Part shown: piece after piece, positions 1 to 64,000 of the stretch
How positions within the stretch are numbered: the stretch's first letter is position 1
How the letters are laid out: each line of letters begins with the position of its first letter
Source: Takakia lepidozioides
Taxonomy: Eukaryota > Plantae > Bryophyta
Reading direction: 5' to 3'
Length of the DNA stretch: 64,000 bases
NCBI GenBank assembly: GCA_030704615.1
Contig: CM060731.1
Span: 83,824,001-83,888,000, forward strand
Made by a program: the position numbers and the translations under genes
Notes under the pieces: model-generated
What the model saw: only the letters and a program-made list of their open reading frames with translations
Database searches by the model: none
Told to the model about the DNA's origin: nothing

Positions 1-30
1 TCCCAATCGCACCTTTCGACATTCCAGAAC

Positions 31-220
31 GGAAATGCGGCGCCGCATTTCCCTTTTGAATCTCATACTTGGAGCTGTGGGACGGAAATGCGGCACCGTA
101 TTTCCGTTCAACAACTAAGGTATGTGAAGGTGGAACGGAAATGCGGTGCCGCATTTTCTTCCAACAAGTACGGATGTGTAGCTTCGTGATGGTACTTAAC
201 GGAAATGCGGCGCCGCATTC
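31..220. repeat. Cluster of 4 copies of 22-bp palindrome A (GGAAATGCGG-CG/CA/TG-CCGCATTTCC)
   Basis: Copies at 31, 84, 137 and 201. The copy at 31-52 is a perfect palindrome, and the first three have a 53-bp period. Confidence 0.95.
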
Positions 221-657
221 GCATTTTCGCTCCAACTCATCAGACGCTGGGACGGAAATACCTTGAAATGTGAACACGTGGAGCAACGGAATTGCTGCAC
301 ATGTCGGCACTCTATCTGACTGAAGGGGCATGAGGCGGCGCGGCCTGACCGTTGGATAATGATGTTTGTTTTTCGGACGGCAGGCGTACCCTCAACGATT
401 CGAATTTCGTAATGACGCAAACTCCACGAGGAGACACTTTCGTCCAACCCTTTCGAACCCAAGTGGTGCATCACCGCCGTTTCATCTACTTTTGTCGTGT
501 CTCCTCAGTCACCCCTCTCGCGCCCTTTCCATCTGCACTCTTTGCCCTTTTCCCTCTCTCTGTTCTTCTTATGCTCGAACCTGAGAGGGGGGGAGTTCGT
601 GCACCAGACAGGAGACCTCGTCGCAAGCTCCGGAAATTATACTTCGGACGTAGGCCA

Positions 658-3600
658 ATGCCGAAGGGGAGGAAGCAGATGCGTCTACAGGAGGAGATTG
701 CCATCTCCGAGCAGCAGGCCACTCAGGCAACCCAGCCACCAGTGAGAGCTCCATGCGATCGGGCTGCGCGCAGCTGATCGAGCACCGAACCCCCCATTTT
801 GCTTCTGTAATTCTTAGACTGAATGCTAGGAGACTTGAATGCAGAACATGTTTGCATGCCTAACAGGAAAGGTGGACGTGCTGGAGGGATCGCAGGAATC
901 CGAAGAGCCGCAGGAAGAGTCCGAGGAGCTAGCTGCAGCACGTACACCCACCCGATCCCCGAGCGCGGGTATTCCTGCCGGGCCTAGCCCTCTGCGATTC
1001 AAAGACGCGTCTTCGAAGGGCAAGTTCAAAGTCCCAGAGATCGACTCGCGTTCTTCGGTCATGGAGAATCGCCAGCAGGGGTCGGGCCCTTCTCCAGCAA
1101 AGTCGAAGAAGAAGCAGCCCGTCCCTCTACTGGCTTCTGAACCGGCTCAGGCCGATTCACCCCCCCCAACGCGAATGAAGCAGCAGGGTAGAAGACAGAT
1201 TCAATTGCAGCAGACACCTTCACCTGCAAGGATGAGGAAGCAGAAGGCAATCAGGGCGACGGGCGAACAATCTCCCGCAAAACCGCTTCCACGAGCTGAA
1301 GCTCAGTTCCTGGAGGATTTCCCGCCTGCAGATGTTGGGGCCGACTCTGCTGCAGCGAAGGCAATGGGATCGACCGTTGATCTCGATTTGGTACCGGAGG
1401 AGGGTGCTGCCGCTCAACGTTCGCAGCAAGACCTCACCACCGATGAGCAAGCAGGCCCGGAGGAGGCCTCTGCAATGGCAGAATTGCCCGCACACAGGCC
1501 CCAGAGTGCAGCTCCAGTTGAGGATGCTCCAGCTGCTCAGCCACTACCGGCACCTACAGACATGTCTCCGGAGGATTTCAAAAGTGCAGCGGATAAAATG
1601 TTGGAGGAGACACACAGTAGCATTGGCAGAGTTCTGGGCAGCAGGGTATTCCAGCGGACTCTTCGAATCCCACTCTGTCGCATGGTCTCCCTTCCCATCG
1701 TCAGGCAGGCCCTTCCCGGAGATGTGGATAAGCTCAAGTTCGCATTTCGAGAAGGGTACCGTCTGGGATCGGCAGCGTTTTACGTTTCCATTGAGAATGA
1801 GGACGGCGAAACTCGTGGACCCACTGCCGATGAATTGTCAACGTGGGATACCCACTGGCACACTCGCAACCACGAATTCGAGGCGACGCTGAAGGGTGAT
1901 CCCGACTTCGGCCATATGTCGGGTAAAATGTTCTTTGTGTGGGACGGGAATCACCGACTTCTCGCCTGGTGGGAGTACATCAAGCAGAACCATGCCAAGC
2001 ACATTGGCTGGCATTACATGGTGGAGTGTGTCATCCTCAAGGTGAAGGCGGCAGACTCCTCCCTGCTCAAGAATGCCATGGCGGACCTCAACTCGTAAGA
2101 TACTCATACCCTCCCTAGCACGTTCGAAATGCGGTGCCGCATTTCGGTTTCCATTCTGGTTTGTTTCCGTGCTTCCGTGTACTGAACTGGAGAGTGTGCC
2201 TTGCAGGGTCACTGAAAATGCGTACGTGCATACCCACATGGCACACATGCTGTACAGGGTGAGGAAAACTGGTCTCACTGATCCGCAGATGTTTGCGGAA
2301 ATGCTGGAGCCCGAGCTCATTCAGAAAGCCGTTGCAAAAACAGACCGGACATGGTATCGTCTCACTATGGATGGAATGGTGGAGGTGATATACGAAGTAA
2401 GTCGTCCTCCAATTTCCCTCTGCTCATCCTTCCCCAATTTTCAGTAATGTTTCCACATGAATCGAATGTAACGCTTCTGCATGTTTTTGTTGGCAGTCAA
2501 ACATCAAGCTGGATTTGGCCCATGCCAAACGCTTCTTCATGGAAAGTGAGGGGCAGGTCAAAACGTTGCAGTCATTGACTGAGCACTTGAAGGAAGCCGG
2601 TGTCAAGTCCAGAACCAAATACAAGTCAAAGCTTGTGAAGCTGGTGGCAATTGCAGATCCGGCACTTGGAAAGGACTTCATCCCCGAGATTGCAAAACAC
2701 TATTCTCGGGCCATGCAGCCGACCATGCAATTGGAGAAACTGCATCACCTCTCAACGGCATGTGTGGAGGCGAAAGAGAAGGTGAGGTTTCAATGCACTG
2801 AAGTTCCTTCCTAGCAATAGCCACTCTCTTCCAGCTCCTGACATTGGATCGGAAATGGCAGACACGGTGGCTGTCGATCTGGAATGCATCCGAGAGCATA
2901 AGGACAATGTGGTCTTTTCCACTGGAAGTTTCCGACCCTGCAGTGGATGTGTGGCTCAACCGTATGACTTGGTGGTTCCAGGTAATTCAAGGTACTTCCC
3001 CAGATTTGCTTTTCTGACATGAATTCCCTGAACTGCTACGTGACAATGCATTTGGGAATCGCAGGTAATGTCGAATGCGAAGGAGCAAGTCGTAATGCAC
3101 ACAAATTCGTTCGGCTTGTACGTCAAATGGGATGGAACACAGACATTGGAAGACTACGTGACACGTTTCAGATGTGCGTACAAGGACAACCTTTTCGCCA
3201 GAGAGCTACAGACAGCAAGAAGGAGCGTGGAGTTTACACATCAGGAGGGAGCGGGGAAAGCTGCAATGCGAATTGTTTACAGGTGAAGCACAGCTGCCCT
3301 TGTATGCGAAGCCTGGTTACGAGGTTTGTCTCGGAAATGCGGCACCGCATTCGCATTTTATGTTTTCGGTGGCACTCTGCCAGTAGGTTGGTCTCAACTT
3401 TTGCTCACGCATGCTGACTGCCTTGCAGGTATATGAAATACGTGCTCCTTCAGACAGGGGCCCTGGCTCAAGAGCCCCCGTTCTTCATGGCTTGGACCGT
3501 GGCGGGCCCAAGCTGTGTCTACACACCCGAGATGCAGAAACAATGGCATCCCGCGCATCTCGTTGGATGCCCGTGGTACCTGGACATGTCTGGCGGTATT

Positions 3601-5782
3601 GTTGACGAGTCTGAGAAAGATCTGCACGCCTTGGCAGAAGAGAAGAGAAAGGAAAGACGTGTCCCTGCTGGGCCAAAGTCGGCAAAGGAATCTGCTGCTC
3701 TGGAAGAATCCAGAAAGGCAGCTGAGATGGCACAAAAGACGGTGGATGCAGCTGTGCAGGCCCAACAGAAGGGGTCGAAGAAGAGGACTCGCCAGCAAGG
3801 AGCAGCTGTTGTGACACCCGCCAAAACGAAGAAGCAGAAACAGCCTGTTCAGGAAGAGGGTGAGGAAGAGGACTCCGATGGAGACTTTGCAACCAGCCCA
3901 CCCCCCCAAACGCAGGCTGCCTCCCCTGTGCCCACCGTTGTCACGAGAGGCACGAGAACTGGCTCGGCAAAGAAGGCACTCTTCAACCCCCCAGGGGGGC
4001 ACCCTTTCGAGCCGGTGGAAATGAAGAGGCCGAAAGTGGCTCCCGAAACTGTAGTCCAGTGTGTAAATGAGAGTTTCTTGGCGGCTTTGGATGGACGGGC
4101 AGCCAAGTTGGCATACATGAAGACCATGGAGGGTCTGAAGGGCAGAGCACTGAAGAAGGCGACTGCCGAAGAGCCTTCCGACACCCCAGGATTTCAGAAT
4201 ATGGTCTCGTTCTTTGAGAGGGTGTGTGCAGACAAGGATTGTAGGAGGGGCGGAAATGCCACCGAGTGGTCTTGCGATATGATCATCTTGGATATTCCGG
4301 ACGGAGAGCCTGTGGAAGGACTGCAAGCTTTGCCATCTTGGAACAGGTACTCGGAGGACTTTTGGAAGAAAGGATTCGGGCTTGCCCGCATGGTGTTGGA
4401 CGACAGAGGCTGTGTGGTTGTCCTGGCGAGCAGAGGAAAAAACACTCAGACAGGAATTGCGAAGTGGACCCGCAAGAGCGCCGTCCCGATTCTGAAAAAG
4501 AAGTGGACGTGCATCAACACACTGGGCCTTCGGTCGGAAGGGAAGAAGGTGATTACGACACTGGCACTCGTCCATTCATTTGCTTGGGTGTTTTCAAATG
4601 CGGTGCCGCATTCGGTTTCTAATCGTTTTCCCCCTGTGTATGCAGACGAAGCAGTTCGATGCATACTGCTTTGTGAAGGAGAACTCCACCTTTGCTTTCC
4701 GGAAGGAGGGAGGAAAGGTTGACCCGAACTGCGACCCACTCGATTACGACGTTCTGTTCAACAACGTTCCCAAGGAACTTCTCCCTCATAGCCTCACTTC
4801 AACGGAACCCCTGCGGTACTCACGGACTCGGAGCCCTGCCTTCATTCAGACAATTATGGAGACATGCACAGACGTGGAGGGCACAGTGCTCGACCTCATC
4901 TGTGGGACAGGTATGCAGAATCTTGATCTATGCTGTTCTGCAAATTCTCGTTAGGATGTAGTTCGCAACATCTGAAGCGCCATGTGGTAATGTGTGGATG
5001 GCATTGTAACAGGTGCCTCAATGTGGGCTGGGCGGTTTTCCGACCGGCACCTCTTTGCCTACGAGGAGGATTCATCCGTGTGGGGATCCCATCTGGAGGG
5101 GCTGCAACGGAATGTGAAGGCTCCCGACAGAGCGGAAGTCTCCTCGGATTCGTCGGAGTCCGAGGAAGACACAGTGGACATTGATGCGGAGGAGAACCCG
5201 GAATACGAGTGAGTGCAAACATTGTAAGTTTGCAAAGCCTTCTGGGTCATTTATGTCAAACGAATTTCCCGACTGTGGTTCTCATTAGTCTCGTTGATGA
5301 TTGTCATGTGCAGGATTGCAGGGTCCGGGTCGAAACATGTAGGGCCTACACTTCCTGCCAGGAAGAATGTCCCGTTCTTTGCGAGGGCCGACTTCATGAC
5401 GAGCCCGGTGAGGGACTACTCCCTTCCTAGTTATGCAGCTAAACTCGCAAATACAGCGATTAGAAGAAGTGAGAATCCCAGTAAAGTAGAGCAGATTTTG
5501 GAGAGGGCTAGGGAGGACAGAAGGATAAGGAAAGAGTTGGCAGCAGCTCAGACAGGTAGACGGGTACGAAAGTACATATGTGATTCAGCGGATGAGAGCG
5601 ACGCAGACAGGGAGGAAGACGACCCAACGGAGGTGAGATGGACAGTTCCGCAAGGGGAAGATGGGATTTTCGAAAGCCTGGCCAACGAGCAGTCCGCTGG
5701 AGATGAGAGAGGCACTGAGGGGGTGGAGGAGGAGCAGGACAGTCTAGAACAGGATGAGGATTCGGATGATTTTCAAGATTAA
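658..5782 (+). CDS. Multi-exon ParB/Srx-like domain + N6/N4-methyltransferase-like fusion protein (copy A)
   Basis: Exons read through ORFs 839-2094 (IPLCRMVSLPIVR...FFVWDGNHRLLAW), 2207-2396, 2497-2781, 2862-2981, 3065-3282, 3429-~4548 (DMIILDIPDG), 4646-4910 (RSPAFIQTIMETCTDVEGTVLDLICGTG), 5013-~5208 (ASMWAGRFSDRHLFAYEED) and ~5334-5782. GT..AG junctions are visible and shared with copy B. The first exon (ATG 658) is tentative. Confidence 0.7.
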
Positions 5783-5919
5783 TAGAATTTTAATGAAGTC
5801 TCTGTAAATGTAAATTCTCTTCCAGAGTATATAAAGGAAATTCTGCCCGACATTCGTGACCCCTCTCCAGTGTGCATTCCAGCCACACAATCGCCCAAAC
5901 CACGACGCTCCCAAAATCA

Positions 5920-6681
5920 GAAATGGGGCACCGCATTTCCAAAAGGGGAACTCTAAGAACCTCTTTTGGAAATGCGGCACCGCATTTCCAAAACAGGGGA
6001 GGGACTAAATTTTCCATTTCAATGTTGGCATAGTAAAAAGTAATCTGAATTGGAAATGCGGTGCCGCATTTCCAAAATTTCCTTTGTCCACACGCCAGTT
6101 TTGGCCTCTCCCGCTCATTGCATGGATGCCACCACGCTTACAGAGGTCGAACAACGAGGTCGAACAAGGAGGTCGAGATGGCGGGATTGAAAATGCGGTG
6201 CCGCATTTCAGTATTGGGGATGGTCGTTGTTCGAACTGCAGGCCCATCAGCAAAAAATTGGCACCGCATTCCATTGTAAAAAAAAGTCGATGACGGACAT
6301 GGAAATGCGGCGCCGCATTTCCAGAACGGACATCGCAATTTGTCCATTTGCAGACCCTCTCTCGGAAATGCGGTAACGCATTCCATCGCGCTGGTCGGAA
6401 ATGTCACACTTTTCGAAGTGTTGTACGGAAATGCGGCACCGCATTCCCTTGTCCAAAAAGAAGTTTCCATTGCCAAGCTGGAAATGCGTCGCCGCATTTG
6501 CAATGCCAACCTCGTTTTCTGATCAATTTATAGACCCGTGTTGGTATTTCGTGTACCTGGACGGAAATGATGCACCGCATTTCGATGTCCGACATGGAAA
6601 TGCGGCACCGCATTTCGATCCCGACATGGAAATGCGGCGCCGCATTTCGATGCCGACATGGAAATGCGGTGCCGCATTTCA
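5920..6681. repeat. Dense cluster of ~13 copies of palindrome A downstream of the gene, ending in a ~32-bp tandem array
   Basis: Copies at 5920, 5968, 6052, 6189, ~6258, 6301, 6364, 6427, 6480, 6563, 6596, 6628 and 6660. The last four are linked by GATGTCCGACAT-like spacers. Confidence 0.95.
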
Positions 6682-6937
6682 ATGTCCGACATGGCGTTAC
6701 TCTGGTATATTCTTGACACATCACTCACATACCGGTTACTCTGCTATATTCATCCGGACAGACACATTGTAGAAATGAGACATCAAATTGTAAACAGTGG
6801 GCCAATTCCGACAGTTATTCAACACAATGAAACACAATCATACAGAAGTGAGGTACGATGGGTTTATTGATCGGACACGATGTCTCACATTTACCAACTG
6901 CAGACAAAACTAAGCCCTTCCTCCTTCTACATGGGCT

Positions 6938-7516
6938 TCACCAAGTCGACGGAACTTCGATACCCCTCAAAACAAGCTCATCACTGCTGCGGCACCTCGA
7001 GGTAAACTGCAATTCGGTCGTTCTGCTGCCCTTGCTGGAGCCGACGACAATGTCATGTCCATCAATGATACCACCATCATACATTGACAAGGTCACTGTG
7101 GGCCTCATGTGCCCGTGCGATTCGTCTTCGCAACGCAGCCGAATGTCTCCATACACTGGAAGAGCGGAGTGATCTGCACGTATATAGTTTTCCCCGGTGC
7201 CGTCCTCCCTGGTCCACTGGCAGCAGTTCCAGCGCCAAAGCGAGGCCGTGCGTGATCTGTCCGGCATCCCTTTCCAGCTTGGTATATCGAGGTCAACAAT
7301 TTTCAGGACCCACGGACCGCATTGACCCTCGCCCTCACCTCGCTCAAAGCGGTAATAGCCCTCCAGATACTCCATTGCGCGCAAAGACTCTTGCTTGATT
7401 CCAGCAGCGTCTGTGAAAACAGAGAGCCAGACAATGATGTCTCCTGATTCTGGTTTGAACATAGCATAATCGTGGCCATGATAAGGGCAGTCGGCTGGAT
7501 TTCGGCGGCACGGCAT
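6938..7516 (-). CDS. Unknown ~190-aa protein, paralog 1
   Basis: Open frame from ATG 7516 (MPCRRNPADCPYHGHDYAMF...). It aligns over its full length with 8066-8628. Confidence 0.65.
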   Translation of the reverse strand: MPCRRNPADCPYHGHDYAMFKPESGDIIVWLSVFTDAAGIKQESLRAMEYLEGYYRFERGEGEGQCGPWVLKIVDLDIPSWKGMPDRSRTASLWRWNCCQWTREDGTGENYIRADHSALPVYGDIRLRCEDESHGHMRPTVTLSMYDGGIIDGHDIVVGSSKGSRTTELQFTSRCRSSDELVLRGIEVPSTW

Positions 7517-8065
7517 CCTTGAAAAAGAGTAGCGGAGTACGCTCAATGACAGCAGCTCCCGGATGGAGGAGGAGCAGCGCGGTGGCTGGAAAAAGTTCAA
7601 GCTAACGCTGCAATTCCTCACAAACACTCCAGGGCACATTTAAATTTCCCCCTACAGGATCCTGGACCGATGAAGATTGGCTGCTGCATGAATGTAGCCG
7701 TTTCTGTTTCCTACCCTGCCATGCAAACTATGGGCAGTCACTGCCAGGTGGGCCGATAGCCACTGGACACGACGAAGTCCATCCCCTCTTCGATGTAAAT
7801 GCGGCGCCGAATTTCCATCCGGGGGGATGGACTTCGGTGGCAGATCTCAAACTATAACTTGTTGATGAGAAAGATGTATGGCTTCATCCACCGCTGCCGT
7901 GATGAACACGTTCCACCTCCGTCGGTGGGTACGTGTGACCCAGATGCTCCATTATTGGAGGCCGGACTGCTCTTCCGCTTCGTATCATTTCCAAAATCTA
8001 AGGGCTTCGTAGCTGTCCGCAAGGTCATCGGCATCCAAGTCGTCCTCAGGTCCTCCTTTGCAAGG

Positions 8066-8628
8066 ATGCCGTGCTTCCGGAACCGGGACGACTGCCCTTT
8101 GGAGGCATCGATTATGCAATGTATTCGGCCACATCGGGAGACATTGTTATCTGGTACACAGATTACACAGAAGATACTGGTTCGATTGTGGAAACATTGG
8201 TGGCTTTTGAGTATATCGTAGGCCACTACGCCTTCGAGCGGGGTGACGATCTTGGTCTGAGGAGTCCGTGGCTCCTGCGCATCCTCGATTCCGATTTTCC
8301 CAGCTACGACGGTCACCCATGCAGAAGAAGGCGCACTGCTATGCTGTTGCGGTGGAACTGCTGCCACTGGACGTGGGTGGACTCCATCGGAGAGACCTAT
8401 TCTCCTCGAGGAGTGCGCTCCTCTTCTCCATTGTATGGGGACATTCGCATTGGTGTGGACGACGAAAACGTGAAGATTTCCATATTCGATGGTGGTATGA
8501 TTGAAGGGCAGGACATTGTGGTGAACATCACTAGGGGCGGTACAACGGCTGCAATCGACTTTACATGGAGGAGCCCCATGACTCATGAGCTAGTTCTGAG
8601 AGCAGTCGAAGTCCCATTGACAACGTGA
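8066..8628 (+). pseudogene. Unknown ~185-aa protein, paralog 2, with a 1-bp frameshift near the N-terminus
   Basis: MPCFRNRDDCP (ATG 8066) shifts frame at ~8100 into FGGIDYAMY...SGDIVIW...RWNCCHWTW...PLYGDIR...ELVLRAVEVP, matching paralog 1. Confidence 0.65.
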
Positions 8629-9249
8629 CTTGTATTCAGTAGGCACAGGGCTCAAGATTTGATGGCACAATCAGCACAGTAGACGTGCTTCAAATGCAAT
8701 TCATGTGGATCAATAAAAACCTCATTGTGCCCTCTTTTTATTCTATTCTGTGTCCATCGTTCCGAGAATGCGTCATTGCTCATTTCGTTTGGGATTGGGA
8801 GTGTGGGTGAATTTTGCAAATGGCTGGTAGGCTGAAATGGGCCCCCATTGTACAGAGCAGTACCACCCTACCATTCGCGAAACATTGCCTTTCAATATAT
8901 AATTCTAAATAACATTGCCGAACCTCCTTCATCGGGAGGTCCTTCTCCCCCTATGACCGTGGCACCCTAAACCCTATTCCCGCGGACACTCATTTCCGGA
9001 AAATAGTGCTGCTCATGTTTTTTTCCACACTTACGACTCTGCTCATGGCTCATGCCGCTCATGGCTCATGGCTCATGAAATAGCAGCCCCCCTTAGGACT
9101 ACCAACGGCATAAAGTGTAGTCACGGCCATGACTACCCTCAGCCCCACAGCCAACGTGTGTGAGACACATGCTTTGTTAGGCAGTCATGGCGCTCCTGAC
9201 TGGCGGTGATTTAAAAAAATGGGACCCCACCTTGAGCAGAGACATCAGG

Positions 9250-9489
9250 TCAGAAGTGCGTGTGGAGTAAGTATGGAGTGCATACCAGAACTGTAGGGTA
9301 CCTCAGGTTCGGGTCCCTGCGATGCAAGAGGAGGTGATTCTTTACTGTCTTGCGTAGCTGCCACTTGCCACCATGGCACTCTGAGCAACTACACAACATT
9401 TTCTTCAGGTTGTTTGTTGTGGCGTAGGCGTCCTCAAACCTCCACAAGTTGTGGACTCGCAAACTCATTCGCCGCCTATCCCTTGTCAC
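9250..9489 (-). pseudogene. CACTA transposase-associated (CxCxxC...HL) N-terminal domain fragment
   Basis: MLCSCSECHGGKWQLRKTVKNHLLLHRRDP resembles the transposase-associated domain of En/Spm TnpD proteins. Confidence 0.55.
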
Positions 9490-10959
9490 ACTCGACCCCC
9501 CACCCCTCTGTACATCTTGATTGTCGTGCTGCGTTTAGGGAGGCGATGTGCTCATGCGATGGTCAAGCACGCGGCCACTGCACCCATTACCGACTATGAG
9601 AAGCTAAGAGAAGCTAACATTGCTCACATCAAGCTAGTTGAAGCGGAGCTGCTGAAAGACATAGCACAGTGAGTTCACTTTTGAACTATCAAAGTCACTC
9701 TTTTTGCAGAGGTTTGCAGCTTGCGGTGCTTGATTTCATGCAATGTAGGTAGCTTTGTGTTCCTAAGACACCATGAAGAGGATGAGATGAGTGCGAGTGC
9801 AGTGTAGGTTGTGCTCGCATGGTGGAGTGGGCGGGAGATCGCCGCATGTCGCGGGTCTGAAAGTTGCTTCACTTTTAGGGTTGAGGGGTGCATTAGTTCG
9901 TCATCTCCTCCATCATGTTTTCTTTCTCATGTTACACTCAGGGAATTAGTGGTTGGTTTAGGGTTTACAACACCTTCCATGGGGTGTCCAATGCAGGATT
10001 GTGGGAGAGAAGCCAAAGCATGCAAGACGACGGCCACCAGCCCGCCCCTCTGGTCCCCCAAGACGCAGTCGCATAGAGTCCATGGCCCCCCCCCACACGG
10101 AGATATGCAATTGATGATGATGATGAGGACGACCTCTGTGTGCCTGCGATGGAGCACATCAGGGACTCTGATGAAGACATGCCCTGCGGTGAACCTGCCC
10201 CAGCCACCATCTCGCACAAACGCCCAGCAGCTGCGGAGTCTCTATCTGTAAGTACCCAGCTCGGTGTAGATCATGTATAAGTATCCAACCAGATAGAAAA
10301 ACTGCCCGTCCACAGTTGCATTGCCCCAATTTTGAAAGTACTTGCCAAGTACTTTATGGAAAGGAGGAAAAAAGGGAAAAAAAAATATGACGCCTCCCGA
10401 AGGGAGCGTAACTTATGGTGTCACTTCACCACAATGGTTATTGCCTTCCAGCTGAAAGGTGGACACCTTCATGACACACCAGACCGTGGTTTGAACCCAC
10501 AACCACATCCAACGTGGTATGTGCCCATTACCACTGGGCTACATGTTGGTTGTCTGGAAAGGAAGAATACATACCCCATTACAGGGAGCAAACACGATGC
10601 ATGAGAATATGGTGGTTGCATTTGCCAAAAAGAAGCAATTGAATTGACAGGTCTCCAGCATTCCAGGGGGAAGAGGCATTGGTAGCATGCCAAAAGAGGG
10701 TGAAAGCCAACCATTCCCTAAAACCATGCACTAGACGCGCAACAAGAGTGAGGCCTATTACATTTGGTCGATTTTATGCCCAAGACCTGCATGACTTCTT
10801 GGTAAATGGCACCTGATTTCTATTTTGTCATTGTATGATCCTCATTACCTTGATGTGCTTCCCTGGTGGTTGTGTGAGGGCTGAGTTTTTGCCAATTTTC
10901 TAGGGTGAGTTTTGACCAGCATTGTGTTGTGTGTTGCATAGGCGAGGAAGAAGCGTGCA

Positions 10960-13180
10960 GTGGTTGGTGGACCCAGCATTGCCACACAGGGCAGCCCATC
11001 GGGGCATGGTTTGCTGAAACAGGTGAACCCAACTGTTGGCAAGACTCCACCCTCCAAACGGCCTCCCACCCGGTCTCTTGCCAGTTATCCTCCATTCACA
11101 CATTACCCTCATGCTTTTCCCCATCCGACACACTATGACCCTCACTCTCAATACCCCCGACCCCCATCTGGTTATGCAGAGCAGGCCTATGGCCATTCTC
11201 CACCCCCTCATCCTTCTTTCCAGCAGCTGCCTCATAGCTACCCTCAACCTGCAATGCGACCGCCATACCCACCCTATGCCCCTTACCCTGGGCCCTATGT
11301 CACATCTCCCCAGCTCCAGTCACAGCCCCCAGTGGATGAAGTCCCTAGTGATGTCCCCGAGCCCCCGATTGAAATGTCTAAGAAGGACAGAGCCAATGCA
11401 CTGCGGCGTCAGAACCGGAGAGCAAAGGCAGCGGCAACAAAGGTGAAAGTGGAGTGGGAGCAGCTCGGCCTTCCCTCGCAAATCGTTGTTGTCAACAAGT
11501 TTGGGGAGCCAGTAGGCCCTTCTCGCAATTCTTGGCATGCAGCCCTTAAAGGGCAGATGTTTCGATTGTGTGACTTATCATTGGCCATTCAAGAGCAGGA
11601 TGAGGAGGACATTAAGGCAGTCCAGCGCGTGCTGGCGTCCACTTTTTCATACACTCCACGCAGTCTGGACTATGAGCACATACGACACACCATTGGCAAA
11701 GCTTTGAAGACACAACGAAGTGAACTGTATGCAAAGTTCAAGGCAGGGGAGGGCAGACCTTTGTATGTGGATGAAGGGCAATGGACCAGGCTTGTTGCGT
11801 ACTGGTCAACCCCAAATTTCAGCACCGTATCAGCCAAGATGAAGAAGGCAAATTCGTATATACAGAATCCATCAAAAACTGGTCGTGGTGGGAAGGCATT
11901 TGTGGAGGCACGTCTGGTAAGTTATTGATCACACCCCCTGGCACAAACTATTGCTAAGGTACTTCAACAGTATGATATGTGGCATCAATTCTTCAACCAG
12001 ACCAGCAATTTGATTTATTTCTTCAACCCGACTGGTTGATTGATTGGTTTACTGACTGATTGATGGTTGATTGGTTTACTTATCAATTTAATTCTTCAAC
12101 ACGACTGGTTTGTCTTCCCACTCCGAGTTTAAATATCAGCCAATCACCGAGGGTAGCTAGGCCCTTCAGGCCATCCTTAAGGTCCTCGCCTTTGTCACAG
12201 ACCGACAAGTTCAGGGAAGTTTAATGCCTAACCTGATTTTGCTAGGACATTTTATGTGCTTCCAACTTGCCCTTAGCCACTTCAGCCTCCAAATCAGCTT
12301 CATCTACCATGCTCAGTGCTTCCTGCCTAATATTTGTTTCATTGAAAATCTCCTCTGCCCGGTATTGCCAGTACTTGATTTGTTTAACATGATGGTCTTT
12401 CTTCTGCGAAATAGAGTGGATCATCTTAAGGTATTTGGTATTTCAGCTGGCGCTCGCATCTAACCCAAATGTCAGGATACTTTACAACGTCCTTGGAAAG
12501 CTCAAAGAGCTTATGGGACGTCATGTTAGTAAATTGTCGTTCAGTACGTGGCTGCATTTTGACTTTGCTGGCTGATTTGCAGGAAGCCCATTGCGGGCGA
12601 TCAGTCGAGCTGCAAGAAATCTAGGAGTTGTCTGTGAGCAAAACAATGACATCAGAGAGAATGGTGAGTTGTTTGTAAATCTCACCTCAGTTGCAAATGA
12701 GTCTGCATGTGTCAGTGGTATGCACCCATTAGGATGTGTGAGCGGGTCCATTCGATTGCACATGATTCCCTTAAACCTTCACTTCATGACAACCTGCCCT
12801 TACATTTATTTTCTTGCAACATCCTGGTTGTGGTGATAATTTTTTTTCTCATTCAATACTGCTGTTGTTGGCAGGAGGCAAGGTGAGGGCTACTGTAGTA
12901 TCGTGCGCAAAGTCGAGGAGCTAGGAAGAGAAACCACAAGTCAGCGAGAAGACATTATCGATTTGAAGGCTTGTGTCTCGCAGATGATGCTTTACCAAAA
13001 AGCGATAGCCAGCAAGTTTGGCATCTCTATATCAGCGTCTCCGACTGCGATATCTGTAGCAGCCAACGAGTGCATAGACGCAGCTCGCACATCTAGGCAC
13101 CTAGAGGACAACTTCGAAACACCCCCTGCAGTTGCATCAGTGTTGTCTCCCCCCCATGTCTATCATGATCAATTGCAGGT
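10960..13180 (+). CDS. CACTA TnpA-like protein (Ptta/En/Spm family) with Pro-rich N-terminus; intron-containing, possibly decayed
   Basis: RPLYVDEGQWTRLVAYWSTP...SAKMKKANS...SKTGRGG, then a GT donor at ~11918 and a downstream coiled-coil exon at ~12874-13180. Confidence 0.55.
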
Positions 13181-13715
13181 GGGCAATTCCCCCTGCGATG
13201 CACGGGAGATGAGGACGCAGACAAATTACTTGGCATGCTGAAGGATCCCGTACCTTTGTTTGGCGCTATGGATCCCATGTCAAAAGTAGCATGCCTTGAT
13301 TCAGAGGCAGCCGGAGAATCACTGGGCATGAAGGGGGATGACTATGCAATTGATCTTGGTTCCCCTTGGGTTGTCCCTACCGCTCCCCATTATTTGTTGA
13401 AGAAGAAGGACAGAGATCCGATCAGTGCAAAATATTGATTGTTCACAGTACCACCATCCCACTGAAACACAAGATTAGGCCGGCCACGGAAAATCCACTC
13501 CACAACAAGTTGGAAGTTGCAAAGTGTCATGCAAGACCACACTGCCACCTCAAAGTGCGCAAAACACTTGTTCAAAAATCAATGCAGCCAGGCCTCATCA
13601 ACACCATTTTACTGCCACAAGTTCTGCCAACAAGGCCATCTGGAATATACCCTGCAGCACTACCAACATGTACGCACTCACAAAGCAAGCCATTTATATC
13701 TAGAATCATGACAGG

Positions 13716-14096
13716 CACCCATCTAAGCCTATCTTTTTCAAGAACCTGTCAACAGTATGGCGAGAATTTTATGTATGGAATGAGAACAACACTCTTCTTG
13801 TTGATGACACTCCACACAAAGGGAAGAAGAATCCTGCATTCACTAGCATATTCCCAGAGCCTTGGAGAAGTGGGGCTGCCGGGGTGACTTCTGACCAGTT
13901 CCTCAATACAAAGTTGTGGCCTTTCTTGGAGGGGGCAGCAAAGGCAGCCTCAATTACAGAGTATGTGAGGGCCCATCCTCGGTTTGGACAAGCTTCACAT
14001 AGCACCCTCACAACCCAGCACCCGCAGGTAACTCCAGATTTTACGCGTCATGGCATTGTGTTGCCTAGAGGGAAATACTTTATGCAAACACAGTGA
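13716..14096 (+). pseudogene. FCP1/NIF-like HAD phosphatase, C-terminal half
   Basis: In-frame translation reads HPSKPIFFKNLSTVW...NENNTLLVDDTPHKGKKNPAFTSIFP...LWPFLEG...EYVRAHPRFGQ, typical of plant FCP1-homology proteins. The N-terminal DxD motif was not found. Confidence 0.7.
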
Positions 14097-14129
14097 ATTG
14101 TATGTCAACGCAATGTGGAATGCTAGGTG

Positions 14130-14240
14130 TGTAGCTCTGTCTAGTTTAGCTTTTGTCTAGTTTTAGTTTTAGTTTGTGTGTAGCTTTGTCTAGTTTAGCT
14201 TTTGTCTAGTTTTAGTTTAAGTTTATGTGTAGCTTTAGTT
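14130..14240. repeat. Short tandem repeat (TAGCTTTGTCTAGTTTAG / TTTTAG units)
   Basis: Directly visible repeated units. Confidence 0.8.
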
Positions 14241-14549
14241 GTAGGGGAGTAAGCTGCCAGCATAGCAAGCAGTATGGCTATAATCTGCTCATAGCTCGGT
14301 GTATCTCCGCTACCACTCATCATGCAATATGCTTTGTCTGTGCAGGTGCATGCCGGGATTACGTAAGTCTCTGGCCAAAGGGCATTGCAGGTAAGATTAT
14401 TCCACTGCCCCATGAAATCTGCATTGGCTTATCGCCAACCCATTTGCGAGTGGTACTTGTGGAACCCAGTCCAATGTGTGGAGCATATGTTCCTGTGTGT
14501 AGGTACCTAGCCATTCACAATATGCGGCAGTTGAATGGCAGCCACCGCG

Positions 14550-15110
14550 CTACCTGTCAAACTCCCTCCACTCCTGATGGACTCTCTCATCCCAAGCCTT
14601 ATCAGAGAACTCATAAGAGGCGAACAACTCTGAACCGGCGGGAATCGTAGTACATACACATGTCATAACAAAATTTGATATCGATTGTGCTAGCCTAACA
14701 TCCCCGTCTTGTCGCTCATCCCACAGTACATTGGTCATTTTAGGGTTACCAATTGAACTATTGATGAACCCTGCAACATTCCCGAACACATCGAGATCTC
14801 CGTCACATATGACCCTTGTTCCAGGGTCCAATACCCGATTGAAGACATCGAGGTCATTGACACAAAGACCATAAGGTCTCACCCAAGGGGCTACCCGTTG
14901 CATTTGCGTCCAGTGGAACCACATGTAGTATGGGCCAAAGTAGGGAAATAAGTCCACTGTCTGCCCTCTCCCTGGAGGAACCACAATATCCTCCATTGCA
15001 AATAGCCCACGACCCATGGAAGGGTGGGTGGCGGCTTTCACGCAAAAGTGAGTCGACTTTCCACTATACTGTTGTTGCTTAGTTTGCAATCCCGGTTCGG
15101 CATAAGCAAC
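14550..15110 (-). CDS. SET-domain protein or exon (lysine methyltransferase fold)
   Basis: MGRGLFAMEDI...YFGPY...GNVAGFINSS...IPAGSELFASYE gives the GxG, (R)FINHS-like and ELxxxY SET motifs in the correct order. The start is uncertain. Confidence 0.7.
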   Translation of the reverse strand, partial: VAYAEPGLQTKQQQYSGKSTHFCVKAATHPSMGRGLFAMEDIVVPPGRGQTVDLFPYFGPYYMWFHWTQMQRVAPWVRPYGLCVNDLDVFNRVLDPGTRVICDGDLDVFGNVAGFINSSIGNPKMTNVLWDERQDGDVRLAQSISNFVMTCVCTTIPAGSELFASYEFSDKAWDERVHQEWREFDR

Positions 15111-15168
15111 ATTGGCATGTCTGCAATCACTTGCGGACCACATCCTCGCCCGCCATTTGGAGCATAAA

Positions 15169-15976
15169 ATGCCACGTTCTCGAAAAGAGGCAAGACAGGT
15201 TCTAGACACAGTGGGAATGGGCTACAAAATTTTCCATGTATGTCCTTGTGATCGCACCTTGTACTATGGAGAGCATGCGCGTGCTACCACGTGTCCCAAG
15301 TGCAAAAAATCTAGATAGCGAGATGATGTTCAAGGAAAGAAGATCTCACGAAAGGTACATTTCTCTTATATTCTCTTTCCTGCCATTTATATTTATATAT
15401 ATACATGTGTCCACCAACTAATATATCATTTTAGGGTGTAGGGTTTAAGAGGTTGTATCATTCCGATATTATTAGGGTATGCATATAGGTCATATAAATC
15501 TTTCAACTAATGTAGACTTTACAAAATATCTACATACAAACCTTTGCAAATATATACCCCTCTCTTACGTACAATATGTGGATCCAAATGACAGAAAGTA
15601 AATATTGATATATTTGTTGTGTTTGTGGGGGAGGTTAGAAAATGCATTATTTTCCAATTATCCCGCGCTTGAAAGCACAATTTCGGAGTCCATCATTTGC
15701 CCAACTCATGAAGTGGCATGCGGAGCATCGGAGCCCTCCCGAAAAGATGTGCGGCCCTCACGATTCGCTGGCATGGAAACACAATGAGGAACAATGGCCT
15801 TTTTTGAAGGACGATCCAAGACATGTTCGGCTCGGCTTCTTCACGGATGGTGTAATCCCACATTCAGTCCAGTCAAGTACCCATGCAACATGGCCTGTGA
15901 CTTTGGTTAACTACAATATCCCTCTTTATCTTGCTATCAAGAAGGGTCATATCATGTTGGCTGCCATTGTGCCAGG
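15169..15976 (+). pseudogene. CACTA Tnp2 (Transposase_21) fragment, truncated
   Basis: GMGYKIFHVCPCDRTLY...CPKCKKSR and HYFPIIPRLK...DSLAWKH...DPRHVRLGFFTDG...TWPVTLVNYNIP, with an internal stop and an AT-rich intron. Confidence 0.85.
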
Positions 15977-16529
15977 TGAATAACACAACTCTTTTTTATT
16001 GCTTTAGGCTGTACGTGGTAGTACAATGTTGAGTATATATGGAACTAAGAATATCATTTGTTCTGTTTGAATTTGAAATGATCTTAACCCTATTTTAATT
16101 AATTCTGGACTTTTGGCTTAAATCCGGACTAAACTTAATATATATTTGTATTAAATTTAATTGAAATATTAATAATATCATGGTGTAATGTGTGATTGAA
16201 CTTTGTGAGATTTCAAGTGATGTCATACTTGTTTTCAAAATGTGTCATAGAAGAGGTCCATTTGACATTGAAGTGCTCAATATGAAGTAGCAGTATTGAA
16301 CAATTCATTGAACGTCCACTTGGAAGTCGAATAAAGTAATATTCCATTGCAGGTCATCATGATAAACAAATGGGTCGCATCGAACATGGGCCAAATTCGT
16401 AGTGTACCATACTCGATACAACTTGCTAGTAATTTTATTGATTGAATCTTCATATGAAGCACAATGTTCACATACCACGCCATTGGAATGAATCATGTTT
16501 TGGATGTGACAAGGGCAGTAAAATATTAG

Positions 16530-18170
16530 AATAGCATGAAACATTCGGAAGAGGTACTAGGGTAGTACAATAAGGTTTGGGGTGTAACTAGAGAGAAGTG
16601 TAATAAGGTTTGGGTTTACAGTAAGGGTAAGGGTTTAGGGTTTGGATTTAGGGTACAAAAAGACAAACAAATATGATGGACTCACACTCGGTAGAATTAA
16701 GAAATGGTTGAGGAATTTGATATCCCTGTAATCATTCTATCATACCTTATCCAACAAAAGAAAATATTAAAAGAGCATGAAACATTGAGAAGATGTAACA
16801 TGGTAGTACAATAAGGTTTGGAGTGTAACTGGGGTAGTACACTAAAGTTATTGGTTTATGGTAAGATTAATGGTTTAGGGTAAGATTAATCGTTTAGGGG
16901 TGATGGTAAAGATAGGGTTTTCGGTTTGGGTTTAAGAACACTATTGGACAAACAAATATGGAAGACTCATAGTCGCTAGAACTTGGTGTGTGTTAGAAGG
17001 ATATAAATAAATAAATAAAATGGAGAAACAAATATTATGGAAGAGTCATTGGGCCGGAGAAGTATTTAGATTGAGGATTCGTCCTTGGAACCTGGTATTA
17101 AGATACATATGGTTATGGTATGGATACTTCATTCCCATTTGCAAGGGAAGGGTAAGGGTTTAGACGTAACAATGGCGTAGGGTTTTGTTTAGGGTTAATA
17201 ACGAGGGTTTAGGGTTTGGGTTGAAGGCAGAAATGGTGAGCATACATGCCGGAAGACTCGCACTCGCTACAACTTAGTGTTGTTAGTAAGGTAGTACTAA
17301 GCAAAATAAAAATGAAGAACCTAATATTATGGAAGTGTAGTCATTGCATCGGACAAGTATTTAAATGAAAGACTCGTCCTTGGAACCTGGTATTAAGATA
17401 CATAGAAAGCAAAGTTCGATAAAAAAGGTAAGTGCATGTCAATCCAAACCAAAGGCAAAACCTTGAGCAAGGTGAAGGGCGAAGAGATTTGAATAACCAT
17501 AAATAGTTATGGTTATGGTATGGATACTTCATTCCCAGTTGCAGGGGAAGGGTAAGGGTTTAGACGTAACAATGGCGTAGGGTTTTCCTTAGGGTTTTCG
17601 ACGAGGGTTTAGGGCTTGGGTTGAAGGCAGAAGTGGTGAGCATACATGTCGGAAGACTCGCACTCGCTACAACTTAGTGTGTGTTAGTATGGTACAAAAT
17701 GGAAATTTGGTTACATTGAAGAGATTTGGATAACCAAAATGGTTATAATTATGGTATGGATAGTTGATTCTCATTTGCAAAGGGAAGGGAAAGGGTTTTG
17801 GGGTATTGGGTCAAGGGTAAATGTTTAGGGTTTTCTAGTAAGGGTTTAGGGTAAGGGTTTAGGGTTTTTGTTTAAGTTACAAAATAGACAAACACTAAGT
17901 CTTATGGAAAACTCCAGACTTCGCTAGAACTTAGTGTTGTTAGTAGGGTACTAGTAAGCAAAAAAAAAATGAAGAACCTAATATTATGGACAAGTATTTA
18001 AATGAAAGACTTGTCGTTGGAACCTGGACCTAGTATTAAGATGTAACATAGAAAGCAAACTGTAACATGCCTAAATGCATGTCAATCCAAAGCAAAGAAA
18101 AAAGCTAGCGCAAATGTGAAGGGAGAAGACATTTCAATAACCATAATGGTTATGGTTATGGTATGAATAA
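16530..18170. repeat. Degenerate tandem or segmental repeats rich in telomere-like TTTAGGG/AGGGTTT
   Basis: 17110-17290 is nearly identical to 17510-17690, and 16530-16700 resembles 16770-16990. Many GGGTTTAGGG motifs. Confidence 0.8.
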
Positions 18171-18873
18171 ATTTGGAAAGAAAATGGCGTTATATAACGA
18201 CTTTTGGGAAGCGCCTGGATCTCATGGGAGAAAATGGATCTGAAGAAAACATGAGAGAGGATAAAAAGTCAGACCACCAAATAAAAACTATGAGAAATAA
18301 AAATTGCTTAAAATTTGAACAACGGAAAAGGACATGTGAAATTCCTTCTTAAACCAGGGCCAAAGATGAGAAGTATGAAAATGAAATGAAATGAAAATTT
18401 GGTGCAAAAAAGTCGTAGAGCTTAGAGGGAAAATGGAAGAAAACCTCATAGAAAAAACTTGAAGACTGGCAAATTGAAGAATTGTATGTCAACAACGATT
18501 GAGTAAGGCTCCTCCTAATGGGAGACTTCAGTGGGAGAATTGGTTATGCGAAAAGCAAGTCCAATGTTTCAGAGAAGGACTGGAAATGGGGCTATTTTCT
18601 TCCGTTGTTAAAGACCTCTTTGACAGAATTTGAAGACTCCAGTGGTCGTGCCCGCCCATTTTGTTCTTGTGATCCATATGTTATGTAGGCAAAACTCCCC
18701 CACAGAGTCATCTTTGTTGAACAAGACGTACAGCAGGCCAGCATCCAACAAACCAGAAACAAAGGACGAGAACGTCCACTGGACATTCGAGGTTCAGTGC
18801 GACATAAGAAGATAAGAAAAATGATCCCCCAACGCAAACAAGAAGGGCCATATAGAGAAGAAAATTTTATTTC

Positions 18874-20760
18874 TTAAATCGAAGTACTGGAGTTGACCTC
18901 AACAATATGTCCTTGATCTGGAACTCGCTCGCACGACTCGTTTTTTGACTGACGATTAGCCTCCTCCAAATTAGCGCGTGCCTTCACTGCTTCGGCGGCA
19001 GTAATTCTCCTAGTGCTATTCCTTGTCGTATTTTTTCGTGGAGGCATTGTCCACACAACATTGTTCACGTGGATCCATTGAGAAGGATCTGACGAGTTAT
19101 ACTCCCAAAGTTTTGACAGTCCTTGTACCTTTCCAAGTCTGTTGGGTTACCACCTTTTCTCGGTCTCCACCACTTCACCTTCACCTTCTTAAAATTAGGA
19201 TCCTCCCTTTCGCGGATCATGTCAAATATTGCCACCCCCATCCAGACCGGGCACGTACTTGGGTCATAAGGGCGAACGAGCACAAAAAAAACCTTTCTCA
19301 ATATCCTTGAACGGATTCAGGGATATTCTTGGTCGCTCACATCTCGGGCCACAGTAAGGTTCTAGGATTTCATCCTCTTCTTCCACATCTGGCAATATAT
19401 GTGGATGGATTCCATCTCTGTGATGATTCTTGGACCAATTTGTTTTCGGCCAGAATCCCTCAAGAAGCTGAATACGGTCGGGAGCTTCTGGAATTGGCTT
19501 ATCCAGCTCGGCGAGAATGTTTCCCCAGTACTGGTCGTATTGTTCCATTCAACCTTTGTAATGATCGTCAAGCATCATTCATTTCGTCCAAAAATCCCTG
19601 TATTTTTTTATTCCATTCTTAATGAATGACTGTTTTTCGGAGGAGTCGTCCCCGACTTCCCAGATAGGTCTCCTTGGAATGGCGTCTGGGTCTCCTTCAG
19701 GGAGCTTTGGAGTCCCGTCAGGATTGGACTTCCACATCTTCACGCTATTGTTTGTTGGAAGCCAATCCGAATCAGTAGCGGACTTCTTGTACTTCATGAC
19801 GGGCCAGCCCTCCGCATTCTTAAAAAAACGGAAGACGTGCATCTCCGAAATCCCGACCAACGTCTCCTTTCCATCCAGAATATAGCCCTTGACAAAATTC
19901 TTGAAGTCGGGAACCTCCTGAATAATCTGTGGAATGAACTGCAGATCTTGCGAGGTCATAAAAGACCTCATCAAATCCGAAAGAATGTAGGTGCTTCGTT
20001 CCTTCAGCTTCTTCGAAAGGTAGCTGAAGAACCCGTCGATGTCCTCATGGGTGTGTCCGACCATTAGGAACCCTAGCTGGATTTCTTCAAAAACATCTTT
20101 GGTGGTCAGGAGGGATAGAAAAGCAAGCATCCATCTGTTCTTATTGTCCTTCGCAGAGTTGTCCATTTGCAAGTACAGTCTTCTCGGAAGTAGACGAGCA
20201 CCACGTTTGTCTTCCGGCCTGCAGGGTTTAAGAGCATCCAAACATCTCGATTTACCTCTTAAAGTGATTCGAAGAACTCGTTTTGAAGTCGGTAATCGAA
20301 AATGTTCCTGGACTCACGACAGGTTGGCTTCTCCAGCTGGCGCAGGCAACGTGCCAAAGAACCAATTGTAAAGTTTGAATTTTCCTTCCAGAACTCAAGA
20401 GAATACTGACTGTAAGCTCCATCACCATGTCCGTGCGTGACCATTCCCGTTAGTGAAACTGGAAGCTGACCCAAACCAGAAATCATTTTATTTGGAGTCT
20501 GTAGCCTTCCTCCAGCTATGGTACAGTCTTCTGCACAACTCTTGGTGCCTCAAATGTTTATCAAGCGCTCGTTTGTGTGTCATCTGTTCCGCACTTCTCT
20601 TGACAGACTTTCTGATCAGGTCCTTGAACATCTCACACTCCATGCACTTCGCAAATGTACTCCTAGTTTTACGAACCTCCACGTTAGGAAAAATCCGACT
20701 CCGGATGCGGCTAACAGCCGACTGCGAGACTCCTTCCAACCCGAAAAGTCTGTTGGTCTG
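18874..20760 (-). pseudogene. Sola-like / DUF7869-type DDE transposase, frameshifted
   Basis: FAKCMECEMFK...HLRHQ; LYLQMDNSAKDNKNRWMLAFL...FLMVGHTHEDIDGFFS; several consecutive minus-strand frames. The C-terminal part reads VWMG...VKVKWWRP. Confidence 0.75.
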
Positions 20761-22433
20761 TTACAATAAGGTAGGGTCAGGAAAGGAACTTCCACTGGAC
20801 AGTGGAGGTTCATAGGAGTGCACTCTTTGACCGATTTTCGGAAAAGAGTGTCATTTACTGGTAGATCCCTATGTAACAATTATGATGCCAGAAAGATAAC
20901 GGCCGATAACGGTGGTTCAATGGTCTCGCACTCGTGCTTATAAAGCAGTATGTATTTCGCATTCAATGTTGTCCAAGTGGATGATGGCCTGACGCCGATG
21001 ACAAGTGCAGCTATGACACTCGGCCGAGAATGCGGCAAGCGTAAATGAGTGACAGAGGAAATATTCCAAGCCTTAATCCGCCGAATGTAGACATGGTCAG
21101 GAGCAATTATTCCTAGCGGCAAAACGCCGCAAGAGGATCTGACTTGTACATTTCATTTATCGTCACGTGGGGGGTGTGGGAAATATCCCACGGGGTTATA
21201 ATTGATGATCATGTGCAAGGGATCATTAACGTCATATTTTCTCGTTCATTCATCTGTTTTTTCATTTCATCTAGTCATTCGTAAAATGGATGGATAGAAT
21301 GGAAAGGATGAATTGGATGATATTTGCATGGATGTTGGATGGAACACGCGCGACCGTTCGATTTCGAAAGGACGCGATGGTTCAGATCCTTTGCGACGGC
21401 ACCATATAAGGGGTGTGGTCGTTCAGCCCACCCTTTCGCCACTCCATTGTGTACGCGGAAGCGCTGCGGAAGTGGTAAGACCGAGTAGCGCTAGAAAAGA
21501 GAGAGTTTTGAAGAGCGGAGAGCGTGAAGAGCAGAGACTGTGTTGTGCATGGTGCCGTAAGAGCTGAGAGAAGAGAGCGTGCAGTTCAGTGCAGTGGAGG
21601 AAAGGAAGCAGACAGCGGATTCAAGTGCAGACAGGAGACGAGAAGGAAACAGAGCGTAAGGGAGAGCGGAGCGGAGCGGTGGAAGCTTAAGGGTCAAGCA
21701 TTTCACGTCAGCAACAGGGGCACCGAAATGGCTCACGCATCTAGCAGATAATGTTCTCGTTTATGCATGTGGTTTGATGTCATTCTCTCTTGCTCGCTTG
21801 TCATTCTCTTATTCTCTCTTTGTTCTGTTTGTTGATTTGCTTTTCTTTTTCAGCATCGCCCACGTCGCTGTTGGTTTGCTTCTCTTCCTCACTTGCTTTC
21901 GTTCCAGAGGTTATAGAGCACCATTTGATTCTTGCATGTCATGTTTCGTGAATGTGTTGTCTTGTCCGATGTGGAGCATCTCTTTTCAATTCATGTGGTT
22001 TCAAAGCTGTTTCAATTAGTTTGAATTGATTAAAGCTGTTTAGGTGTTTCAATGCATTGCTGCTTCTCTGCTGGTGGTTTGTATGGTGGTTGGTATGGGT
22101 GGTTTGTGGTCCTGGTTTACTGGTGCTGCTGGATTATTAGGGTTATGGATTAGGGTTATGGCGGGTTAGGAGCATGGTTTTTAGCGATTGTTTTTCCGAA
22201 TTTCCGATATTTGATAACGGGTTTTTCTTCGGGGCTAGGCAACTCTAGTAGACTAGTCTCCGTAGACCACTAGACCTCTAATAGACCTCCATAAACTCCG
22301 ACAGGACAAACCACACGAACCTCGCCTGCCCAGTGGAGGTTCCTGCGTGTTACTATGCCAAGGCACAACATAAGGATGTATTGAGATAGACTTATGTAGG
22401 TTCCTCCCCTGCGTTGATTTTTTGTTCTGTCAG

Positions 22434-23013
22434 TATAAAAAGAACGGGCGTAGGAGTGCACACGGTGGCCAAAGATGGTTCTGAGACCGTCGTCGACATC
22501 TGTAAGAGGCCAAGGAGACAGAATCGAGTAAGCATCAACGAAGCAGAAAACCAGGACGAATCACTGGTTGTATCAAAAACAAAAACCTTCAAGAAGAGAT
22601 CTGAGAATCAAATATCAGATGTGGGCTCTGACGTGCGAACCTTCATAAATCCGGGCACTGACAAATCAATGTTCGAGGGAGTTATTTGACGGGAGACAAC
22701 GGAGGAAACAAAGGAAGAGAAAGATGAAAGTGATGACTGTAATCTTCACTCTGATTCATATAATGACATTTCTGTAGGAGATAGTGAACAGTACCCGGGA
22801 TCCGTCCTTCCATCCTCTCCAGGATACAGTCCTCACTCTCCTCAGTATGCAGTCCTTGTAAATTCTCCAGAATATGTCCCCGCTGATTCTCCAGAATATG
22901 TCCCTGCAGATTCTCCTCAGTACGTCCCTGGAGATTCTCCAGAATACATCTCTGGAGATTCTACGACATATACACCTAGAGAGTACTCCCCTGAAACCTT
23001 GAGGATGATTTGA
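22434..23013 (+). pseudogene. Acidic protein or exon ending in SPxYxP tandem repeats (Pol II CTD-like); one in-frame stop
   Basis: The frame of ORF 22414-22689 continues past the TGA at 22687 to SSPGYSPHSPQY...NSPEYVPADSPEYVPADSPQYVPGDSPEYISGDSTTYTPREYSP, encoded by a 24-bp repeat unit. Confidence 0.55.
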
Positions 23014-23287
23014 GAGAGCCTCCTGTAGTTATTGTAGATACAAGAAAATGAAAAGATGAAACTCATCTTACAAAAGAATATCGATTTATTGTAGAAATTA
23101 TATATTCGTTATAGGAACAATTTTGAGACCGCATGATGTATGGAATGTCGAGACGAGCCTTCTCTGCATAAATGTATTATTCTTCTTATAAGTGAAATCG
23201 TTTTCTCCTCCTGAATTGAACTCTTTTATCTGTCAGCTATGAGCGTATGAATTGTTGAACCTCCACTGGACAGTGGAGGTTACTGTC

Positions 23288-23815
23288 ATGGGAATCTTGT
23301 ATGGTTGTCATGATATGTGTCTGAGGACCGAGGTGGTTTGTTCTGTGGACAGCAACATTACCCCGAGGGATTGTATTGTTGGAATGTGCAAACCTATCTG
23401 TGGTTCATTTGTTTATCGAAAATCTCCGAATTTCAAGAATGATCACCTGGCAATTTTTGAGCTGAACCCGGAGATCACAGAATGGGGCATTGTACCCGTT
23501 GGCACACCTCCGGACCATAAGTTCCGGTTCCAATACAAGATTGGTGCAGAGGTTGCCGAGCTCAAATATGCAGATGTGGTCGACGTAGAGCTGGAGATGG
23601 ATGTGGAATTTCCGATGTTGGTAATGTTTATGATGGAAGATGGTAGATTTCCCAGAACGTTTGGCTTCAAACTGGAGGTACGAATTCTAAGGAAGGCCAT
23701 GATGAGAGAGTCCATTCGGGCGGGGTTCACATATTGCGACGATAGTACTCAATTTACAGATGAAGGTTTTTGCATGGCTTGGGGTATTTTTTTGGATGTG
23801 CTTTACTTAAAAGTA
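23288..23815 (+). CDS. Unknown ~175-aa globular protein or domain upstream of the ParB-like exon
   Basis: Long open frame within ORF 23252-23968 with protein-like composition. No family recognised. Confidence 0.35.
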
Positions 23816-23819
23816 AGGA

Positions 23820-26800
23820 GATTGCAAAGACGCGGGAGGAGGAGGTTGCAAGAGCGAAGCCAAAGAAGGGAAAATGGAAATCCATTAACGCCGGTGGTGA
23901 TGACAATGAAGCCGGTACATCAGGGGGAAAGAAGAAACAAAAGGAGGAGATGGATCCTGCTTTCATGACAGATATCAAGAAACCCAAGGCTGCAGACACA
24001 TTCGACAAAGACAAGTGTGAGAAGATGCTGGAGAGGCTGGAGCAAGATTACAAGGACATGTTTCCTTTTGGGTTTGAGGCGACCCAGGACGTCAAAGTTT
24101 CCATGATGGAGCTTGCTCCCAGAGATATGGTGTACAGGCCCCTAAATGTGAAGCACAAAGACGAAGTCAAAACGCGTCTTTACCAGCTCCGGGTGTTTGA
24201 CTCCAAACATCCAGTTTATTTGATTATTGCAAACCCCGAGAAGCCTATGGAGATTTCTAGTTCGAAACCTCGAAACTGGAAGGAGGTGGAAAATTCCAGA
24301 TTCTTCGTCATCGGTGGACAACACACGATCATTGCTGCCAAGGTAAATTTCCCGACAAAATCCAATTTTTGTAACAACATGAACCTCCACTGGACAGTGG
24401 AGGTTCATGAACTTTAAACAACATGCTTGTTAGGTCGATATCATTTCTGATCTTATTCAATTTTGTCGCAGGAACTTGTGCAAGACGTAGACGACGACAA
24501 TCTTAAGAAGTACTACACTGACTGGCCCGCAAAGATTATATGGTCAAAGGATCTGATGAGGCTCGTGAAGCTATCTAAGCTCCTAAACGACCCGAATAAG
24601 GCGCAGAGATTTGACACAACATTTCCCGAGAAAGTTGCACATGCCTGAAATTTCTTCGAGCTGAGGGGGAGGCCGAAAAAGTACAACGATCACACAACGA
24701 AGTCGGAGACTAGACAATGGAAGGTAAATGATTCATTGTGTTTTCCGTTCCTTTTGCTAGAGAACCAAAATATTCTCAAGCTTGGATTTAATGTGATGAA
24801 CGGAGACCGCATTACGAAGCAGGAGACAGTACAAAAATAGCTTCATAAGGGAGGGTGCTACAATGAACGAGCGAGATGGTTCAACATTCGGAAATTCGAC
24901 ATGATGGGGTCTTTTGTAATGTGTCTTGTTTGGTAATGAGGTGCTTGTCCAGTTCTTATTTTCCCAATCTATTTATGTTCTCCACCTGTAACAGTTCCGC
25001 AAATGTGCCGCAAAAATACTTGAAACATCATATGATCATGAAAACGTGATGGTGCGGAGAACGCTTCCAAAACTTTTCATGCTCATTGGGTTTTTCAAGG
25101 ATTTTCTAGGTACACTCTTGGAACTGTTCCTGGTGAAGAACATGAACAGATTGGACAAATTTGACTTGGAGGAGCACCGCATTCCGAAGCAGGAGACACT
25201 ACAGAAATAGCTTCAAATTACAAGGCACAACAAGATGGACGGAGATGAATTCACAATCGAATCATCACTTGGTGTATAGTATAATTGACAAGATAGTTGT
25301 GACTATTGTTTCATCTCAAGATTAATATCAAATATTGAATGAAATTTCTAACTTTGGCCCTGATATTTTTCGTAGGAATTTATGCAAGCATGTCAACTCA
25401 TACTGGAGATGAGTAGCGTGAATGAGGCCATGGTTCTGGTTCTTTGTGGCGAAGACGTATGGAACCTGTGGGAGGAGGTTTTCAAACAGTGGGAACAAGG
25501 AAGCTTATTGATATTTTCGGGATTCAGTGTAAGGGTGAACAGCTACTGCTGAATAAAACCGCTATCGCGACTGCAAGGACTTAATACCAGGCAGTTGAAA
25601 AGAGTGGCGGAGAAAATCCTAAACAGAGACATTTGCATTCGGGGAACGAAATTCAAGGGCGCGGACAAATCCAAAAACACAATGAGCGCGTATATTGACC
25701 AAATGAAATTGCGACGGTTTATTATCGACGATGTAATGGAAGTCTTAGGGTGGCCTCGAAGGAGCAAATAGAACCCGGAACCGTATACCAAACAGGAGTG
25801 GCGTGATGTTAAAAAAAAATACAACTTCAACAAAGCTGAGTTTGAAACATTTTGAGATAGGCTCGGGAACGACTACATTGTTAGCAAACAGAAGATGAAT
25901 ATGGAGACGCAGCCAATGACTGCTGCCTTCAAGAAGTATGTCTTGTCGTGCAAGCAGACCTTCGAGGATAACCAGAATGCCCTGGCGATTCTACGCACGA
26001 GCTTCAGGTCCCATTACACACAGCTGGGGGGAAACCAGAAATTTGCTGATGCCAGATCACGGTTGGGACTTGCACCAAAGAATCGGTTCGACGACATATC
26101 CATGGTGTTCGTCAATACAGTTTGTGATGATGACTCTGTTGTCTTCGAGACAAATGACTACTCAAATATCTTGGATGCTTTTGTGGCTCGGCAACTCATG
26201 TCTAGTGCTTTTGTGTTTTTCTCCACACAAGAATCATCGGGAAATCTTGTGTCATACATCCGGAATGGCCCTGGATCAAAATCGTTTATTATCCGACAGG
26301 GTTATTACATTCCCGGCGAGTTTGAATCACATTACAAGAGCTGCACGACTATATTCTCCCGGATGGTCCTCTGCCTTGACTACGTATTTCCGGCAACAGC
26401 TGAGGAGATGGTGAATCTGGACGACCACATTCAAACTGTTTTGTTATCGCCGGACCCAATTAATCCCGTTATCCAAGGACCAGATGTAGACCCGACCTCA
26501 CAAGAGATGGAGTGCAAGATTTACAATCATGAGCTGAGGCCGGACACCTATGATTACCTGGTTTTTTTTTTTTGCAGGGACGGGATGTCTTGTGTGAACA
26601 TTTTCGGAGGATTGGCAATGACATACGTTCTGCTTGTAAGCGGATTCTGCATCTTGGAATTGTCTGTGTTTTTAGTTTTCCGGATTTAACTCTCGTATTA
26701 TTGACGTTGTCGAAAAAGCGTGTTTAACCTGTGTCTGATTGTTCCATTTTGTTAACCTCCACTGGGCAGTGGAGGTTCATGTTATTGGAGTTGTGGGTGT

Positions 26801-27554
26801 TTTGGGTGTTTGTTATTCTGTAGATTGGTGTGTTTGGTAGTTGTCTCAAAAGAAAGCCTAACCCTTTCAATCTATCGATGGTTGGTGTTCGTCGGATTTA
26901 TTTTGATATCATTGTTTGGTTTCATTGCAGGAAAGAAATATTTGTGTGCTCGACATAAACTTTGTAACAAAAAAGAAATTTTGTAGAAGCAAGGTGGAGG
27001 CCTATTTTAGGACCCTCCAGATTGACAATCAGACTATCGCAGGAGACGGAGATGACGGTGACTCATTGCAGGATGACGAAGTGGACGAAGATGATGATGA
27101 CGAAGGACACGACAAGGATCTGGACGAGGAAATGGAGGAGAAACAATAAGAGGACGACGAGGAGGAGAAAGATGAATATGAGAACATGGAAATCGTCAAC
27201 GGAGTCCAGGGGCAGATGCGGCTAATGTTGGAAAGGGAAAGAGAGGGCCAGGAAATTTCACGGTTGGATAATCTAGGTAGTACTCCAAATACCCAAGAAC
27301 GCGTTGCGCCACAAGATGTACACAATCTGGACAGCTCTTCCTCCAGTTCCGATAACACCACGAATAAGAATCCGGCTTCTCCAGGCGGACAAGAAGCGAC
27401 ATCGACGGAGTTAGTTGAAACCCTCGGTCAAGGGTTTACACCTGTGGAAGGTGACGAGCCATTCATTATGTCACCGGATCCCGTTAACAATCGTCGTGAG
27501 CTGGTGTCCCAGAATGTCACTCAGGATCTGGTTCTGGATGTAGGTAACGAATGA
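23820..27554 (+). pseudogene. ParB/Srx-like + methyltransferase-like fusion gene (copy C, distant homolog, disrupted)
   Basis: MVYRPLNVKHKDEVK...FFVIGGQHTIIAAK (ParB-like); later HELRPDTYDYLVFFFCRDGMSCVNIFGG...|ERNICVLD (degenerate SAM-binding segment); acidic tail; several in-frame stops. Confidence 0.55.
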
Positions 27555-27799
27555 CAATTAGTGAAAGTTTATTCGTACACACTTTTGAATACAATATGAC
27601 AATATTGTAATTATACATACTTGTGAGTGGAATAATCCGAATGTTATTTCCATATGACAATATTGTAATTATATATAATCCCAATGTTTTTCCCATATCC
27701 GTCTTTCTGGACTTCCGAATAAAACATATTTCCACCCGGATACATATTTCCCTTCGCACACCTTTGTGGACATCCACTAACCGATTTGGATAACTTTTC

Positions 27800-28450
27800 T
27801 TGTAGATCCAAGAATCCAATTCGGAGGAAATGACACACACAAGAAAAGGATCAAAGGACACTCAAACGGTGAAGAGACACGTGGATCTGACAGCGAGGGC
27901 CAGGTCACCTGAGCCGGTTCCGCAAGTGACCTCCATTGTCCAGTCGACGTTGCCATCAAGGGACGCAGGGATTGAGTCGGAGAATCCTCCTACTCGCGGG
28001 GAAGGAGAAGAGACAGAGCACCACAATCGAGTAATCCAACAACAGATCCCAATTCGGGTCAAACATTGGCTTTTTTCTTATTACTCTTATTATTGGTCTT
28101 TCAGTCTAATCTTCGGTACTGCTCAATTCGGTAATTTTGTCAGATCATTTTGGACCACCATAGTCGTCATCCGTGGGATTTTTCATTAATTTCCTGTAGA
28201 TTTGTGAGACGACGTCTGAGGAGATCAAACACACGAGGACTGACTCTATCGACACTGAGACGGTGAAGAGAAGAGTGGATCGAACAATTACTGTCGCTCT
28301 ATATGAGCCGGTCATACAAGTTACCTCCACTGGACAGTCGAGGTTGCCATCTGGCTCCACAGAGAAGGACGATAACGTTGGACGTAGAGATGGGAAAGAG
28401 GAGGAGCAGCCTGCCCAGGGATCTCAGCGGCCCACTCCAAAAACGGTAAT
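27800..28450 (+). repeat. Tandemly duplicated exon-intron unit
   Basis: 27800-28055 and 28195-28445 share an acceptor context and GACACT..ACGGTGAAGAG...GAGCCGGT..CAAGT.ACCTCCA.TG..CAGTCGA.GTTGCCATC. Confidence 0.7.
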
Positions 28451-28629
28451 GATTTCAACTCCATTCTTCCGTTTGTCTACTTTGGGATTGTACTCAAATT
28501 GAAATTAATAATGAACTCTTCTGTTATTCCACAGGACAACATGCATTACCCTCCAGTCGACTATTCCCTTTCTGTCAATCCAAACGATCTGCATTCCCTT
28601 CCTTGGGGACCGAACGGATGCCGGCCATG

Positions 28630-29068
28630 ATACTATGTCCTGGTTCTGGACATTGGTTACCTTTGTGAGGTTTTCCTAAAGGATGGAAAGAAAACACCTC
28701 CTGCCACCTAACCTTGTATCTCCGCAAGACAATTCAAGTTAGCTACGCGAAACGGTCTTGACGAATTCGTTAAGTGGGCCGTCAAAAAGTTTTCCGTTTG
28801 TTTTTTGAACACTGGACTTGAAATGAACGTTGAGACTATCGCCAAGGCCGTGTTCGGGAAGTACTATTCCCAGGTCAGAACTTACAACAGAGAGAATTCC
28901 GTCATGCATAGATCGACATTCAACGAAAAATGGCCCAAAGCTTCCAAAAATCCCATCTACTTTAAACGTCTTTACGACATTTTCGCTTAGGAAGACCCGA
29001 CGGCTAACAAATCCAATACTCTCCTCATCGACACTGTAGACAATATGTACAAGTCCTACTTGAACCTG
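28630..29068 (+). pseudogene. FCP1/NIF-like HAD phosphatase domain, degenerate and truncated
   Basis: YVLVLDIG...RNGLDEFVKWAVKKFSVCF...NVETI...NPIYFKRLYDIF*...SNTLLIDTVDNMYKSYLN. Confidence 0.6.
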
Positions 29069-29082
29069 TTAGGACGTATCAT

Positions 29083-32000
29083 TATGTATGATGAAGATTC
29101 GGACGGGGAGGAAGGACCGTCCAGTCCTACACCTGAAACGAGGGGTGTGGGTGAACCTGACCAAGAACAACTTTTACAACAGGAGATGCAACATGCTTTG
29201 CAAGAGGCTTTTGAAACAATTGACAGAATCAGAAGGGACGCGACTTCTCAAGCGAATGAAGATGAATTTGGCATCCCCCATGCAAGCGTTGAGAAACTAG
29301 GCAATGCCACAAATTCGACTGGGTTGCACGACGGAAGTGGGATGGCGACGGAGGATGAGAGGCAACAATATGAGGGAGACTATGCCAAAATATTTAGTGA
29401 GTCACAGATTCCTTTGTATGAAGGGTGTCATCACAGTAGATTGACATCAACTTTGATGCTGCTAAATTGTTGCACGACCCACAAGTGTACAAATGCGTTT
29501 GTGGATGAGCTCTTGTCATTACTGAAGGATTCATTTTTGCCTAAAGAGAATGCGTTACCGAAATCACATTATGAGGCAAAAACAATGATCGCCAGGATGG
29601 GGCTAGCATACAAACAGATTCATGCCTGCGAACAGGGTTGTGTGTTTGTTCCGTGGAGAGCTTGAAAAAGCGGAGATTTGCCCAAAGTGCCAAAGTGGAA
29701 GGTATTTTGCAGGTCGTGGGAAGGTGCCTAAGAAAGTTTTGCGGCACTTCCTTCTCATACCGAGGTTGAAACGAATGTTTAGAGTGAAATCGGTGGCAGA
29801 GCTCATGAGTTGGCATATCAATCACAAAAAGCAAGGATGGGCTCGTTCGTCATGCTGCAGACAGCAAAACTTGGTCGCACATTGACAACACTTGGCCGGA
29901 GTTTGCATCAGATCCACGCAACCTACGTCTTGGTTTGGCATTGGATGGGGTGAATCCTTATGGCGCAAAATCTACGAGTTGGTCAACGTGGCCCATCCTA
30001 CTACTCAACTACAATTTACCTCCTTGGTTGGTGACCAAGAAATTCTTTGTCATGTTGTCGCTGCTCATTCCAGGGAAAGAGTCCGTGAAGATGAAGAACA
30101 TTGATGTGTATCTCAAACCCCTCGTGGAGGAGCTGGCGGAATTGTGGGTGGGAGTCCCAGCCCATGATGTGGCCAACATTCGGGATGAACGGGCTTTCAA
30201 CATGCGGGCCATCCTAATGTGGTGCGAGCACGACTTCCCAATGTACGGCATGCTAGCAGGTCAAGTTCACCAAGGCTATGTAGGTTGCCCTGCCTGTGGC
30301 TCTAGAGTTGATTCGCGGTATTCGGCAGCCTGTCACAAAATTATATTCCAGGGGCACCGGAGATTTCTTCCCACCGACCATGTATACAGGAGATCTAGGC
30401 TCTTCAATGGCGAATGAGAAATGAGACATGCTCCTCTGCTCCTGACAGCCAGTGAAATCAAGATGCGTGCTCAAGAATACTCAAAATGGGTTGAGGATAA
30501 GGATTCAATCGCAGAGGCTGATCCCTCAAAAATCCATGGTATCAAGCGGCTTTCCATTCTGTATCGTCTGCCTTATTGGGAGGTATGGGGACTCCTCACT
30601 CATGCTTGTCTATTTCGCATATTTGTGCATTTGTTTTTTATTCACAGATGTGTGTTAGTGTGTTGGCATATTTGTGTCACCATTTGACTTTCTTATGAAT
30701 CATTTTGGCACATGAATTGCAGCACCTACTGATCCGCCACACCATTGACACGATGCATTGCGAGAAGAATGTCACAGAAAATATCATCAAGACAATTTTT
30801 GGGGAAAAGGTTACCATGAAGGTGCGTCGTGACTTTGAGCTACAAGGCATTCGTCCGGCCACCTGTGGTTGCAAAGACATCCCACGAGGGAGAACACATT
30901 CGTGATGCCCGTAGCGCCGTATGTGTTCACAAGAGATGAGCTGAGGGTGTTCCTGGACACAATCACAAAGCTGAAAGTGCCAACGGGGTATGCATCTGCC
31001 TTTAAAAAACATGTTGTTAAAAAAAAACTCTCACAACTAAAGTCACATGACTACCATGTGCTTATGCAGCAAGTTCTCCCTCTTGCTCTACGTGGTTTAA
31101 TGGCTAAGGGCGTACGAAATGCCATATTGCGAGTATCCCGAGTGTTTCGCAAACTCTATGCAAAAGTGGTTGATCCCAGCGAGCATGAAGAGCTGAAGAA
31201 GGAGGTGACTGTCACAGTCTGTCTCCTTGAAAAAGAGTTCACACCCTTTTTTTTTGATATAATGACACATTTGCTTATTCACCTAGTTGACGAGCTGGAT
31301 TTGTGTGGCCCTGTGACCTCCCGGTGGATGTACCCTGTGGAGCGGGCTATGAAGGATTTCAAAGGGTACGTTCGCAACATGGCAAAGCCCGAAGGTAGTA
31401 TGGCCGAGGGCTACATGTTTGAGGAGGCTCTTGGCTTTTGCACAAAGTACATGGCCAGTTTTGATGCTACTAGACGGAGAGTGTGGGATGCAGGATAGGA
31501 GGAATCCGTGTCTGGCTGCGTGTTGGAAGGAGTAGGGAAACCCCGCAAATTCACGGCAGAACTGTGTTCAGTTCTCCACCAGTACATCATTGAAAACTAT
31601 CCTAGCATGCGCACCATGTTCGAGTAAGTGAGAAACTCATTAACGAAGGTGACAATGCAACAGTTCATTGTTGATGTTTATGCCAGTTTGTAGTTGCTGG
31701 TTGTCATGTAATTGCATTATGTGCACGTGTTGGTTCTCACGGGAGGGACACATTCATATATGTCAAGATGTATGAAATAATTTGTGCACGTGTGGAGGCA
31801 AGTCGCTGGTTGTTTCTGCAGGAAGAACGTGCTGAAGGGAGGGCAGCTCATGGGGAGGACTATGAGTACCCACCTGACTTGGCTCTTCCTCCCAAATATG
31901 CAGACTGGCTGGTTGATGCTGTGGGCTCACATGTGGCAAGGATTCCCAATTCCGAATCTGATCCCATGTATTGCCAAATGTTGGACTTGTCCAGGCCTCC

Positions 32001-32698
32001 CATGATCATTGCAACTTCATACAATAGCCTGTCAGCTTATGGAAACCACTACAGGGTGACTTCAACCAATATTGGCACAAGTACAGTGTCATATGACTCA
32101 AGGGTGTCATCTGTTTTCCACCATGTATCTACAAACAGTGCAGGAGAGGAGGTGGTAGAAAGCCTGCGATATGTGGGTGTCATTAGGGAGATACTGGAAA
32201 TTTGACTATGGGAAGACAAGGCCCATTGTGATGTTGTGTTCGTGGGTTCGGGCAAAGAAGGGGAGCCGCAATCAGCCTGCATCCATGAAGCAGGATGATT
32301 GTGGGTTCACATTGGTGAATTTCTCCCAAATGTTGGCTCCACAAGAGCAGCCGTTCGTGCTGCCATCACAAGTGGAGCAGGTATTTTTCAGCACTTGTGT
32401 TCATGGACCTCGGTGGAATGTGGTCCTTGAGAAAAGCCCCAGATCTTCTCGGGTGGTTTATGATGTGTCAATTAGTAACGATGATCTTTGTAGTGTGGAA
32501 GGCCTCTTAGCCCCTGAATGAGTCGAAGAGACACATGCTGCAGGCCCAAATTTGGGCCAGACAATTGAAGTGACTCCCGAAGTTCTTGCCTCACTATACA
32601 GGGATGTGCGCAACGAGGCACCCATTGTGGTGGAGAATGACAGTACCGATGAGGAAGAAGATGACAGCAAGGACGAGCTGCTTGACGTCGATGTGTAA
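29083..32698 (+). pseudogene. CACTA/EnSpm TnpD transposase (Transposase_21 + DUF4218 + DUF4216), frameshifted
   Basis: PLYEGC...LPKSHYEAK..MGLAYKQIHAC; LALDGVNPY...TWPILLLNYNLPPW...LLIPG; HDFP..G; IDTMHCEKN; LKSHDYHVLMQ; FFDIMTHLLIHLV; RWMYPVER; QPFVLPSQVEQVFF. Confidence 0.95.
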
Positions 32699-35600
32699 TG
32701 CATTTAGAACAACATGCTTGTTCACTGCTATCCAGATTTCAAGAGGTCCATGGGTGGTAGTGAAGTTCACCTGTAGTGTAGAGGGGCTAAGATTTCATGC
32801 AGGCTGCACTATGATTAGCACGCCTTTACCATGACTGTTAATGTTGGTCTGAACTTCTGGCAGAGCCACCACCATGGCTTGTGCTATTTTGTGCTATTGC
32901 TGAGAAGAACCCTTACCCATTCCCCTCATTTTTGTCGGATGATGTTTCCATGTCACGATGCCACCAGTGTGGATGTTTTGCAGAAGTACCCACTCCACTT
33001 CAATTTTCACAAGAACCAATCTGCAAATTCTTACTTTGCTGCATCATGCATGCTACACTCGTGCATAGTCATAATTCATCTTTGTGCACAAGTCATACCC
33101 ATGGCGAACACTGGTTGTAATCCAGCGTTAGGCTTGTAACCAGTAGCCTATTATGTGGCCTAAACTCGGAATCGTGGACATGCAAGGTGGTCACTGTTTG
33201 CCTTGTCAGGAAGGCTGGCAGTCGGTTAGCCCGACTCGGAAATTTTTTCCCTTGTGTTTCCTACCCCCCTAAACTTGCAGTCCATGGCAGTTTGATGATG
33301 CATTGATATTCAGGCTCGCAACGGTGCCCCCGTTTTGTCACTGCATTCGAATTTGGCGGGAAGCAGGTCCGCGGAAGCGCAGATTATATCTTCACTTCGC
33401 TCCACTTGCCTTTCATTATGTTTGCTCTTGCTCGCTCTTCATCGCTCTTGCTTCTTTGCAGTGTCTACGTCGTCCCTATTCACTTCGTCGTTTGGCAAGT
33501 CGCCCCTGCATCACACGGTTAGCATGCGAACGCATTTGCTATGGTCATCATTGTGGGCCAACTCGCCCCATCATCACACGACTACCATGCGATCCCGCTT
33601 CAGGAGAACTGCACACACAGCTCAATGGCACTGCAACATGGAGCGCCTTCGGAGAGAGCAAACAATTCAGTATGCTGCAGAGCAGGCAGAAGCACGGCGA
33701 ATTAGCCGTCATGCGGAAGAGGCTTGTTTAATTGTGCTTCACTGGCTTGGAACCAGTGGCATTCACAGAAGGGAGGCCGTGCCTCAATTTTTCTGCCTAT
33801 CTGCTTGCAGCAAAAGGCTGGATGCCTGTGGGCGTGGTACCCCTACCTATATGGCTACGCGACGTGGTACCATATCACTAAGCTCCCCTGTCCAATTGGC
33901 TTCTCCCTGTAGAGGAGTTGTAACAGGATGTCAGTCATGAAGTTTGTTGCTGCTCTTGTGTGTGAAGGCATTATATAATCTCCTATCCCAACACTTGCAA
34001 CTAGGATAGCAGGAATCGACACAAAAGTTGAGGATACTATCCAAAATATTTTTTTAGTGATAGATAATGGTATACTGAACATATTTAGTAAAGAGTCCTA
34101 CCCCAAATATTCAAGATATAATTTATTAAATATTTTAGTTTTTTTTTATTTAGAGAAAAAACTAAAAATTAGAGTTTACAAACAAATTTCAATATGCCAC
34201 CTAGCCATTGAAGATTATAGGTTTTTATACCTCTAGATAAAAAATGACACCCAAAATCCAAAAAACAAGATGGGCTATGGACTTTTCAAAAAACGTATAT
34301 TTTTTTGACATATATTAGTCCATATGAGTCAAATGACAAATGATTTTGCCACTTCAAATCCATACCTATGATGTGGACCAAAATGGCCACCTTATATCCA
34401 AATTTCAGTGGAATTCACCGATGGCACATATGAGAACTTGAGTCCATTGTAATTCCATTCACTGCGGTAACAGTCTACAATGACGGTGTTCAAAAGTCGA
34501 TAGCGGAGTCATTTCTTATCGGATTCATGATTGGAGAGTTGCTATGGGTGCGTATTGAAGCTAGGAATCCAATGACACATATATTTTCTGGTTTTAATGA
34601 GTTAATTCAAATTCAATTGATGACACCATCAGTTGCAGTCATCTAAAACTCTGCTGGTAATGTCCATTTTGGTCCAGTCAACCCTGCATTCATCCACGTT
34701 GAAGACTGAATCTCTAAAACCTTACATATGATGGAGACCACTAAGAGGATCAAATGCATAGGTGAATTTACTGAGAGTCATTGTGCACACAATGTGCCAT
34801 GATTATGAGTAGGCCAGTACATTTGCAGATTGCGGCATAGCGAACGCTAATCGTTTTTCGGTGCCCTGAACTACCCGCTGGGTCTTTTTGTCTACACATA
34901 TTTTGCATCACTGTGAATGTGAATGAGTGGCTGGTGTTTTGCACCAGGGTGCGTATCCACTGAATGCATCGTTTCGTCTTCTCTCAAGCCTTTGTCTTTC
35001 AATTGTGTTCCCGATTTTCCAAAAATGCAGTGCACCGCTTCAACCATCATAGAACCTGCATGGTCGCCTCTCATACGCATGTTCGGGACTTGTCTCTGTT
35101 TTCCACCAAGCCCACGCGTTAGTAACATGCATCGTGTGCAGCCGTTAGATGCATTTGCATCCAATGCACCTGAATGTCCAACCCTGCGAGCAATGATAGA
35201 TTGACACGTCGTCATTTGCAATCACATCCTACATCTGTTTTATCCATTTATGTTTGCATCGTCCACGTAGACACTCCTTGGGCAACCGACAATGCCACGT
35301 GCAGTTGTGAATACTGGCAGTCATACATTCCCATGCCCACGTCATCCTGTTGCAGTTTTGGCCATGATTCATAGTCGTATCTACAATCCCATTCATACGG
35401 TGTTGACCCGCGGGCAGGCTCGACCCCATAATCGGTTGACGGAAGAGCACGGGGAAGGGAGTGCACCTAAACTGAATGAAGTGGGTTGTTGGCTCCTGTT
35501 AGTACCATCACGGCACCCACTTATACACAGGAAGCCCTCTACCCCCTCCCACCAATCAGTGTTTACTTCGTCCTTCTCTCTTTTTCTAAGCCCCTGTCCT

Positions 35601-38119
35601 TCACCCACTGATGTGACACCCCCTCTCACTGTCGTCTTGCTTGATCCCAGGAGCTCCCCTACTTATAAACAACTCCTAATTACCAAGAACGCTGGAATTG
35701 TACCAACTTTCATTCTTAACAATACCCTGGTGGACTTGTATGCAAAATGTGGGTGCATTGAGGATGCAAAGGGAATGTTTGACACTATGGCTGAACGAGA
35801 TACGGTGTCGTGGAATGCGAGGCTTGAAGATTTTGCTGCAGCTGTACTAAATGTCATTCTATACTTTTCTGACCCCTGTTAATGGTGGGACAATCGAGGC
35901 AAAAAAGGTAAATGCCTATTGGATTACAGAGAGTAGCAGATGCAATTGAGCATAGGAACTAGTGTGATAAGTTGAGTTGGGTGTTTCCTAGAACAAATCT
36001 AGGCTGTCATTGTCAGCTGCTAGCAGCAAAGCAAGGATGTATGCATGATTTGTACATAGGCATGGATAGCTGAAGGAGCAGGGATAGAGTGTGGGTCCAG
36101 ACTCATCCAACAGGGCCGGACTTCAAGCTCTAGATGACCTATGATTCCCTGTGGATCAATAGCTACAAGAAACCTACATGGGGAAATGGTCAACTAACTA
36201 GCGCAACATAAAGAGTGCAGTCTTAACATTCAGTGACAAGCTGCCATCACACCCCATCGATTCATCAGCTCCTGACAACGGGTGTTGCACATATATTACT
36301 ATGCTCAAATTTATGGGCATATACCGTTACCACAACTTCTGAAAGAGGATCAAGAGAGGGAGTCCACAATGCCTCTTCTGGCACTTCTGGGCATGTGAAG
36401 ATGTTTTGTGAGGCAAGCAGACTGCAAGAGGCTCTACAAACTTTAAACCAAGGAGGAATTTCAGCAGATTCAGATACGTATGTCTGTCTCTTGCATAAGT
36501 GCATCAAGATGAAAGGCCTTGAAGCTGGAAAGCAGGTGCACACGAGGGGTGAAGCCCATCCACATCACGTTCGTTTGTGTTTGCGGACTCAGAATCAGAT
36601 CCTTGAAAACCGCTTCTTCCACCAGGACTTAACCTGTTTGACAGGGCAATCCTGCTTCCAAGATAGAGTCGATTAACTTAGGGTATGTGTTTTTAGTCCT
36701 ACATTGCAGCTGACCCAACCATCTGACCTTGAATTCCTCTTGTCTAGAGGGAGAGATAGAGAGAGTATTCCTAAGACGTTGTTTGCCATAGCCTTGTGGC
36801 CATTGACTCCGCGCCCAGTTTAAACAATTGATCCGGGTTTTCCAGATATCCTCTAGAAATCCCTTTACACAAGCATCAACCTGCTGTGTGTGGTTTGCCC
36901 AATAACTAGGCCCGAAAAGGGCCTGGGCGTTTGGCTCAGCCTCGAGAATTTCAAAGTTGGTAAACAAAGGTACAGGCGTATGAGCGAATGATGCGCGAAG
37001 GGGTGAAGCCCAACCACATCACGTTCGGTTGCATTTGCAATGCATATGCAAGCCTAGGAGCCCTAGAAAAGGGGAAAGAGGTCCATGATGACCTCGTCAA
37101 AGCTGGAATTGTACCAGATGTCATTCTGAACACTGCCTTGGTGGACATGTATGCCAAATGTGGGTGCATTAAGGATGCAAAGGCAGTTTTCAACAATATG
37201 CAGGCTGAACGAGATGTGGTGTCATGGAGCGCGATGCTTGCAGGGTATGCACAACAGGGACGTGGGGTGGAGGCTTTGGAGACCTATGAACAAATGATGG
37301 GGGAAGGGGTGAAGCCCAACCACATCACGTTTGTGTGCGTTTGCAATGCGTGTGCAAAGCTTGGGAGCTCTGGAAAAGGGCAAAGAGGCCCACGGCGAAA
37401 TCGTCAGAGCTGGAATTGTACCCGATGTCATTCTGAACAATACCCTCGCGGACATGTATGCCAAATGTGGGAGCATTGAGGATGTGAAGGCAGTGTTCAA
37501 CAATATGGCTGAATGAAATGTGGTGTCATGGAACGCGATGCTTGCAGGGCATACACAGCAGATGGAGGCTTTGGAGACGTGTGAGCAGATGATGGTGGAA
37601 GGGGTGAAGCCCGACCACATCACATCTATGCGTTTGCAAGCCTGGCAGCCCTGGAAAAGGGCAAAGAGTGCATGGTTGTATCGCAAAAGCTGGAATTGTA
37701 CCAGATGTGATTCTGAACGATATCCTCGTGGGCATGTATGCAAAATGTGGGTGCATCAAGGATGCGGAGGGAGTGTTTGACAGTATGGCTGAACGAGATT
37801 TGGTGTCGTGCAGTGCGATGATTGCAGGGTATGCACAGCAAGGGCGCGCGATGGAGGCTTTGGAGACCTATGAGCAAATGATGGGGGAAGGGGTGAAGCC
37901 CAACCGCATCACGTTTGTTTCCGTTTGTAATGCCTGTGCAAGCCTGGCAGCCCTGGAAAAAGGAAAAGAGGTCCATGGTGACATCGTCAAAGCTGGAATT
38001 GTACACTGCCCTAGTGGACATGTATGCCAAATGTGGGTGCATTGAGGAGCGAAGGGAGTGTTCGACAGTATGGCTGAACGAAATGTGGTGTCGTGGAGGT
38101 CCTGCAACTATTTGAGGGA

Positions 38120-38752
38120 ATGTAAAAGAATGGCTTGAAGCCGGACAGTATCACCTTTATATGTGTTCTCTCTGCATGCAGCCACTCTGGCCTACTGAAT
38201 GAAGGAAATCAAGATCATGGTGTCACTCCGACAGTAAAGCACTTTGGCTGTATGGTGGACCTTCTTGGACGTGCAGGACAACTAGATGAGGTAGTGGATC
38301 TGATTAATAAGATGCCAATCAATCTAGACGTTGTGGTGTGGAAGGCCTTGCTTCGTGCCTGCAGAATCCATGGCAATGTGGAGATGGCTGAATGTGCGGC
38401 AACATCTATCCTCAAATGGGATGAACACTAGGATGCCGCGACTTATGTGTTGCTATCAAACATCTATGCTGCAGCTGGTAGGTGGGATAATACTGCAAAG
38501 GTGAGAAGAATGATGAAGAGTAGAGGGGTTAGAAAGGAGCCAGGTCGCTGCTACATTGAGGTTGGCAATAGGGTGCACACCTTTGTTGTAGATGACATCC
38601 CAGAAATTAAGGAAATCCATGCTGAGCTGAGTCTGGGCAGATGAAAGGAGGCGGGGTATGTGCCTGACATGTGTTTGTATTGCATGATGTGGGGGAGGAG
38701 GAAAAGGAATTTTTTGTTTGCCACCACAGTGAGAAGCTGGCCATTGGTTTTG
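38120..38752 (+). pseudogene. PPR C-terminal L2/S2-E-E+-partial DYW region 1
   Basis: ITFICVLSACSHSG, CMVDLLGRAG, VLLSNIYAAAGRW, KEPGRCYIEV, GYVPD, HSEKLAIGF, followed by unrelated sequence. Confidence 0.9.
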
Positions 38753-41349
38753 TGTCTGGAGACAAAGGTAGTGGATCTGCCAACATCCAGTCCAACAAGT
38801 GAAGTCCTGGCAGAACGGGAAGAGGAGATTTCAAGTACCTGGATATTAGGCAAGAGGAACTGACCCTGCTAAGATGAAGTTGACTTGGAAGTTGACTTGG
38901 AAGCTGACGTGTCCAAGGCCATGTTGGAAGAGTGCAAAATGTCCGAACAACAGTTAGGCATAAAACCCTGAACTCATTTCCGGTTTGTGACATGGATGAG
39001 TGAAGGGCAGCCTTGCGTGTGCAAACCTGGGAGCCCTGGAAAAGGGGAAAGAGGTCCATGATGAGATCGTCAAAGCTGGAATTGTACTAGATGTCATTCT
39101 GAACACTGCCCTGGTGGACATGTATGCCAAATGTGGGTGCATTAAGGATGCAAAGGCAGTTTTCAACAAATGCAGGCTGAACAAGATGTGGTGTCATGGA
39201 GCGCGATGCTTGCAGGGTATGCATAGCAGGGAGGCTTTGGAGACCTATGAGCAAATGATGGGGGAAGGGGTGAAGCCCAACCATATCACGTTCCTTTGCG
39301 TTTGCAATGCGTGTGCAAGCTTGGGAGCCCTGGAAAAGGGCAAAGAGGTCCATGATGACATTGTCAAAGCTGGAATTCTACCAGATGTCATTCTGAACAC
39401 GGCCCTGGTGGACATGTATGCCAAATGTGGGTGCATTAAGGATGCAAAGGCAGTTTTGAAAGTTCAACAATATGCAGGCTGAACGAGATGTGGTGTCATG
39501 GAGCATGATGCTTGCAGGGTATGCACAGCAGGGACGTGGGGTGGAGGCTTTGGAGACCTATGAACAAATGATGGGGGGTGAAGCCCAACCACATCACGTT
39601 TGTGTGTGTTTGCAATGCATGCGCAAGCCTGGCAGCTCTGGAAAATGGCAAAGAGGCCCATGGCGACATTGTCAGGGCTGGAATTGTACCCGATGTCATT
39701 CTGAACAATGCCCTCATGGACATGTATGCCAAATGTGGGAGCATTGAGGATGCGAAGGCAGTGTTCAACAATATGGCTGAATGAAATGTGGTGTCGTGGA
39801 CCGCGATGCTTGCAGGGTATGCACAGCAGGATCGCGGGACGGAGGCTTTGGAGACCTATGAGCAAATGATGGTGGAAGGGGTGAAGCCCGACCACATCAC
39901 ATCTGTGCGTTTGCAAGCCTGGCAGCCCTGGAAAAGGGCAAAGAGGTGCAAGGTGACATCGTCAAAGCTGGAATTGTACCAGATGTCATTGTGAACACTA
40001 CCATGATGTGGTGTCATTGAAGACGATGCTTGCAGGGTATCCACAGCAGGGACGTGGTATGGGGGCTTTGGAGACCTTGATCAGATGATGGGGCAAGGGG
40101 TGAAGCCCAACCACATCACGTTTCTATGCATTAGCAATGCGTGTGCAAGCCTGGCAGCTCTGGAAAAAGGGCAAAGAGGTCCAATGGCGACATGGTCAGA
40201 GCTGCAGTTGTACCAAATGTCATTATGAACAATACCCTCGTGGACATGTATGAAGGGAGTGTTTGACAATATGGCTGAATGAGATGGTCGTGGAGTGCGA
40301 TGATTGCAGGATATGCACAGCAAGGGCACGGGATGGAGGCTTTGGAGACCTATGAGCAAATGATGTGCGAAGGGGGTGAAGCCCAACTACATGACGTTTG
40401 TTTGTATTTGCAATGCGTGTGCACTCTTGGCAGCCATGGAAAAGTGCAAAGAGGTCCATGGTGACATTATCAAATCTGGGATTGTACCCGATGGCATTGT
40501 GAACACTGCCCTGGTGGACATGTATGTCAAATGTGGGGTGCATCGAGGATGCAAATGGAGTGTTTGACAGTATTGCTGAACGTGATGTGGTGCGTGATTG
40601 AGGCTGGACTTGAGGGGGATGTCCCTGTGGGGACTGCCCTTGTCAGCATTGTATTGCAGGTGTGAGAGTTTGATGGATGCCACCCGAGTATTTGACGTGC
40701 AATGCCCAAGCGAGATGGGCTCTCGTGGACTGCTATGATTGCAGGATCTGCTCAGCATGGTCATGGTCTTTTTACCTCTTTCAGCGCATGCAAAGAGAAG
40801 GCATGAAGGCAGATATTGTCTCTTTTATTATTGTCCTCAACGCTTGTGCTGGCCCGGAGGCTTTAGAACGGGGCAAGCAGCTCCTTGCCAGCATCATCAA
40901 AGCTGAATTTGAGTCAGATGTTGGACTCGGGAATGCCCTTGTCTTATGTATTGCAAGTGCAGGAGTGTGATGGATGCACTCAATGTGTTTGTCAGAATGC
41001 CTAAGCGAGATGTGGTCTCATGGACTGCGATGATTGGAGGATGTGCAACATAGTGGTCATGGTGAGGAGGCTTTCAAACTCTTTCGACAAATGCAAAGAG
41101 AGGGTGTGAAGCATCCCTGGAACAGGGCAAGTGGGTCCATGCCTACATTATCAAATCTGTGTGTGACTCAGATGCTACGTCAGGAATGCCCTCATTGATT
41201 TGTATACCAAATGTGGGAGTGTAGAGGATGCACGGGAGGTGTTTGACAAAATTCTTAAACCAGATGTGGTCTCATGGACTACGATGATTATAGGATACGC
41301 TCAGCATGGGCGTGGGTCACAAGGCTCTCCAACTGTTTAAACTAGTGTG

Positions 41350-41975
41350 AAGCCAAATGAGGTCACATTTATTGGTGTTCTCTCTGCATGCAGCCATTTG
41401 GGCCTTGTAGATGAAGGTGGTCATTATTTTCAATCCATGTGTCAAGAGCATGGCATTACACCAACATAAAAGCACTGCACCTGCATGGTTGACCTCCTTG
41501 GCCATGCAGGGCGCTTGGATGAAGAATATTTTATTGCCAACATGGCACTCAAACCAGGTGCTTCAGTGTGGGGGGCCTTGCTTGGTGCCCGCAGAATCTA
41601 TGGAAAAGTGGAGTTAGCAGAGTGTGCTGCAGAATGTATTTTCAAGGTGGAATCACAAGATGGATACATTTGCCATTGGAGATAGATCTCACCCACAAGC
41701 AGAGGAGATCTATGATGCGTTAGAGAGATTGACTTGGCAGATTAAGGAGGCGGGATATGATATGCCTGAGACACGCTTTGTGTTGCGTGATGTGGATCAG
41801 CAGATGAAGGAACAGGCTCTTTACCACCACAGCGAAAAGCTGGCCATAGCTTTTGGGCTCATTAGCACACCCCCTAGGACCCCTATCCGCATCATTAAAA
41901 ACCTATGTATATGTGGGATGCCACACTTACACCAAGTTGATATCCAAAATTGTTGCACGAGAAATTATTGCAATG
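41350..41975 (+). pseudogene. PPR C-terminal E-partial DYW region 2
   Basis: MVDLLGHAG, GDRSHPQAEEIY, HHSEKLAIAFGLISTPPRTPIRIIKNL, CHTYTKLISKIVAREII. Frameshift at CxxC and no terminal DYW. Confidence 0.9.
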
Positions 41976-44583
41976 CTTGCAGGGGTATGCACAGCAGGGG
42001 CGCGGGATGGAGGCTTTGGAGCTCTATTCCAAAGTTTATTGAGCCTGTCACAGGCTGTCATTGTCAGCTGCTAGCAGCAAGGCAAGGATGTATGCATGAT
42101 TTGTGCAGAGGCATGGATAGTTGAAGGAGCAGGGATAGAATGTGGGTCCAGATTCATCCAAGGGGACCGGACTTCAAGCTCCAGATTACCTATGATTCCC
42201 TGTGGATCAATAGCTACAAGAAACCTGCATGGGTAGATGGTCAACTAAAGGCACATTTGTTTGCATTTGCAGTGCGTGTGCAAGCCTGGCAGCCCTGGAA
42301 AAGGGTAAAGAGGCCCATGGTGACATCGTCAAATCTGGAATTGTACCAGATGTCATTCTGAACATTGCCCAACGCGATGCTTGCAGGGTATGCACAGCAG
42401 AGGCGCGGGATGGAGGCTTTGGAGACCTATGAGCAAATGATGTGCAAAGGGGTGAGGCCCGACCACATCACGTTTGTGTGTTTTGCAGTGCGTGTGCAAG
42501 CCTAGCAGCTCTGGAATAGGGCAAAGAGGACCATAGTTGCATCGTCAAAGCTGGAATTGTACCAGATGTCATCCTGAACACTGCCCTGGTGGACATGTAT
42601 GCCAAATGTGGGTGCATTAAGGATGCGAATGGAGTTAATTTCAGCATTATGGCTGAACGAGATGTGGCGTCGTGGAACGCGTTGCTTGCAGGGGTATGCA
42701 CAGCAGGGGCGCGGGATGGAGGCTTTGGAGCTCTATTCCAAAGTTTATTGAGCCTGTCACAGGCTGTCATTGTCAGCTGCTAGCAGCAAGGCAAGGATGT
42801 ATGCATGATTTGTGCAGAGGCATGGATAGTTGAAGGAGCAGGGATAGAATGTGGGTCCAGATTCATCCAAGGGGACCGGACTTCAAGCTCCAGATTACCT
42901 ATGATTCCCTGTGGATCAAAAGCTACAAGAAACCTGCATGGGTAGATGGTCAACTAAAGGCACGTTTGTTTGCATTTGCAATGCGTGTGCAAGCCTGGCA
43001 GCCCTGGAAAAGAGGAAAGAGGCCCATGGTGACATCGTCAAATACCAGATGTCATTCTGAACATTGCCCAACGCGATGCTTGCAGGGTATGCACAACAGG
43101 GGCGCGGGATGGAGGCTTTGGAGACCTATGAACAAATGATGGGGGAAAAGGTGAAGTGCAACCACATCACGTTTGTGTGCATTGGCAATGCTTGTGCAAG
43201 CCTAGCAGCCGTGGAAAAGGGAAAAGTGTGGGTCCAGGTTCAGCATCTGCGGCACAATTCATAAAATCAGGCACTGCTAATGAAGGCATCTTCTTCAAAA
43301 CATTTCACCCTGTTTTCCCCCCTTATCGAAATCGTCCTTAAATTTTCATGTTGATTTCTGCAAGTTACTGGTTGAGTGAACCTTTGATAGTTGGCAATGC
43401 GTGTGCAAGCCTGACAGCTCTGGAGAAGGGCAAAGAGGTCCATGGCGACATTGTCAGAGCTGCAATTGTACCACATGTCATTCTGAACAATACCCTCGTG
43501 GACATGTATGAAGGGAACAGTATGGCTGAACGAGATGTGGTGTCGTGGAACTTGATGTTTGTAGGGTCTGCACAGCAGGGGCACTGGATGGAGGTTTTGG
43601 CACCAGATGTTGTGCTTGGCACACTATGTAAACCCAGTAAGACCAGGGAGTAGTTGAGCAGCTCAGTCTCAACCCTTTCCTAGTGCCAACAAACTCTGAT
43701 GTGGATTCACGCCAAGAAAGGTCTGGAAGCTGGAAAGCAGGTGCACACTCACAAGCATCGCAGGGTATGCACAGCAGGGACGTGGGATGGTGGATTTGGA
43801 GACCTATGATCAAATTATGGGGGAAGGGGTGAAGCCCAACACATCATGTTTTTGTGCGATTGCAATGCTTGTGCAAGCCTGGCAGCCCTGGAAAAGGTCA
43901 AAAGAGGTCTATGGTGACATTGTCAAAGCTGGAATTGTACCAGATGTCATTCTGAACTCTGCCCTGGTGGACATGTATGCCCAATGTGGGTGCATTGAGG
44001 ATGCAAAGCAAGGAACTTATGTGTACTCTGTTTATGTACTGAGTGGCAAGGAGGCTTTGGAGATTGTGAATGGGTGATGCCTGGTAGGTGAACCTCATGT
44101 GTATTGTGATGCCTGTGCCAGTCTTTGAGCACTGAAAAAGTGCAGATGGATCTGTATGTATTTGTAAGCCTTTACGTTCTGATCTGAGGTTCTCTGGTTT
44201 TATGACAGGAACAAAACAATTGTGAGCAGGAAGTGAAGGGCCAGCTCCTATTGGAATTCCTCAATCAGCATAGCTGGGCCTGAATCAAACATCAATGGAC
44301 TAGGCCTTTCGTCTTCACTAGGTGTTGTTGCTAAGAAAATAACCGATTGTGAGAGGGTCCCTAATCGAATGATGCTTCCAGGTACAGGTGAAGCAGAGGA
44401 ATATAACATACTGTTACATCGCACTTTGCACCTAACTTCCCAACAAAGCGGTGTAGCATCAACCTCGGTCTGAGAGAGAAAGCCACAGTTCTATAGATTA
44501 GCATGATTAATTTTAAAGTTGCACTCTTAGGGTTTAATAATTCTCCTAAAAAACCCACCGATATATACTTTCATCTGCCCCTG

Positions 44584-44612
44584 CCTCTCTCTCTCTCTCT
44601 CTCTCTCTCTCT
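44584..44612. repeat. (CT)n microsatellite just upstream of ATG 44634
   Basis: Directly visible. Confidence 0.95.
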
Positions 44613-44633
44613 ACACCATACATACAAACAACC

Positions 44634-45364
44634 ATGTCAACGTCGGAAATAGCCGATATAATAGACACTGTAATGGACCAACAAATTCAGGAAATAACCC
44701 ACCAAGACATGACAAACGTGATATACGACAGTTTCACGTCCAATGACCATCATGCCCTAAAGGTGGGGAACACATGGAAGCGCCTGCCCTACAGTACAAA
44801 CTTCCACAGCGCCTTGTGAAACGTCCCTTCGGACCGTGAAGTAATAACAATCTTCGTAGGTATTGCAAAATTCCCCTACCTTGGCAAAACCGGGAATTAC
44901 AGATTCGTGACTTTCGCCAAAGAACTCAAAGACGCAAAATTCACAATATTGATAGAAGACAGCCATTTCTTGTTCAACTACGCAAATACAATACAGAATG
45001 GTTCGATAATTGAAGGAGGAGAGGCGAGGACATGACGTGGATGGGTGGAAACAACATGAGCTTCACGAAAAAGCTCCTAAAAACTAACGCAAACAACAAC
45101 TCTGGCTCGACGTCCAGTAACAACAAACGTCAAAAAACAAACAACGACGGGATGTACAATACAATAGAAGTCCTTAACGAAAATGGCCAAAAAATGGATG
45201 GAGAATCCGTACGTTCAGGGGATCTCGTTGCAGTCAAGTGTAACATCCGATATTGGATGAATTTCCATCACAAGAAACACGGGCTTTCATTCCAATTAAA
45301 AGGGGTCAAACTGTTGGCCAAAGCACAAGGAGGAGACAGAGTGACAACTGGAGCAAAAGCATAG
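44634..45364 (+). pseudogene. Intronless ~240-aa putative OB-fold ssDNA-binding protein (T7 gp2.5-like); one stop and one frameshift
   Basis: The frame continues past the TGA at 44817 to IFVGIAKFPYLGKTGN...AKFTILI, then shifts at ~45032 to SFTKKLL...IEVLNENGQKMDGESVRSGDLVAVKCNIRYW...GLSFQLKGVKLL. Confidence 0.45.
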
Positions 45365-45561
45365 CTTGGTAGAGCTTAAATTAGACACATCTAAACGTTC
45401 CATGTAAGGGCCACCATATTTTCTCTCTCTCATGATCCTCGAGTATGGCCCATCCGTCCGGACGTCCTTCTCAGAAGTCGTCGCTAGTAGTGCGGAGCAA
45501 CGCGAAGCCCTAGTATTATTCTAGAGTTGTTTTCAGTTTCCCCTGTATTGAGCTGTAGACA

Positions 45562-45731
45562 AAACAACCAACATGTAGCCTAGTGGTAAGGGCATATACC
45601 CTCTTACGAGTGGTTGTGGGTTCAAACCACCCCGTTGGTTGTTACAAAGGTGTCCACCTTCCTACCGGAAGGCAGTAGCCATTCTGGGTCAAGTGACACC
45701 ATAAGTTACGCTTGCTTCGACAACGGGTCCA

Positions 45732-45763
<32 letters not shown>

Positions 45764-45768
45764 CCCCC
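45562..45768 (+). mobile_element. tRNA-derived SINE with 12-bp target-site duplication
   Basis: A box TAGCCTAGTGGTAAGG (45576), B box GGTTCAAACC (~45619), T-rich tail, and flanking direct repeat GAGCTGTAGACA at 45550-45561 and 45769-45780. Confidence 0.85.
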
Positions 45769-47159
45769 GAGCTGTAGACATGCAGGATATAGGTGAAAGT
45801 TCTTCGATCCAAATCACCTCTCTTGTGGGTCCTTTCCAGCCCATGTGGTGTTGAGCTAGGGTAGGGTCTCAAAAATGGGATACTCGTCTGGGTGGAGTAC
45901 ATGCTATGAATGAGGTGGAGGCATATAAAACCACCAAAATTGATCGGAGCATTCTAGTAGCTACATATAACAAGAGGAAGCTGGTAAGCTGCAACTATTG
46001 TTCTTTTGAATGTGGGAAAAGTGCAGATTTGAATGCATATGTCACACAAGCACATGCCAATAATCTGCTCTACTTTTACCTTGTTTTGTACCAAAGTGGA
46101 ATGGTGAAGGAGATACATTTGTAAGCTGATTTTTTCCAAAGTTTCTCTTTCCCAATTTTTTGCAAGAGAATATAGCATATAGCCGAGACTCATAATAAAT
46201 GTATGATTGGACGAAGTATAATGGGATAAGGATTAGATAATTTTTTTTGATGGGTAGCAAAGAACATCTAGATGGTCCAACAGTTACATCCAATGGTTGA
46301 GGGTTATGTTAATGCAATCCATGGAACTATATAAGTTAAATATAGCCAATATGTGTAAGCAATTTGGTTCTAGGCTGTCTATGTGGGGACCCTGTTGAGG
46401 GAGACTAGCTGAGAAGGTTGATGCATAAACCTATACTCCATATATTGTAATTTTTTTCTGGGGGACAAATTCATGGCAATTGCAGGCTGCGGCAAGTTAT
46501 GCTTTTGGGGGTAATCAGCTTCGTCAGCCTCAGCTTCAGTACTTGGTGTTCCTGTTTTGGGGACTTGTCCACCTGGTGGGAGAGGTGGGGTTAACCTAGG
46601 GGGAGAACTGGGCAAAGCCATGATTGCCTGCATGCCTCAGTATTGGCAACTTTTGCAAGAAGTGCGCTCAGTATATTGCTATGTTAAATATTAGCCAACT
46701 TCCCTCTTTGGCTTTTCTTCCTTTCTTACTTTAGTCATTTTATTTGTCATTGGGTAAATCTCTCATGTACTTGGAGCATTCTAGCATTACCTGTCTATTA
46801 CTTATCTTTATTAAAGGTTCTCATCTTCATTTAGAAGGTATAAATCAGACATAACATGCTGAAATTGGAGATGCTTTCTCATAGATCTTTCATACTTTGA
46901 AAATTTCAGGTGCATGCGGCAGCATCTCTCGTGCGATGTTTGGATCTTCTGAACACATGGATATGTGGGGAGACCAGTTGTGTTGATAGCAAGAATGGTT
47001 CAGAGTTCGAGGCTCCTGGCCACTGAGGTGGTGACAGAGGGTTTCCTTGTGACATAGCTCATGGCCAAGCCGCTGCACCCTAGAGCCCTTAGGGATATCA
47101 TGTGTGAATTGATTATTTTTAAAGAAAATCATTGAGAAATACAAGTGCCCATTCAATAT

Positions 47160-48076
47160 ATTATATATAACCGCCAATTGCATATATATCCGCCAATTTT
47201 AGGATGCCTCTAACCGTCCTATTCATAACCGTCTAAATTTGAAGAATTTTGTAGAATAGATAACCGGTGGATATACTAAAATAAAAAATTTATCCTTATA
47301 CATAACCATGGAGTGTGTCCATCCCAAAAATATTGAAGTAACCTTAACCGGCGGATATGTAAAATTCTTATAACCGGCCAACACTAGTATCTACCTCACT
47401 CCATGGACTACGTATATATACATATATATATCCTCCAATTTCTAATTATAGGAAAGACAACAGGTCGTGGATCTTGTAACACTTCTTGATATCGTTCATC
47501 TCCAAATCTCCGTACTATCATATCTCTAATCTCTGCCTTACGACGACATATAACTTTAAATTCACACTCCGAAGGAAAATCACTAACAGGGGGTCGATTT
47601 AAGTCCATAATTTTTTTATCCTATTGTTATGACGCACCATCACTACTACCTATTATTGCATCCCTCAAATAAATACTAGGCTATGATACCATTGTAACAT
47701 CCAGGATCTACACAAACTATAATGGAAGTGCTTATCAAATTTTTCCCAAAATAACTCGATGCCTTCTAGGCTTTCATTGCATGTTTATATACCCTTCACA
47801 ATATGATTATTTTAAAGATTTGACTTGAGAGCCTCTTGAAAGTCAAATCTTCTTAAAGTCAACCTTCCTAGGTTTGACATATTCTCCACAATACGACTTC
47901 TCAAAACATTTGACCTACTCTTCATAATATTTATAAATATCTTATAGGTTTGACTTTAGAGCTCTCAAATCAAACTTCGTTAAGTCAAACTTCCTAGGAA
48001 CCTTCCTAATTATTTTGGAAACTTCCAGGGAACTTTCCTCCTCCATCTAGAACCTTCTAGATTCTACCTTATTACA
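47160..48076 (-). mobile_element. Truncated LTR retrotransposon: 5' LTR (47693-48076), tRNA-iMet PBS (47679-47691) and short internal remnant
   Basis: LTR bounded by TGTAA...TTACA. On the minus strand it is followed by A-TGGTATCATAGCC (PBS consensus TGGTATCAGAGC) and then small ORF 47608-47408. No second LTR seen. Confidence 0.75.
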
Positions 48077-48129
48077 AGCCATGGCATTGCGCTTTCCAGG
48101 CTTCAACATCATGACCAACGAGCCTTCTG

Positions 48130-48528
48130 TCAATACTGCATACTCAAGCGAGCTTTGACGACCTTCAAAGGCAGGTCAATCTTTGCTGCATAAAGGCGCT
48201 GCAGAATTTTGGCCGTCCTCGCACCTTGGAATGACTCAATGCACTTCCTTCTCTGCTCCGCCTCCTCAGCCAAGGTGTTAGTGGGCTTGAGACCCTCTAG
48301 AGCAACAGTTAACTCAAACTGCCATACCCAGTGGTATGAAGGCGTGTCCAAGATAAGCTCAGGTCGCTCAATAGGTTCACCAAGGCGAGGATAGTCCACT
48401 TCTATGATCAATGTGGGATCAACAGAGCCGCAAATGACACCAACAAAAACAGCCTCAAAATTGCCCGCAAACGTTTGCTTGTATGCGTTGAGCTCCTCGT
48501 TAGCTGGAGAACGTGATGACGATGCCAT
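48130..48528 (-). CDS. Unknown 132-aa ORF
   Basis: ATG-initiated ORF with protein-like composition. No family recognised. Confidence 0.3.
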   Translation of the reverse strand: MASSSRSPANEELNAYKQTFAGNFEAVFVGVICGSVDPTLIIEVDYPRLGEPIERPELILDTPSYHWVWQFELTVALEGLKPTNTLAEEAEQRRKCIESFQGARTAKILQRLYAAKIDLPLKVVKARLSMQY

Positions 48529-49779
48529 CGCCGTTGATCAAAGGAACACAAGAAAACACAGCAGCAGTGAGCATCAAGTAAAAACACAAACATAAACTGG
48601 AACTGGAAGGCGCCGCCATTGCGAAGCCGTCAGTGTACTTCTATCTGGCGTATAGTCAAAGAAGGTGCAGGTAATGATTAACGAAATCTTGCAACCCGTC
48701 TCCACCAAGATTCTCGCACCCCCGGGTTATTCCTCTTCCTCTCCGGGTTTATGCCAAAAAGAGGAATGTTAGCTCGGTAAAGCGTGCATGCGAGGAAGAA
48801 AGATCTCACGATGAGGAGATGAGATCTCACACTAAATCACACTATTTATCCAACGTAGGTACACACGTACATAGGGATAAACACACTCAAAGTACACCGG
48901 GCCGCTTAGGCTTCCAGGTAATTCTTTATATAATCCCAGGAGGCTAATATGCACAGACAGGCTGGTCACTTCTGATAGGCTGAATAGATTATGTCCATAT
49001 GCTCATCCAGATAGGATGCCACGTAGTTGTTATTAGGATAAGCTAGCTGTTAACTCCAGACAGCCTACATTATTAGGCCAGGGGGGATGCCTCGGCGTGA
49101 GCCTGGTCACGTGAGCGCGTGAGCGCAACTGCGCTCACGCCACGTCACCTTGCGCAAATGCCACGTCACGGGGCTCAGTCCACGTCATCACACGTGAAGG
49201 CCGCGTCACCACGCGCCCAGAAAAGTGGAGTGTATTCCCGCGGATTGGCACCCTTTACCGCGGAAACAAGCTGGACGACATAATAAAAGGCATTGAATAA
49301 AGGATGGATGAATGTACAGTTGGATGATAAACAGATGGATGAGTGTGAAAAATGTATGTAGATGGATGAATGACGGATGGATAAGAGTAAAATGGATGAA
49401 TGTATAATGGATGTTGAGCAATGACAAAAATTCATGACAGGAAGATGCATGACCAAATCTTTTGACGAATGCACAACGTATATGAAATGAGTGTGGAAGG
49501 TTTGTGGGGTGGATTAAAGAGTACAGAGGATGAATGTACAATGGATGTTGTACAAAGGAAGCTTTCATGAATGGAGCACGCATGAATACAGTGTAGATGA
49601 ATGCACAATGGATATGAGAAGAGTCAGGAGGTTTGTGAGATGGATTCATACATATAGCAATTTAAACGAAAGTTGATTCTGTGATTATTATTTGTTCTAA
49701 AGGAACAACTACGGTGGAGGAAAGGGATTCAACGTTTTCCAGATAATATGAAAATGAATATTAAAAGAATACAGTTCAG

Positions 49780-52700
49780 TCTGACTCAGAGTCAGTACAA
49801 TGTATCCCCTCTTCCTCTGCATCTAAGTCTAAGTATTTTAGAACACCGGATCCACGCTGGATACACCTACGGCTGGCCACTAAAAAGTCAGGGGATAGGG
49901 ACTCGGCCGCGTGAAGTGCCATTGCTTCGGCATAAACAGGAAGCAGAAAATTGGAAAGGGGGCTGTCGAAAACAGACTCGCCAGAAATGACTGTATCTCC
50001 TGAAGATCCACCGCTGCCTTTCCTGAAAGACAGCCTGAAAAAGTTATTACTGTAACTTTGATGTTATCGAGAAATTGAGTATGACTCCCAAAGAGGGTTT
50101 AGCACTTACTCACATGAAAAGTCGTTGTCGACCTGCTTATCTTCGGGATCGTCATCATTTTGAATTTGAATCCGATCAGTCTGTGTGCCTGAAGTGGAGC
50201 CAGACAAAAGGGGGAGGAGCACGGTGTTGTAGAGGTCAGAATCACCCTCCATGCCAAAAAGGCTTCTTCCGCCTGCCTTGCATGCGTGGTAAGTTGCTCC
50301 TGCACCAGACAGGAGAACATGAACAGTTTGGAGGGGGGATTTAAGCAGATGAAACTGTTGAAAGGAAACCAATTCGGAAGGGAAAAAACGAACCTGTGGA
50401 CACAGAAAGATCGACCACCCGTGCAGAGCGGTGGCTGCATGACTCCAGCAGTATTTGCATGAATGCTGGTGACTTTTCCTTTGCACCTCTCCAGGGAGTG
50501 CCATCTGGTCTCTTCAGAGTCTGACTGGACTGCATGAAGTTGTACAAAATGTCATCGACATGGGGCTCATAGGGGGGGTTGACGAAACAACCCTGGTCAG
50601 AAATCTCAAAGCTGCGGATGGAGGATGGTGTCTTTGATGTGCGAATCCTCCGCAGGCAGATCGCCTCGAACATCCTCGTCTGGCAAAGATAGCAGGTTAG
50701 TGTGGTAAACACAATCTATAGTGGAAGTGTGTACATCGGCTATTCAGAACTCTGACACAAAAAAATCATGAATCGGTGATGATCGGTGTCGATCATAAAA
50801 CATTCTACTAGAGTGGAGCTGCAGAGAAAATTGAAACTCATGATCAAAGCACAAGCAGAAGGGAGACGGCATACCAGCTGACCAGGGAAACCCCTTTCAC
50901 AAGGTAGAGGCTGTTCACACAATTCCATGTGCGCAAAACTTCAAACCCTGAAGACTTGAGGTATGATGCCAATGCCCGACGACTATCATTGTCACATGAC
51001 TGAAAAAGCAGAAGTGTCCCTGCATCAGAGAGGAAATTGTTACAGAACCCGAACACCCAACTCCAGTAGTTGTCCTCGAATTTGTTCCAGCCTGGCGTCT
51101 TGCCCTTTGGAAGAACTTCTGGCACAGCCTGGCCATCCGGGATGTCGAGAATGACAATGTCGGCCGCATAAGTTTTCTGCACACCGCACACGAAGGTGGG
51201 ACCTGTGCTCACCTGCAACAGACATGTTTTTTATAAGAACGATGGCAAGATTGTTTTCAAAGAACGAGACTGAAATACTGCCAACGAAACTTTCAGAGAA
51301 AAAGGAAAGAAACTGGAATTCTCACCAGATTGAGGAATGAGATTATATTGTCCCAGGTAGGGGATGGCACCCCAGTGTATCCTCTCTTTCGACTCTGCAT
51401 CATCGAAAGCCAACCCTCATTAACAATTTTCATCTCTCCTGCTGAATCAGAACGGGAAGGGTGTGGCTTGGCATCGAACACGCACTGAAGAGTGCGGGTA
51501 TATCTTCCAGCAGTAAAGTCCTGCCCACTCTCCATCTCCTTTTCATTCTCCTTCCCCTTGTCCTTTTCCTTCTCTTTGGACTTGTCTTTGTCCTTTGGCT
51601 TTGCTGGTGAGATGGCTATGACATCAACAGCCTTGTCTTTTGGTTTGCGGCCCGCCTTCTTTCCCTTCTGCGGCGTTCCCTGAGCATCAGGCTCCTTGGC
51701 AGCCAATGTTGCTATGTTTCGTTGATACTCTTCGTCAGTCAAAGGCGCCAGCATCTCAGCGTTATTGTTCAAGTATTTCATATGCTGTTCTTGAAAGGTC
51801 GTGTGCTCAGGTGGGCAGTCAAGGTACCACCCACAGTCTCTGAAGTGAGAAGGACTCCAGTCCTTCAATATCCCTGCAGTATACATGGTTGGATCGTTTG
51901 CAGGGTCCGACCACATGTCAAGATAGTCGGGAATTCCGCTCAGGTGATTTCCTTCCATAAGCACATATTTCGTGTACCTGAAAAAAGGAGATAAATCCCA
52001 ACCCACAAAAGCGCTCAGTGAGTAAGATGCAAGTAGAACAGAAAGAATAAAACATAGATTGAAATGGCTCTGAGAACTGCTCCAAGGACCTTTCAGGACC
52101 ACACTACTGCTCCAGATATGAATGTCGTCAACGCCATTCAGAACATTCCATTCAATGACACTGTAAATACACCCTAATCCAGGTGAATGCAAATTATCGT
52201 TTAGAAATGACACAGACATAGAAGTGAATGTCGTCAACGACATTCACTAATGAAGCCAAATTATTACTTAAATGAAGCAAAATCACAGGATGGAAATCAA
52301 AAAATTGAGTAAGGAACCCTCCAGGAAAACTCAATGCACATTCATAACGAACCTATCACTGAGGACCTCACAACATCACTGTATGTGAATGGCGTCAACG
52401 CCATTCACAAAAATACAAAAAAGAAACCAATTACTTAGCTCCCCAATCCATGTAAATTGAATTTGTCGCTGTTGAATAATACAGACACAGCTGTGAATGT
52501 CGTCAACGACATTCACTTTGGATTTCTTAAAACAGAGCTTATCAAGCCTCCACATTCATCGCAAGAGGCAAAAACAATGCAGAACAACTGAATGTCTGCA
52601 TTGACATTCAGCAAAATGAAGTGAGGAACCCTCACTGTAACCTCTATGGACATTACAAAAATTTAAATAACTCTGAGGACCTCTCAACAACTCCGTATGT

Positions 52701-55409
52701 GAATGTCGTCAACGCCATTCAAGGACATTATCAATTCTAATCAGGGACAATATAATTGCACCCTTAGATCCTAACCAGGTGAATTCATATACTCGCTTAA
52801 GAATGACTTAGACAAAGAAGTGAATGTCGTCAACGACATTCAATCTGGATCTAAGATTGCAATCCATATGAAGCCACATTTTTTCCCAAAAAACAGTAGA
52901 GTTTCAAGTATGACATTGCACCTGTACACAACTCGCATCATGGCCCACTCTCCTCCAACCTGACTGTCAAAGTCGTTGGACCGTAAAATGTTACCATCTT
53001 TGGAGAACTCCCGGAAAAAACAGTATCTCCAGGTGAGACCTCTCCACTTCCTTATGTATGCCTCCAATGACATTTGGGGAGGGGAAACAATCGCAATGTT
53101 CAGGTCCTTCAAAGTCTGATCCAGCACAATGACGGCGCGCTTTTCGAGCTGCAAATAGTATATTTGTCAGAATTGCAAAAAAGATACACATCACATACTT
53201 GAAGAGAAGAAACAGCATGTTCGAATACACACCTGACTCCAAAATGTAGCCTTGTGGAGCCAGTTATCAAACACCAAATCACTGATTCCTTCCACCTTTG
53301 TGCCAGGCTGTATGGTGCTCTTTGGGAACTGATTCAAGTCCTTTACTGTTTGATCTGAGTTCCATATCTCCAGCCACCTTATTTTTGTTTGTGGGTCGAC
53401 CATCGATATGGCCAGCCGGTGCAATTTCTCCTGCTGCATCTCCGGATGCACATGCTTGTCATAGTGTGTTTTGATCTGCTGAAGGAACTCAGGACCAAGT
53501 CCAGGATCTACTATTCTAAGCTGCTTTCCGAAGGCTGACATCAATTTGGTTCTTCGCATTTCAAACTCCTTCTTTATTGCAGCTTCCACACCCTTTGATG
53601 TCCTTAGTTCTTCTGGTGTAGTGCGGTAATATTCGGATTTTCCCTTCTCAGCTGCCTCTGCCAGTTCTTGCTGCATTCATTCAAGTAGTGATTAGCTCCG
53701 AGGGGACTACAAACATGTATTCGAAAAGTAAACAGATTACAGACTCGGGCTTACCGCATACATGTACTCCAGAAACGCCTCTCGTGTCAAAGAATACCAA
53801 GTGCCTGCAGCTCTTCCTGTTTCGCACTTCTTGATGATATTGGGTGGTAGTACTGTCCGAAAATCATCCAGCTTCATCAGACCAATCCTCTGAATTCGGA
53901 ATAGTGTGTGAACCAAGCTTGTTGTCACATGCGATTTCTCTGTCGATCTGCAAAAACATTGGAAACATTGCATTCCTTAACACTGTTTTTTGAGGATTAA
54001 CAAGACACTACAGAGGGAATGAAATCTCCTGGATGACTTACTTGTTCACGTCGTGCATAGCTGTAAGAAGCCTAGCGATGTCGTTTCCTGGATCCAAAAC
54101 CATTGCCTCCACAGCAACATGCTTGTCTTTGTCTTTCGAATGGTGTTTCTGAATGTATCCCATCCATGCCAGCAATCGGTGGTTGCCGTCCCAGACGTAG
54201 AACATGTGGTTGCAGAATTGCTGGGTGTTCTTTCCCATCATGAGGCCCAGCTCGAACTCCTCATTGGCATCTTTCCAGCACTCATCCCAGTTATCACTGA
54301 TCTCTGGAGACACTAATGTGCTTTTCCCATTTATATCCGTCAGTGACACATAAAAAACTTGTGCACCAAGTCTATATCCATGCACAAAATCACTCTCCAA
54401 TTTTGTTATGTCATGGGAAAGAGGTGGACGCACAACAGGCATTGATATCATCCGGCACAGAGGTATGTCCAGACGCCCTCCAGATACGAGCATGTCCCTT
54501 ATAACCTCCTGAGAGTTTACCTTCTGGAATGACATGAGTTCTTTCACCTTGTCAAGGTAGTGCACTTCGGATTCATCTGCTTCATCTGTATTCTCTGAGC
54601 TTTTTGCGGACTCGTCCCCATCTCCAGATCCTTTCCCCTCTGATCCTGTAGGCTTCGACCTCACAGTTTTCTGCACGATGCCATTCAGTTCTGACTGAGT
54701 GATTTGCAAATAGTGAATGGCGATAACGACCATCACTCTCTATCAAGGAAATTCACCATGAATGGTGTGAAAGAATTCAGCACAATCTACACATGCAAAG
54801 CTGAGACTGCCGTATTCAAAACAAAAGCGAGAGCGATAGCGAACGGCGTTAACGACAATCACAAAAGATAACGACCTGCCGGATCGGTGTTGTGTAATGA
54901 CATACATGTGCAACTGATTGGCGGCAACGACATTCAGTGTAGTTTAGGGAGAATAGTAAGTGCAGACTCTCTCTTCAAACACATAGGTACATAAATCTCA
55001 TGAGGAGAATCGAATGGCGTTAACGACGCTCGCAATTCAGTAGTTCCTGCTAAAGAAGGGAAGATGAAGGACTCCTTGAAAGGCAATCAGACAGACTATA
55101 TGATAAAACTTACTGGCACCTTCTTAGGTTTTGAAATTTGATCCCCTTCAGCAGCTTTCCTCTTCCCTCTCACATCTGCTGGAGTTTCTGTCTGCGCAAG
55201 GGTTTCTTGACCTTCTCCAGGTTCGGCGTTCCGCGTGCTTCAACCTTCTTCAGTGTCCTGCGAATCATCTCTGCCTCCACAGGCTGGCGCACTCTTATCA
55301 CCGACTGTGTCGCAGCCGCTGCCTCAGTCTCCGTCTGCTCTTGTGAATCAGTCTCCGCGTTCACCTGCTGCCTTGGCCCTGTGTTCTCCAACAAACGACG
55401 CCTCGTCAT
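49780..55409 (-). CDS. Multi-exon ParB/Srx-like + N6/N4-methyltransferase-like fusion protein (copy B)
   Basis: IPLCRMISMPVVR...FYVWDGNHRLLAW (54038-54736); EKLHRL; MRVVYR; KYVLME..GWYLD; ADIVILDIPDG; KEKSPAFMQILLESCS..RVVDLSVSTG|ATYHACKAGGRSLFGMEGD. Collinear with copy A and sharing its intron positions. Confidence 0.75.
52119..55032. repeat. Intronic 22-bp palindrome B (TGAATGTCGT-CA-ACGACATTCA), ~11 copies
   Basis: Copies at 52119, 52225, 52386, 52494, 52589, 52700 and 52821 (one intron), and degenerate copies at 54714, 54841, 54915 and 55011 (first intron). Confidence 0.92.
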
Positions 55410-56265
55410 TTTCTCTCTTGCTCTGCGTCTCTCTCTAAGGGAAGTAAAATAAAGAGACTTTCTTGCTCTTTCGTATTCTAGAAGGAACCCTCTCCAGCTT
55501 GACTACCACTCTCCCTCTAAGCGCGAAAAGTAGAAAAACGCAGTGACTCCCGATTTCTTGCGGGATTGCCTGCGTTCTTGCGTGTCTCTAGAAGCATCGG
55601 ATTCCCTCCCGCGTGACCGTTACACATAGTCGTTTCCTTATTAGTGCACATGCCAGCAATTGGTGTACAGCTGTTCGTATTCAGTTATGGATGTCTGACG
55701 TGTGCCGCCCAAAAAAAACGGCGTGTTCTTTATTAGAACGGGTTCAATATTTAAAAATAACAGCGAATCCCAGAAATTGATGCGCAGTCTTAAACAAATA
55801 AATATAAATGAACGAGAGTTTGATGACAAATTTTGGAATATCATACACGGTCATCCTTGTTAGCCAAACCCCACATTCGTTTCACATTTGGAACTTTCCA
55901 GGTGCGCATGATCATTTAGTAGTAGTATATAGATACATTTACTTAATCTGCAATCCCATTCTCAGATCCTGTGGCATGCTTCCAGGAAGTCGGCTTTGTT
56001 ATTGGGTTTATTGATGAGGTTCTGATTAACGGTTTAACAGTTGCCGACACTGCCCCTAGGGATACTCTGACCACTGGGCCCACAAGAAAAGTAATTAAAA
56101 TGGACGGCTGCATATCTGGAAAGAATAACATAATATGCACAGTCGTTATCTGAGCTTCCTCCGCCATATTCTCTGCTCATTCTTCAACTGTGTTCTGGAG
56201 ACAGCAGTAAACCGATTTACACTAGATCTGCGATAGCAAGGTACAAACATACTCGAGGAAGGAAG

Positions 56266-59200
56266 ATGGCTTCCTCTGAAGCGGAGTTCTTCTCAGACGA
56301 CAAACCAGTGCCGTTCTCCCAGGAAGTCCTTGACAATGGATTTGCAATTGTTCTGGAACATGTCTTGGCTACCCGTTTTCAGCTGCAGAATGGCTCCATC
56401 TTTTTGGAGAAAGAGGTTTACGATCTGAAAGGGAAGTTGGTGAAATATTCTTTCCAAAACCGTGATGAGACGGCTCATATCAGCCAGTGGAGAGTGCGTC
56501 CTGGTCGATACAGAGTACTTGGAGAGCCTCGGCGAAAGTCCCTTGGGTCATATGTGACGCCCGGGACTGCTGCTTCGGTCGTTGAAGACAAGAGGGAGGT
56601 GGTGGTGAAAAAAGAACAGACTTCCTCCACTCCAATCGTTGAGCTTTCGGATTCTTCCGATGATGACATAAGTGAAATTCCAAATCCAGTCCTTCCTACT
56701 GTGGTTGGAGAAGCTGATGAAGAAGAGATTTGTAGTGTCATTCCAAAATTGCGGGCGATGGGAGGAATGGCTGGATTCAAAAGTGAGTTGCGGGGAATTA
56801 TTGGGAATCTTTGAAGCAGGTGCCTGTGAAGTTCTTGCCGGAGACTTTTGATGGCGATATCCTATTCGAGCTGCCTCCTCCTCCGCGAGTTGGAGGTGTA
56901 ACAATCATGATGCATGGAATGGACAAGAAACACGACGGGCACCCGTGGTGCAGAACAAAAACATCCAATATTCAGAATGATGACAAGCTTGTTTTCAGGA
57001 GGACAGTTTGCAATGGACACCTTAGGTGTGATAATTTGAATTGCAGACACTTTCTTCAGTCTGGGGTTCATAATCAAAGCGAATGGGAGGGTCTGGCGGA
57101 AAATCCATTTCAGCCTGGGACTGCCCCTCCACCGGCAAACACTTTCGTCTGCAAATTCTGCAAACTTGTGCCATCCTGTTTGGCGCTCTGCGGAGCAAGA
57201 ATGTACTATGTTGTCCACCGTTTGAATACAATGACGAGAGCTTGTGTGCATTTTGGATTCCATAACCATCCTGTCTCGAAGGGGGATTACAGGGAGAGTG
57301 TTGAGACAGTATCGAGGTTGATCAAACAGGAGTTCGGGAGAAACCCATCCGCAACAACATCTGCAATTGCTCTTGGCGCAAGCAAGTCCTTCTTGGAAAG
57401 CCATATTTTGAGTGAAGGAGATTCTGTGGGGACTAAACTTGACGGTGCAGCATTGGACCTGGTCATGGATCATTTCTCCACTTTAAGTTCACCTAACATT
57501 CGGCATCAGATCAATGCATTGAGAATGGGCTCTGGATCAGAGGCTACATAGACAATATTTTGGAATTGAAACGAGTGAGCAAGTACGATTACATCCAGGA
57601 CAATGTATTCCCAGGTCAAGGTGCCATCAAAGTTTTTCTTTTCAAAATGTCGACTGTTGGGGAGGGCAGTGGGTTAGCCTCGTGAAGCGGATGCAGAAGA
57701 CTGGGGACTTGCAGAACTGTTTTCTTATGTTTGATCATGTGAAACGAGTGAAGGATTGGACGACAATGGCTTGTCATGTCTACGATCCAGTGTACCAACG
57801 AGTTATGACAATTGCAGTTTGTGACATGCAATCCGAGGATACGGAATCCCAGAAGCTCATGTGGAATTCCCTGATACGTGTCATGGGCTGCCATGGGCTG
57901 CCATCTCCAAATTTCGCAGGTTTTATGGCGGATAGTGCTCAAGCAAATTTCAATGCTATTCGTGTTGTCTTCGGATCGGGCGACCCAAAAGTGCCTATGC
58001 CAGGAGAGAGAGCGTATATGTCTATTCCATTGGACACAATCTCTGGAAAAACATACAAAGTCGGACATCAAACCAGAGATGCAGACTCAGCACCGTAAAT
58101 TGTGCAAAGAGTACAAAGATGCTAGAACAATGAAGGAGGCGGACACTTTGTTCCAGACAATTCGTGCCTGGTGGTTCTCTTCTGGAGCTGCATCACTTGA
58201 GAGTATGAGAGCATTGGAAGATTGGCTGGCGTTTTGGCACTTCCGGTATAGACAGTGGGGAGCAGCCATGACAATGGTACGAGGCTTCTATTTCATGCTT
58301 TATTCATACATTTGCTTTCCATATTTTTGACTCATTGCTTTCTTTATGTTGTTTCCTGTGCACTGTTCTGAAGTGTGGTTATCCTCTTTGCAGAACATGT
58401 CCATTGAGGAAATGGCGGACATGCCATCTTGCAATTTGGCAGAAACTGTGCACAATGCATGGTTGCAGCAGTCTGGGAAACGAGGTCGGGATTTGTATGT
58501 GGCAACAACAAATGATTTGATACGTGCCTTGCAACAACAAACCCGATACCGTGATTTCTTACGAGGTGGGGTTGGTGGCAAGGGTCCGGACAAATGGGAG
58601 TTGATGTTGCGTGCTGCAAACAGATCTGGGGATCCAATCAAGATAGCACGGGCGGTGAGCATGTATGCCAGGGAACGCCACTTGTTTCTAGAGTTCCACA
58701 TCTTGAAGGGGAGGAGAGATTCGGCTCCTGTAAGAGGAAATTGAACACTCCACCTGGTTCGGATTCAGATTCCCACAGGGCAGACCGTGATAACTTCTTG
58801 AAGCCTCGTGTTCCCCTGCATGACAGCTCCATGTCCGGAACCTCCATTGTGGAGGAACCTCCAACACGACGGCAAGCTCCAGCATCAAACCGTGCCACTG
58901 AAATGGTGCAGGAGAGAAACAACCCCCTTGATGTGCTTGAGTCCGCATGCCCCGACCACGTTTGGCACATAGAACGCACAAGTGTCGGGTCTCGTGTGAA
59001 ATGTACAGCGATCAGGGCAACTAATTTCGAGAAGTGCACTTCATCTATATCCAGAGGTGGTGCCCGAACTCTTGCTCCGACTTTCACGGGCTTGATGCGT
59101 CCATACGGTCAACCAGAAGCCAAGAACCACAAGTTCTGGTTCTGCGCAGATGATTGTGTCAGATGTGTGCATGGAACTGTGCGTCCTTCCGTAGTGATGA

Positions 59201-59778
59201 AGCCATCTCCTCCAACCGTTTGGCCCGTGAAGGTGGGAACACATCTCAGCTTTCAGGAGATTGAAATGCTGGAGGAGGCAGGTTTTTCCCTTGCGAGACA
59301 ACCCCAACTCCATGCATGTGCTACTACTTCTGCGTTCTCCCGGGTCCCCCCGGCAAATCCTGACTTGTGGCCAACCAAACGAGATGGAAAGCTCGTTCGG
59401 CGTTTCCCTCCAACCGCTGAACACTTTGGCAAAGTGGAGTCCGCAAGAATGCTCCAAGCTCGTGTCGGAAGCACCACGGAAGTACCCGATCCAGGATATG
59501 GTCGGGTATTCACAATCATCACTTCCACATCTGCTGTTCATGACAGGACCTACGACATCACGGTTTCCAATTTCCCCAATTGCACATGTCCTGATTTTGT
59601 GAATATGCTATCAACCAGTTTGGGCAAGAGAGGTAAATTCATACCCTGCAAACATTTGTATTTCATATTTTTGAGGAGGATGGTTTGCGATCCCAAACGT
59701 GACAACTTCATTCACCAGGCCACTATGAGTTTCAACGAGGTCGATACTCTTTTGCAGCGGGATACAACACATGGGTAG
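56266..59778 (+). pseudogene. MULE-type transposase with GCM-like N-terminal Zn domain and C-terminal SWIM finger; several frameshifts
   Basis: HDGHPW...CNGHLRCDNLNC...CKFC...HFGFHNHP (GCM/WRKY-like); FLMFDHVKR...GFMADSAQA...CLFHW (MULE D..D..CxxH); NLAETVHN (E); CTCPDF...CKH (SWIM). Confidence 0.8.
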
Positions 59779-61845
59779 CATGAACTATGTAATGTGGTAT
59801 GTGGATGACCATGATTTGAAATGTGTAATTCACATCAATTCGTCGGCTGTGCAATGATATGGCCTCCAACTATACGGAGTGAGCTCTGAGTGACAACTTT
59901 TAGGTAGTGCACATTTGTCATTGCACCGTTCGAAGTCTACATGTCTTGCTGTCGCTATGCACTACAATCATCTTTTGAAGATGATCATAACTCTCATTGT
60001 TATTTGAGGAGGGAGGAAGTCTTCTCGTGGCAGCCTTTATGGCGCACACTTTGTGAGGATATTTTGTCGTCTTCGTAATTGTAAAAGTGAAACAAGCATT
60101 TGTAATTGCACAATGTTGGATGCTGCAATTGTAGGCCTCAACGCTCGTCTTCATTCTATTTAGGCAAGATTCCCTGCATTAATTCCACGGTCATAGGACC
60201 ATCCACGGTTATAGGCGGCGCATGTTAATGCTGACGTGGCAGTTGACGGACAGTGCCATGTCATCATTTACCGCCACATCAGCATGCTGACATGACGCTC
60301 ACGCCACGTCACTCCTGCGTGAGCGTACGCTCGCGCGCTCACGTGCAACGCTCACGCCATTGCGTCGTTGGCCAGCCAGCAGTGCCAGTGCGTCATTCCG
60401 TCTTCATCCTAACGGTCATCCATCCTTATTCATCACCCGCATTCATCCCTGGCGAATCTTAAGGTAGGTGGAATCTAGTCATCACACTCCCCTTTTATTT
60501 TATTTTTTAAAAAGAAAGGGTAGGCCGCCAGCTCCAATGATTTTCACAACTGAGCGACCATGGAAAGTACGAGTACCTTCTGTACTAGGGGGCGCGTTCC
60601 CTGGCGTAAAAGAATTTTGGGGGCAGATTCTGCGAGGCCCTCATTGGCTGCAGGCCATAATGAGTCAATAAAAGTCAAACTGCCAATTAGGAACGCAGAA
60701 TGCGCCAACGCCGTGGAGCGTCGATCTTCTGCTTCCTAATTTGCCTCAAAAAAGACAGAATCCGCCCCCAAAATCCTCTACGTGTAGGGTGAGGCCCGAA
60801 GACGGGGGTGTTCCTGAAATGAGGGGCCCGGCACGAGGCGGTAGCCGAGTGCCTAGCCCCAAGGCCGCCCTCCGAGTGTTTGTCAGAGTGGAGATTGCGC
60901 CATGTAAGGCGCCTAAATATACACAGCACAATTCTCGGGCAGTTCTTTACGTACTAGAGAACTACGCCACATGGTGCAATATGATTGAGGTTCCATTATC
61001 CCATATCGATTGCCCAGGTTCAGACCCCCGAGGAGGATATAAACGGAGCGAGCCTCAGAGGGAATGTGAGGGGGAACGCCCGGGCCCGAGGGCATTCACG
61101 GGTGTGAGGCCCAGCATGAGGGCCGGCCCGAACGCCTGTGAATGCCTGCGGGCCCGGGCATTCCCCGACATGGCACCCGATTGGCCCACGTGTCGCTCAG
61201 CCTCCCTCTGCACCGGAAGATTGTTGCGGAAGGTGGTGCTGCACCGGAAGGTTTTACACGTGGCGGTTCATAGGCACTCAATTCCGGAAGATAGACCTTC
61301 CGTTCCATCAAACGGAATGTGTAGGGTAGAGAAGCGTACGCAATCTGATTGGCTGCGAATTATCCCATATCGATTGCCCATATTTAGCACCCTGTATAGT
61401 ATATAAAGGGGGTGAGCTGCAAGGTAGTGCAGGTTGGGCTTAGGGTGTTCTTGAGCTATATGCTCGAGGCGGGAGGCCATATCCGGGCAGGGCATTCCCT
61501 CACGGGAGGTGTGGTCAAAATACAAAGGGTGAAACACCACCCTGAAGGGAAGGCGGACGGGTTGATGGCTGATGACACGGGCATGGGTGGTTGCTATGTG
61601 GTGCGTAATCGGCCATCCCTGCCGAATCGGCAGTACAGCCTGGGTTGCCGATTCGGCCTGATCAAAAAGTGGCAGAATACGCCACACCTGCTTTTAACGA
61701 AGAGATAACTATCCTCCCCGTATCTCTTATGAATGGAAGGTAACTCGTGTTCTCCCGCCTGCATGGGCCAATCATATGGGTCCGCTCCAGGTAACTGAAC
61801 AGTCTGCCTTCCTCACTTAGTAGACTGTGAACCGACTGTGAAGCA

Positions 61846-63195
61846 ATGGGAATGGCAAATTCAAAATCGGTGACCTCCAGCGGTGTGGTGACGGGGGATA
61901 ATCCGTTACAGCATGCACTGCTGCTGCTCATGCTGCAGATAGCCCTCATCATTACTCTCACCCGCTTTGTCGCGTTGGTCCTCCGTCCTCTCAAACATCC
62001 CAGCGTGTGGCTGGTAAGCTTTCTCTCTTTTTTATCAGTCTCTCTCTCTCTCTCTCTAGTTAGATGCAGATCCTCAGTTTTGCATTGGAAACTTAATGTG
62101 GAAAGGCAAGCTTCCCATTCCACGAGTACTTCTGCCATGATGAAAACCTGGAGACGACCAACTCAGGTTTCCAGCACGTGAATGCGATGATCTTACAGCA
62201 CTCCCCTTGCTCTGTCGGTATTATGCTTGATGGGGGATTTGGAGGGCTGTCAATTGCACCTCATGTACACCTCTCTGCTTCGGGGCGGCCAGATGATCGT
62301 GAAGCCCTCATGTTGGCACGTCGGATGTCCCAGCATCATGGTGTGAAATTCACAGTGATCCAGTGTTTGATTAGAAGCCCAAAAGTAGAAGGAATCCAGA
62401 GACTGACAAGTAACACATTGCTTGAACAACATTTGCCAAGCAAACAATCTGGGTTTGTCAATCTTTCAGCAGCCATGAAACACCGGTTGGCTTTGCTGAG
62501 ACTCGGGATGAAAACTTGTCACTTTTCCCAGGCACCGTGGCATAGTTCACAACGGCCAGATTTAGATGAGCAGAAAGGAAAAGCTGACAGCCATACACAA
62601 GCAAGATTAGACAACCAGGCTTCAGCTTTGAATGCGCAGATTTGTACAACAAGTGTGGGAGCCAATGGCAGACCATTGGCGAAAAGTGGTGCAGCTCATC
62701 TCAAATTGGAGAATGAAAATGAGAAGAAGTTAGACATGCAAGCACTTGCACCCCTCCTCGCTGCTTCTAAAGCAAGTGAGAGGGAGAGCAGGCTAGCAGG
62801 CAATGACACATCCATAGGCTTCAGCTCTAGGGACCCAGATCGTAGCTTGGATGATAGTGGGCTGCACTACTCTAATCAGAACGAAGGCTTAAAGGTCTGG
62901 GACATGGAGGATCCCTACAAACCTGTGGTAGAAGTGGCAGGTTGGTCTGATTTTGTCGGTCTGCACGTCTGCACTGGCACGAGAAGAGCCCCATTCTACA
63001 TTTGGGGGCGTTTCCATTGACGGGAGTGGCCTAGGGCCCATAGGAAACCTTCTTGTATCCAAGAAGCTAAAACACATGCAGGCCTCGGTACTCGTGGTGC
63101 AGCAACACCCCTCTCAGGGGCAGCTTCAAGTCTCTCAGATTCCCCCACAATCCCTTGAACTTGAAGTGGTAGATTTGGAAGGACCGGAGAGATAA
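61846..63195 (+). pseudogene. CHX: Cation/H+ exchanger (CHX family) remnant lacking most of the transmembrane domain
   Basis: TSSGVVTGDNPLQHAL.LLMLQIALII..TR...LRPLKHP, then directly ILQHSPCSVGI..DDREAL.LARRM and LGPIGNLLVS..ASVLVVQQH, with a frameshift. Confidence 0.8.
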
Positions 63196-63494
63196 ATTTA
63201 CTTAGGAAACCTCTTCCTACAGTTTTTCCTTCGACATTTCCCTGTGTAGATCATTATCCTTCGTATTCATGGATGAAAAGTGGATGAAAAGTGGAAATTG
63301 TTGCCAGTAAAATCAAGGATCTCACGGATGAATCCTCTCTCCTCCACCGGCCTCGAATCGTGGGTGTGGATATGGTCTAGCTACCGCCTTTCAAATCCGG
63401 GGGAGAGAGGAGAGCGGGCAAGAGGAGAGAGAAAAGGTGTTGAAAAATGGTAAGGGTTGTTTAGACTGAAAAGTTTGGGCTTGAGAGAGAGGAT

Positions 63495-63559
63495 ATGGCT
63501 TTGCAAAAGCAATTGATACCACCATTTCGCTATGCGATTGTGGAAGACTCCTTCTTCAG
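63495..63559 (+). CDS. Exon 1 of a Siw14/Oca (PFA-DSP) family phosphatase-like gene, continuing beyond the window
   Basis: MALQKQLIPPFRYAIVEDSFFR followed by an AG|GTAC donor. This matches the LxPPxxFxxVExxxYRG start of this family. Confidence 0.6.
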
Positions 63560-64000
63560 GTACTTTTCACTACCTTACCATCGACATGTAGTTCACGCTC
63601 TCGCTTATGTTGCTCCTGCACTGAGATGTCCTTGTAGATTCTCTATAGCTATCACGAGGCAGTCGTCTGCGTTTATGACGACGCTGTTCTCGTCAGCTAT
63701 ATGGATGTGGATTCGAATGAGAGTTAAATCAGACGCGTGGTTTTGTCGAGTGTGAAATTGTGCTCCGAGTTCGGAATTGTCGAGAAACCCTCCACAGCCT
63801 TCTTCTTCCCAACGTCCACCGTCTTCTCCACACTCCCCCCCCCACCCCCACCACCTTACAAATCACTGTATACTTCCTTCCACAATGAAACGTAGGACAC
63901 GGGAGATAGAATTGTCCTCTTTCCTGGTAACTTTATTACTACAGAGAAGAGAGAGATGTGGGGGAGGGACGGGGCTGATTGAGCGAATCTGACTTGGTAC

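Follow-up and report, generated by a model that had tools for sequence, protein, structure and literature searches.

Gene A and its palindromes

The window (the whole 64,000-nucleotide stretch of Takakia lepidozioides DNA that was analysed) contains elements A, B and C, each with a recurrent palindrome named here after its element. The features of element A are as follows.

32–221: upstream cluster of four palindromes A
839–5782, + strand: modelled coding part of gene A, an open model of 1372 codons in nine exons
839–2094, 2207–2396, 2497–2781, 2862–2981 and 3065–3282, + strand: exons 1–5 of gene A
3429–4548, 4646–4910, 5013–5208 and 5314–5782, + strand: exons 6–9 of gene A
2095–2206, + strand: intron with one palindrome A (2126–2145); none in the orthologous intron of gene B
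3283–3428, + strand: intron after MRIVYR with one palindrome A (3334–3353)
4549–4645, + strand: intron with one palindrome A (4595–4614); none in the orthologous intron of gene B (50680–50882)
5920–6680: downstream cluster of 13 palindromes A
7796–7815: lone palindrome A between two divergent paralogous open reading frames
9011–9092, + strand: probable right terminus of element A, with six GCTCATG repeats and then CCCCCCT, similar to the end of B

The true start of gene A may be the ATG at 571. The product was predicted to comprise, in order, a ParB/Srx-like domain (WDGNHR), a helical region and an amino-methyltransferase fold, and homologs were present in Selaginella, Riccia and Adiantum. Palindrome A (GAAATG-CG-G-CG-C-CG-CATTTC, 20 bp) occurs 21 times in element A, partly as tandem duplications with a 32-bp period. 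Within positions 1–9090 of the window, 20 sites lay within four mismatches of the consensus, compared with 0.005 expected (200 shuffles). The open reading frames flanking the copy at 7796 (6938–7639, minus strand, and 8002–8628, plus strand) were 46% identical to each other.

Inside gene A, palindromes start at 2126, 3334 and 4595, each within a GT-AG intron. The first-pass annotation had reported one palindrome in each of three introns of gene A and none in its exons. Indeed, the closest exonic match had mismatches at 8 of 20 positions, and nothing better was present in the other five of the eight introns. Given 825 nt of intron and 4119 nt of exon, the probability that all three copies would be intronic was 0.005. 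The three motif-bearing introns were also the most evenly spaced three of the eight (rank 1 of 56, a post hoc comparison), and single sites in element A were about 1.1–1.3 kb apart across the gene body and downstream.

The homologous open reading frames P0002–P0004 end at the position of intron 2095–2206. Two sequencing runs of guessed RNA type bore on the intron models in part: the motif-free introns 2782–2861 and 2982–3064 were spliced in run X9, and among the matches listed from the two runs no contig bridged the three motif-bearing introns. One X10 contig begins at 4597, inside intron 4549–4645, with unrelated sequence as its upstream part.

Element B and the orthologous intron

49076–60378: element B, multi-copy, ends approximate; imperfect terminal inverted repeats with GCTCACG/CGTGAGC repeats
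49830–55409, − strand: gene B, homologous to gene A; in this copy exon 1 appears frameshifted
51978–52921, − strand: gene B intron after MRVVYR, 944 nt, seven palindromes B; indirect splice evidence from run X9
54715–55031: palindromes B in four degenerate copies, within what is predicted as intron 1 of gene B (its acceptor is uncertain)
56134–59778, + strand: B transposase, oriented divergently to gene B, with a putative C-terminal SWIM finger; frameshifted, no palindromes

Contig depth rose from about 550 outside element B to about 200,000–450,000 inside, with loose ends at 49084, and no target duplication was found at its approximate ends. The SWIM match of the transposase (Pfam E 0.0053) was below the curated cut-off; a CLFH motif, spotted by eye, is presumably the Mutator-like CxxH motif. 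Elements A and B have terminal repeats in common and are candidate Mutator-like DNA transposons that also carry an accessory gene.

The introns after MRIVYR in A and MRVVYR in B aligned at the identical codon and phase, which bears out the earlier description of the B intron as an enlarged counterpart holding seven B motifs. These start at 52120, 52226, 52387, 52495, 52590, 52701 and 52822; six are perfect, and the degenerate copy at 52590 has four mismatches. All 11 palindromes B were confined to two introns of the ParB gene of B, and only one of the three motif-bearing introns of gene A had a motif in its gene B ortholog.

A function in RNA, with the palindromes acting as intronic hairpins that affect splicing or small-RNA production, would suit sequences that are intronic and foldable, and some RNA-type contigs keep B introns unspliced. 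This explanation is nevertheless very improbable, as many A copies lie in intergenic clusters, most introns of the family splice without palindromes, and the arm sequence itself is conserved within an element, beyond pairing.

Element C

19100–20760, − strand: DUF7869 transposase of element C (Pfam E 6e-39, and homologs), broken by stops and frameshifts
20787–20810: palindrome C, 24 bp, built differently and lacking a CpG core, shortly upstream of the conserved transposase acceptor
22449–28450, + strand: broken gene with a distant ParB-like GGQH motif

Homologs of the C transposase begin matching at 20760, supporting the acceptor side of an intron, and blastx found no exon upstream of this acceptor. 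At the ParB-like gene, for which an atlas search yielded leads only, the copies of palindrome C at 24382 and 26754 fall in predicted introns; others are at 23258 and, just upstream, at 22318. The earlier placement of palindrome C in introns of both genes (20787, 24382 and 26754) was thus correct in position, with only the acceptor supported for the transposase intron; against a strictly intronic placement, two degenerate copies (27928 and 28322) lie in probable, apparently duplicated, coding exons. The kinship of C to A and B is unproven because both profile comparisons were weak: the ParB exon of C matched the A/B profile with a probability of 2.4% (not significant), and its C-terminal exon matched the methyltransferase profile with 0.5%. 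Viral glycoprotein clusters returned for the C-terminal exon in an atlas search were rejected as noise of low recognition.

Predicted folds of the accessory protein

In the model of the Riccia homolog P0160 the domain had a pLDDT above 90, and ParB, Noc and Srx chains made up eight of the top ten Foldseek rows. The top match was ParB 6sdk (probability 0.92, E 0.22, not significant by E-value), and in a wide fold search KorB was the best row of ParB fold (Z 6.9, rmsd 2.9 over 93 residues). A GNHR box of GxxR type was present in 38 of 47 proteins. There is moderate support for a predicted ParB-CTPase/Srx fold with a GxxR box. No helix-turn-helix was matched in the modelled helical region after this fold, itself of low confidence, and no ParA-like gene was found among 21 open reading frames scanned with Pfam.

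The methyltransferase fold of homolog P0159 matched CcrM (E 9.6e-13), and several Riccia homologs matched PF01555. The motif order is that of the beta class, with the motif IV strand first and the SAM-binding motif last. Motif IV reads DIPDG in A and B and D-[ILMVF]-P-x-G in all 25 regex matches; the catalytic form (D/N/S)PP(Y/F/W) was absent from 182 homologs (P0005–P0186). A, Riccia and Selaginella retain the SAM motif, which in others is degenerate. Lacking the canonical catalytic motif, the predicted domain is more likely a base-contacting or recruiting module than a 6mA/4mC writer. For A, B and C alike, neither the ParB nor the methyltransferase exons had a Pfam match, and PDB sequence searches gave nothing significant.

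Palindrome placement across the family

Among 39 related locus groups, 23 had assignable palindromes of the design arm-CG-N-CG-N-CG-arm′. The other 16 comprised 14 with at most one site and two (L012 and L052) that had enough sites but were left out as AT-rich tandem arrays. The viral locus L081 was rejected as a relative, being a phage head-gene region with a chance match. The 20-bp design was common to A, B and the 23 relatives (150 copies), with lineage-specific arms, and when sites were selected by their arms alone the CG core was present in 121 of 131, compared with a background of 9%.

Sites in the 23 relatives centred on the ParB gene. The 2.5 kb 5′ of the ParB exon held 115 of the 150 copies (52.0 kb), the non-exon gene span held 27 in 28.2 kb, and exons held one in 39.0 kb; away from the ParB gene there were seven copies in 174.8 kb. 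The avoidance of exons noted in gene A held across the family, although exon avoidance by itself is expected for any insertion under coding constraint. The sole exonic site (L030:10197) is ambiguous, lying at an exon end whose codons (ATFWCQ) resemble the motif. The first-pass annotation had further proposed that sites are kept along the whole element without harm to coding sequence. Coding sequence was avoided family-wide, and an element-wide spread matches what is seen in A and C; it does not fit B, with its sites in two ParB-gene introns, or most relatives, with their predominantly upstream sites.

This upstream concentration is what would be expected if the same protein, bound at the sites, repressed or timed its own gene and the divergent transposase over long distances in the manner of KorB; a divergent transposase lies in that upstream region in 9 of 39 groups. 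KorB was the best ParB-fold row, and CTP-based long-range gene regulation by KorB has been described (bioRxiv 10.1101/2025.10.10.680097, partial text). Such a role is unlikely, though still the foremost of the rival explanations: the regularly spaced single sites through the gene body and downstream part of A exceed what promoter control needs, and the presence of a fused methyltransferase fold, together with half-sites rich in CpG, suggests a role at chromatin marks.

The palindromes might instead be transposase-binding enhancers, kept from exons by coding constraint and analogous to the subterminal repeats of CACTA or hAT elements. Internal transposase sites occur in other superfamilies, and in C the transposase gene has one copy next to it, with another near the left side of the element. 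We regard this as improbable, given how few sites the relatives have at a distance from the ParB gene. In addition, the ends and transposase of B have no palindrome B, the nearest copy being about 3 kb from an end, and the terminal repeats common to A and B are of another kind.

Three different introns have grown into arrays: in B after VYR (944 nt, seven copies), in L048 after FWCQ (about 1.2 kb, six copies), and in L014/L021/L055 before the methyltransferase domain (5–7 copies). These expansions arose independently. Lone intron copies were retained even though the intron flanks had diverged. Copies within one element have an identical arm type; in L040 and L067 the intron copy has arms unlike those of the upstream array. 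The further proposal that a motif is replaced when specificity changes was sustained insofar as each lineage has its own motif; as judged from sequence, the A and B motifs are variants of a single site that have diverged, and not one unrelated sequence put in place of another, and specificity appears to drift in the arms. Of the orthologous intron pairs, a single A/B pair has motifs on both sides, and the L040 and L067 intron copies, with their differing arms, also qualify the proposal.

Half-site conservation and arm types

In element A the outer CpGs were intact in 39 of 42 cases and the central CpG in 6 of 21 (p ~2e-7, copies treated as independent). The same held in element B (20 of 22 outer, 0 of 11 central). 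In decayed relatives the loss extends to all three CpGs (63 of 300 outer, 20 of 150 central). The middle dinucleotide is free to vary, and two 9-bp half-sites are retained. The protein tree (FastTree, 40 rows, L076 and L081 left out) placed arm types along protein clades (supports 0.96–1.0, four clades), and distant arm types did not cross-match. The tree is no proof of co-evolution, as motif and protein are inherited together.

Descent would likewise explain motif sharing among kin if the palindromes spread neutrally, through slippage and hairpin-driven conversion, and survived only where coding constraint is absent. Many arrays are tandem duplicated, as in L014 (51-bp period) and A, and flanking bases are common to copies. 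We consider neutral spread improbable, in view of the 20-bp design and core kept across proteins only about 35–45% identical, the sparing of the outer CpGs while the central one decays, and the persistence of isolated intron copies amid diverged flanks.

A proposed model for the palindromes

The explanation that we favour, at somewhat better than even confidence, is that the palindromes are loading sites for the element's own predicted ParB-fold protein, which would spread to counter host cytosine methylation. It draws on the non-coding placement, shared CG core and outer-CpG conservation; on arm types that follow protein clades and the three independent intron expansions; on the even spacing in A, the centring of sites on the ParB gene and the site-free ends and transposase of B; and on the predicted ParB and methyltransferase folds and the VANC21 precedent described below. 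Counted against it are the missing helix-turn-helix match, the non-significant ParB E-values, the 16 of 39 groups without an assigned motif, the L040/L067 arms, the exonic copies and other design in C, and B sites that do not cover the element.

Under the favoured explanation, the protein would bind each palindrome as a dimer and then spread over neighbouring DNA, keeping the transposon active despite host cytosine methylation, while the methyltransferase fold would act as a base-contacting or recruiting module. New copies may arise through short duplications, to be purged from exons and retained in introns and the 5′ region, with one intron sometimes swelling into an array. As the preference of the protein drifted, the arms would drift along. 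The transposase probably uses the separate GCTCAYG repeats at the element ends. We infer that the palindromes are binding sites and that protein specificity has changed; "anti-silencing" as the outcome is suggested by analogy.

A sliding-clamp form of this reading is put forward only tentatively: the ParB-fold protein would load at CpG-triplet palindromes about 1.2 kb apart in introns and coat the element, the altered methyltransferase fold would sense or block 5mC, and arms and specificity would co-diverge, each family protecting only itself. The system would probe whether a bacterial sliding clamp works on plant chromatin and, if the model is true, would provide a set of orthogonal 20-bp DNA-targeting modules.

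Comparison with known systems

In VANDAL21 the introns and other non-coding parts contain motifs to which VANC21 binds (PMC5735166, partial text). As in A and B, VANDAL elements carry an accessory gene and family-specific short motifs in introns, intergenic and terminal non-coding DNA; these are often tandem duplicated, and related families have related but different motifs. VANC motifs are 8–9 bp and not palindromic, in contrast to the 20-bp palindromes here, and VANC function was shown experimentally (same source), whereas a function for the A/B system is proposed from sequence. The accessory protein here has predicted folds of bacterial types (ParB, methyltransferase), and Pfam scans of the element proteins gave no match to the VANC-type family.

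Accessory genes that join ParB to a methyltransferase have been proposed before, in algal transposons. In the brown alga Ectocarpus, Sola1-1_Ec32 has an accessory gene, on the strand opposite the transposase, for a ParB-like domain fused to an N4C/N6A methyltransferase domain; its suggested role is to bind the element that carries it and modify it, and "palindrom" is absent from the main text (PMC12477816, partial text). The likeness is one of architecture only, A and B being putatively Mutator-like with a non-canonical motif IV. Plavaka PAG2/PAG3 of red algae have a ParB-like accessory protein and adjoining inverted-repeat tandem arrays proposed as its sites; unlike in A and B, the partner fused to ParB is a 2OG-oxygenase and a separate gene encodes the methylase, and in the text covered the arrays adjoin the gene, with neither scattering through introns nor a common core described (bioRxiv 10.1101/2025.02.11.637652). 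ParB-HTH fusions are described in chlorophytes and chytrids, with no mention of Selaginella or Marchantia found in the portion covered (PMC4738411). Titles and abstract openings in the literature gave no description of such a system in land plants, and "ParB" was absent from the covered text of bioRxiv 10.64898/2026.05.21.726589. ParB-based self-targeting has so far only been proposed, in algae. The present family, jumping genes of seed-free plants, offers matched proteins and sites, the sites sharing one core and falling into at least seven arm types, which makes self-recognition and turnover directly testable.

The likeness to ParB-parS, KorB and Noc lies in the predicted ParB-CTPase fold with its GNHR box and in repeated palindromes near the gene. 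Bacterial parS is 16 bp, and the sites here differ in being 20 bp and in eukaryotic introns, with no ParA partner seen. ParB-N6N4-methyltransferase fusions occur in bacteria and phages, and the nucleotide of ParB-family proteins has been reported as not predictable (bioRxiv 10.1101/2025.10.10.680097, partial text). Beta-class amino-methyltransferases (CcrM, M.BceJIV, rotifer N4CMT and Marchantia DN4MT1, the last in bioRxiv 10.1101/2021.02.12.428880, partial text) are alike in fold and motif order but have a canonical motif IV, in place of which the proteins here have D-x-P-x-G.

Intron positions and palindromic sites of the accessory genes

Three transposon-like elements, with one palindrome type apiece, were delimited in the window:

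Before base 1 to about 9092, element A
About 18.7-28.5 kb, element C
About 49076-60378, element B

The accessory gene of element A (gene A) was modelled as nine exons (839-5782; 1372 codons open) with GT-AG introns, and gene B is its minus-strand homolog (42% over the ParB exon). Intron positions of the two agree in codon and phase after NS/NK, YE/YA, FQ/SQ and VYR and, given a gene B donor set at 50882, before TKQF/TRMF.

The first-pass annotation had placed one palindrome A in each of three gene A introns and none in its exons. Indeed, these 20-bp sites start at 2126, 3334 and 4595, in three of the eight modelled introns, and no match with fewer than 8/20 mismatches was found in the other five introns or in any exon. 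The chance of all three falling in introns, given the lengths, was 0.005. The enlargement noted for the gene B intron after MRVVYR (51978-52921), equivalent to that after MRIVYR in gene A (3283-3428; together, the VYR intron), was confirmed: it spans 944 nt and holds seven palindromes B, six perfect and one degenerate. The predicted first intron of gene B, whose acceptor is uncertain, has four further copies, all degenerate. The gene B introns orthologous to the 2095 and 4549 introns of gene A contain no B site, and thus the motif introns of the two genes overlap in one of three. The intronic placement claimed for the 24-bp palindrome C was upheld in part. The segments that hold the sites at 24382 and 26754 contain stops, are bounded by GT-AG and separate coding stretches, whereas degenerate sites at 27928 and 28322 seem exonic; the site at 20787, assigned to a transposase intron, is directly upstream of an acceptor at which homolog matches begin, but no upstream exon was recovered.

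Splicing evidence from putative RNA

Splicing was examined in X9, a sequencing run guessed to be RNA. One contig lacked gene A introns 2782-2861 and 2982-3064, both with GT-AG ends and free of the motif, but none of the three motif introns of gene A was bridged among the matches listed. Over gene B, a contig of 465 nt (depth 12) aligned for 414 nt, ending at 51975. Its remaining 51 nt predict a depth of 12 x 51 / 404 = 1.51, which is the depth listed for the bin that takes in the end of the upstream exon (52640-53043), and the depth of bin 52236-52639 was 0. We therefore infer that the 944-nt intron has been spliced out of this contig; the matches listed do not include the joint. Short gene B introns were retained in other X9 contigs. 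A contig of a second RNA-type run (X10) matched 4597-4906 with unrelated sequence upstream, beginning within palindrome A, and may derive from a rearranged copy with its breakpoint at this palindrome.

A palindrome design common to the family

Related loci were taken from a metagenome scan, the best 80 of 198 stretches collapsing to 39 groups. An unguided palindrome search revealed dispersed families near the ParB exon and, allowing for CpG decay, one design common to these families and to elements A and B: the core CG-N-CG-N-CG between a 6-bp arm and its inverse. The arm is GAAATG (N = G) in A, GAATG(G/T) (N = T) in B, and AACTTT, TACTTT, TTCTYT, AACTCT, TATGGT, CATRTG or GGCTT in relatives; palindrome C is outside this design. 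At least two sites were present in 25 of the 39 groups, compared with at most one in each of five shuffles. After exclusion of two AT-rich tandem arrays, 23 loci were analysed. Among 131 sites chosen by arms alone, 121 contained the CpG core, compared with 9% of background 8-mers. The lineage-specific arms, which like the design itself are read directly from the sequences, map to protein clades, a match that cis inheritance alone already predicts.

Other palindromes were observed upstream in L018 and L025, and an AAGCTC/GAGCTT-like type was interleaved with the main one in the upstream arrays of four loci:

L021:5337-6060
L035:460-830
L040:7640-8200
L055:8590-9200

The end of the ATFWCQ-coding exon resembles the AACTTT/TACTTT palindrome at L014:11245-11265 and L048:7325-7345, and may be the seed of that motif or a coincidence.

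Placement in relatives and intron expansion

Exons of the 23 loci were mapped by a family profile, and sites were counted by region.

Sites of the CpG-triplet design in 23 related loci
Upstream of the ParB exon: 115 in 52.0 kb
Non-exon gene span: 27 in 28.2 kb
Exon: 1 in 39.0 kb, on an exon edge
Elsewhere: 7 in 174.8 kb

The enrichment of introns over exons proposed for the family was thus borne out (27 in 28.2 kb versus 1 in 39.0 kb), and intronic palindromes are a real, family-wide feature. Copies within an array are not independent, so events weigh more than copy counts. The VYR intron position was conserved in all 22 relatives read (boundaries by eye), and the intron holds a site in eight of them, all of one clade (support 0.86). 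This site agreed with the upstream arms in L075, L035 and L054 and disagreed in L040 and L067. The intron after FWCQ, about 84 nt long in both A and B, reaches about 1.2 kb in L048 and has six sites there; five to seven sites occupy the intron preceding the methyltransferase domain (113 nt in B) in L014, L021 and L055. With the VYR intron of gene B, motif-filled expansion of a conserved intron has therefore occurred on at least three occasions, involving three different introns. That A, B and one additional clade all use the VYR intron is only modest evidence for a preferred position.

Two relatives carry the exon that follows the VYR intron in inverted orientation (L008:11860-12192 and L036:3736-4044). 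Introns or flanks of the homologous gene were also enlarged by tandem arrays (AT-rich, 25-50 bp) that are unlike the CpG-triplet design:

L004:11430-14530
L012:3980-7530
L052:7620-9720
L047:11400-14900

Signs of function and the accessory protein

Outer CpGs were intact in 39/42 cases in element A and 20/22 in element B, and the central CpG in 6/21 and 0/11, respectively. In decayed relatives all three were mostly lost (outer 63/300, central 20/150). The contrast fits a pair of 9-bp half-sites with a free centre between them, the arrangement expected for a dimeric protein. The single sites of gene A are spaced 1208, 1261 and 1325 bp; among 56 possible picks of three of the eight introns, the observed trio gives the most even spacing between flanking clusters, a regularity noticed post hoc. 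Elements A and B have in common their terminal GCTCAYG repeats and an end in CCCCCCT, while the palindrome of one differs from that of the other by at least 6 mismatches; the palindromes, centred on the ParB gene, are therefore likely distinct from the transposase sites, probably the terminal repeats. In 9 of the 39 groups, a B-type transposase is found upstream in divergent orientation.

Homologs of the accessory protein formed 879 clusters (E up to 0.001), those named being from Riccia sorocarpa, Selaginella moellendorffii and two Adiantum species. Both folds were predicted on homologs rather than on the window's own proteins. The Riccia C-terminal domain resembled beta-class amino-methyltransferases (CcrM, E 9.6e-13), and the confident N-terminal domain of a 906-residue Riccia homolog best matched ParB, Noc and sulfiredoxin (best E 0.22, probability 0.92). 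The GxxR box is GNHR in 38/47 proteins. Motif IV reads D-x-P-x-G in 25/25 matches, and its canonical methyltransferase form was found in none of 182 homologs; this alteration argues against ordinary 6mA or 4mC writing in the A/B family.

The accessory protein would bind the palindromes as a dimer, may clamp and slide as ParB does, and could thereby protect or regulate its own element. Anti-silencing is the favoured outcome, by likeness to VANC21: this protein is described as binding motifs within VANDAL21 introns and elsewhere in its non-coding sequence, and relatives of VANC21 rely on motifs that differ from these (PMC5735166). The main rival is a KorB-like regulatory role; KorB aligned with the N-terminal domain of the 906-residue homolog at Z 6.9 (rmsd 2.9 over 93 residues). 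Self-binding has been proposed for two systems: Ectocarpus Sola1-1_Ec32, which, as predicted for A/B, carries a ParB-methyltransferase accessory gene (PMC12477816), and red algal Plavaka elements, in which, as in the A/B family, palindromic repeats lie close to the ParB gene, there as adjoining inverted-repeat arrays (bioRxiv 10.1101/2025.02.11.637652). Listings and abstracts from the literature searched gave no description of this family in land plants, of palindromes placed in its introns or of a CpG-triplet core common to them.

Other features of the window

The plant origin of the window was shown by degenerate PPR-like repeats, CACTA transposase fragments and a cation/H+ exchanger fragment. 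Element B is multi-copy: in a DNA run of the same sample, summed contig depth, which is not a copy number, was about 550 outside and 200,000-450,000 inside the element, its large intron included. Element A contains two divergent paralogous ORFs, 46% identical, at 6938-7639 (-) and 8002-8628 (+), with one palindrome A between; the former had no Pfam hit, and neither matched among the 39 relative groups. A separate open stretch of ~150 codons (23290-23760) lies in element C directly downstream of the palindrome at 23258, and CACTA/EnSpm fragments (Transposase_21, Transposase_24) flank this element on both sides (9100-16000 and 28991-32700). The array at 35688-44150, labelled PPR-like by eye, is degenerate, with many frameshifts and low CpG (observed/expected 0.40). 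An inverted pair of ~150 bp, 35 kb apart (10398-10553 and 45564-45719), represents two copies of a small repeat.

Follow-up and report, generated by a model that had tools for sequence, protein, structure and literature searches.

A land-plant family of ParB-fold proteins with a methyltransferase (MTase)-fold domain is the accessory cargo of MULE-like DNA transposons, and two divergent members, copies A and B, occur in a 64,000-nucleotide stretch of the Takakia lepidozioides genome (the window). The interval 4276–5070 is the 3' end of an intact multi-exon gene, copy A, in which it encodes the C-terminal MTase-fold domain of such a protein. The domain is conserved, but judging from its motifs the base-stacking and probably also the SAM contacts have been lost, and it is likely to be a pseudo-methyltransferase rather than an enzyme of altered chemistry. 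Palindromes with a three-CpG core accompany both copies and would be the candidate binding sites of the encoded proteins.

Gene structure and domain composition

Copy A was modelled on GT..AG splice sites. The features of the two copies are as follows.

867–5782 (+): copy A gene, a single open frame of 1362 codons in nine modelled exons (867–2094, 2207–2396, 2497–2781, 2862–2981, 3065–3282, 3429–4548, 4646–4910, 5013–5208 and 5314–5782)
1661–2094 (+): ParB/Srx-fold domain of copy A with the DGNHR motif, its fold taken from the model of homolog P0001
4276–4548 (+): N-terminal half of the copy A MTase domain: a strand, DIPDG (4291–4305), P-x-W-N (about 4333–4344), then a helix and a strand
4646–4910 (+): exon with the C-terminal half of the copy A MTase domain: the W-R-G-x-R-E-K-S/D segment, SPAF and the motif I variant DLICGT|G
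5013–5071 (+): end of motif I and acidic strand of motif II (RHLFAYEED) in copy A
49700–54640 (−): copy B gene, modelled part, its low end being a modelling bound; the frame is open through the MTase domain

The interval 4276–5070 is made up of three exons, separated by introns at 4549–4645 and 4911–5012, and not of a single ORF. The 5' end of copy A is not fixed by the model, a candidate ATG lying near 658, and a 30-nucleotide 'intron' at 2259–2288 was discarded, since the frame runs through it without a stop. Run X9 includes one contig in which the junctions 2781|2862 and 2981|3065 are spliced with GT..AG ends; in copy B, contigs of this run skip 51975–52920 and 51176–51326 with canonical ends, the latter with an acceptor that differs from the modelled one. 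Runs X9 and X10 are taken to be RNA by guess only, so these joints lend weak support. Spliced copy A aligns with the Ceratodon protein M758_1G295400 (P0002) at 28% identity (E = 9e-100), and both copies can be aligned along the length of this protein. The two copies are 28% identical to each other and have six intron positions and phases in common.

The motifs given in the preliminary description, DIPDG and the later SPAF, DL..TG and E.D, were recovered in both copies, each in an open spliced frame. Copy A (+) reads DMIILDIPDG, then RSPAF at about 4829–4843 (SPAF at 4832), VLDLICGT|G, which is interrupted by the GT..AG intron 4911–5012, and RHLFAYEED, which ends at about 5071. Copy B (−) reads DIVILDIPDG at 51146 and KSPAF at 50472, followed by VVDLSVSTG and RSLFGMEGD. 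The family's W-R-G-x-R-E-K-S/D segment is divergent in copy A, where it reads LRYSRTRS.

The N-terminal part has a ParB/Srx fold with a G-x-x-R motif. When the N-terminal model of homolog P0001 was compared with known structures, the top eight matches (Z 5.1–8.0, middling values) were all ParB/Srx-fold proteins, among them PadC (Z 8.0) and KorB (Z 7.8), and Noc, PadC, Srx and ParB lead the Foldseek list at E values of 5e-3 or weaker. The DGNHR motif is present in 27 of 27 homologs. Pfam returned no match for this domain, and the helical part that follows it in the P0001 model had no match above Z 3.5. ParB proteins bind CTP, recognize a palindrome through a helix-turn-helix motif and slide along DNA as clamps.

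The MTase fold was assigned through homolog P0088, which carries a DLPE motif and served as a proxy for the window proteins. Its whole-domain model (m8aaa343dd22e; mean pLDDT 67.5, with the active-site loop 78–90 below 50) matches CcrM with a Z score of 12.6 (rmsd 4.2, 181 aligned), followed by MboIIA (12.1), BceJIV (11.6), rotifer N4CMT (11.3) and PvuII (11.0), and Foldseek matches it to beta-class MTases at E = 3e-7. In Ceratodon P0002, PF01555 is found at 903–1119 with 30.4 bits (cut-off 26.7), while P0088 falls below the cut-off. The CcrM match and the PF01555 hit bear out the beta-class amino-methyltransferase fold proposed earlier, and the presence of a ParB/Srx-fold N-terminus in the same protein does so for the proposed ParB–MTase fusion. 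ESM Atlas neighbours of the N-terminal half of the copy A domain carry PF01555 (scores 0.92–0.93; 14–56% of cluster members), and the C-terminal half can be placed in register with HPTQKS and DPFMGSG of M1.HpyAVI by a weak match (E 0.05–0.3). In copy A, motif IV precedes motif I; this order and the fold are those of CcrM, M.MboIIA, M.PvuII, rotifer N4CMT and Marchantia DN4MT1. Neither the two exon pieces of copy A that bear the MTase domain nor the copy B pieces gave a Pfam match, a profile of the N-terminal half retrieved no methyltransferase among PDB sequences, and other searches of PDB sequences were weak or empty.

Searching with the N-terminal exon yielded 27 homologs, including the full-length Ceratodon protein, a Selaginella protein (DMPDG) and an Adiantum fragment, so that the named homologs come from a moss, a lycophyte and a fern; a word search with the exon of the N-terminal MTase half of copy A gave zero homologs. 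A ParB-profile scan, run with one or two short patterns that distant relatives could escape, confirmed none of 27 stretches from viral contigs and 0 of 6 from prokaryotic genomes. Matches of the MTase part to phage MTases were weak (E = 7e-5 and 2e-3). The module had been described as prokaryote-derived; its fold agrees with this, and since the searches turned up no close relative in phages or prokaryotes, it is from the fold that such an origin is argued.

Association with MULE-like transposons

Linkage was assessed in the best 80 of 282 related loci, which gave 45 clusters after de-duplication. Upstream sequence reaches at least 5 kb in 22 of the de-duplicated loci; of these, 11 have a MULE-like transposase upstream on the opposite strand and 11 show no transposase, many loci being short; none of the 17 loci with at least 8 kb downstream has one on that side. 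The ParB exon is broken in 38 of the 45 loci. Terminal repeats enclosing the locus were not present among the five longest inverted repeats per locus in 10 loci.

The arrangement is seen in the window around copy B:

49084–60358 (no strand): element B, approximate extent about 11.3 kb, from imperfect inverted repeats and read-run cover
56134–59778 (+): MULE-like transposase, head-to-head with copy B and frameshifted in the window

The inverted repeats of element B (49094–49140 and 60317–60358) are short and imperfect, with 81% identity over 47 bp. A loose end lies at 49084, cover by runs X4 and X7 falls largely within 49084–60358, and no clean target-site duplication was found for the element. 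The transposase has MULE neighbours in the ESM Atlas (score 0.94; PF10551 on 12–89% of cluster members) and a SWIM match (E = 0.005), and its frameshifted pieces gave no direct Pfam MULE match. The frame breaks at 56799, 57533, 57670, 58006 and 58667 coincide with single-base indels that are absent from the contigs of other runs; these indels may stem from misassembly or be peculiar to this copy. Outside element B, 62097–63017 holds a fragment of a CHX-like cation/H+ antiporter host gene.

Copy A has no transposase within the window; the gene starts near the window edge, and its upstream DNA lies outside. The element-A region also contains two divergent paralogous ORFs, 6941–7639 (−) and 8002–8625 (+), which are 46% identical; there is no Pfam match for the 6941–7639 frame and no homolog of these ORFs among the 45 loci. 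Several runs have loose ends at about 9047–9093, which suggests that element A ends there.

A third element, C (18772–28344), has a DUF7869 transposase-like gene (19.5–21 kb, −) head-to-head with a gene at 23.2–26.7 kb that contains FFVIGGQH, a ParB-like motif only. DUF7869 is presumably a mark of Sola-type transposases. The ORF 23243–23965, just upstream of the ParB-like motif, has a weak SmaI-type nuclease match in Pfam (E = 0.007, below cut-off). The palindrome of element C, ACCTCCACTG-NN-CAGTGGAGGT, occurs at eight sites and has a core without CpG. The gene at 23.2–26.7 kb showed no significant match to the profiles of the A/B family (probabilities of 1.4% and 0.2%), and row 'C' of the motif alignment was ignored as it had been cut out of frame. 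Long inverted repeats 35 kb apart (10398–10553 and 45564–45719) enclose CACTA transposase pieces (Transposase_21, DUF4218 and a weak Transposase_24) as well as a weak SET-domain ORF (14553–15221), element C and a PPR array, whose repeats (35700–44150) are tandemly amplified, partly decayed and spaced at about 300 bp. The PPR and CACTA content of the window is that of a land plant, and its closest named homolog points to a bryophyte.

Erosion of the methyltransferase motifs

Seven intact-looking sequences (A, B, L001, P0002, P0026, P0088 and P0090) were compared at motif IV. DIPD of copies A and B indeed lies in the register of this motif, where it aligns with DTPF of Ceratodon at the start of the PF01555 match. 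Instead of the catalytic (D/N/S)PP(Y/F/W) with an aromatic fourth residue, the seven read DIPD (A and B), DMPD, DIPE, DLPE, DVPE and DTPF: D-x-P is kept in all seven, and the fourth residue is D or E in six and aromatic in one, the Phe of Ceratodon. The 10 rows drawn from other loci, most of them decayed, have G, R or S as fourth residue and in one case an aromatic (W), with variants such as DVPR, NVPG and DILG; rows not covering the motif or misaligned there (L031, L039 and one L077 piece) were excluded from these counts. As had been claimed, the motif is conserved and not randomly decaying, but the exact DIPDG is not family-wide, the pattern of the intact-looking members being D-[ILVMT]-P-[DE]. 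The downstream Trp of P-x-W-N is invariant in a 13-row alignment of the N-terminal half.

Could this conservation be illusory, the domain being a functionless relic behind a useful ParB protein, with DIPDG common to the copies through coincidence or recent shared ancestry? Of the homologous loci, most (38 of 45) are broken, and their motif IV is variable, as such a relic would predict. Against it, copies A and B are both open through the domain in spite of their low identity and have introns in common, D-x-P-D recurs in the lycophyte protein P0026 (DMPDG), and many positions of the C-terminal half are kept in more than 80% of 65 rows. We regard a relic as very unlikely.

These 65 rows were recovered by a profile built on A and B and are thus biased towards A/B features; P0036, a repeat-protein false match, was left out of the counts. 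At the position of the motif I Phe they have T (32), S (15), I (9) and F (1), and at that of the first Gly S (29), G (15) and A (11), copy A keeping G; the last Gly is retained in 46 of 64. The position of the His of HPxxK is G in 58 of 65, and each position of the family-specific W-R-G-x-R-E-K is kept in 46–59 of 65. A, B, P0002 and P0088 all carry the Glu of motif II (E-x-D). Solved enzymes, as given in the available text of PMC10406627, use the motif IV aromatic for stacking on the target base and the His for contact with the ribose. The beta-class MTases described in the available sources have (D/S)PP(Y/F) and an intact FxGxG, and the eukaryotic ones are not described there as ParB fusions.

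The preliminary description had left two options, altered chemistry or a dead binding domain. The second is favoured and the first less so: because the aromatic is replaced by D or E in six of seven members and the motif I Phe survives in 1 of 65 rows, with the SAM-binding motifs eroded too, a pseudo-methyltransferase appears likelier. A parallel is METTL14, in which, according to the available parts of PMC5023411, a beta-class fold has lost the motif IV aromatic (EPPL), one mark of its inactivity, and has a non-catalytic nucleic-acid-binding role; METTL14, however, works on RNA in a complex with the active partner METTL3, while no active partner is known here.

On the other hand, the catalytic Asp, a Pro, the motif II acid and the G-T-G of copy A are retained. 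Because the first three remain and Ceratodon keeps the Phe, an active amino-methyltransferase with a rebuilt site is possible, although we consider it fairly unlikely. In such an enzyme, the Trp of P-x-W-N would replace the aromatic, and 4mC placed on the outer CpGs of the palindromes described below, or 6mA nearby, would block host 5mC and deamination. The Asp and Pro of motif IV in seven of seven members, the invariant Trp, the motif II E-x-D and the DTPF of Ceratodon, whose domain passes the PF01555 cut-off, are consistent with activity, and the analogous Ectocarpus protein is predicted, in the available text of PMC12477816, to make 4mC or 6mA. Activity is harder to reconcile with an acidic residue in place of the stacking aromatic in six of seven members and with the loss, in most rows, of the motif I Phe, its first Gly and the ribose-binding His position.

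CpG-cored palindromes and the proposed role of the protein

Each of the two elements has its own family of palindromes:

31–7816 (no strand): element-A palindromes, GGAAATG-CGGYRCCG-CATTTCC, 20 sites at up to 5 mismatches
52119–55032 (no strand): element-B palindromes, TGAATGT-CGTCAACG-ACATTCA, clustered in a 0.9-kb intron

The element-A palindromes flank the gene and sit in three of its introns (2125, 3333 and 4594); 19 sites were found at up to 3 mismatches as compared with 0 in five base-shuffled windows. In element B, weaker sites lie upstream of the ParB exon, and there are none in shuffles. Families of at least three 22-bp palindromes with a CpG-type core occur in 13 of the 45 loci and in 0 of 450 shuffles, the other 32 loci being without such a family. 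Site density is 0.47 per kb near the gene, 0.14 far from it and 0.06 in shuffled sequence, with most palindromes up to 1.5 kb upstream or 2–3 kb downstream of the ParB exon. Because the window and these loci were themselves the source of the pattern, the shuffles guard against chance but do not control for discovery, and tandem copies are not independent.

When sites were matched on the arms only, the core proved to be CG-N-CG-N-CG or a C-to-T derivative of it. Across 12 homologous loci, mostly decayed, CG, TG or CA occupies 138 of the 152 outer positions and 71 of the 76 central positions; of the outer positions, 30 still read CG and 108 read TG or CA. In elements A and B, CG remains at 50 of 54 outer positions, as compared with 6 of 27 in the centre. 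Intact elements thus retain or protect their outer CpGs, and the central CpG decays freely. The arms vary between families, while the three-CpG core is fixed.

The reading that we prefer, to which we would give about an even chance, is that the protein binds the CpG-cored palindromes of its own element, acts there as a pseudo-methyltransferase and shields the element from silencing. It would recognize the two-fold palindrome as a dimer, and the MTase fold might grip the outer CpGs or cover them, transferring no methyl group. The ParB-fold domain would dimerize or spread along the element, under nucleotide gating if the analogy to ParB holds. Occupancy would then protect the promoter region common to the two divergent genes from 5mC silencing, much as VANC does for VANDAL elements.

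Sparing of the outer but not the central CpGs from C-to-T decay would also fit the active enzyme considered above; selection on binding sites, however, would account for CpG retention without methylation. A more elaborate version is a 'parS-like' identity system, in which a ParB-fold clamp on the palindromes is combined with a D-x-P-[D/E] MTase that writes 4mC on the two outer CpGs and thereby pre-empts host 5mC. If true, this would constitute a sequence-specific protective mark written by a transposon and a new catalytic motif, but we think it unlikely.

Alternatively, the protein may be a transposition helper rather than an anti-silencer. Bound to the palindromes, it would bridge the element, compact it or load the transposase, offsetting weak terminal repeats, with the MTase fold as a dimerization or DNA-binding scaffold. 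The ParB fold, the short and imperfect inverted repeats of element B, the scatter of palindromes over introns and flanks and the strict head-to-head arrangement with the transposase would all suit this role. It leaves unexplained, however, why the three-CpG core is retained while the arms change between families, and we find it rather doubtful.

Binding and shielding by the protein, as we prefer, has a precedent in the VANDAL/VANC system of Arabidopsis, in which a MULE likewise encodes an accessory protein and carries short motifs, specific to each family, outside its coding sequence; the concentration of such motifs in the element's non-coding DNA, a VANC-type trait, is found here as well. 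According to the available parts of PMC5735166, the motif bound by VANC21 is 9 bp long, with its copies arrayed in a single orientation, and VANC21 has been shown experimentally to cause hypomethylation. Here, by comparison, the motifs are palindromes of 22 bp, the protein combines a ParB fold with an MTase fold, and its proposed function is read from sequence.

Transposon accessory genes combining ParB and a methylase have already been published for algae, and the present family is a catalytically eroded land-plant variant. Closest by description is the accessory gene of Ectocarpus Sola1-1_Ec32, which, in the available text of PMC12477816, lies opposite the transposase and encodes a protein of about 1,100 residues that is ParB-like with a predicted N4C/N6A methyltransferase; its proposed role is binding and modification of the element that encodes it, and similar ParB–methylase proteins are cited for green and red algae. 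Both systems thus have a ParB-like part and an amino-methyltransferase in one gene opposite a DNA transposase. The Ectocarpus gene belongs to a brown alga and a Sola1 carrier, is treated as active and comes with no mention of palindromes in the main text as available, whereas here we find land plants, a MULE-like carrier, eroded motifs IV and I and CpG-cored palindromes. In the red alga Bostrychia, as reported in the available parts of bioRxiv 10.1101/2025.02.11.637652, PAG2/PAG3 of Plavaka elements comprise a ParB-like transposon protein beside inverted-repeat arrays, with a PF01555 methylase in the cassette, and homologs of Plavaka accessory genes occur on Mutator elements of Chondrus. The Bostrychia cassette has separate genes for a ParB–2OG oxygenase fusion and a methylase–SET fusion, while here ParB and the MTase fold form one protein. 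Our literature search, thin on subscription journals, retrieved neither land-plant members nor the eroded motifs or the three-CpG core, and the available parts of Iyer 2016 (PMC4738411) and bioRxiv 10.64898/2026.08.24.746577 do not describe a ParB–MTase family of land plants.

The family extends the algal class of accessory proteins to mosses, lycophytes and probably ferns, and suggests that in the land-plant branch the methylase became a non-catalytic module. The matched pairs of protein and palindrome offer a testable model of transposon self-recognition and protection. As copies A and B are both open and have different palindromes, comparison of their cross-specificity would be straightforward, and if binding is confirmed, the family would provide a natural set of sequence-specific and possibly methylation-sensitive DNA binders.

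Follow-up and report, generated by a model that had tools for sequence, protein, structure and literature searches.

The window analysed here, a stretch of 64,000 nucleotides from contig CM060731.1 of Takakia lepidozioides, appears to hold decayed copies of two families of large cut-and-paste transposons, one Mutator-like (elements A and B) and the other with a DUF7869-family transposase (element C). In each family a spliced cargo gene would be transcribed away from the transposase, and palindromes are scattered through the intergenic region and the introns. The predicted cargo protein starts with a putative ParB/Srx fold, followed by a region whose layout recalls that of a beta-class N4/N6 DNA methyltransferase of bacteria but which lacks the DPPY motif.

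The two cargo genes of the Mutator type were recognized by their homology to each other. Gene A (839-5209, plus strand) is colinear with gene B (50109-54739, minus strand) in eight homologous blocks with 27-42% amino acid identity, and the positions and phases of the GT-AG introns are conserved between the two. The exons, predicted from sequence, comprise in gene A a ParB-like exon (1661-2095, with the motif DGNHR at 1943), helical exons (2205-3014), a long exon (3428-4540) with DIPDG at about 4290, an exon containing a motif X/I-like stretch with GTG at its end (4643-4910), and a C-terminal exon (about 5012-5203). The corresponding order in gene B is a ParB-like exon (54472-54044, DGNHR at 54190), further exons at 53952-53749, 53676-53230 and 51985-about 51300, the exon with DIPDG (51191-50871), that with the motif X/I-like stretch and STG at its end (50685-50392), and the last exon (50300-50142), all on the minus strand. 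A word-index protein search with an exon of gene A matched two proteins. Contigs from sequencing runs represented other copies, at 90-99%, and contained no splice joints.

Gene B lies head-to-head with a Mutator-like transposase located at 56266-59778 on the plus strand, which was found by tblastn with the open reading frames of L001, an independent public metagenome contig, and by motif reading. It comprises a zinc-finger DNA-binding region (56787-57548), a catalytic region (57523-58741) and a SWIM region (59550-59680). The L001 frames match it with 38-62% identity in five frame-shifting blocks, and, compared with this intact relative, its frame is interrupted at no fewer than two points (near 57524-57580 and 57987-58001). 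Its translations, read by eye and without a statistic, contain an N-terminal zinc finger and the series D..D..CxxH..E. A zinc finger of WRKY/GCM type, a DDE domain with CxxH after the second D and a C-terminal SWIM domain together form what we take to be the MULE architecture. The MULE and Transposase_mut profiles of Pfam matched neither the pieces of this transposase nor the intact L001 frames, and the SWIM match was weak (E 0.005, 16.7 bits against the Pfam cut-off of 19.6). Since Pfam misses even the intact L001 transposase, the name Mutator-like is a reading of motifs and architecture and not a tool match. Of the original prediction that gene B diverges from a GCM-MULE-SWIM transposase, the divergent arrangement was confirmed, while the label is a motif reading with the SWIM match at E 0.005 as its only profile score. 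The pairing is repeated in L001, with a Mutator-like transposase on the minus strand and a ParB gene on the plus strand.

Mutator-like elements have long terminal inverted repeats and produce a target-site duplication of 8-10 bp. Tentative outer limits of element B (49094-60358) are given by an inverted repeat of 47 nt with 81% identity (49094-49140 and 60317-60358), and no target-site duplication matching this repeat was found.

In element C the DUF7869-family transposase gene (18877-20760, minus strand; Pfam PF25273, E 4.8e-39) consists of pieces at 20760-20491, 20313-19582 (catalytic), 19548-19267, 19316-19068 and 19146-18877. A scan of metagenomes with a DUF7869 exon yielded relatives on three short contigs (L008-L010). 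Gene C diverges from it on the plus strand as a multi-exon cargo gene (about 23243-29110), whose exons were likewise predicted. It has an N-terminal piece (23243-23965), a ParB/Srx-like exon (23986-24348) with the motif GGQHT, helical pieces (24451-24645 and 25376-25549), a methyltransferase-like exon (25856-26686) with NTVCDDD at the place of motif IV and FGGLAMT at that of motif I, an acidic region (26907-27551), and an end resembling NIF, that is a CTD-phosphatase-like domain (28712-29110; weak, E 0.014). A possible first coding exon, which is tentative, lies on the same strand at 22690-23010 between the palindromes at 22318 and 23258; its translation consists of serine-proline-rich repeats of eight residues (SPEYVPAD) reminiscent of the tail of RNA polymerase II. 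The NIF-like end is truncated by a CACTA (En/Spm-type) transposase outside element C (29380-32518, plus strand; Transposase_21 E 8e-68, DUF4218 E 5.5e-37), which marks the truncation point. In the C-type relative L011 the order is ParB-like, methylase-like and NIF (E 1.3e-7), with no CACTA sequence.

Sola elements possess terminal inverted repeats and a 4-bp target-site duplication. For element C no terminal repeats were found when 16-19 kb was compared with 28-36 kb, the right side being interrupted by the CACTA sequence. The divergence of gene C from a transposase on the minus strand, as originally predicted, holds with the Pfam match to DUF7869, while "Sola" stands as a reading of motifs and architecture with no tool match. 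The limits of the region originally noted (18874-59778) coincide with the stops of the two transposases. In the literature searched no link was found between DUF7869 (PF25273) and Sola, a superfamily that had no Pfam model in 2017 (PMC5751038). As to whether the adjacencies recur in other copies, the Mutator-type pair does so in L001 and the DUF7869 pair does not in L003 (the same sequence as L004), the only informative public C-type contig, in which no DUF7869 gene lies within 10 kb upstream of the ParB exon.

Each of the three elements has its own palindrome of 22-24 nt, confined to that element within the 64 kb, with zero matches expected by chance. The A-type palindrome (GGAAATGCGGCGCCGCATTTCC) forms an array upstream of gene A (1-230; sites at 31, 84, 137 and 201, in inverted-repeat pairs), which runs off the left edge of the window; palindromes likewise occupy the intergenic region of element B. 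The A-type palindrome recurs in the introns of gene A (2125, 3333 and about 4590) and in a second array downstream of the gene (5898-6692), with a single further site at 7795. Six sites of the B-type palindrome (TGAATGTCGTCAACGACATTCA) occupy one intron of gene B (52119-52842), and degenerate copies in inverted-repeat pairs are found between gene B and its transposase (54713-55034, with a site at 54915). The C-type palindrome (AACCTCCACTGGACAGTGGAGGTT) spans 18771-28345, with sites at 18771, 20787, 22318, 23258, 24382, 26754 and 28322 (11 strand-matches against 0 expected); these flank gene C as well as the DUF7869 gene, and none occurs in the CACTA part to the right of gene C. The C-type relative L013 has a 26-nt palindrome of its own at four sites around the gene. 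Taken together with the repetition of the pairing in L001, these private palindromes indicate that the transposase and cargo pairs are more than chance neighbours.

All searches with the cargo genes A, B and C were carried out exon by exon. The C-type ParB-like exon, for which 25 relatives were found, gave a structural model with a pLDDT of 74. In a Foldseek search with this model ranks 1-30 were all ParB/Srx proteins, at E values of 0.16 or worse, and comparison with the N-terminal domains of ParB, Noc and KorB gave VIA Z scores of 5.3-6.6 over 74-86 residues (rmsd 2.6-3.7). The model thus supports a ParB/Srx fold for the C-type domain with moderate strength, a Z of 6.6 being middling. The A/B-type domain may be ParB-like, its link to the modelled fold being through hhalign to the C type. 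Likenesses to the bacterial ParB-parS system and the ParB/Srx superfamily (ParB, Noc, KorB, sulfiredoxin) are the modelled C-type fold, the 22-24 nt palindromes and a putative nucleotide-binding loop, whose signature (GxxR or DGxHR) would correspond in the A/B type to DGNHR, invariant in all four aligned sequences. Unlike bacterial ParB, the C type has the loop GGQH(T/S), in gene C GGQHT with the family consensus GQH, which lacks the arginine; the genes are eukaryotic and spliced, and no helix-turn-helix domain was identified. The ParB model of Pfam matched no piece of genes A, B or C, and PDB sequence searches, run with individual exons and with profiles, gave either nothing or matches attributable to chance. 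There was likewise no match in phage records by tblastn or in viral and prokaryotic contigs scanned with the A/B profile, both of which reach close relatives only, nor in word-index protein searches with two exons of gene C.

The methyltransferase Pfam model (PF01555) had no match at E values up to 1 among the pieces of A, B, C and L011, and PDB sequence searches with this region were blank. Residues 225-490 of L011 resembled methyltransferase clusters, PF01555 included, with a language-model similarity of 0.91-0.95, and the same search with the methylase-like exon of the window itself gave nothing informative. An AlphaFold model of this region of L011, built with three sequences, failed (pLDDT 35), so the methyltransferase fold is suggested by motif reading and this one language-model lead. 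As the reference for a catalytic site we took motif IV, (D/N/S)PP(Y/F/W), preceding motif I, FxGxG. The order IV then I is retained, and the places of the motifs align across the alignments and with E. coli YhdJ. DPPY itself is absent: the place of motif IV is taken by DIPD in genes A and B, by NTVC in gene C, and by DTTS and DPPP in the relatives L011 and L013, respectively, and that of motif I by ICGTG or SVSTG in the A/B alignment and FGGLA or YSGGYA in the C-type alignment. The sequence NPPY at 50580, considered as the catalytic motif of gene B, was rejected because it is in the wrong place and gene A has CDPLDY there. An enzymatic role of the methyltransferase-like part seems less likely than one as a binding or scaffold module.

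The original prediction saw in B and C the same ParB-methyltransferase cassette. This was not borne out: BLAST and HMM cross-searches detected no similarity between the C-type and A/B-type cargo. Comparison of the ParB-like profiles with hhalign aligned 85 columns with a score of 23.5, against a mean of 12.9 (sd 2.5, maximum 22.4) in 200 column shuffles, while the methylase-like exons of the two types gave no significant alignment. A third A/B-type copy, suspected at 23-27 kb, was not found by BLAST or HMM. A general cargo design common to both types is supported, in which a ParB/Srx-like domain would be followed by a beta-class-methyltransferase-like region and accompanied by element-specific palindromes. 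The partners themselves are indeed transposases of different kinds with no detectable mutual similarity, although the superfamily names given to them are readings of motif and architecture. In the Mutator type the divergence of the cargo (43-49%) is comparable to that of the transposase (38-62%), which fits long linkage of the two. We therefore consider it fairly probable that the cargo genes form two old lineages, each long linked to a different transposase, which are at best very old relatives of each other.

Two groups of algal elements are among the closest known parallels. The element Sola1-1_Ec32 of the brown alga Ectocarpus encodes an accessory protein of 1104 aa with ParB-like DNA-binding and N4C/N6A DNA methyltransferase domains, which its authors propose to bind and modify its own element (Dinatale et al. 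2025, PMC12477816). It resembles the elements described here as a large DNA transposon with one accessory gene on the strand opposite to the transposase and a ParB-like domain preceding the methyltransferase(-like) one. The likeness is one of description, and the host here is a land plant; unlike the algal protein, the present copies lack a Pfam-detectable methylase and DPPY, and the C type adds a NIF-like end. In red-algal Plavaka elements PAG2 combines an N6-adenine methylase with SET, and PAG3 a ParB-like domain with a 2OG oxygenase (Petroll et al. 2025, 10.1101/2025.02.11.637652). In the same work such accessory genes are described with Plavaka, Mutator, Zisupton and Fanzor elements and are said to move between families. 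There, as here, ParB-like proteins are accompanied by tandem inverted repeats adjoining the gene. However, in Plavaka ParB and methylase belong to two genes with other partner domains, whereas in the window a single spliced gene contains both parts, and palindromes occur in introns as well as in arrays. The window shows the layout of the algal accessory genes, which lie within a DNA transposon, are encoded opposite to the transposase and have cognate inverted repeats nearby. Accessory genes for ParB and methylase proteins have already been described in algal transposons, as has their transfer from one transposon family to another (PMC12477816; 10.1101/2025.02.11.637652).

The common design could also have arisen if each transposon type acquired a ParB-methylase fusion separately; donors could be bacteria, phages or giant viruses, for instance, and the likeness would reflect a shared donor design and convergence instead of exchange between transposons. 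Fusions of a ParB N-terminal domain with PF01555 are common in prokaryotic mobile DNA, and the divergence between the two cargo lineages is extreme. The second domain of algal accessory proteins also varies, being a methylase, SET or a 2OG oxygenase (10.1101/2025.02.11.637652). On the other hand, no prokaryotic or viral relative of either lineage was found by searches that reach close relatives only, and both lineages have unusual features in common: they have lost DPPY, their genes are spliced and palindromes lie in the introns. We regard this origin as unlikely.

Considerably less probable is a single cassette that, recently on an evolutionary scale, passed between transposons of the Mutator-like and Sola-like types. 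The general domain order, the head-to-head layout and the presence of palindromes are common to both pairs, the ParB-like profiles are weakly similar, and the red-algal accessory genes are reported to be mobile among transposon families (10.1101/2025.02.11.637652). But the C and A/B cargo share no similarity visible to BLAST or HMM, the C type has an additional NIF-like domain and a different N-terminal region, and cargo and transposase of the Mutator type have diverged to a similar degree. The portable module exchanged between unrelated transposons, as originally proposed, is accordingly reduced to one link between C and A/B, the hhalign score with its shuffle control, with the NIF-like domain present in C only; exchange between transposons has no support in these data.

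Least probable of all, and very improbable in our view, is that gene C is part of a neighbouring insertion or of the CACTA element to its right and is nested by chance beside the DUF7869 gene: a NIF-like piece does precede a same-strand CACTA sequence twice (13704-14093 and 15106-15980; 28712-29110 and 29380-32518), an open frame at 28991-29662 covers both the NIF-like piece and CACTA, and L003/L004 has a CACTA transposase near the C-type ParB exon with no DUF7869 within 10 kb, yet copies of the C palindrome surround the DUF7869 gene and gene C and lie within them, with none in the CACTA part, the two NIF-CACTA pairs are unequally spaced and share little sequence beyond the domains, the CACTA sequence of L003 lies on the opposite strand, and L011 has ParB, methylase-like and NIF regions without CACTA. 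That the two CACTA fragments are one gene halved by element C was ruled out, as their homologous positions overlap.

By analogy with ParB and parS, the ParB-like domain would recognize the palindromes of its own element and so tether the rest of the protein to that element's DNA. This tethering might serve to maintain transcription of the element against host silencing, or to label it as self for transposition. The favoured functional model is VANC of the Arabidopsis VANDAL (Mutator-like) elements, which recognizes motifs of its own family and counteracts silencing (as cited in 10.1101/2025.02.11.637652). The analogy would lie in a Mutator-type element with an accessory protein. We know of no ParB or methylase-like fold in VANC.

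A bolder possibility, which we hold to be doubtful, is that the ParB-like domain and its private palindrome form a general self-recognition kit kept very long in at least two plant transposon superfamilies, and that in the C type a repeat mimicking the Pol II tail (22690-23010) and a CTD-phosphatase-like domain are coupled to this kit. The candidates, equally tentative, would be the Mutator-like and DUF7869/Sola-like elements; the recurring neighbourhood of NIF and CACTA makes CACTA a further possible one. Were this true, the element would steer the host transcription machinery onto its own DNA, a new type of transposon-encoded counter-silencing. Few transposons are known to encode proteins that recognize their own DNA, the VANDAL anti-silencing protein being the classic case. 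Reports of accessory genes of the ParB type with cognate palindromes date only from 2025 and concern brown and red algae, where their function is a predicted one, and the matched pairs of protein and site described here make a direct binding test possible. The presence in a single land-plant genome of two versions that have diverged deeply, each with its private palindrome, would extend the phenomenon to land plants, and their association with different transposases suggests that the design is old and has been repeatedly retained.

The window is eukaryotic DNA in which open reading frames are split, and all searches with genes A, B and C were run one exon at a time. Genes A (839–5209, plus strand) and B (50109–54739, minus strand) are cargo genes of the A/B type, and gene B adjoins a transposase at 56266–59778 (plus strand). 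The multi-exon gene C (about 23243–29110, plus strand), the cargo gene of a second type, lies between a DUF7869 transposase gene at 18877–20760 (minus strand; Pfam E 4.8e-39) and a CACTA transposase at 29380–32518 (plus strand; Transposase_21 E 8e-68; DUF4218 E 5.5e-37). At 36979–44008 lies a satellite with repeat units of about 300 bp. The original prediction agrees with these features in its labels B and C and in its end coordinates, and the head-to-head transposase/cargo pairs of B and C that it described are both real and more than chance.

Genes A and B share 27–42% amino-acid identity across eight colinear blocks, and their splice donors and acceptors occupy the same codon positions in the same phases. 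For example, the donor after the first exon follows ..DLNS in one gene and ..DVNK in the other, with gtaag in both, and an acceptor cag precedes (R)YMKYVL and (R)YTKYVL. This colinear homology with matching splice positions and phases indicates that A and B represent a real spliced gene family; gene B is open in every homologous block. The first conserved exon bears FVWDGNHRLLAW, invariant in all four sequences of its alignment (A2). Later exons encode ILDIPDG followed by a hydrophobic strand and, about 200 residues further on, (R/K)SPAF(I/M)Q..(M/L)E(T/S)C.....VLDL/VVDL...(G/S)TG. The order and wording of these motifs are like those of motifs IV, X and I of beta-class amino-methyltransferases (E. 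coli YhdJ), local alignments being not significant, and the place of the catalytic DPPY reads DIPD in both genes. Since no piece of A or B matched a ParB or methylase model in a Pfam scan, the label "ParB-MTase" is a motif reading.

The adjacency of transposase and cargo seen at gene B is reproduced outside the Takakia genome, on an independent metagenome contig (L001). On it, a ParB-type open reading frame (P0002) that shares 43% identity with gene A stands head-to-head with two long open reading frames, which have 38–62% identity to 56.3–59.8 kb of the window. The transposase blocks of the window switch frame twice where L001 runs continuous, so the transposase of element B is a dead copy. 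Its sole Pfam match is a sub-threshold SWIM (E 0.005), and even the intact L001 frames go unrecognised by Pfam; the name "Mutator-like" therefore depends on an architecture read by eye (N-terminal cysteine/histidine finger, D..D..CxxH..E, C-terminal SWIM).

That the DUF7869 gene and gene C form one element is best supported by the distribution of a 24-nt palindrome, AACCTCCACTGGACAGTGGAGGTT. In the window it is confined to 18771, 20787, 22318, 23258, 24382, 26754 and 28322 (0 expected by chance), lying just past the transposase stop, just upstream of the first coding piece of the transposase and after several gene C exons. The series thus spans both genes, and it ends before the CACTA part. 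Evidence against this linkage comes from L003 (identical to L004), the one public C-type contig of sufficient length, which has no DUF7869 within 10 kb upstream; the other public C-type contigs are too short to judge. One C-type relative (L013) has its own 26-nt palindrome, ATCCATTGGGCAATTGCCCAATGGAT, at 1563–1595, 2057–2086, 5304–5338 and 5454–5483, both before and after its ParB-like gene. In low-coverage runs of the same organism we observed many short contigs 90–99% identical to gene C (window 23000–28990), so this genome has multiple copies of the C-type element.

Elements A and B have palindromes of their own. That of element A, GGAAATGCGGCGCCGCATTTCC, lies at 31–222, in introns and at 5919–6681, and its array, spaced at about 53 bp, extends off the left edge of the window; the intergenic region of B is comparable. 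A minus-strand transposase just left of the window, as predicted for region A, is plausible. The palindrome of element B, TGAATGTCGTCAACGACATTCA, is found at 52119–52842 within an intron, with degenerate copies at 54713–55034 between gene B and the transposase. A lone A-type palindrome at 7795 sits between two open frames, 6941–7639 (minus) and 8002–8625 (plus), which form an inverted pair with 46% protein identity and without a Pfam family.

The two cargo types were compared through their ParB-like domains. With every A and B piece as query, BLAST gave no match in the window at 20–29 kb, a DGxHR pattern search of the window found A and B only, and HMMs of the A/B type and the C type did not detect each other's family. 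For the gene C exon at 23986–24348 (..FFVIGGQHTIIAAK), a search of 1.8 billion representative proteins yielded 25 relatives. An AlphaFold model built on their alignment (pLDDT 74) has as its Foldseek top hits only sulfiredoxin, KorB, Noc, ParB, SbnI and PadC, at E-values of 0.16 or worse, and aligns in VIA-align with the CTP-binding N-domains of ParB/Noc/KorB (Z 5.3–6.6, 74–86 residues, rmsd 2.6–3.7). With moderate confidence, the exon is predicted to have a ParB/Srx fold. When the profiles of the C-type and A/B-type domains were compared with each other, 85 columns aligned with GQH on GNH, the expected register, at a score of 23.5; 200 column shuffles gave a mean of 12.9 (sd 2.5) and a maximum of 22.4. 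The score above the shuffle maximum suggests that the domains are remote superfamily relatives and nothing closer. Thus, contrary to what had been proposed, B and C do not carry the same cassette: the C cargo is without BLAST or HMM similarity to A/B and has only this remote profile link.

The remainder of gene C was read with the help of a public contig (L011) with three consecutive open frames: a ParB-like frame (P0023), a frame of 578 residues and a frame matching Pfam NIF (CTD-phosphatase family; E 1.3e-7). In language-model features, residues 225–490 of the 578-residue frame are similar (0.91–0.95) to methyltransferase clusters, PF01555 among them. When this region was aligned with the window exon 25856–26686 and L013, the place of motif IV read DTTS / NTVC / DPPP and that of motif I YSGGYA / FGGLA. 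Because the structure model of the L011 region has a pLDDT of 35 and no usable fold, and hhalign of the C-type region against the A/B exons was not significant, the methyltransferase-like label for gene C is a lead, not a result.

The last piece of gene C has a weak NIF match (28712–28987, E 0.014). The 3' end of the gene is cut off, because this match continues in one open frame into the CACTA transposase: frame 28991–29662 (plus) contains a NIF motif (NTLLIDTVDN), an acidic low-complexity stretch and, about 130 residues on, the conserved N-terminus of the transposase. A second NIF-like fragment at 13704–14093, 43% identical to the L011 NIF frame, is followed by a CACTA transposase N-terminal fragment at 15106–15980, both on the plus strand and in the order of 28712–29110 and 29380–32518. 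The two pairs are diverged and unequally spaced; either chance or a third partner transposase may account for them. On L003 (15382–19367, minus) and L004 (8620–12605, minus), a CACTA transposase sharing about 50% identity with that of the window lies 5–9 kb downstream of a C-type ParB-like exon, on the opposite strand. Upstream of gene C, 24-nt tandem repeats at 22690–23010 (plus) encode serine-proline-rich 8-residue repeats of the SPEYVPAD type, which recall the RNA polymerase II tail; gene C terminates in a CTD-phosphatase-like domain.

Several other features were noted in the window. Directly left of element C, 16000–18200 is AT-rich (36% GC) with strong GC skew and tandem repeats of about 400 bp. 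The satellite at 36979–44008 has a strong G-over-C skew and related pieces at 35271–35879, and is bordered by a PPR-repeat-like open frame (weak Pfam match) that has sequence in common with the repeat units. A 328-residue proline-rich open frame at 10942–11925 (plus) weakly matches the plant En/Spm Transposase_24 (E 0.0016).

The general idea of the original prediction is already in print for algae. In Ectocarpus, Sola1-1_Ec32 encodes a 1104-residue ParB + N4C/N6A-methyltransferase protein opposite the transposase, and a class of accessory proteins binding and modifying their own transposon was proposed (Dinatale et al., 2025; PMC12477816). A methylase accessory gene, and a ParB-like one with adjoining arrays of inverted repeats, were described with Plavaka, Mutator, Zisupton and Fanzor elements, and such genes were stated to be highly mobile among transposon families (Petroll et al., 2025; 10.1101/2025.02.11.637652). 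Compared with the algal systems, the land-plant setting, the joining of both domains in one spliced gene, the degenerate catalytic motif and the NIF-like end of the C type are new here, and our literature search found no paper on any of them. Of the proposed portable module, the shared design of the two cargo lineages stands, perhaps from a very old common origin; for exchange between transposons we found no evidence.

The design, in which a ParB-fold domain is combined with an effector-like remainder and its cognate palindrome recurs across the element, points to a protein that would locate its own element. That no copy has DPPY speaks against methylation by the methylase-like part. Beyond the ParB-fold domain and the element-specific palindromes, all of this is what we infer. 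On the model of ParB-parS and of the anti-silencing protein of VANDAL, the favoured role would be tethering of the protein to its own element, either to counteract silencing or to mark self DNA.
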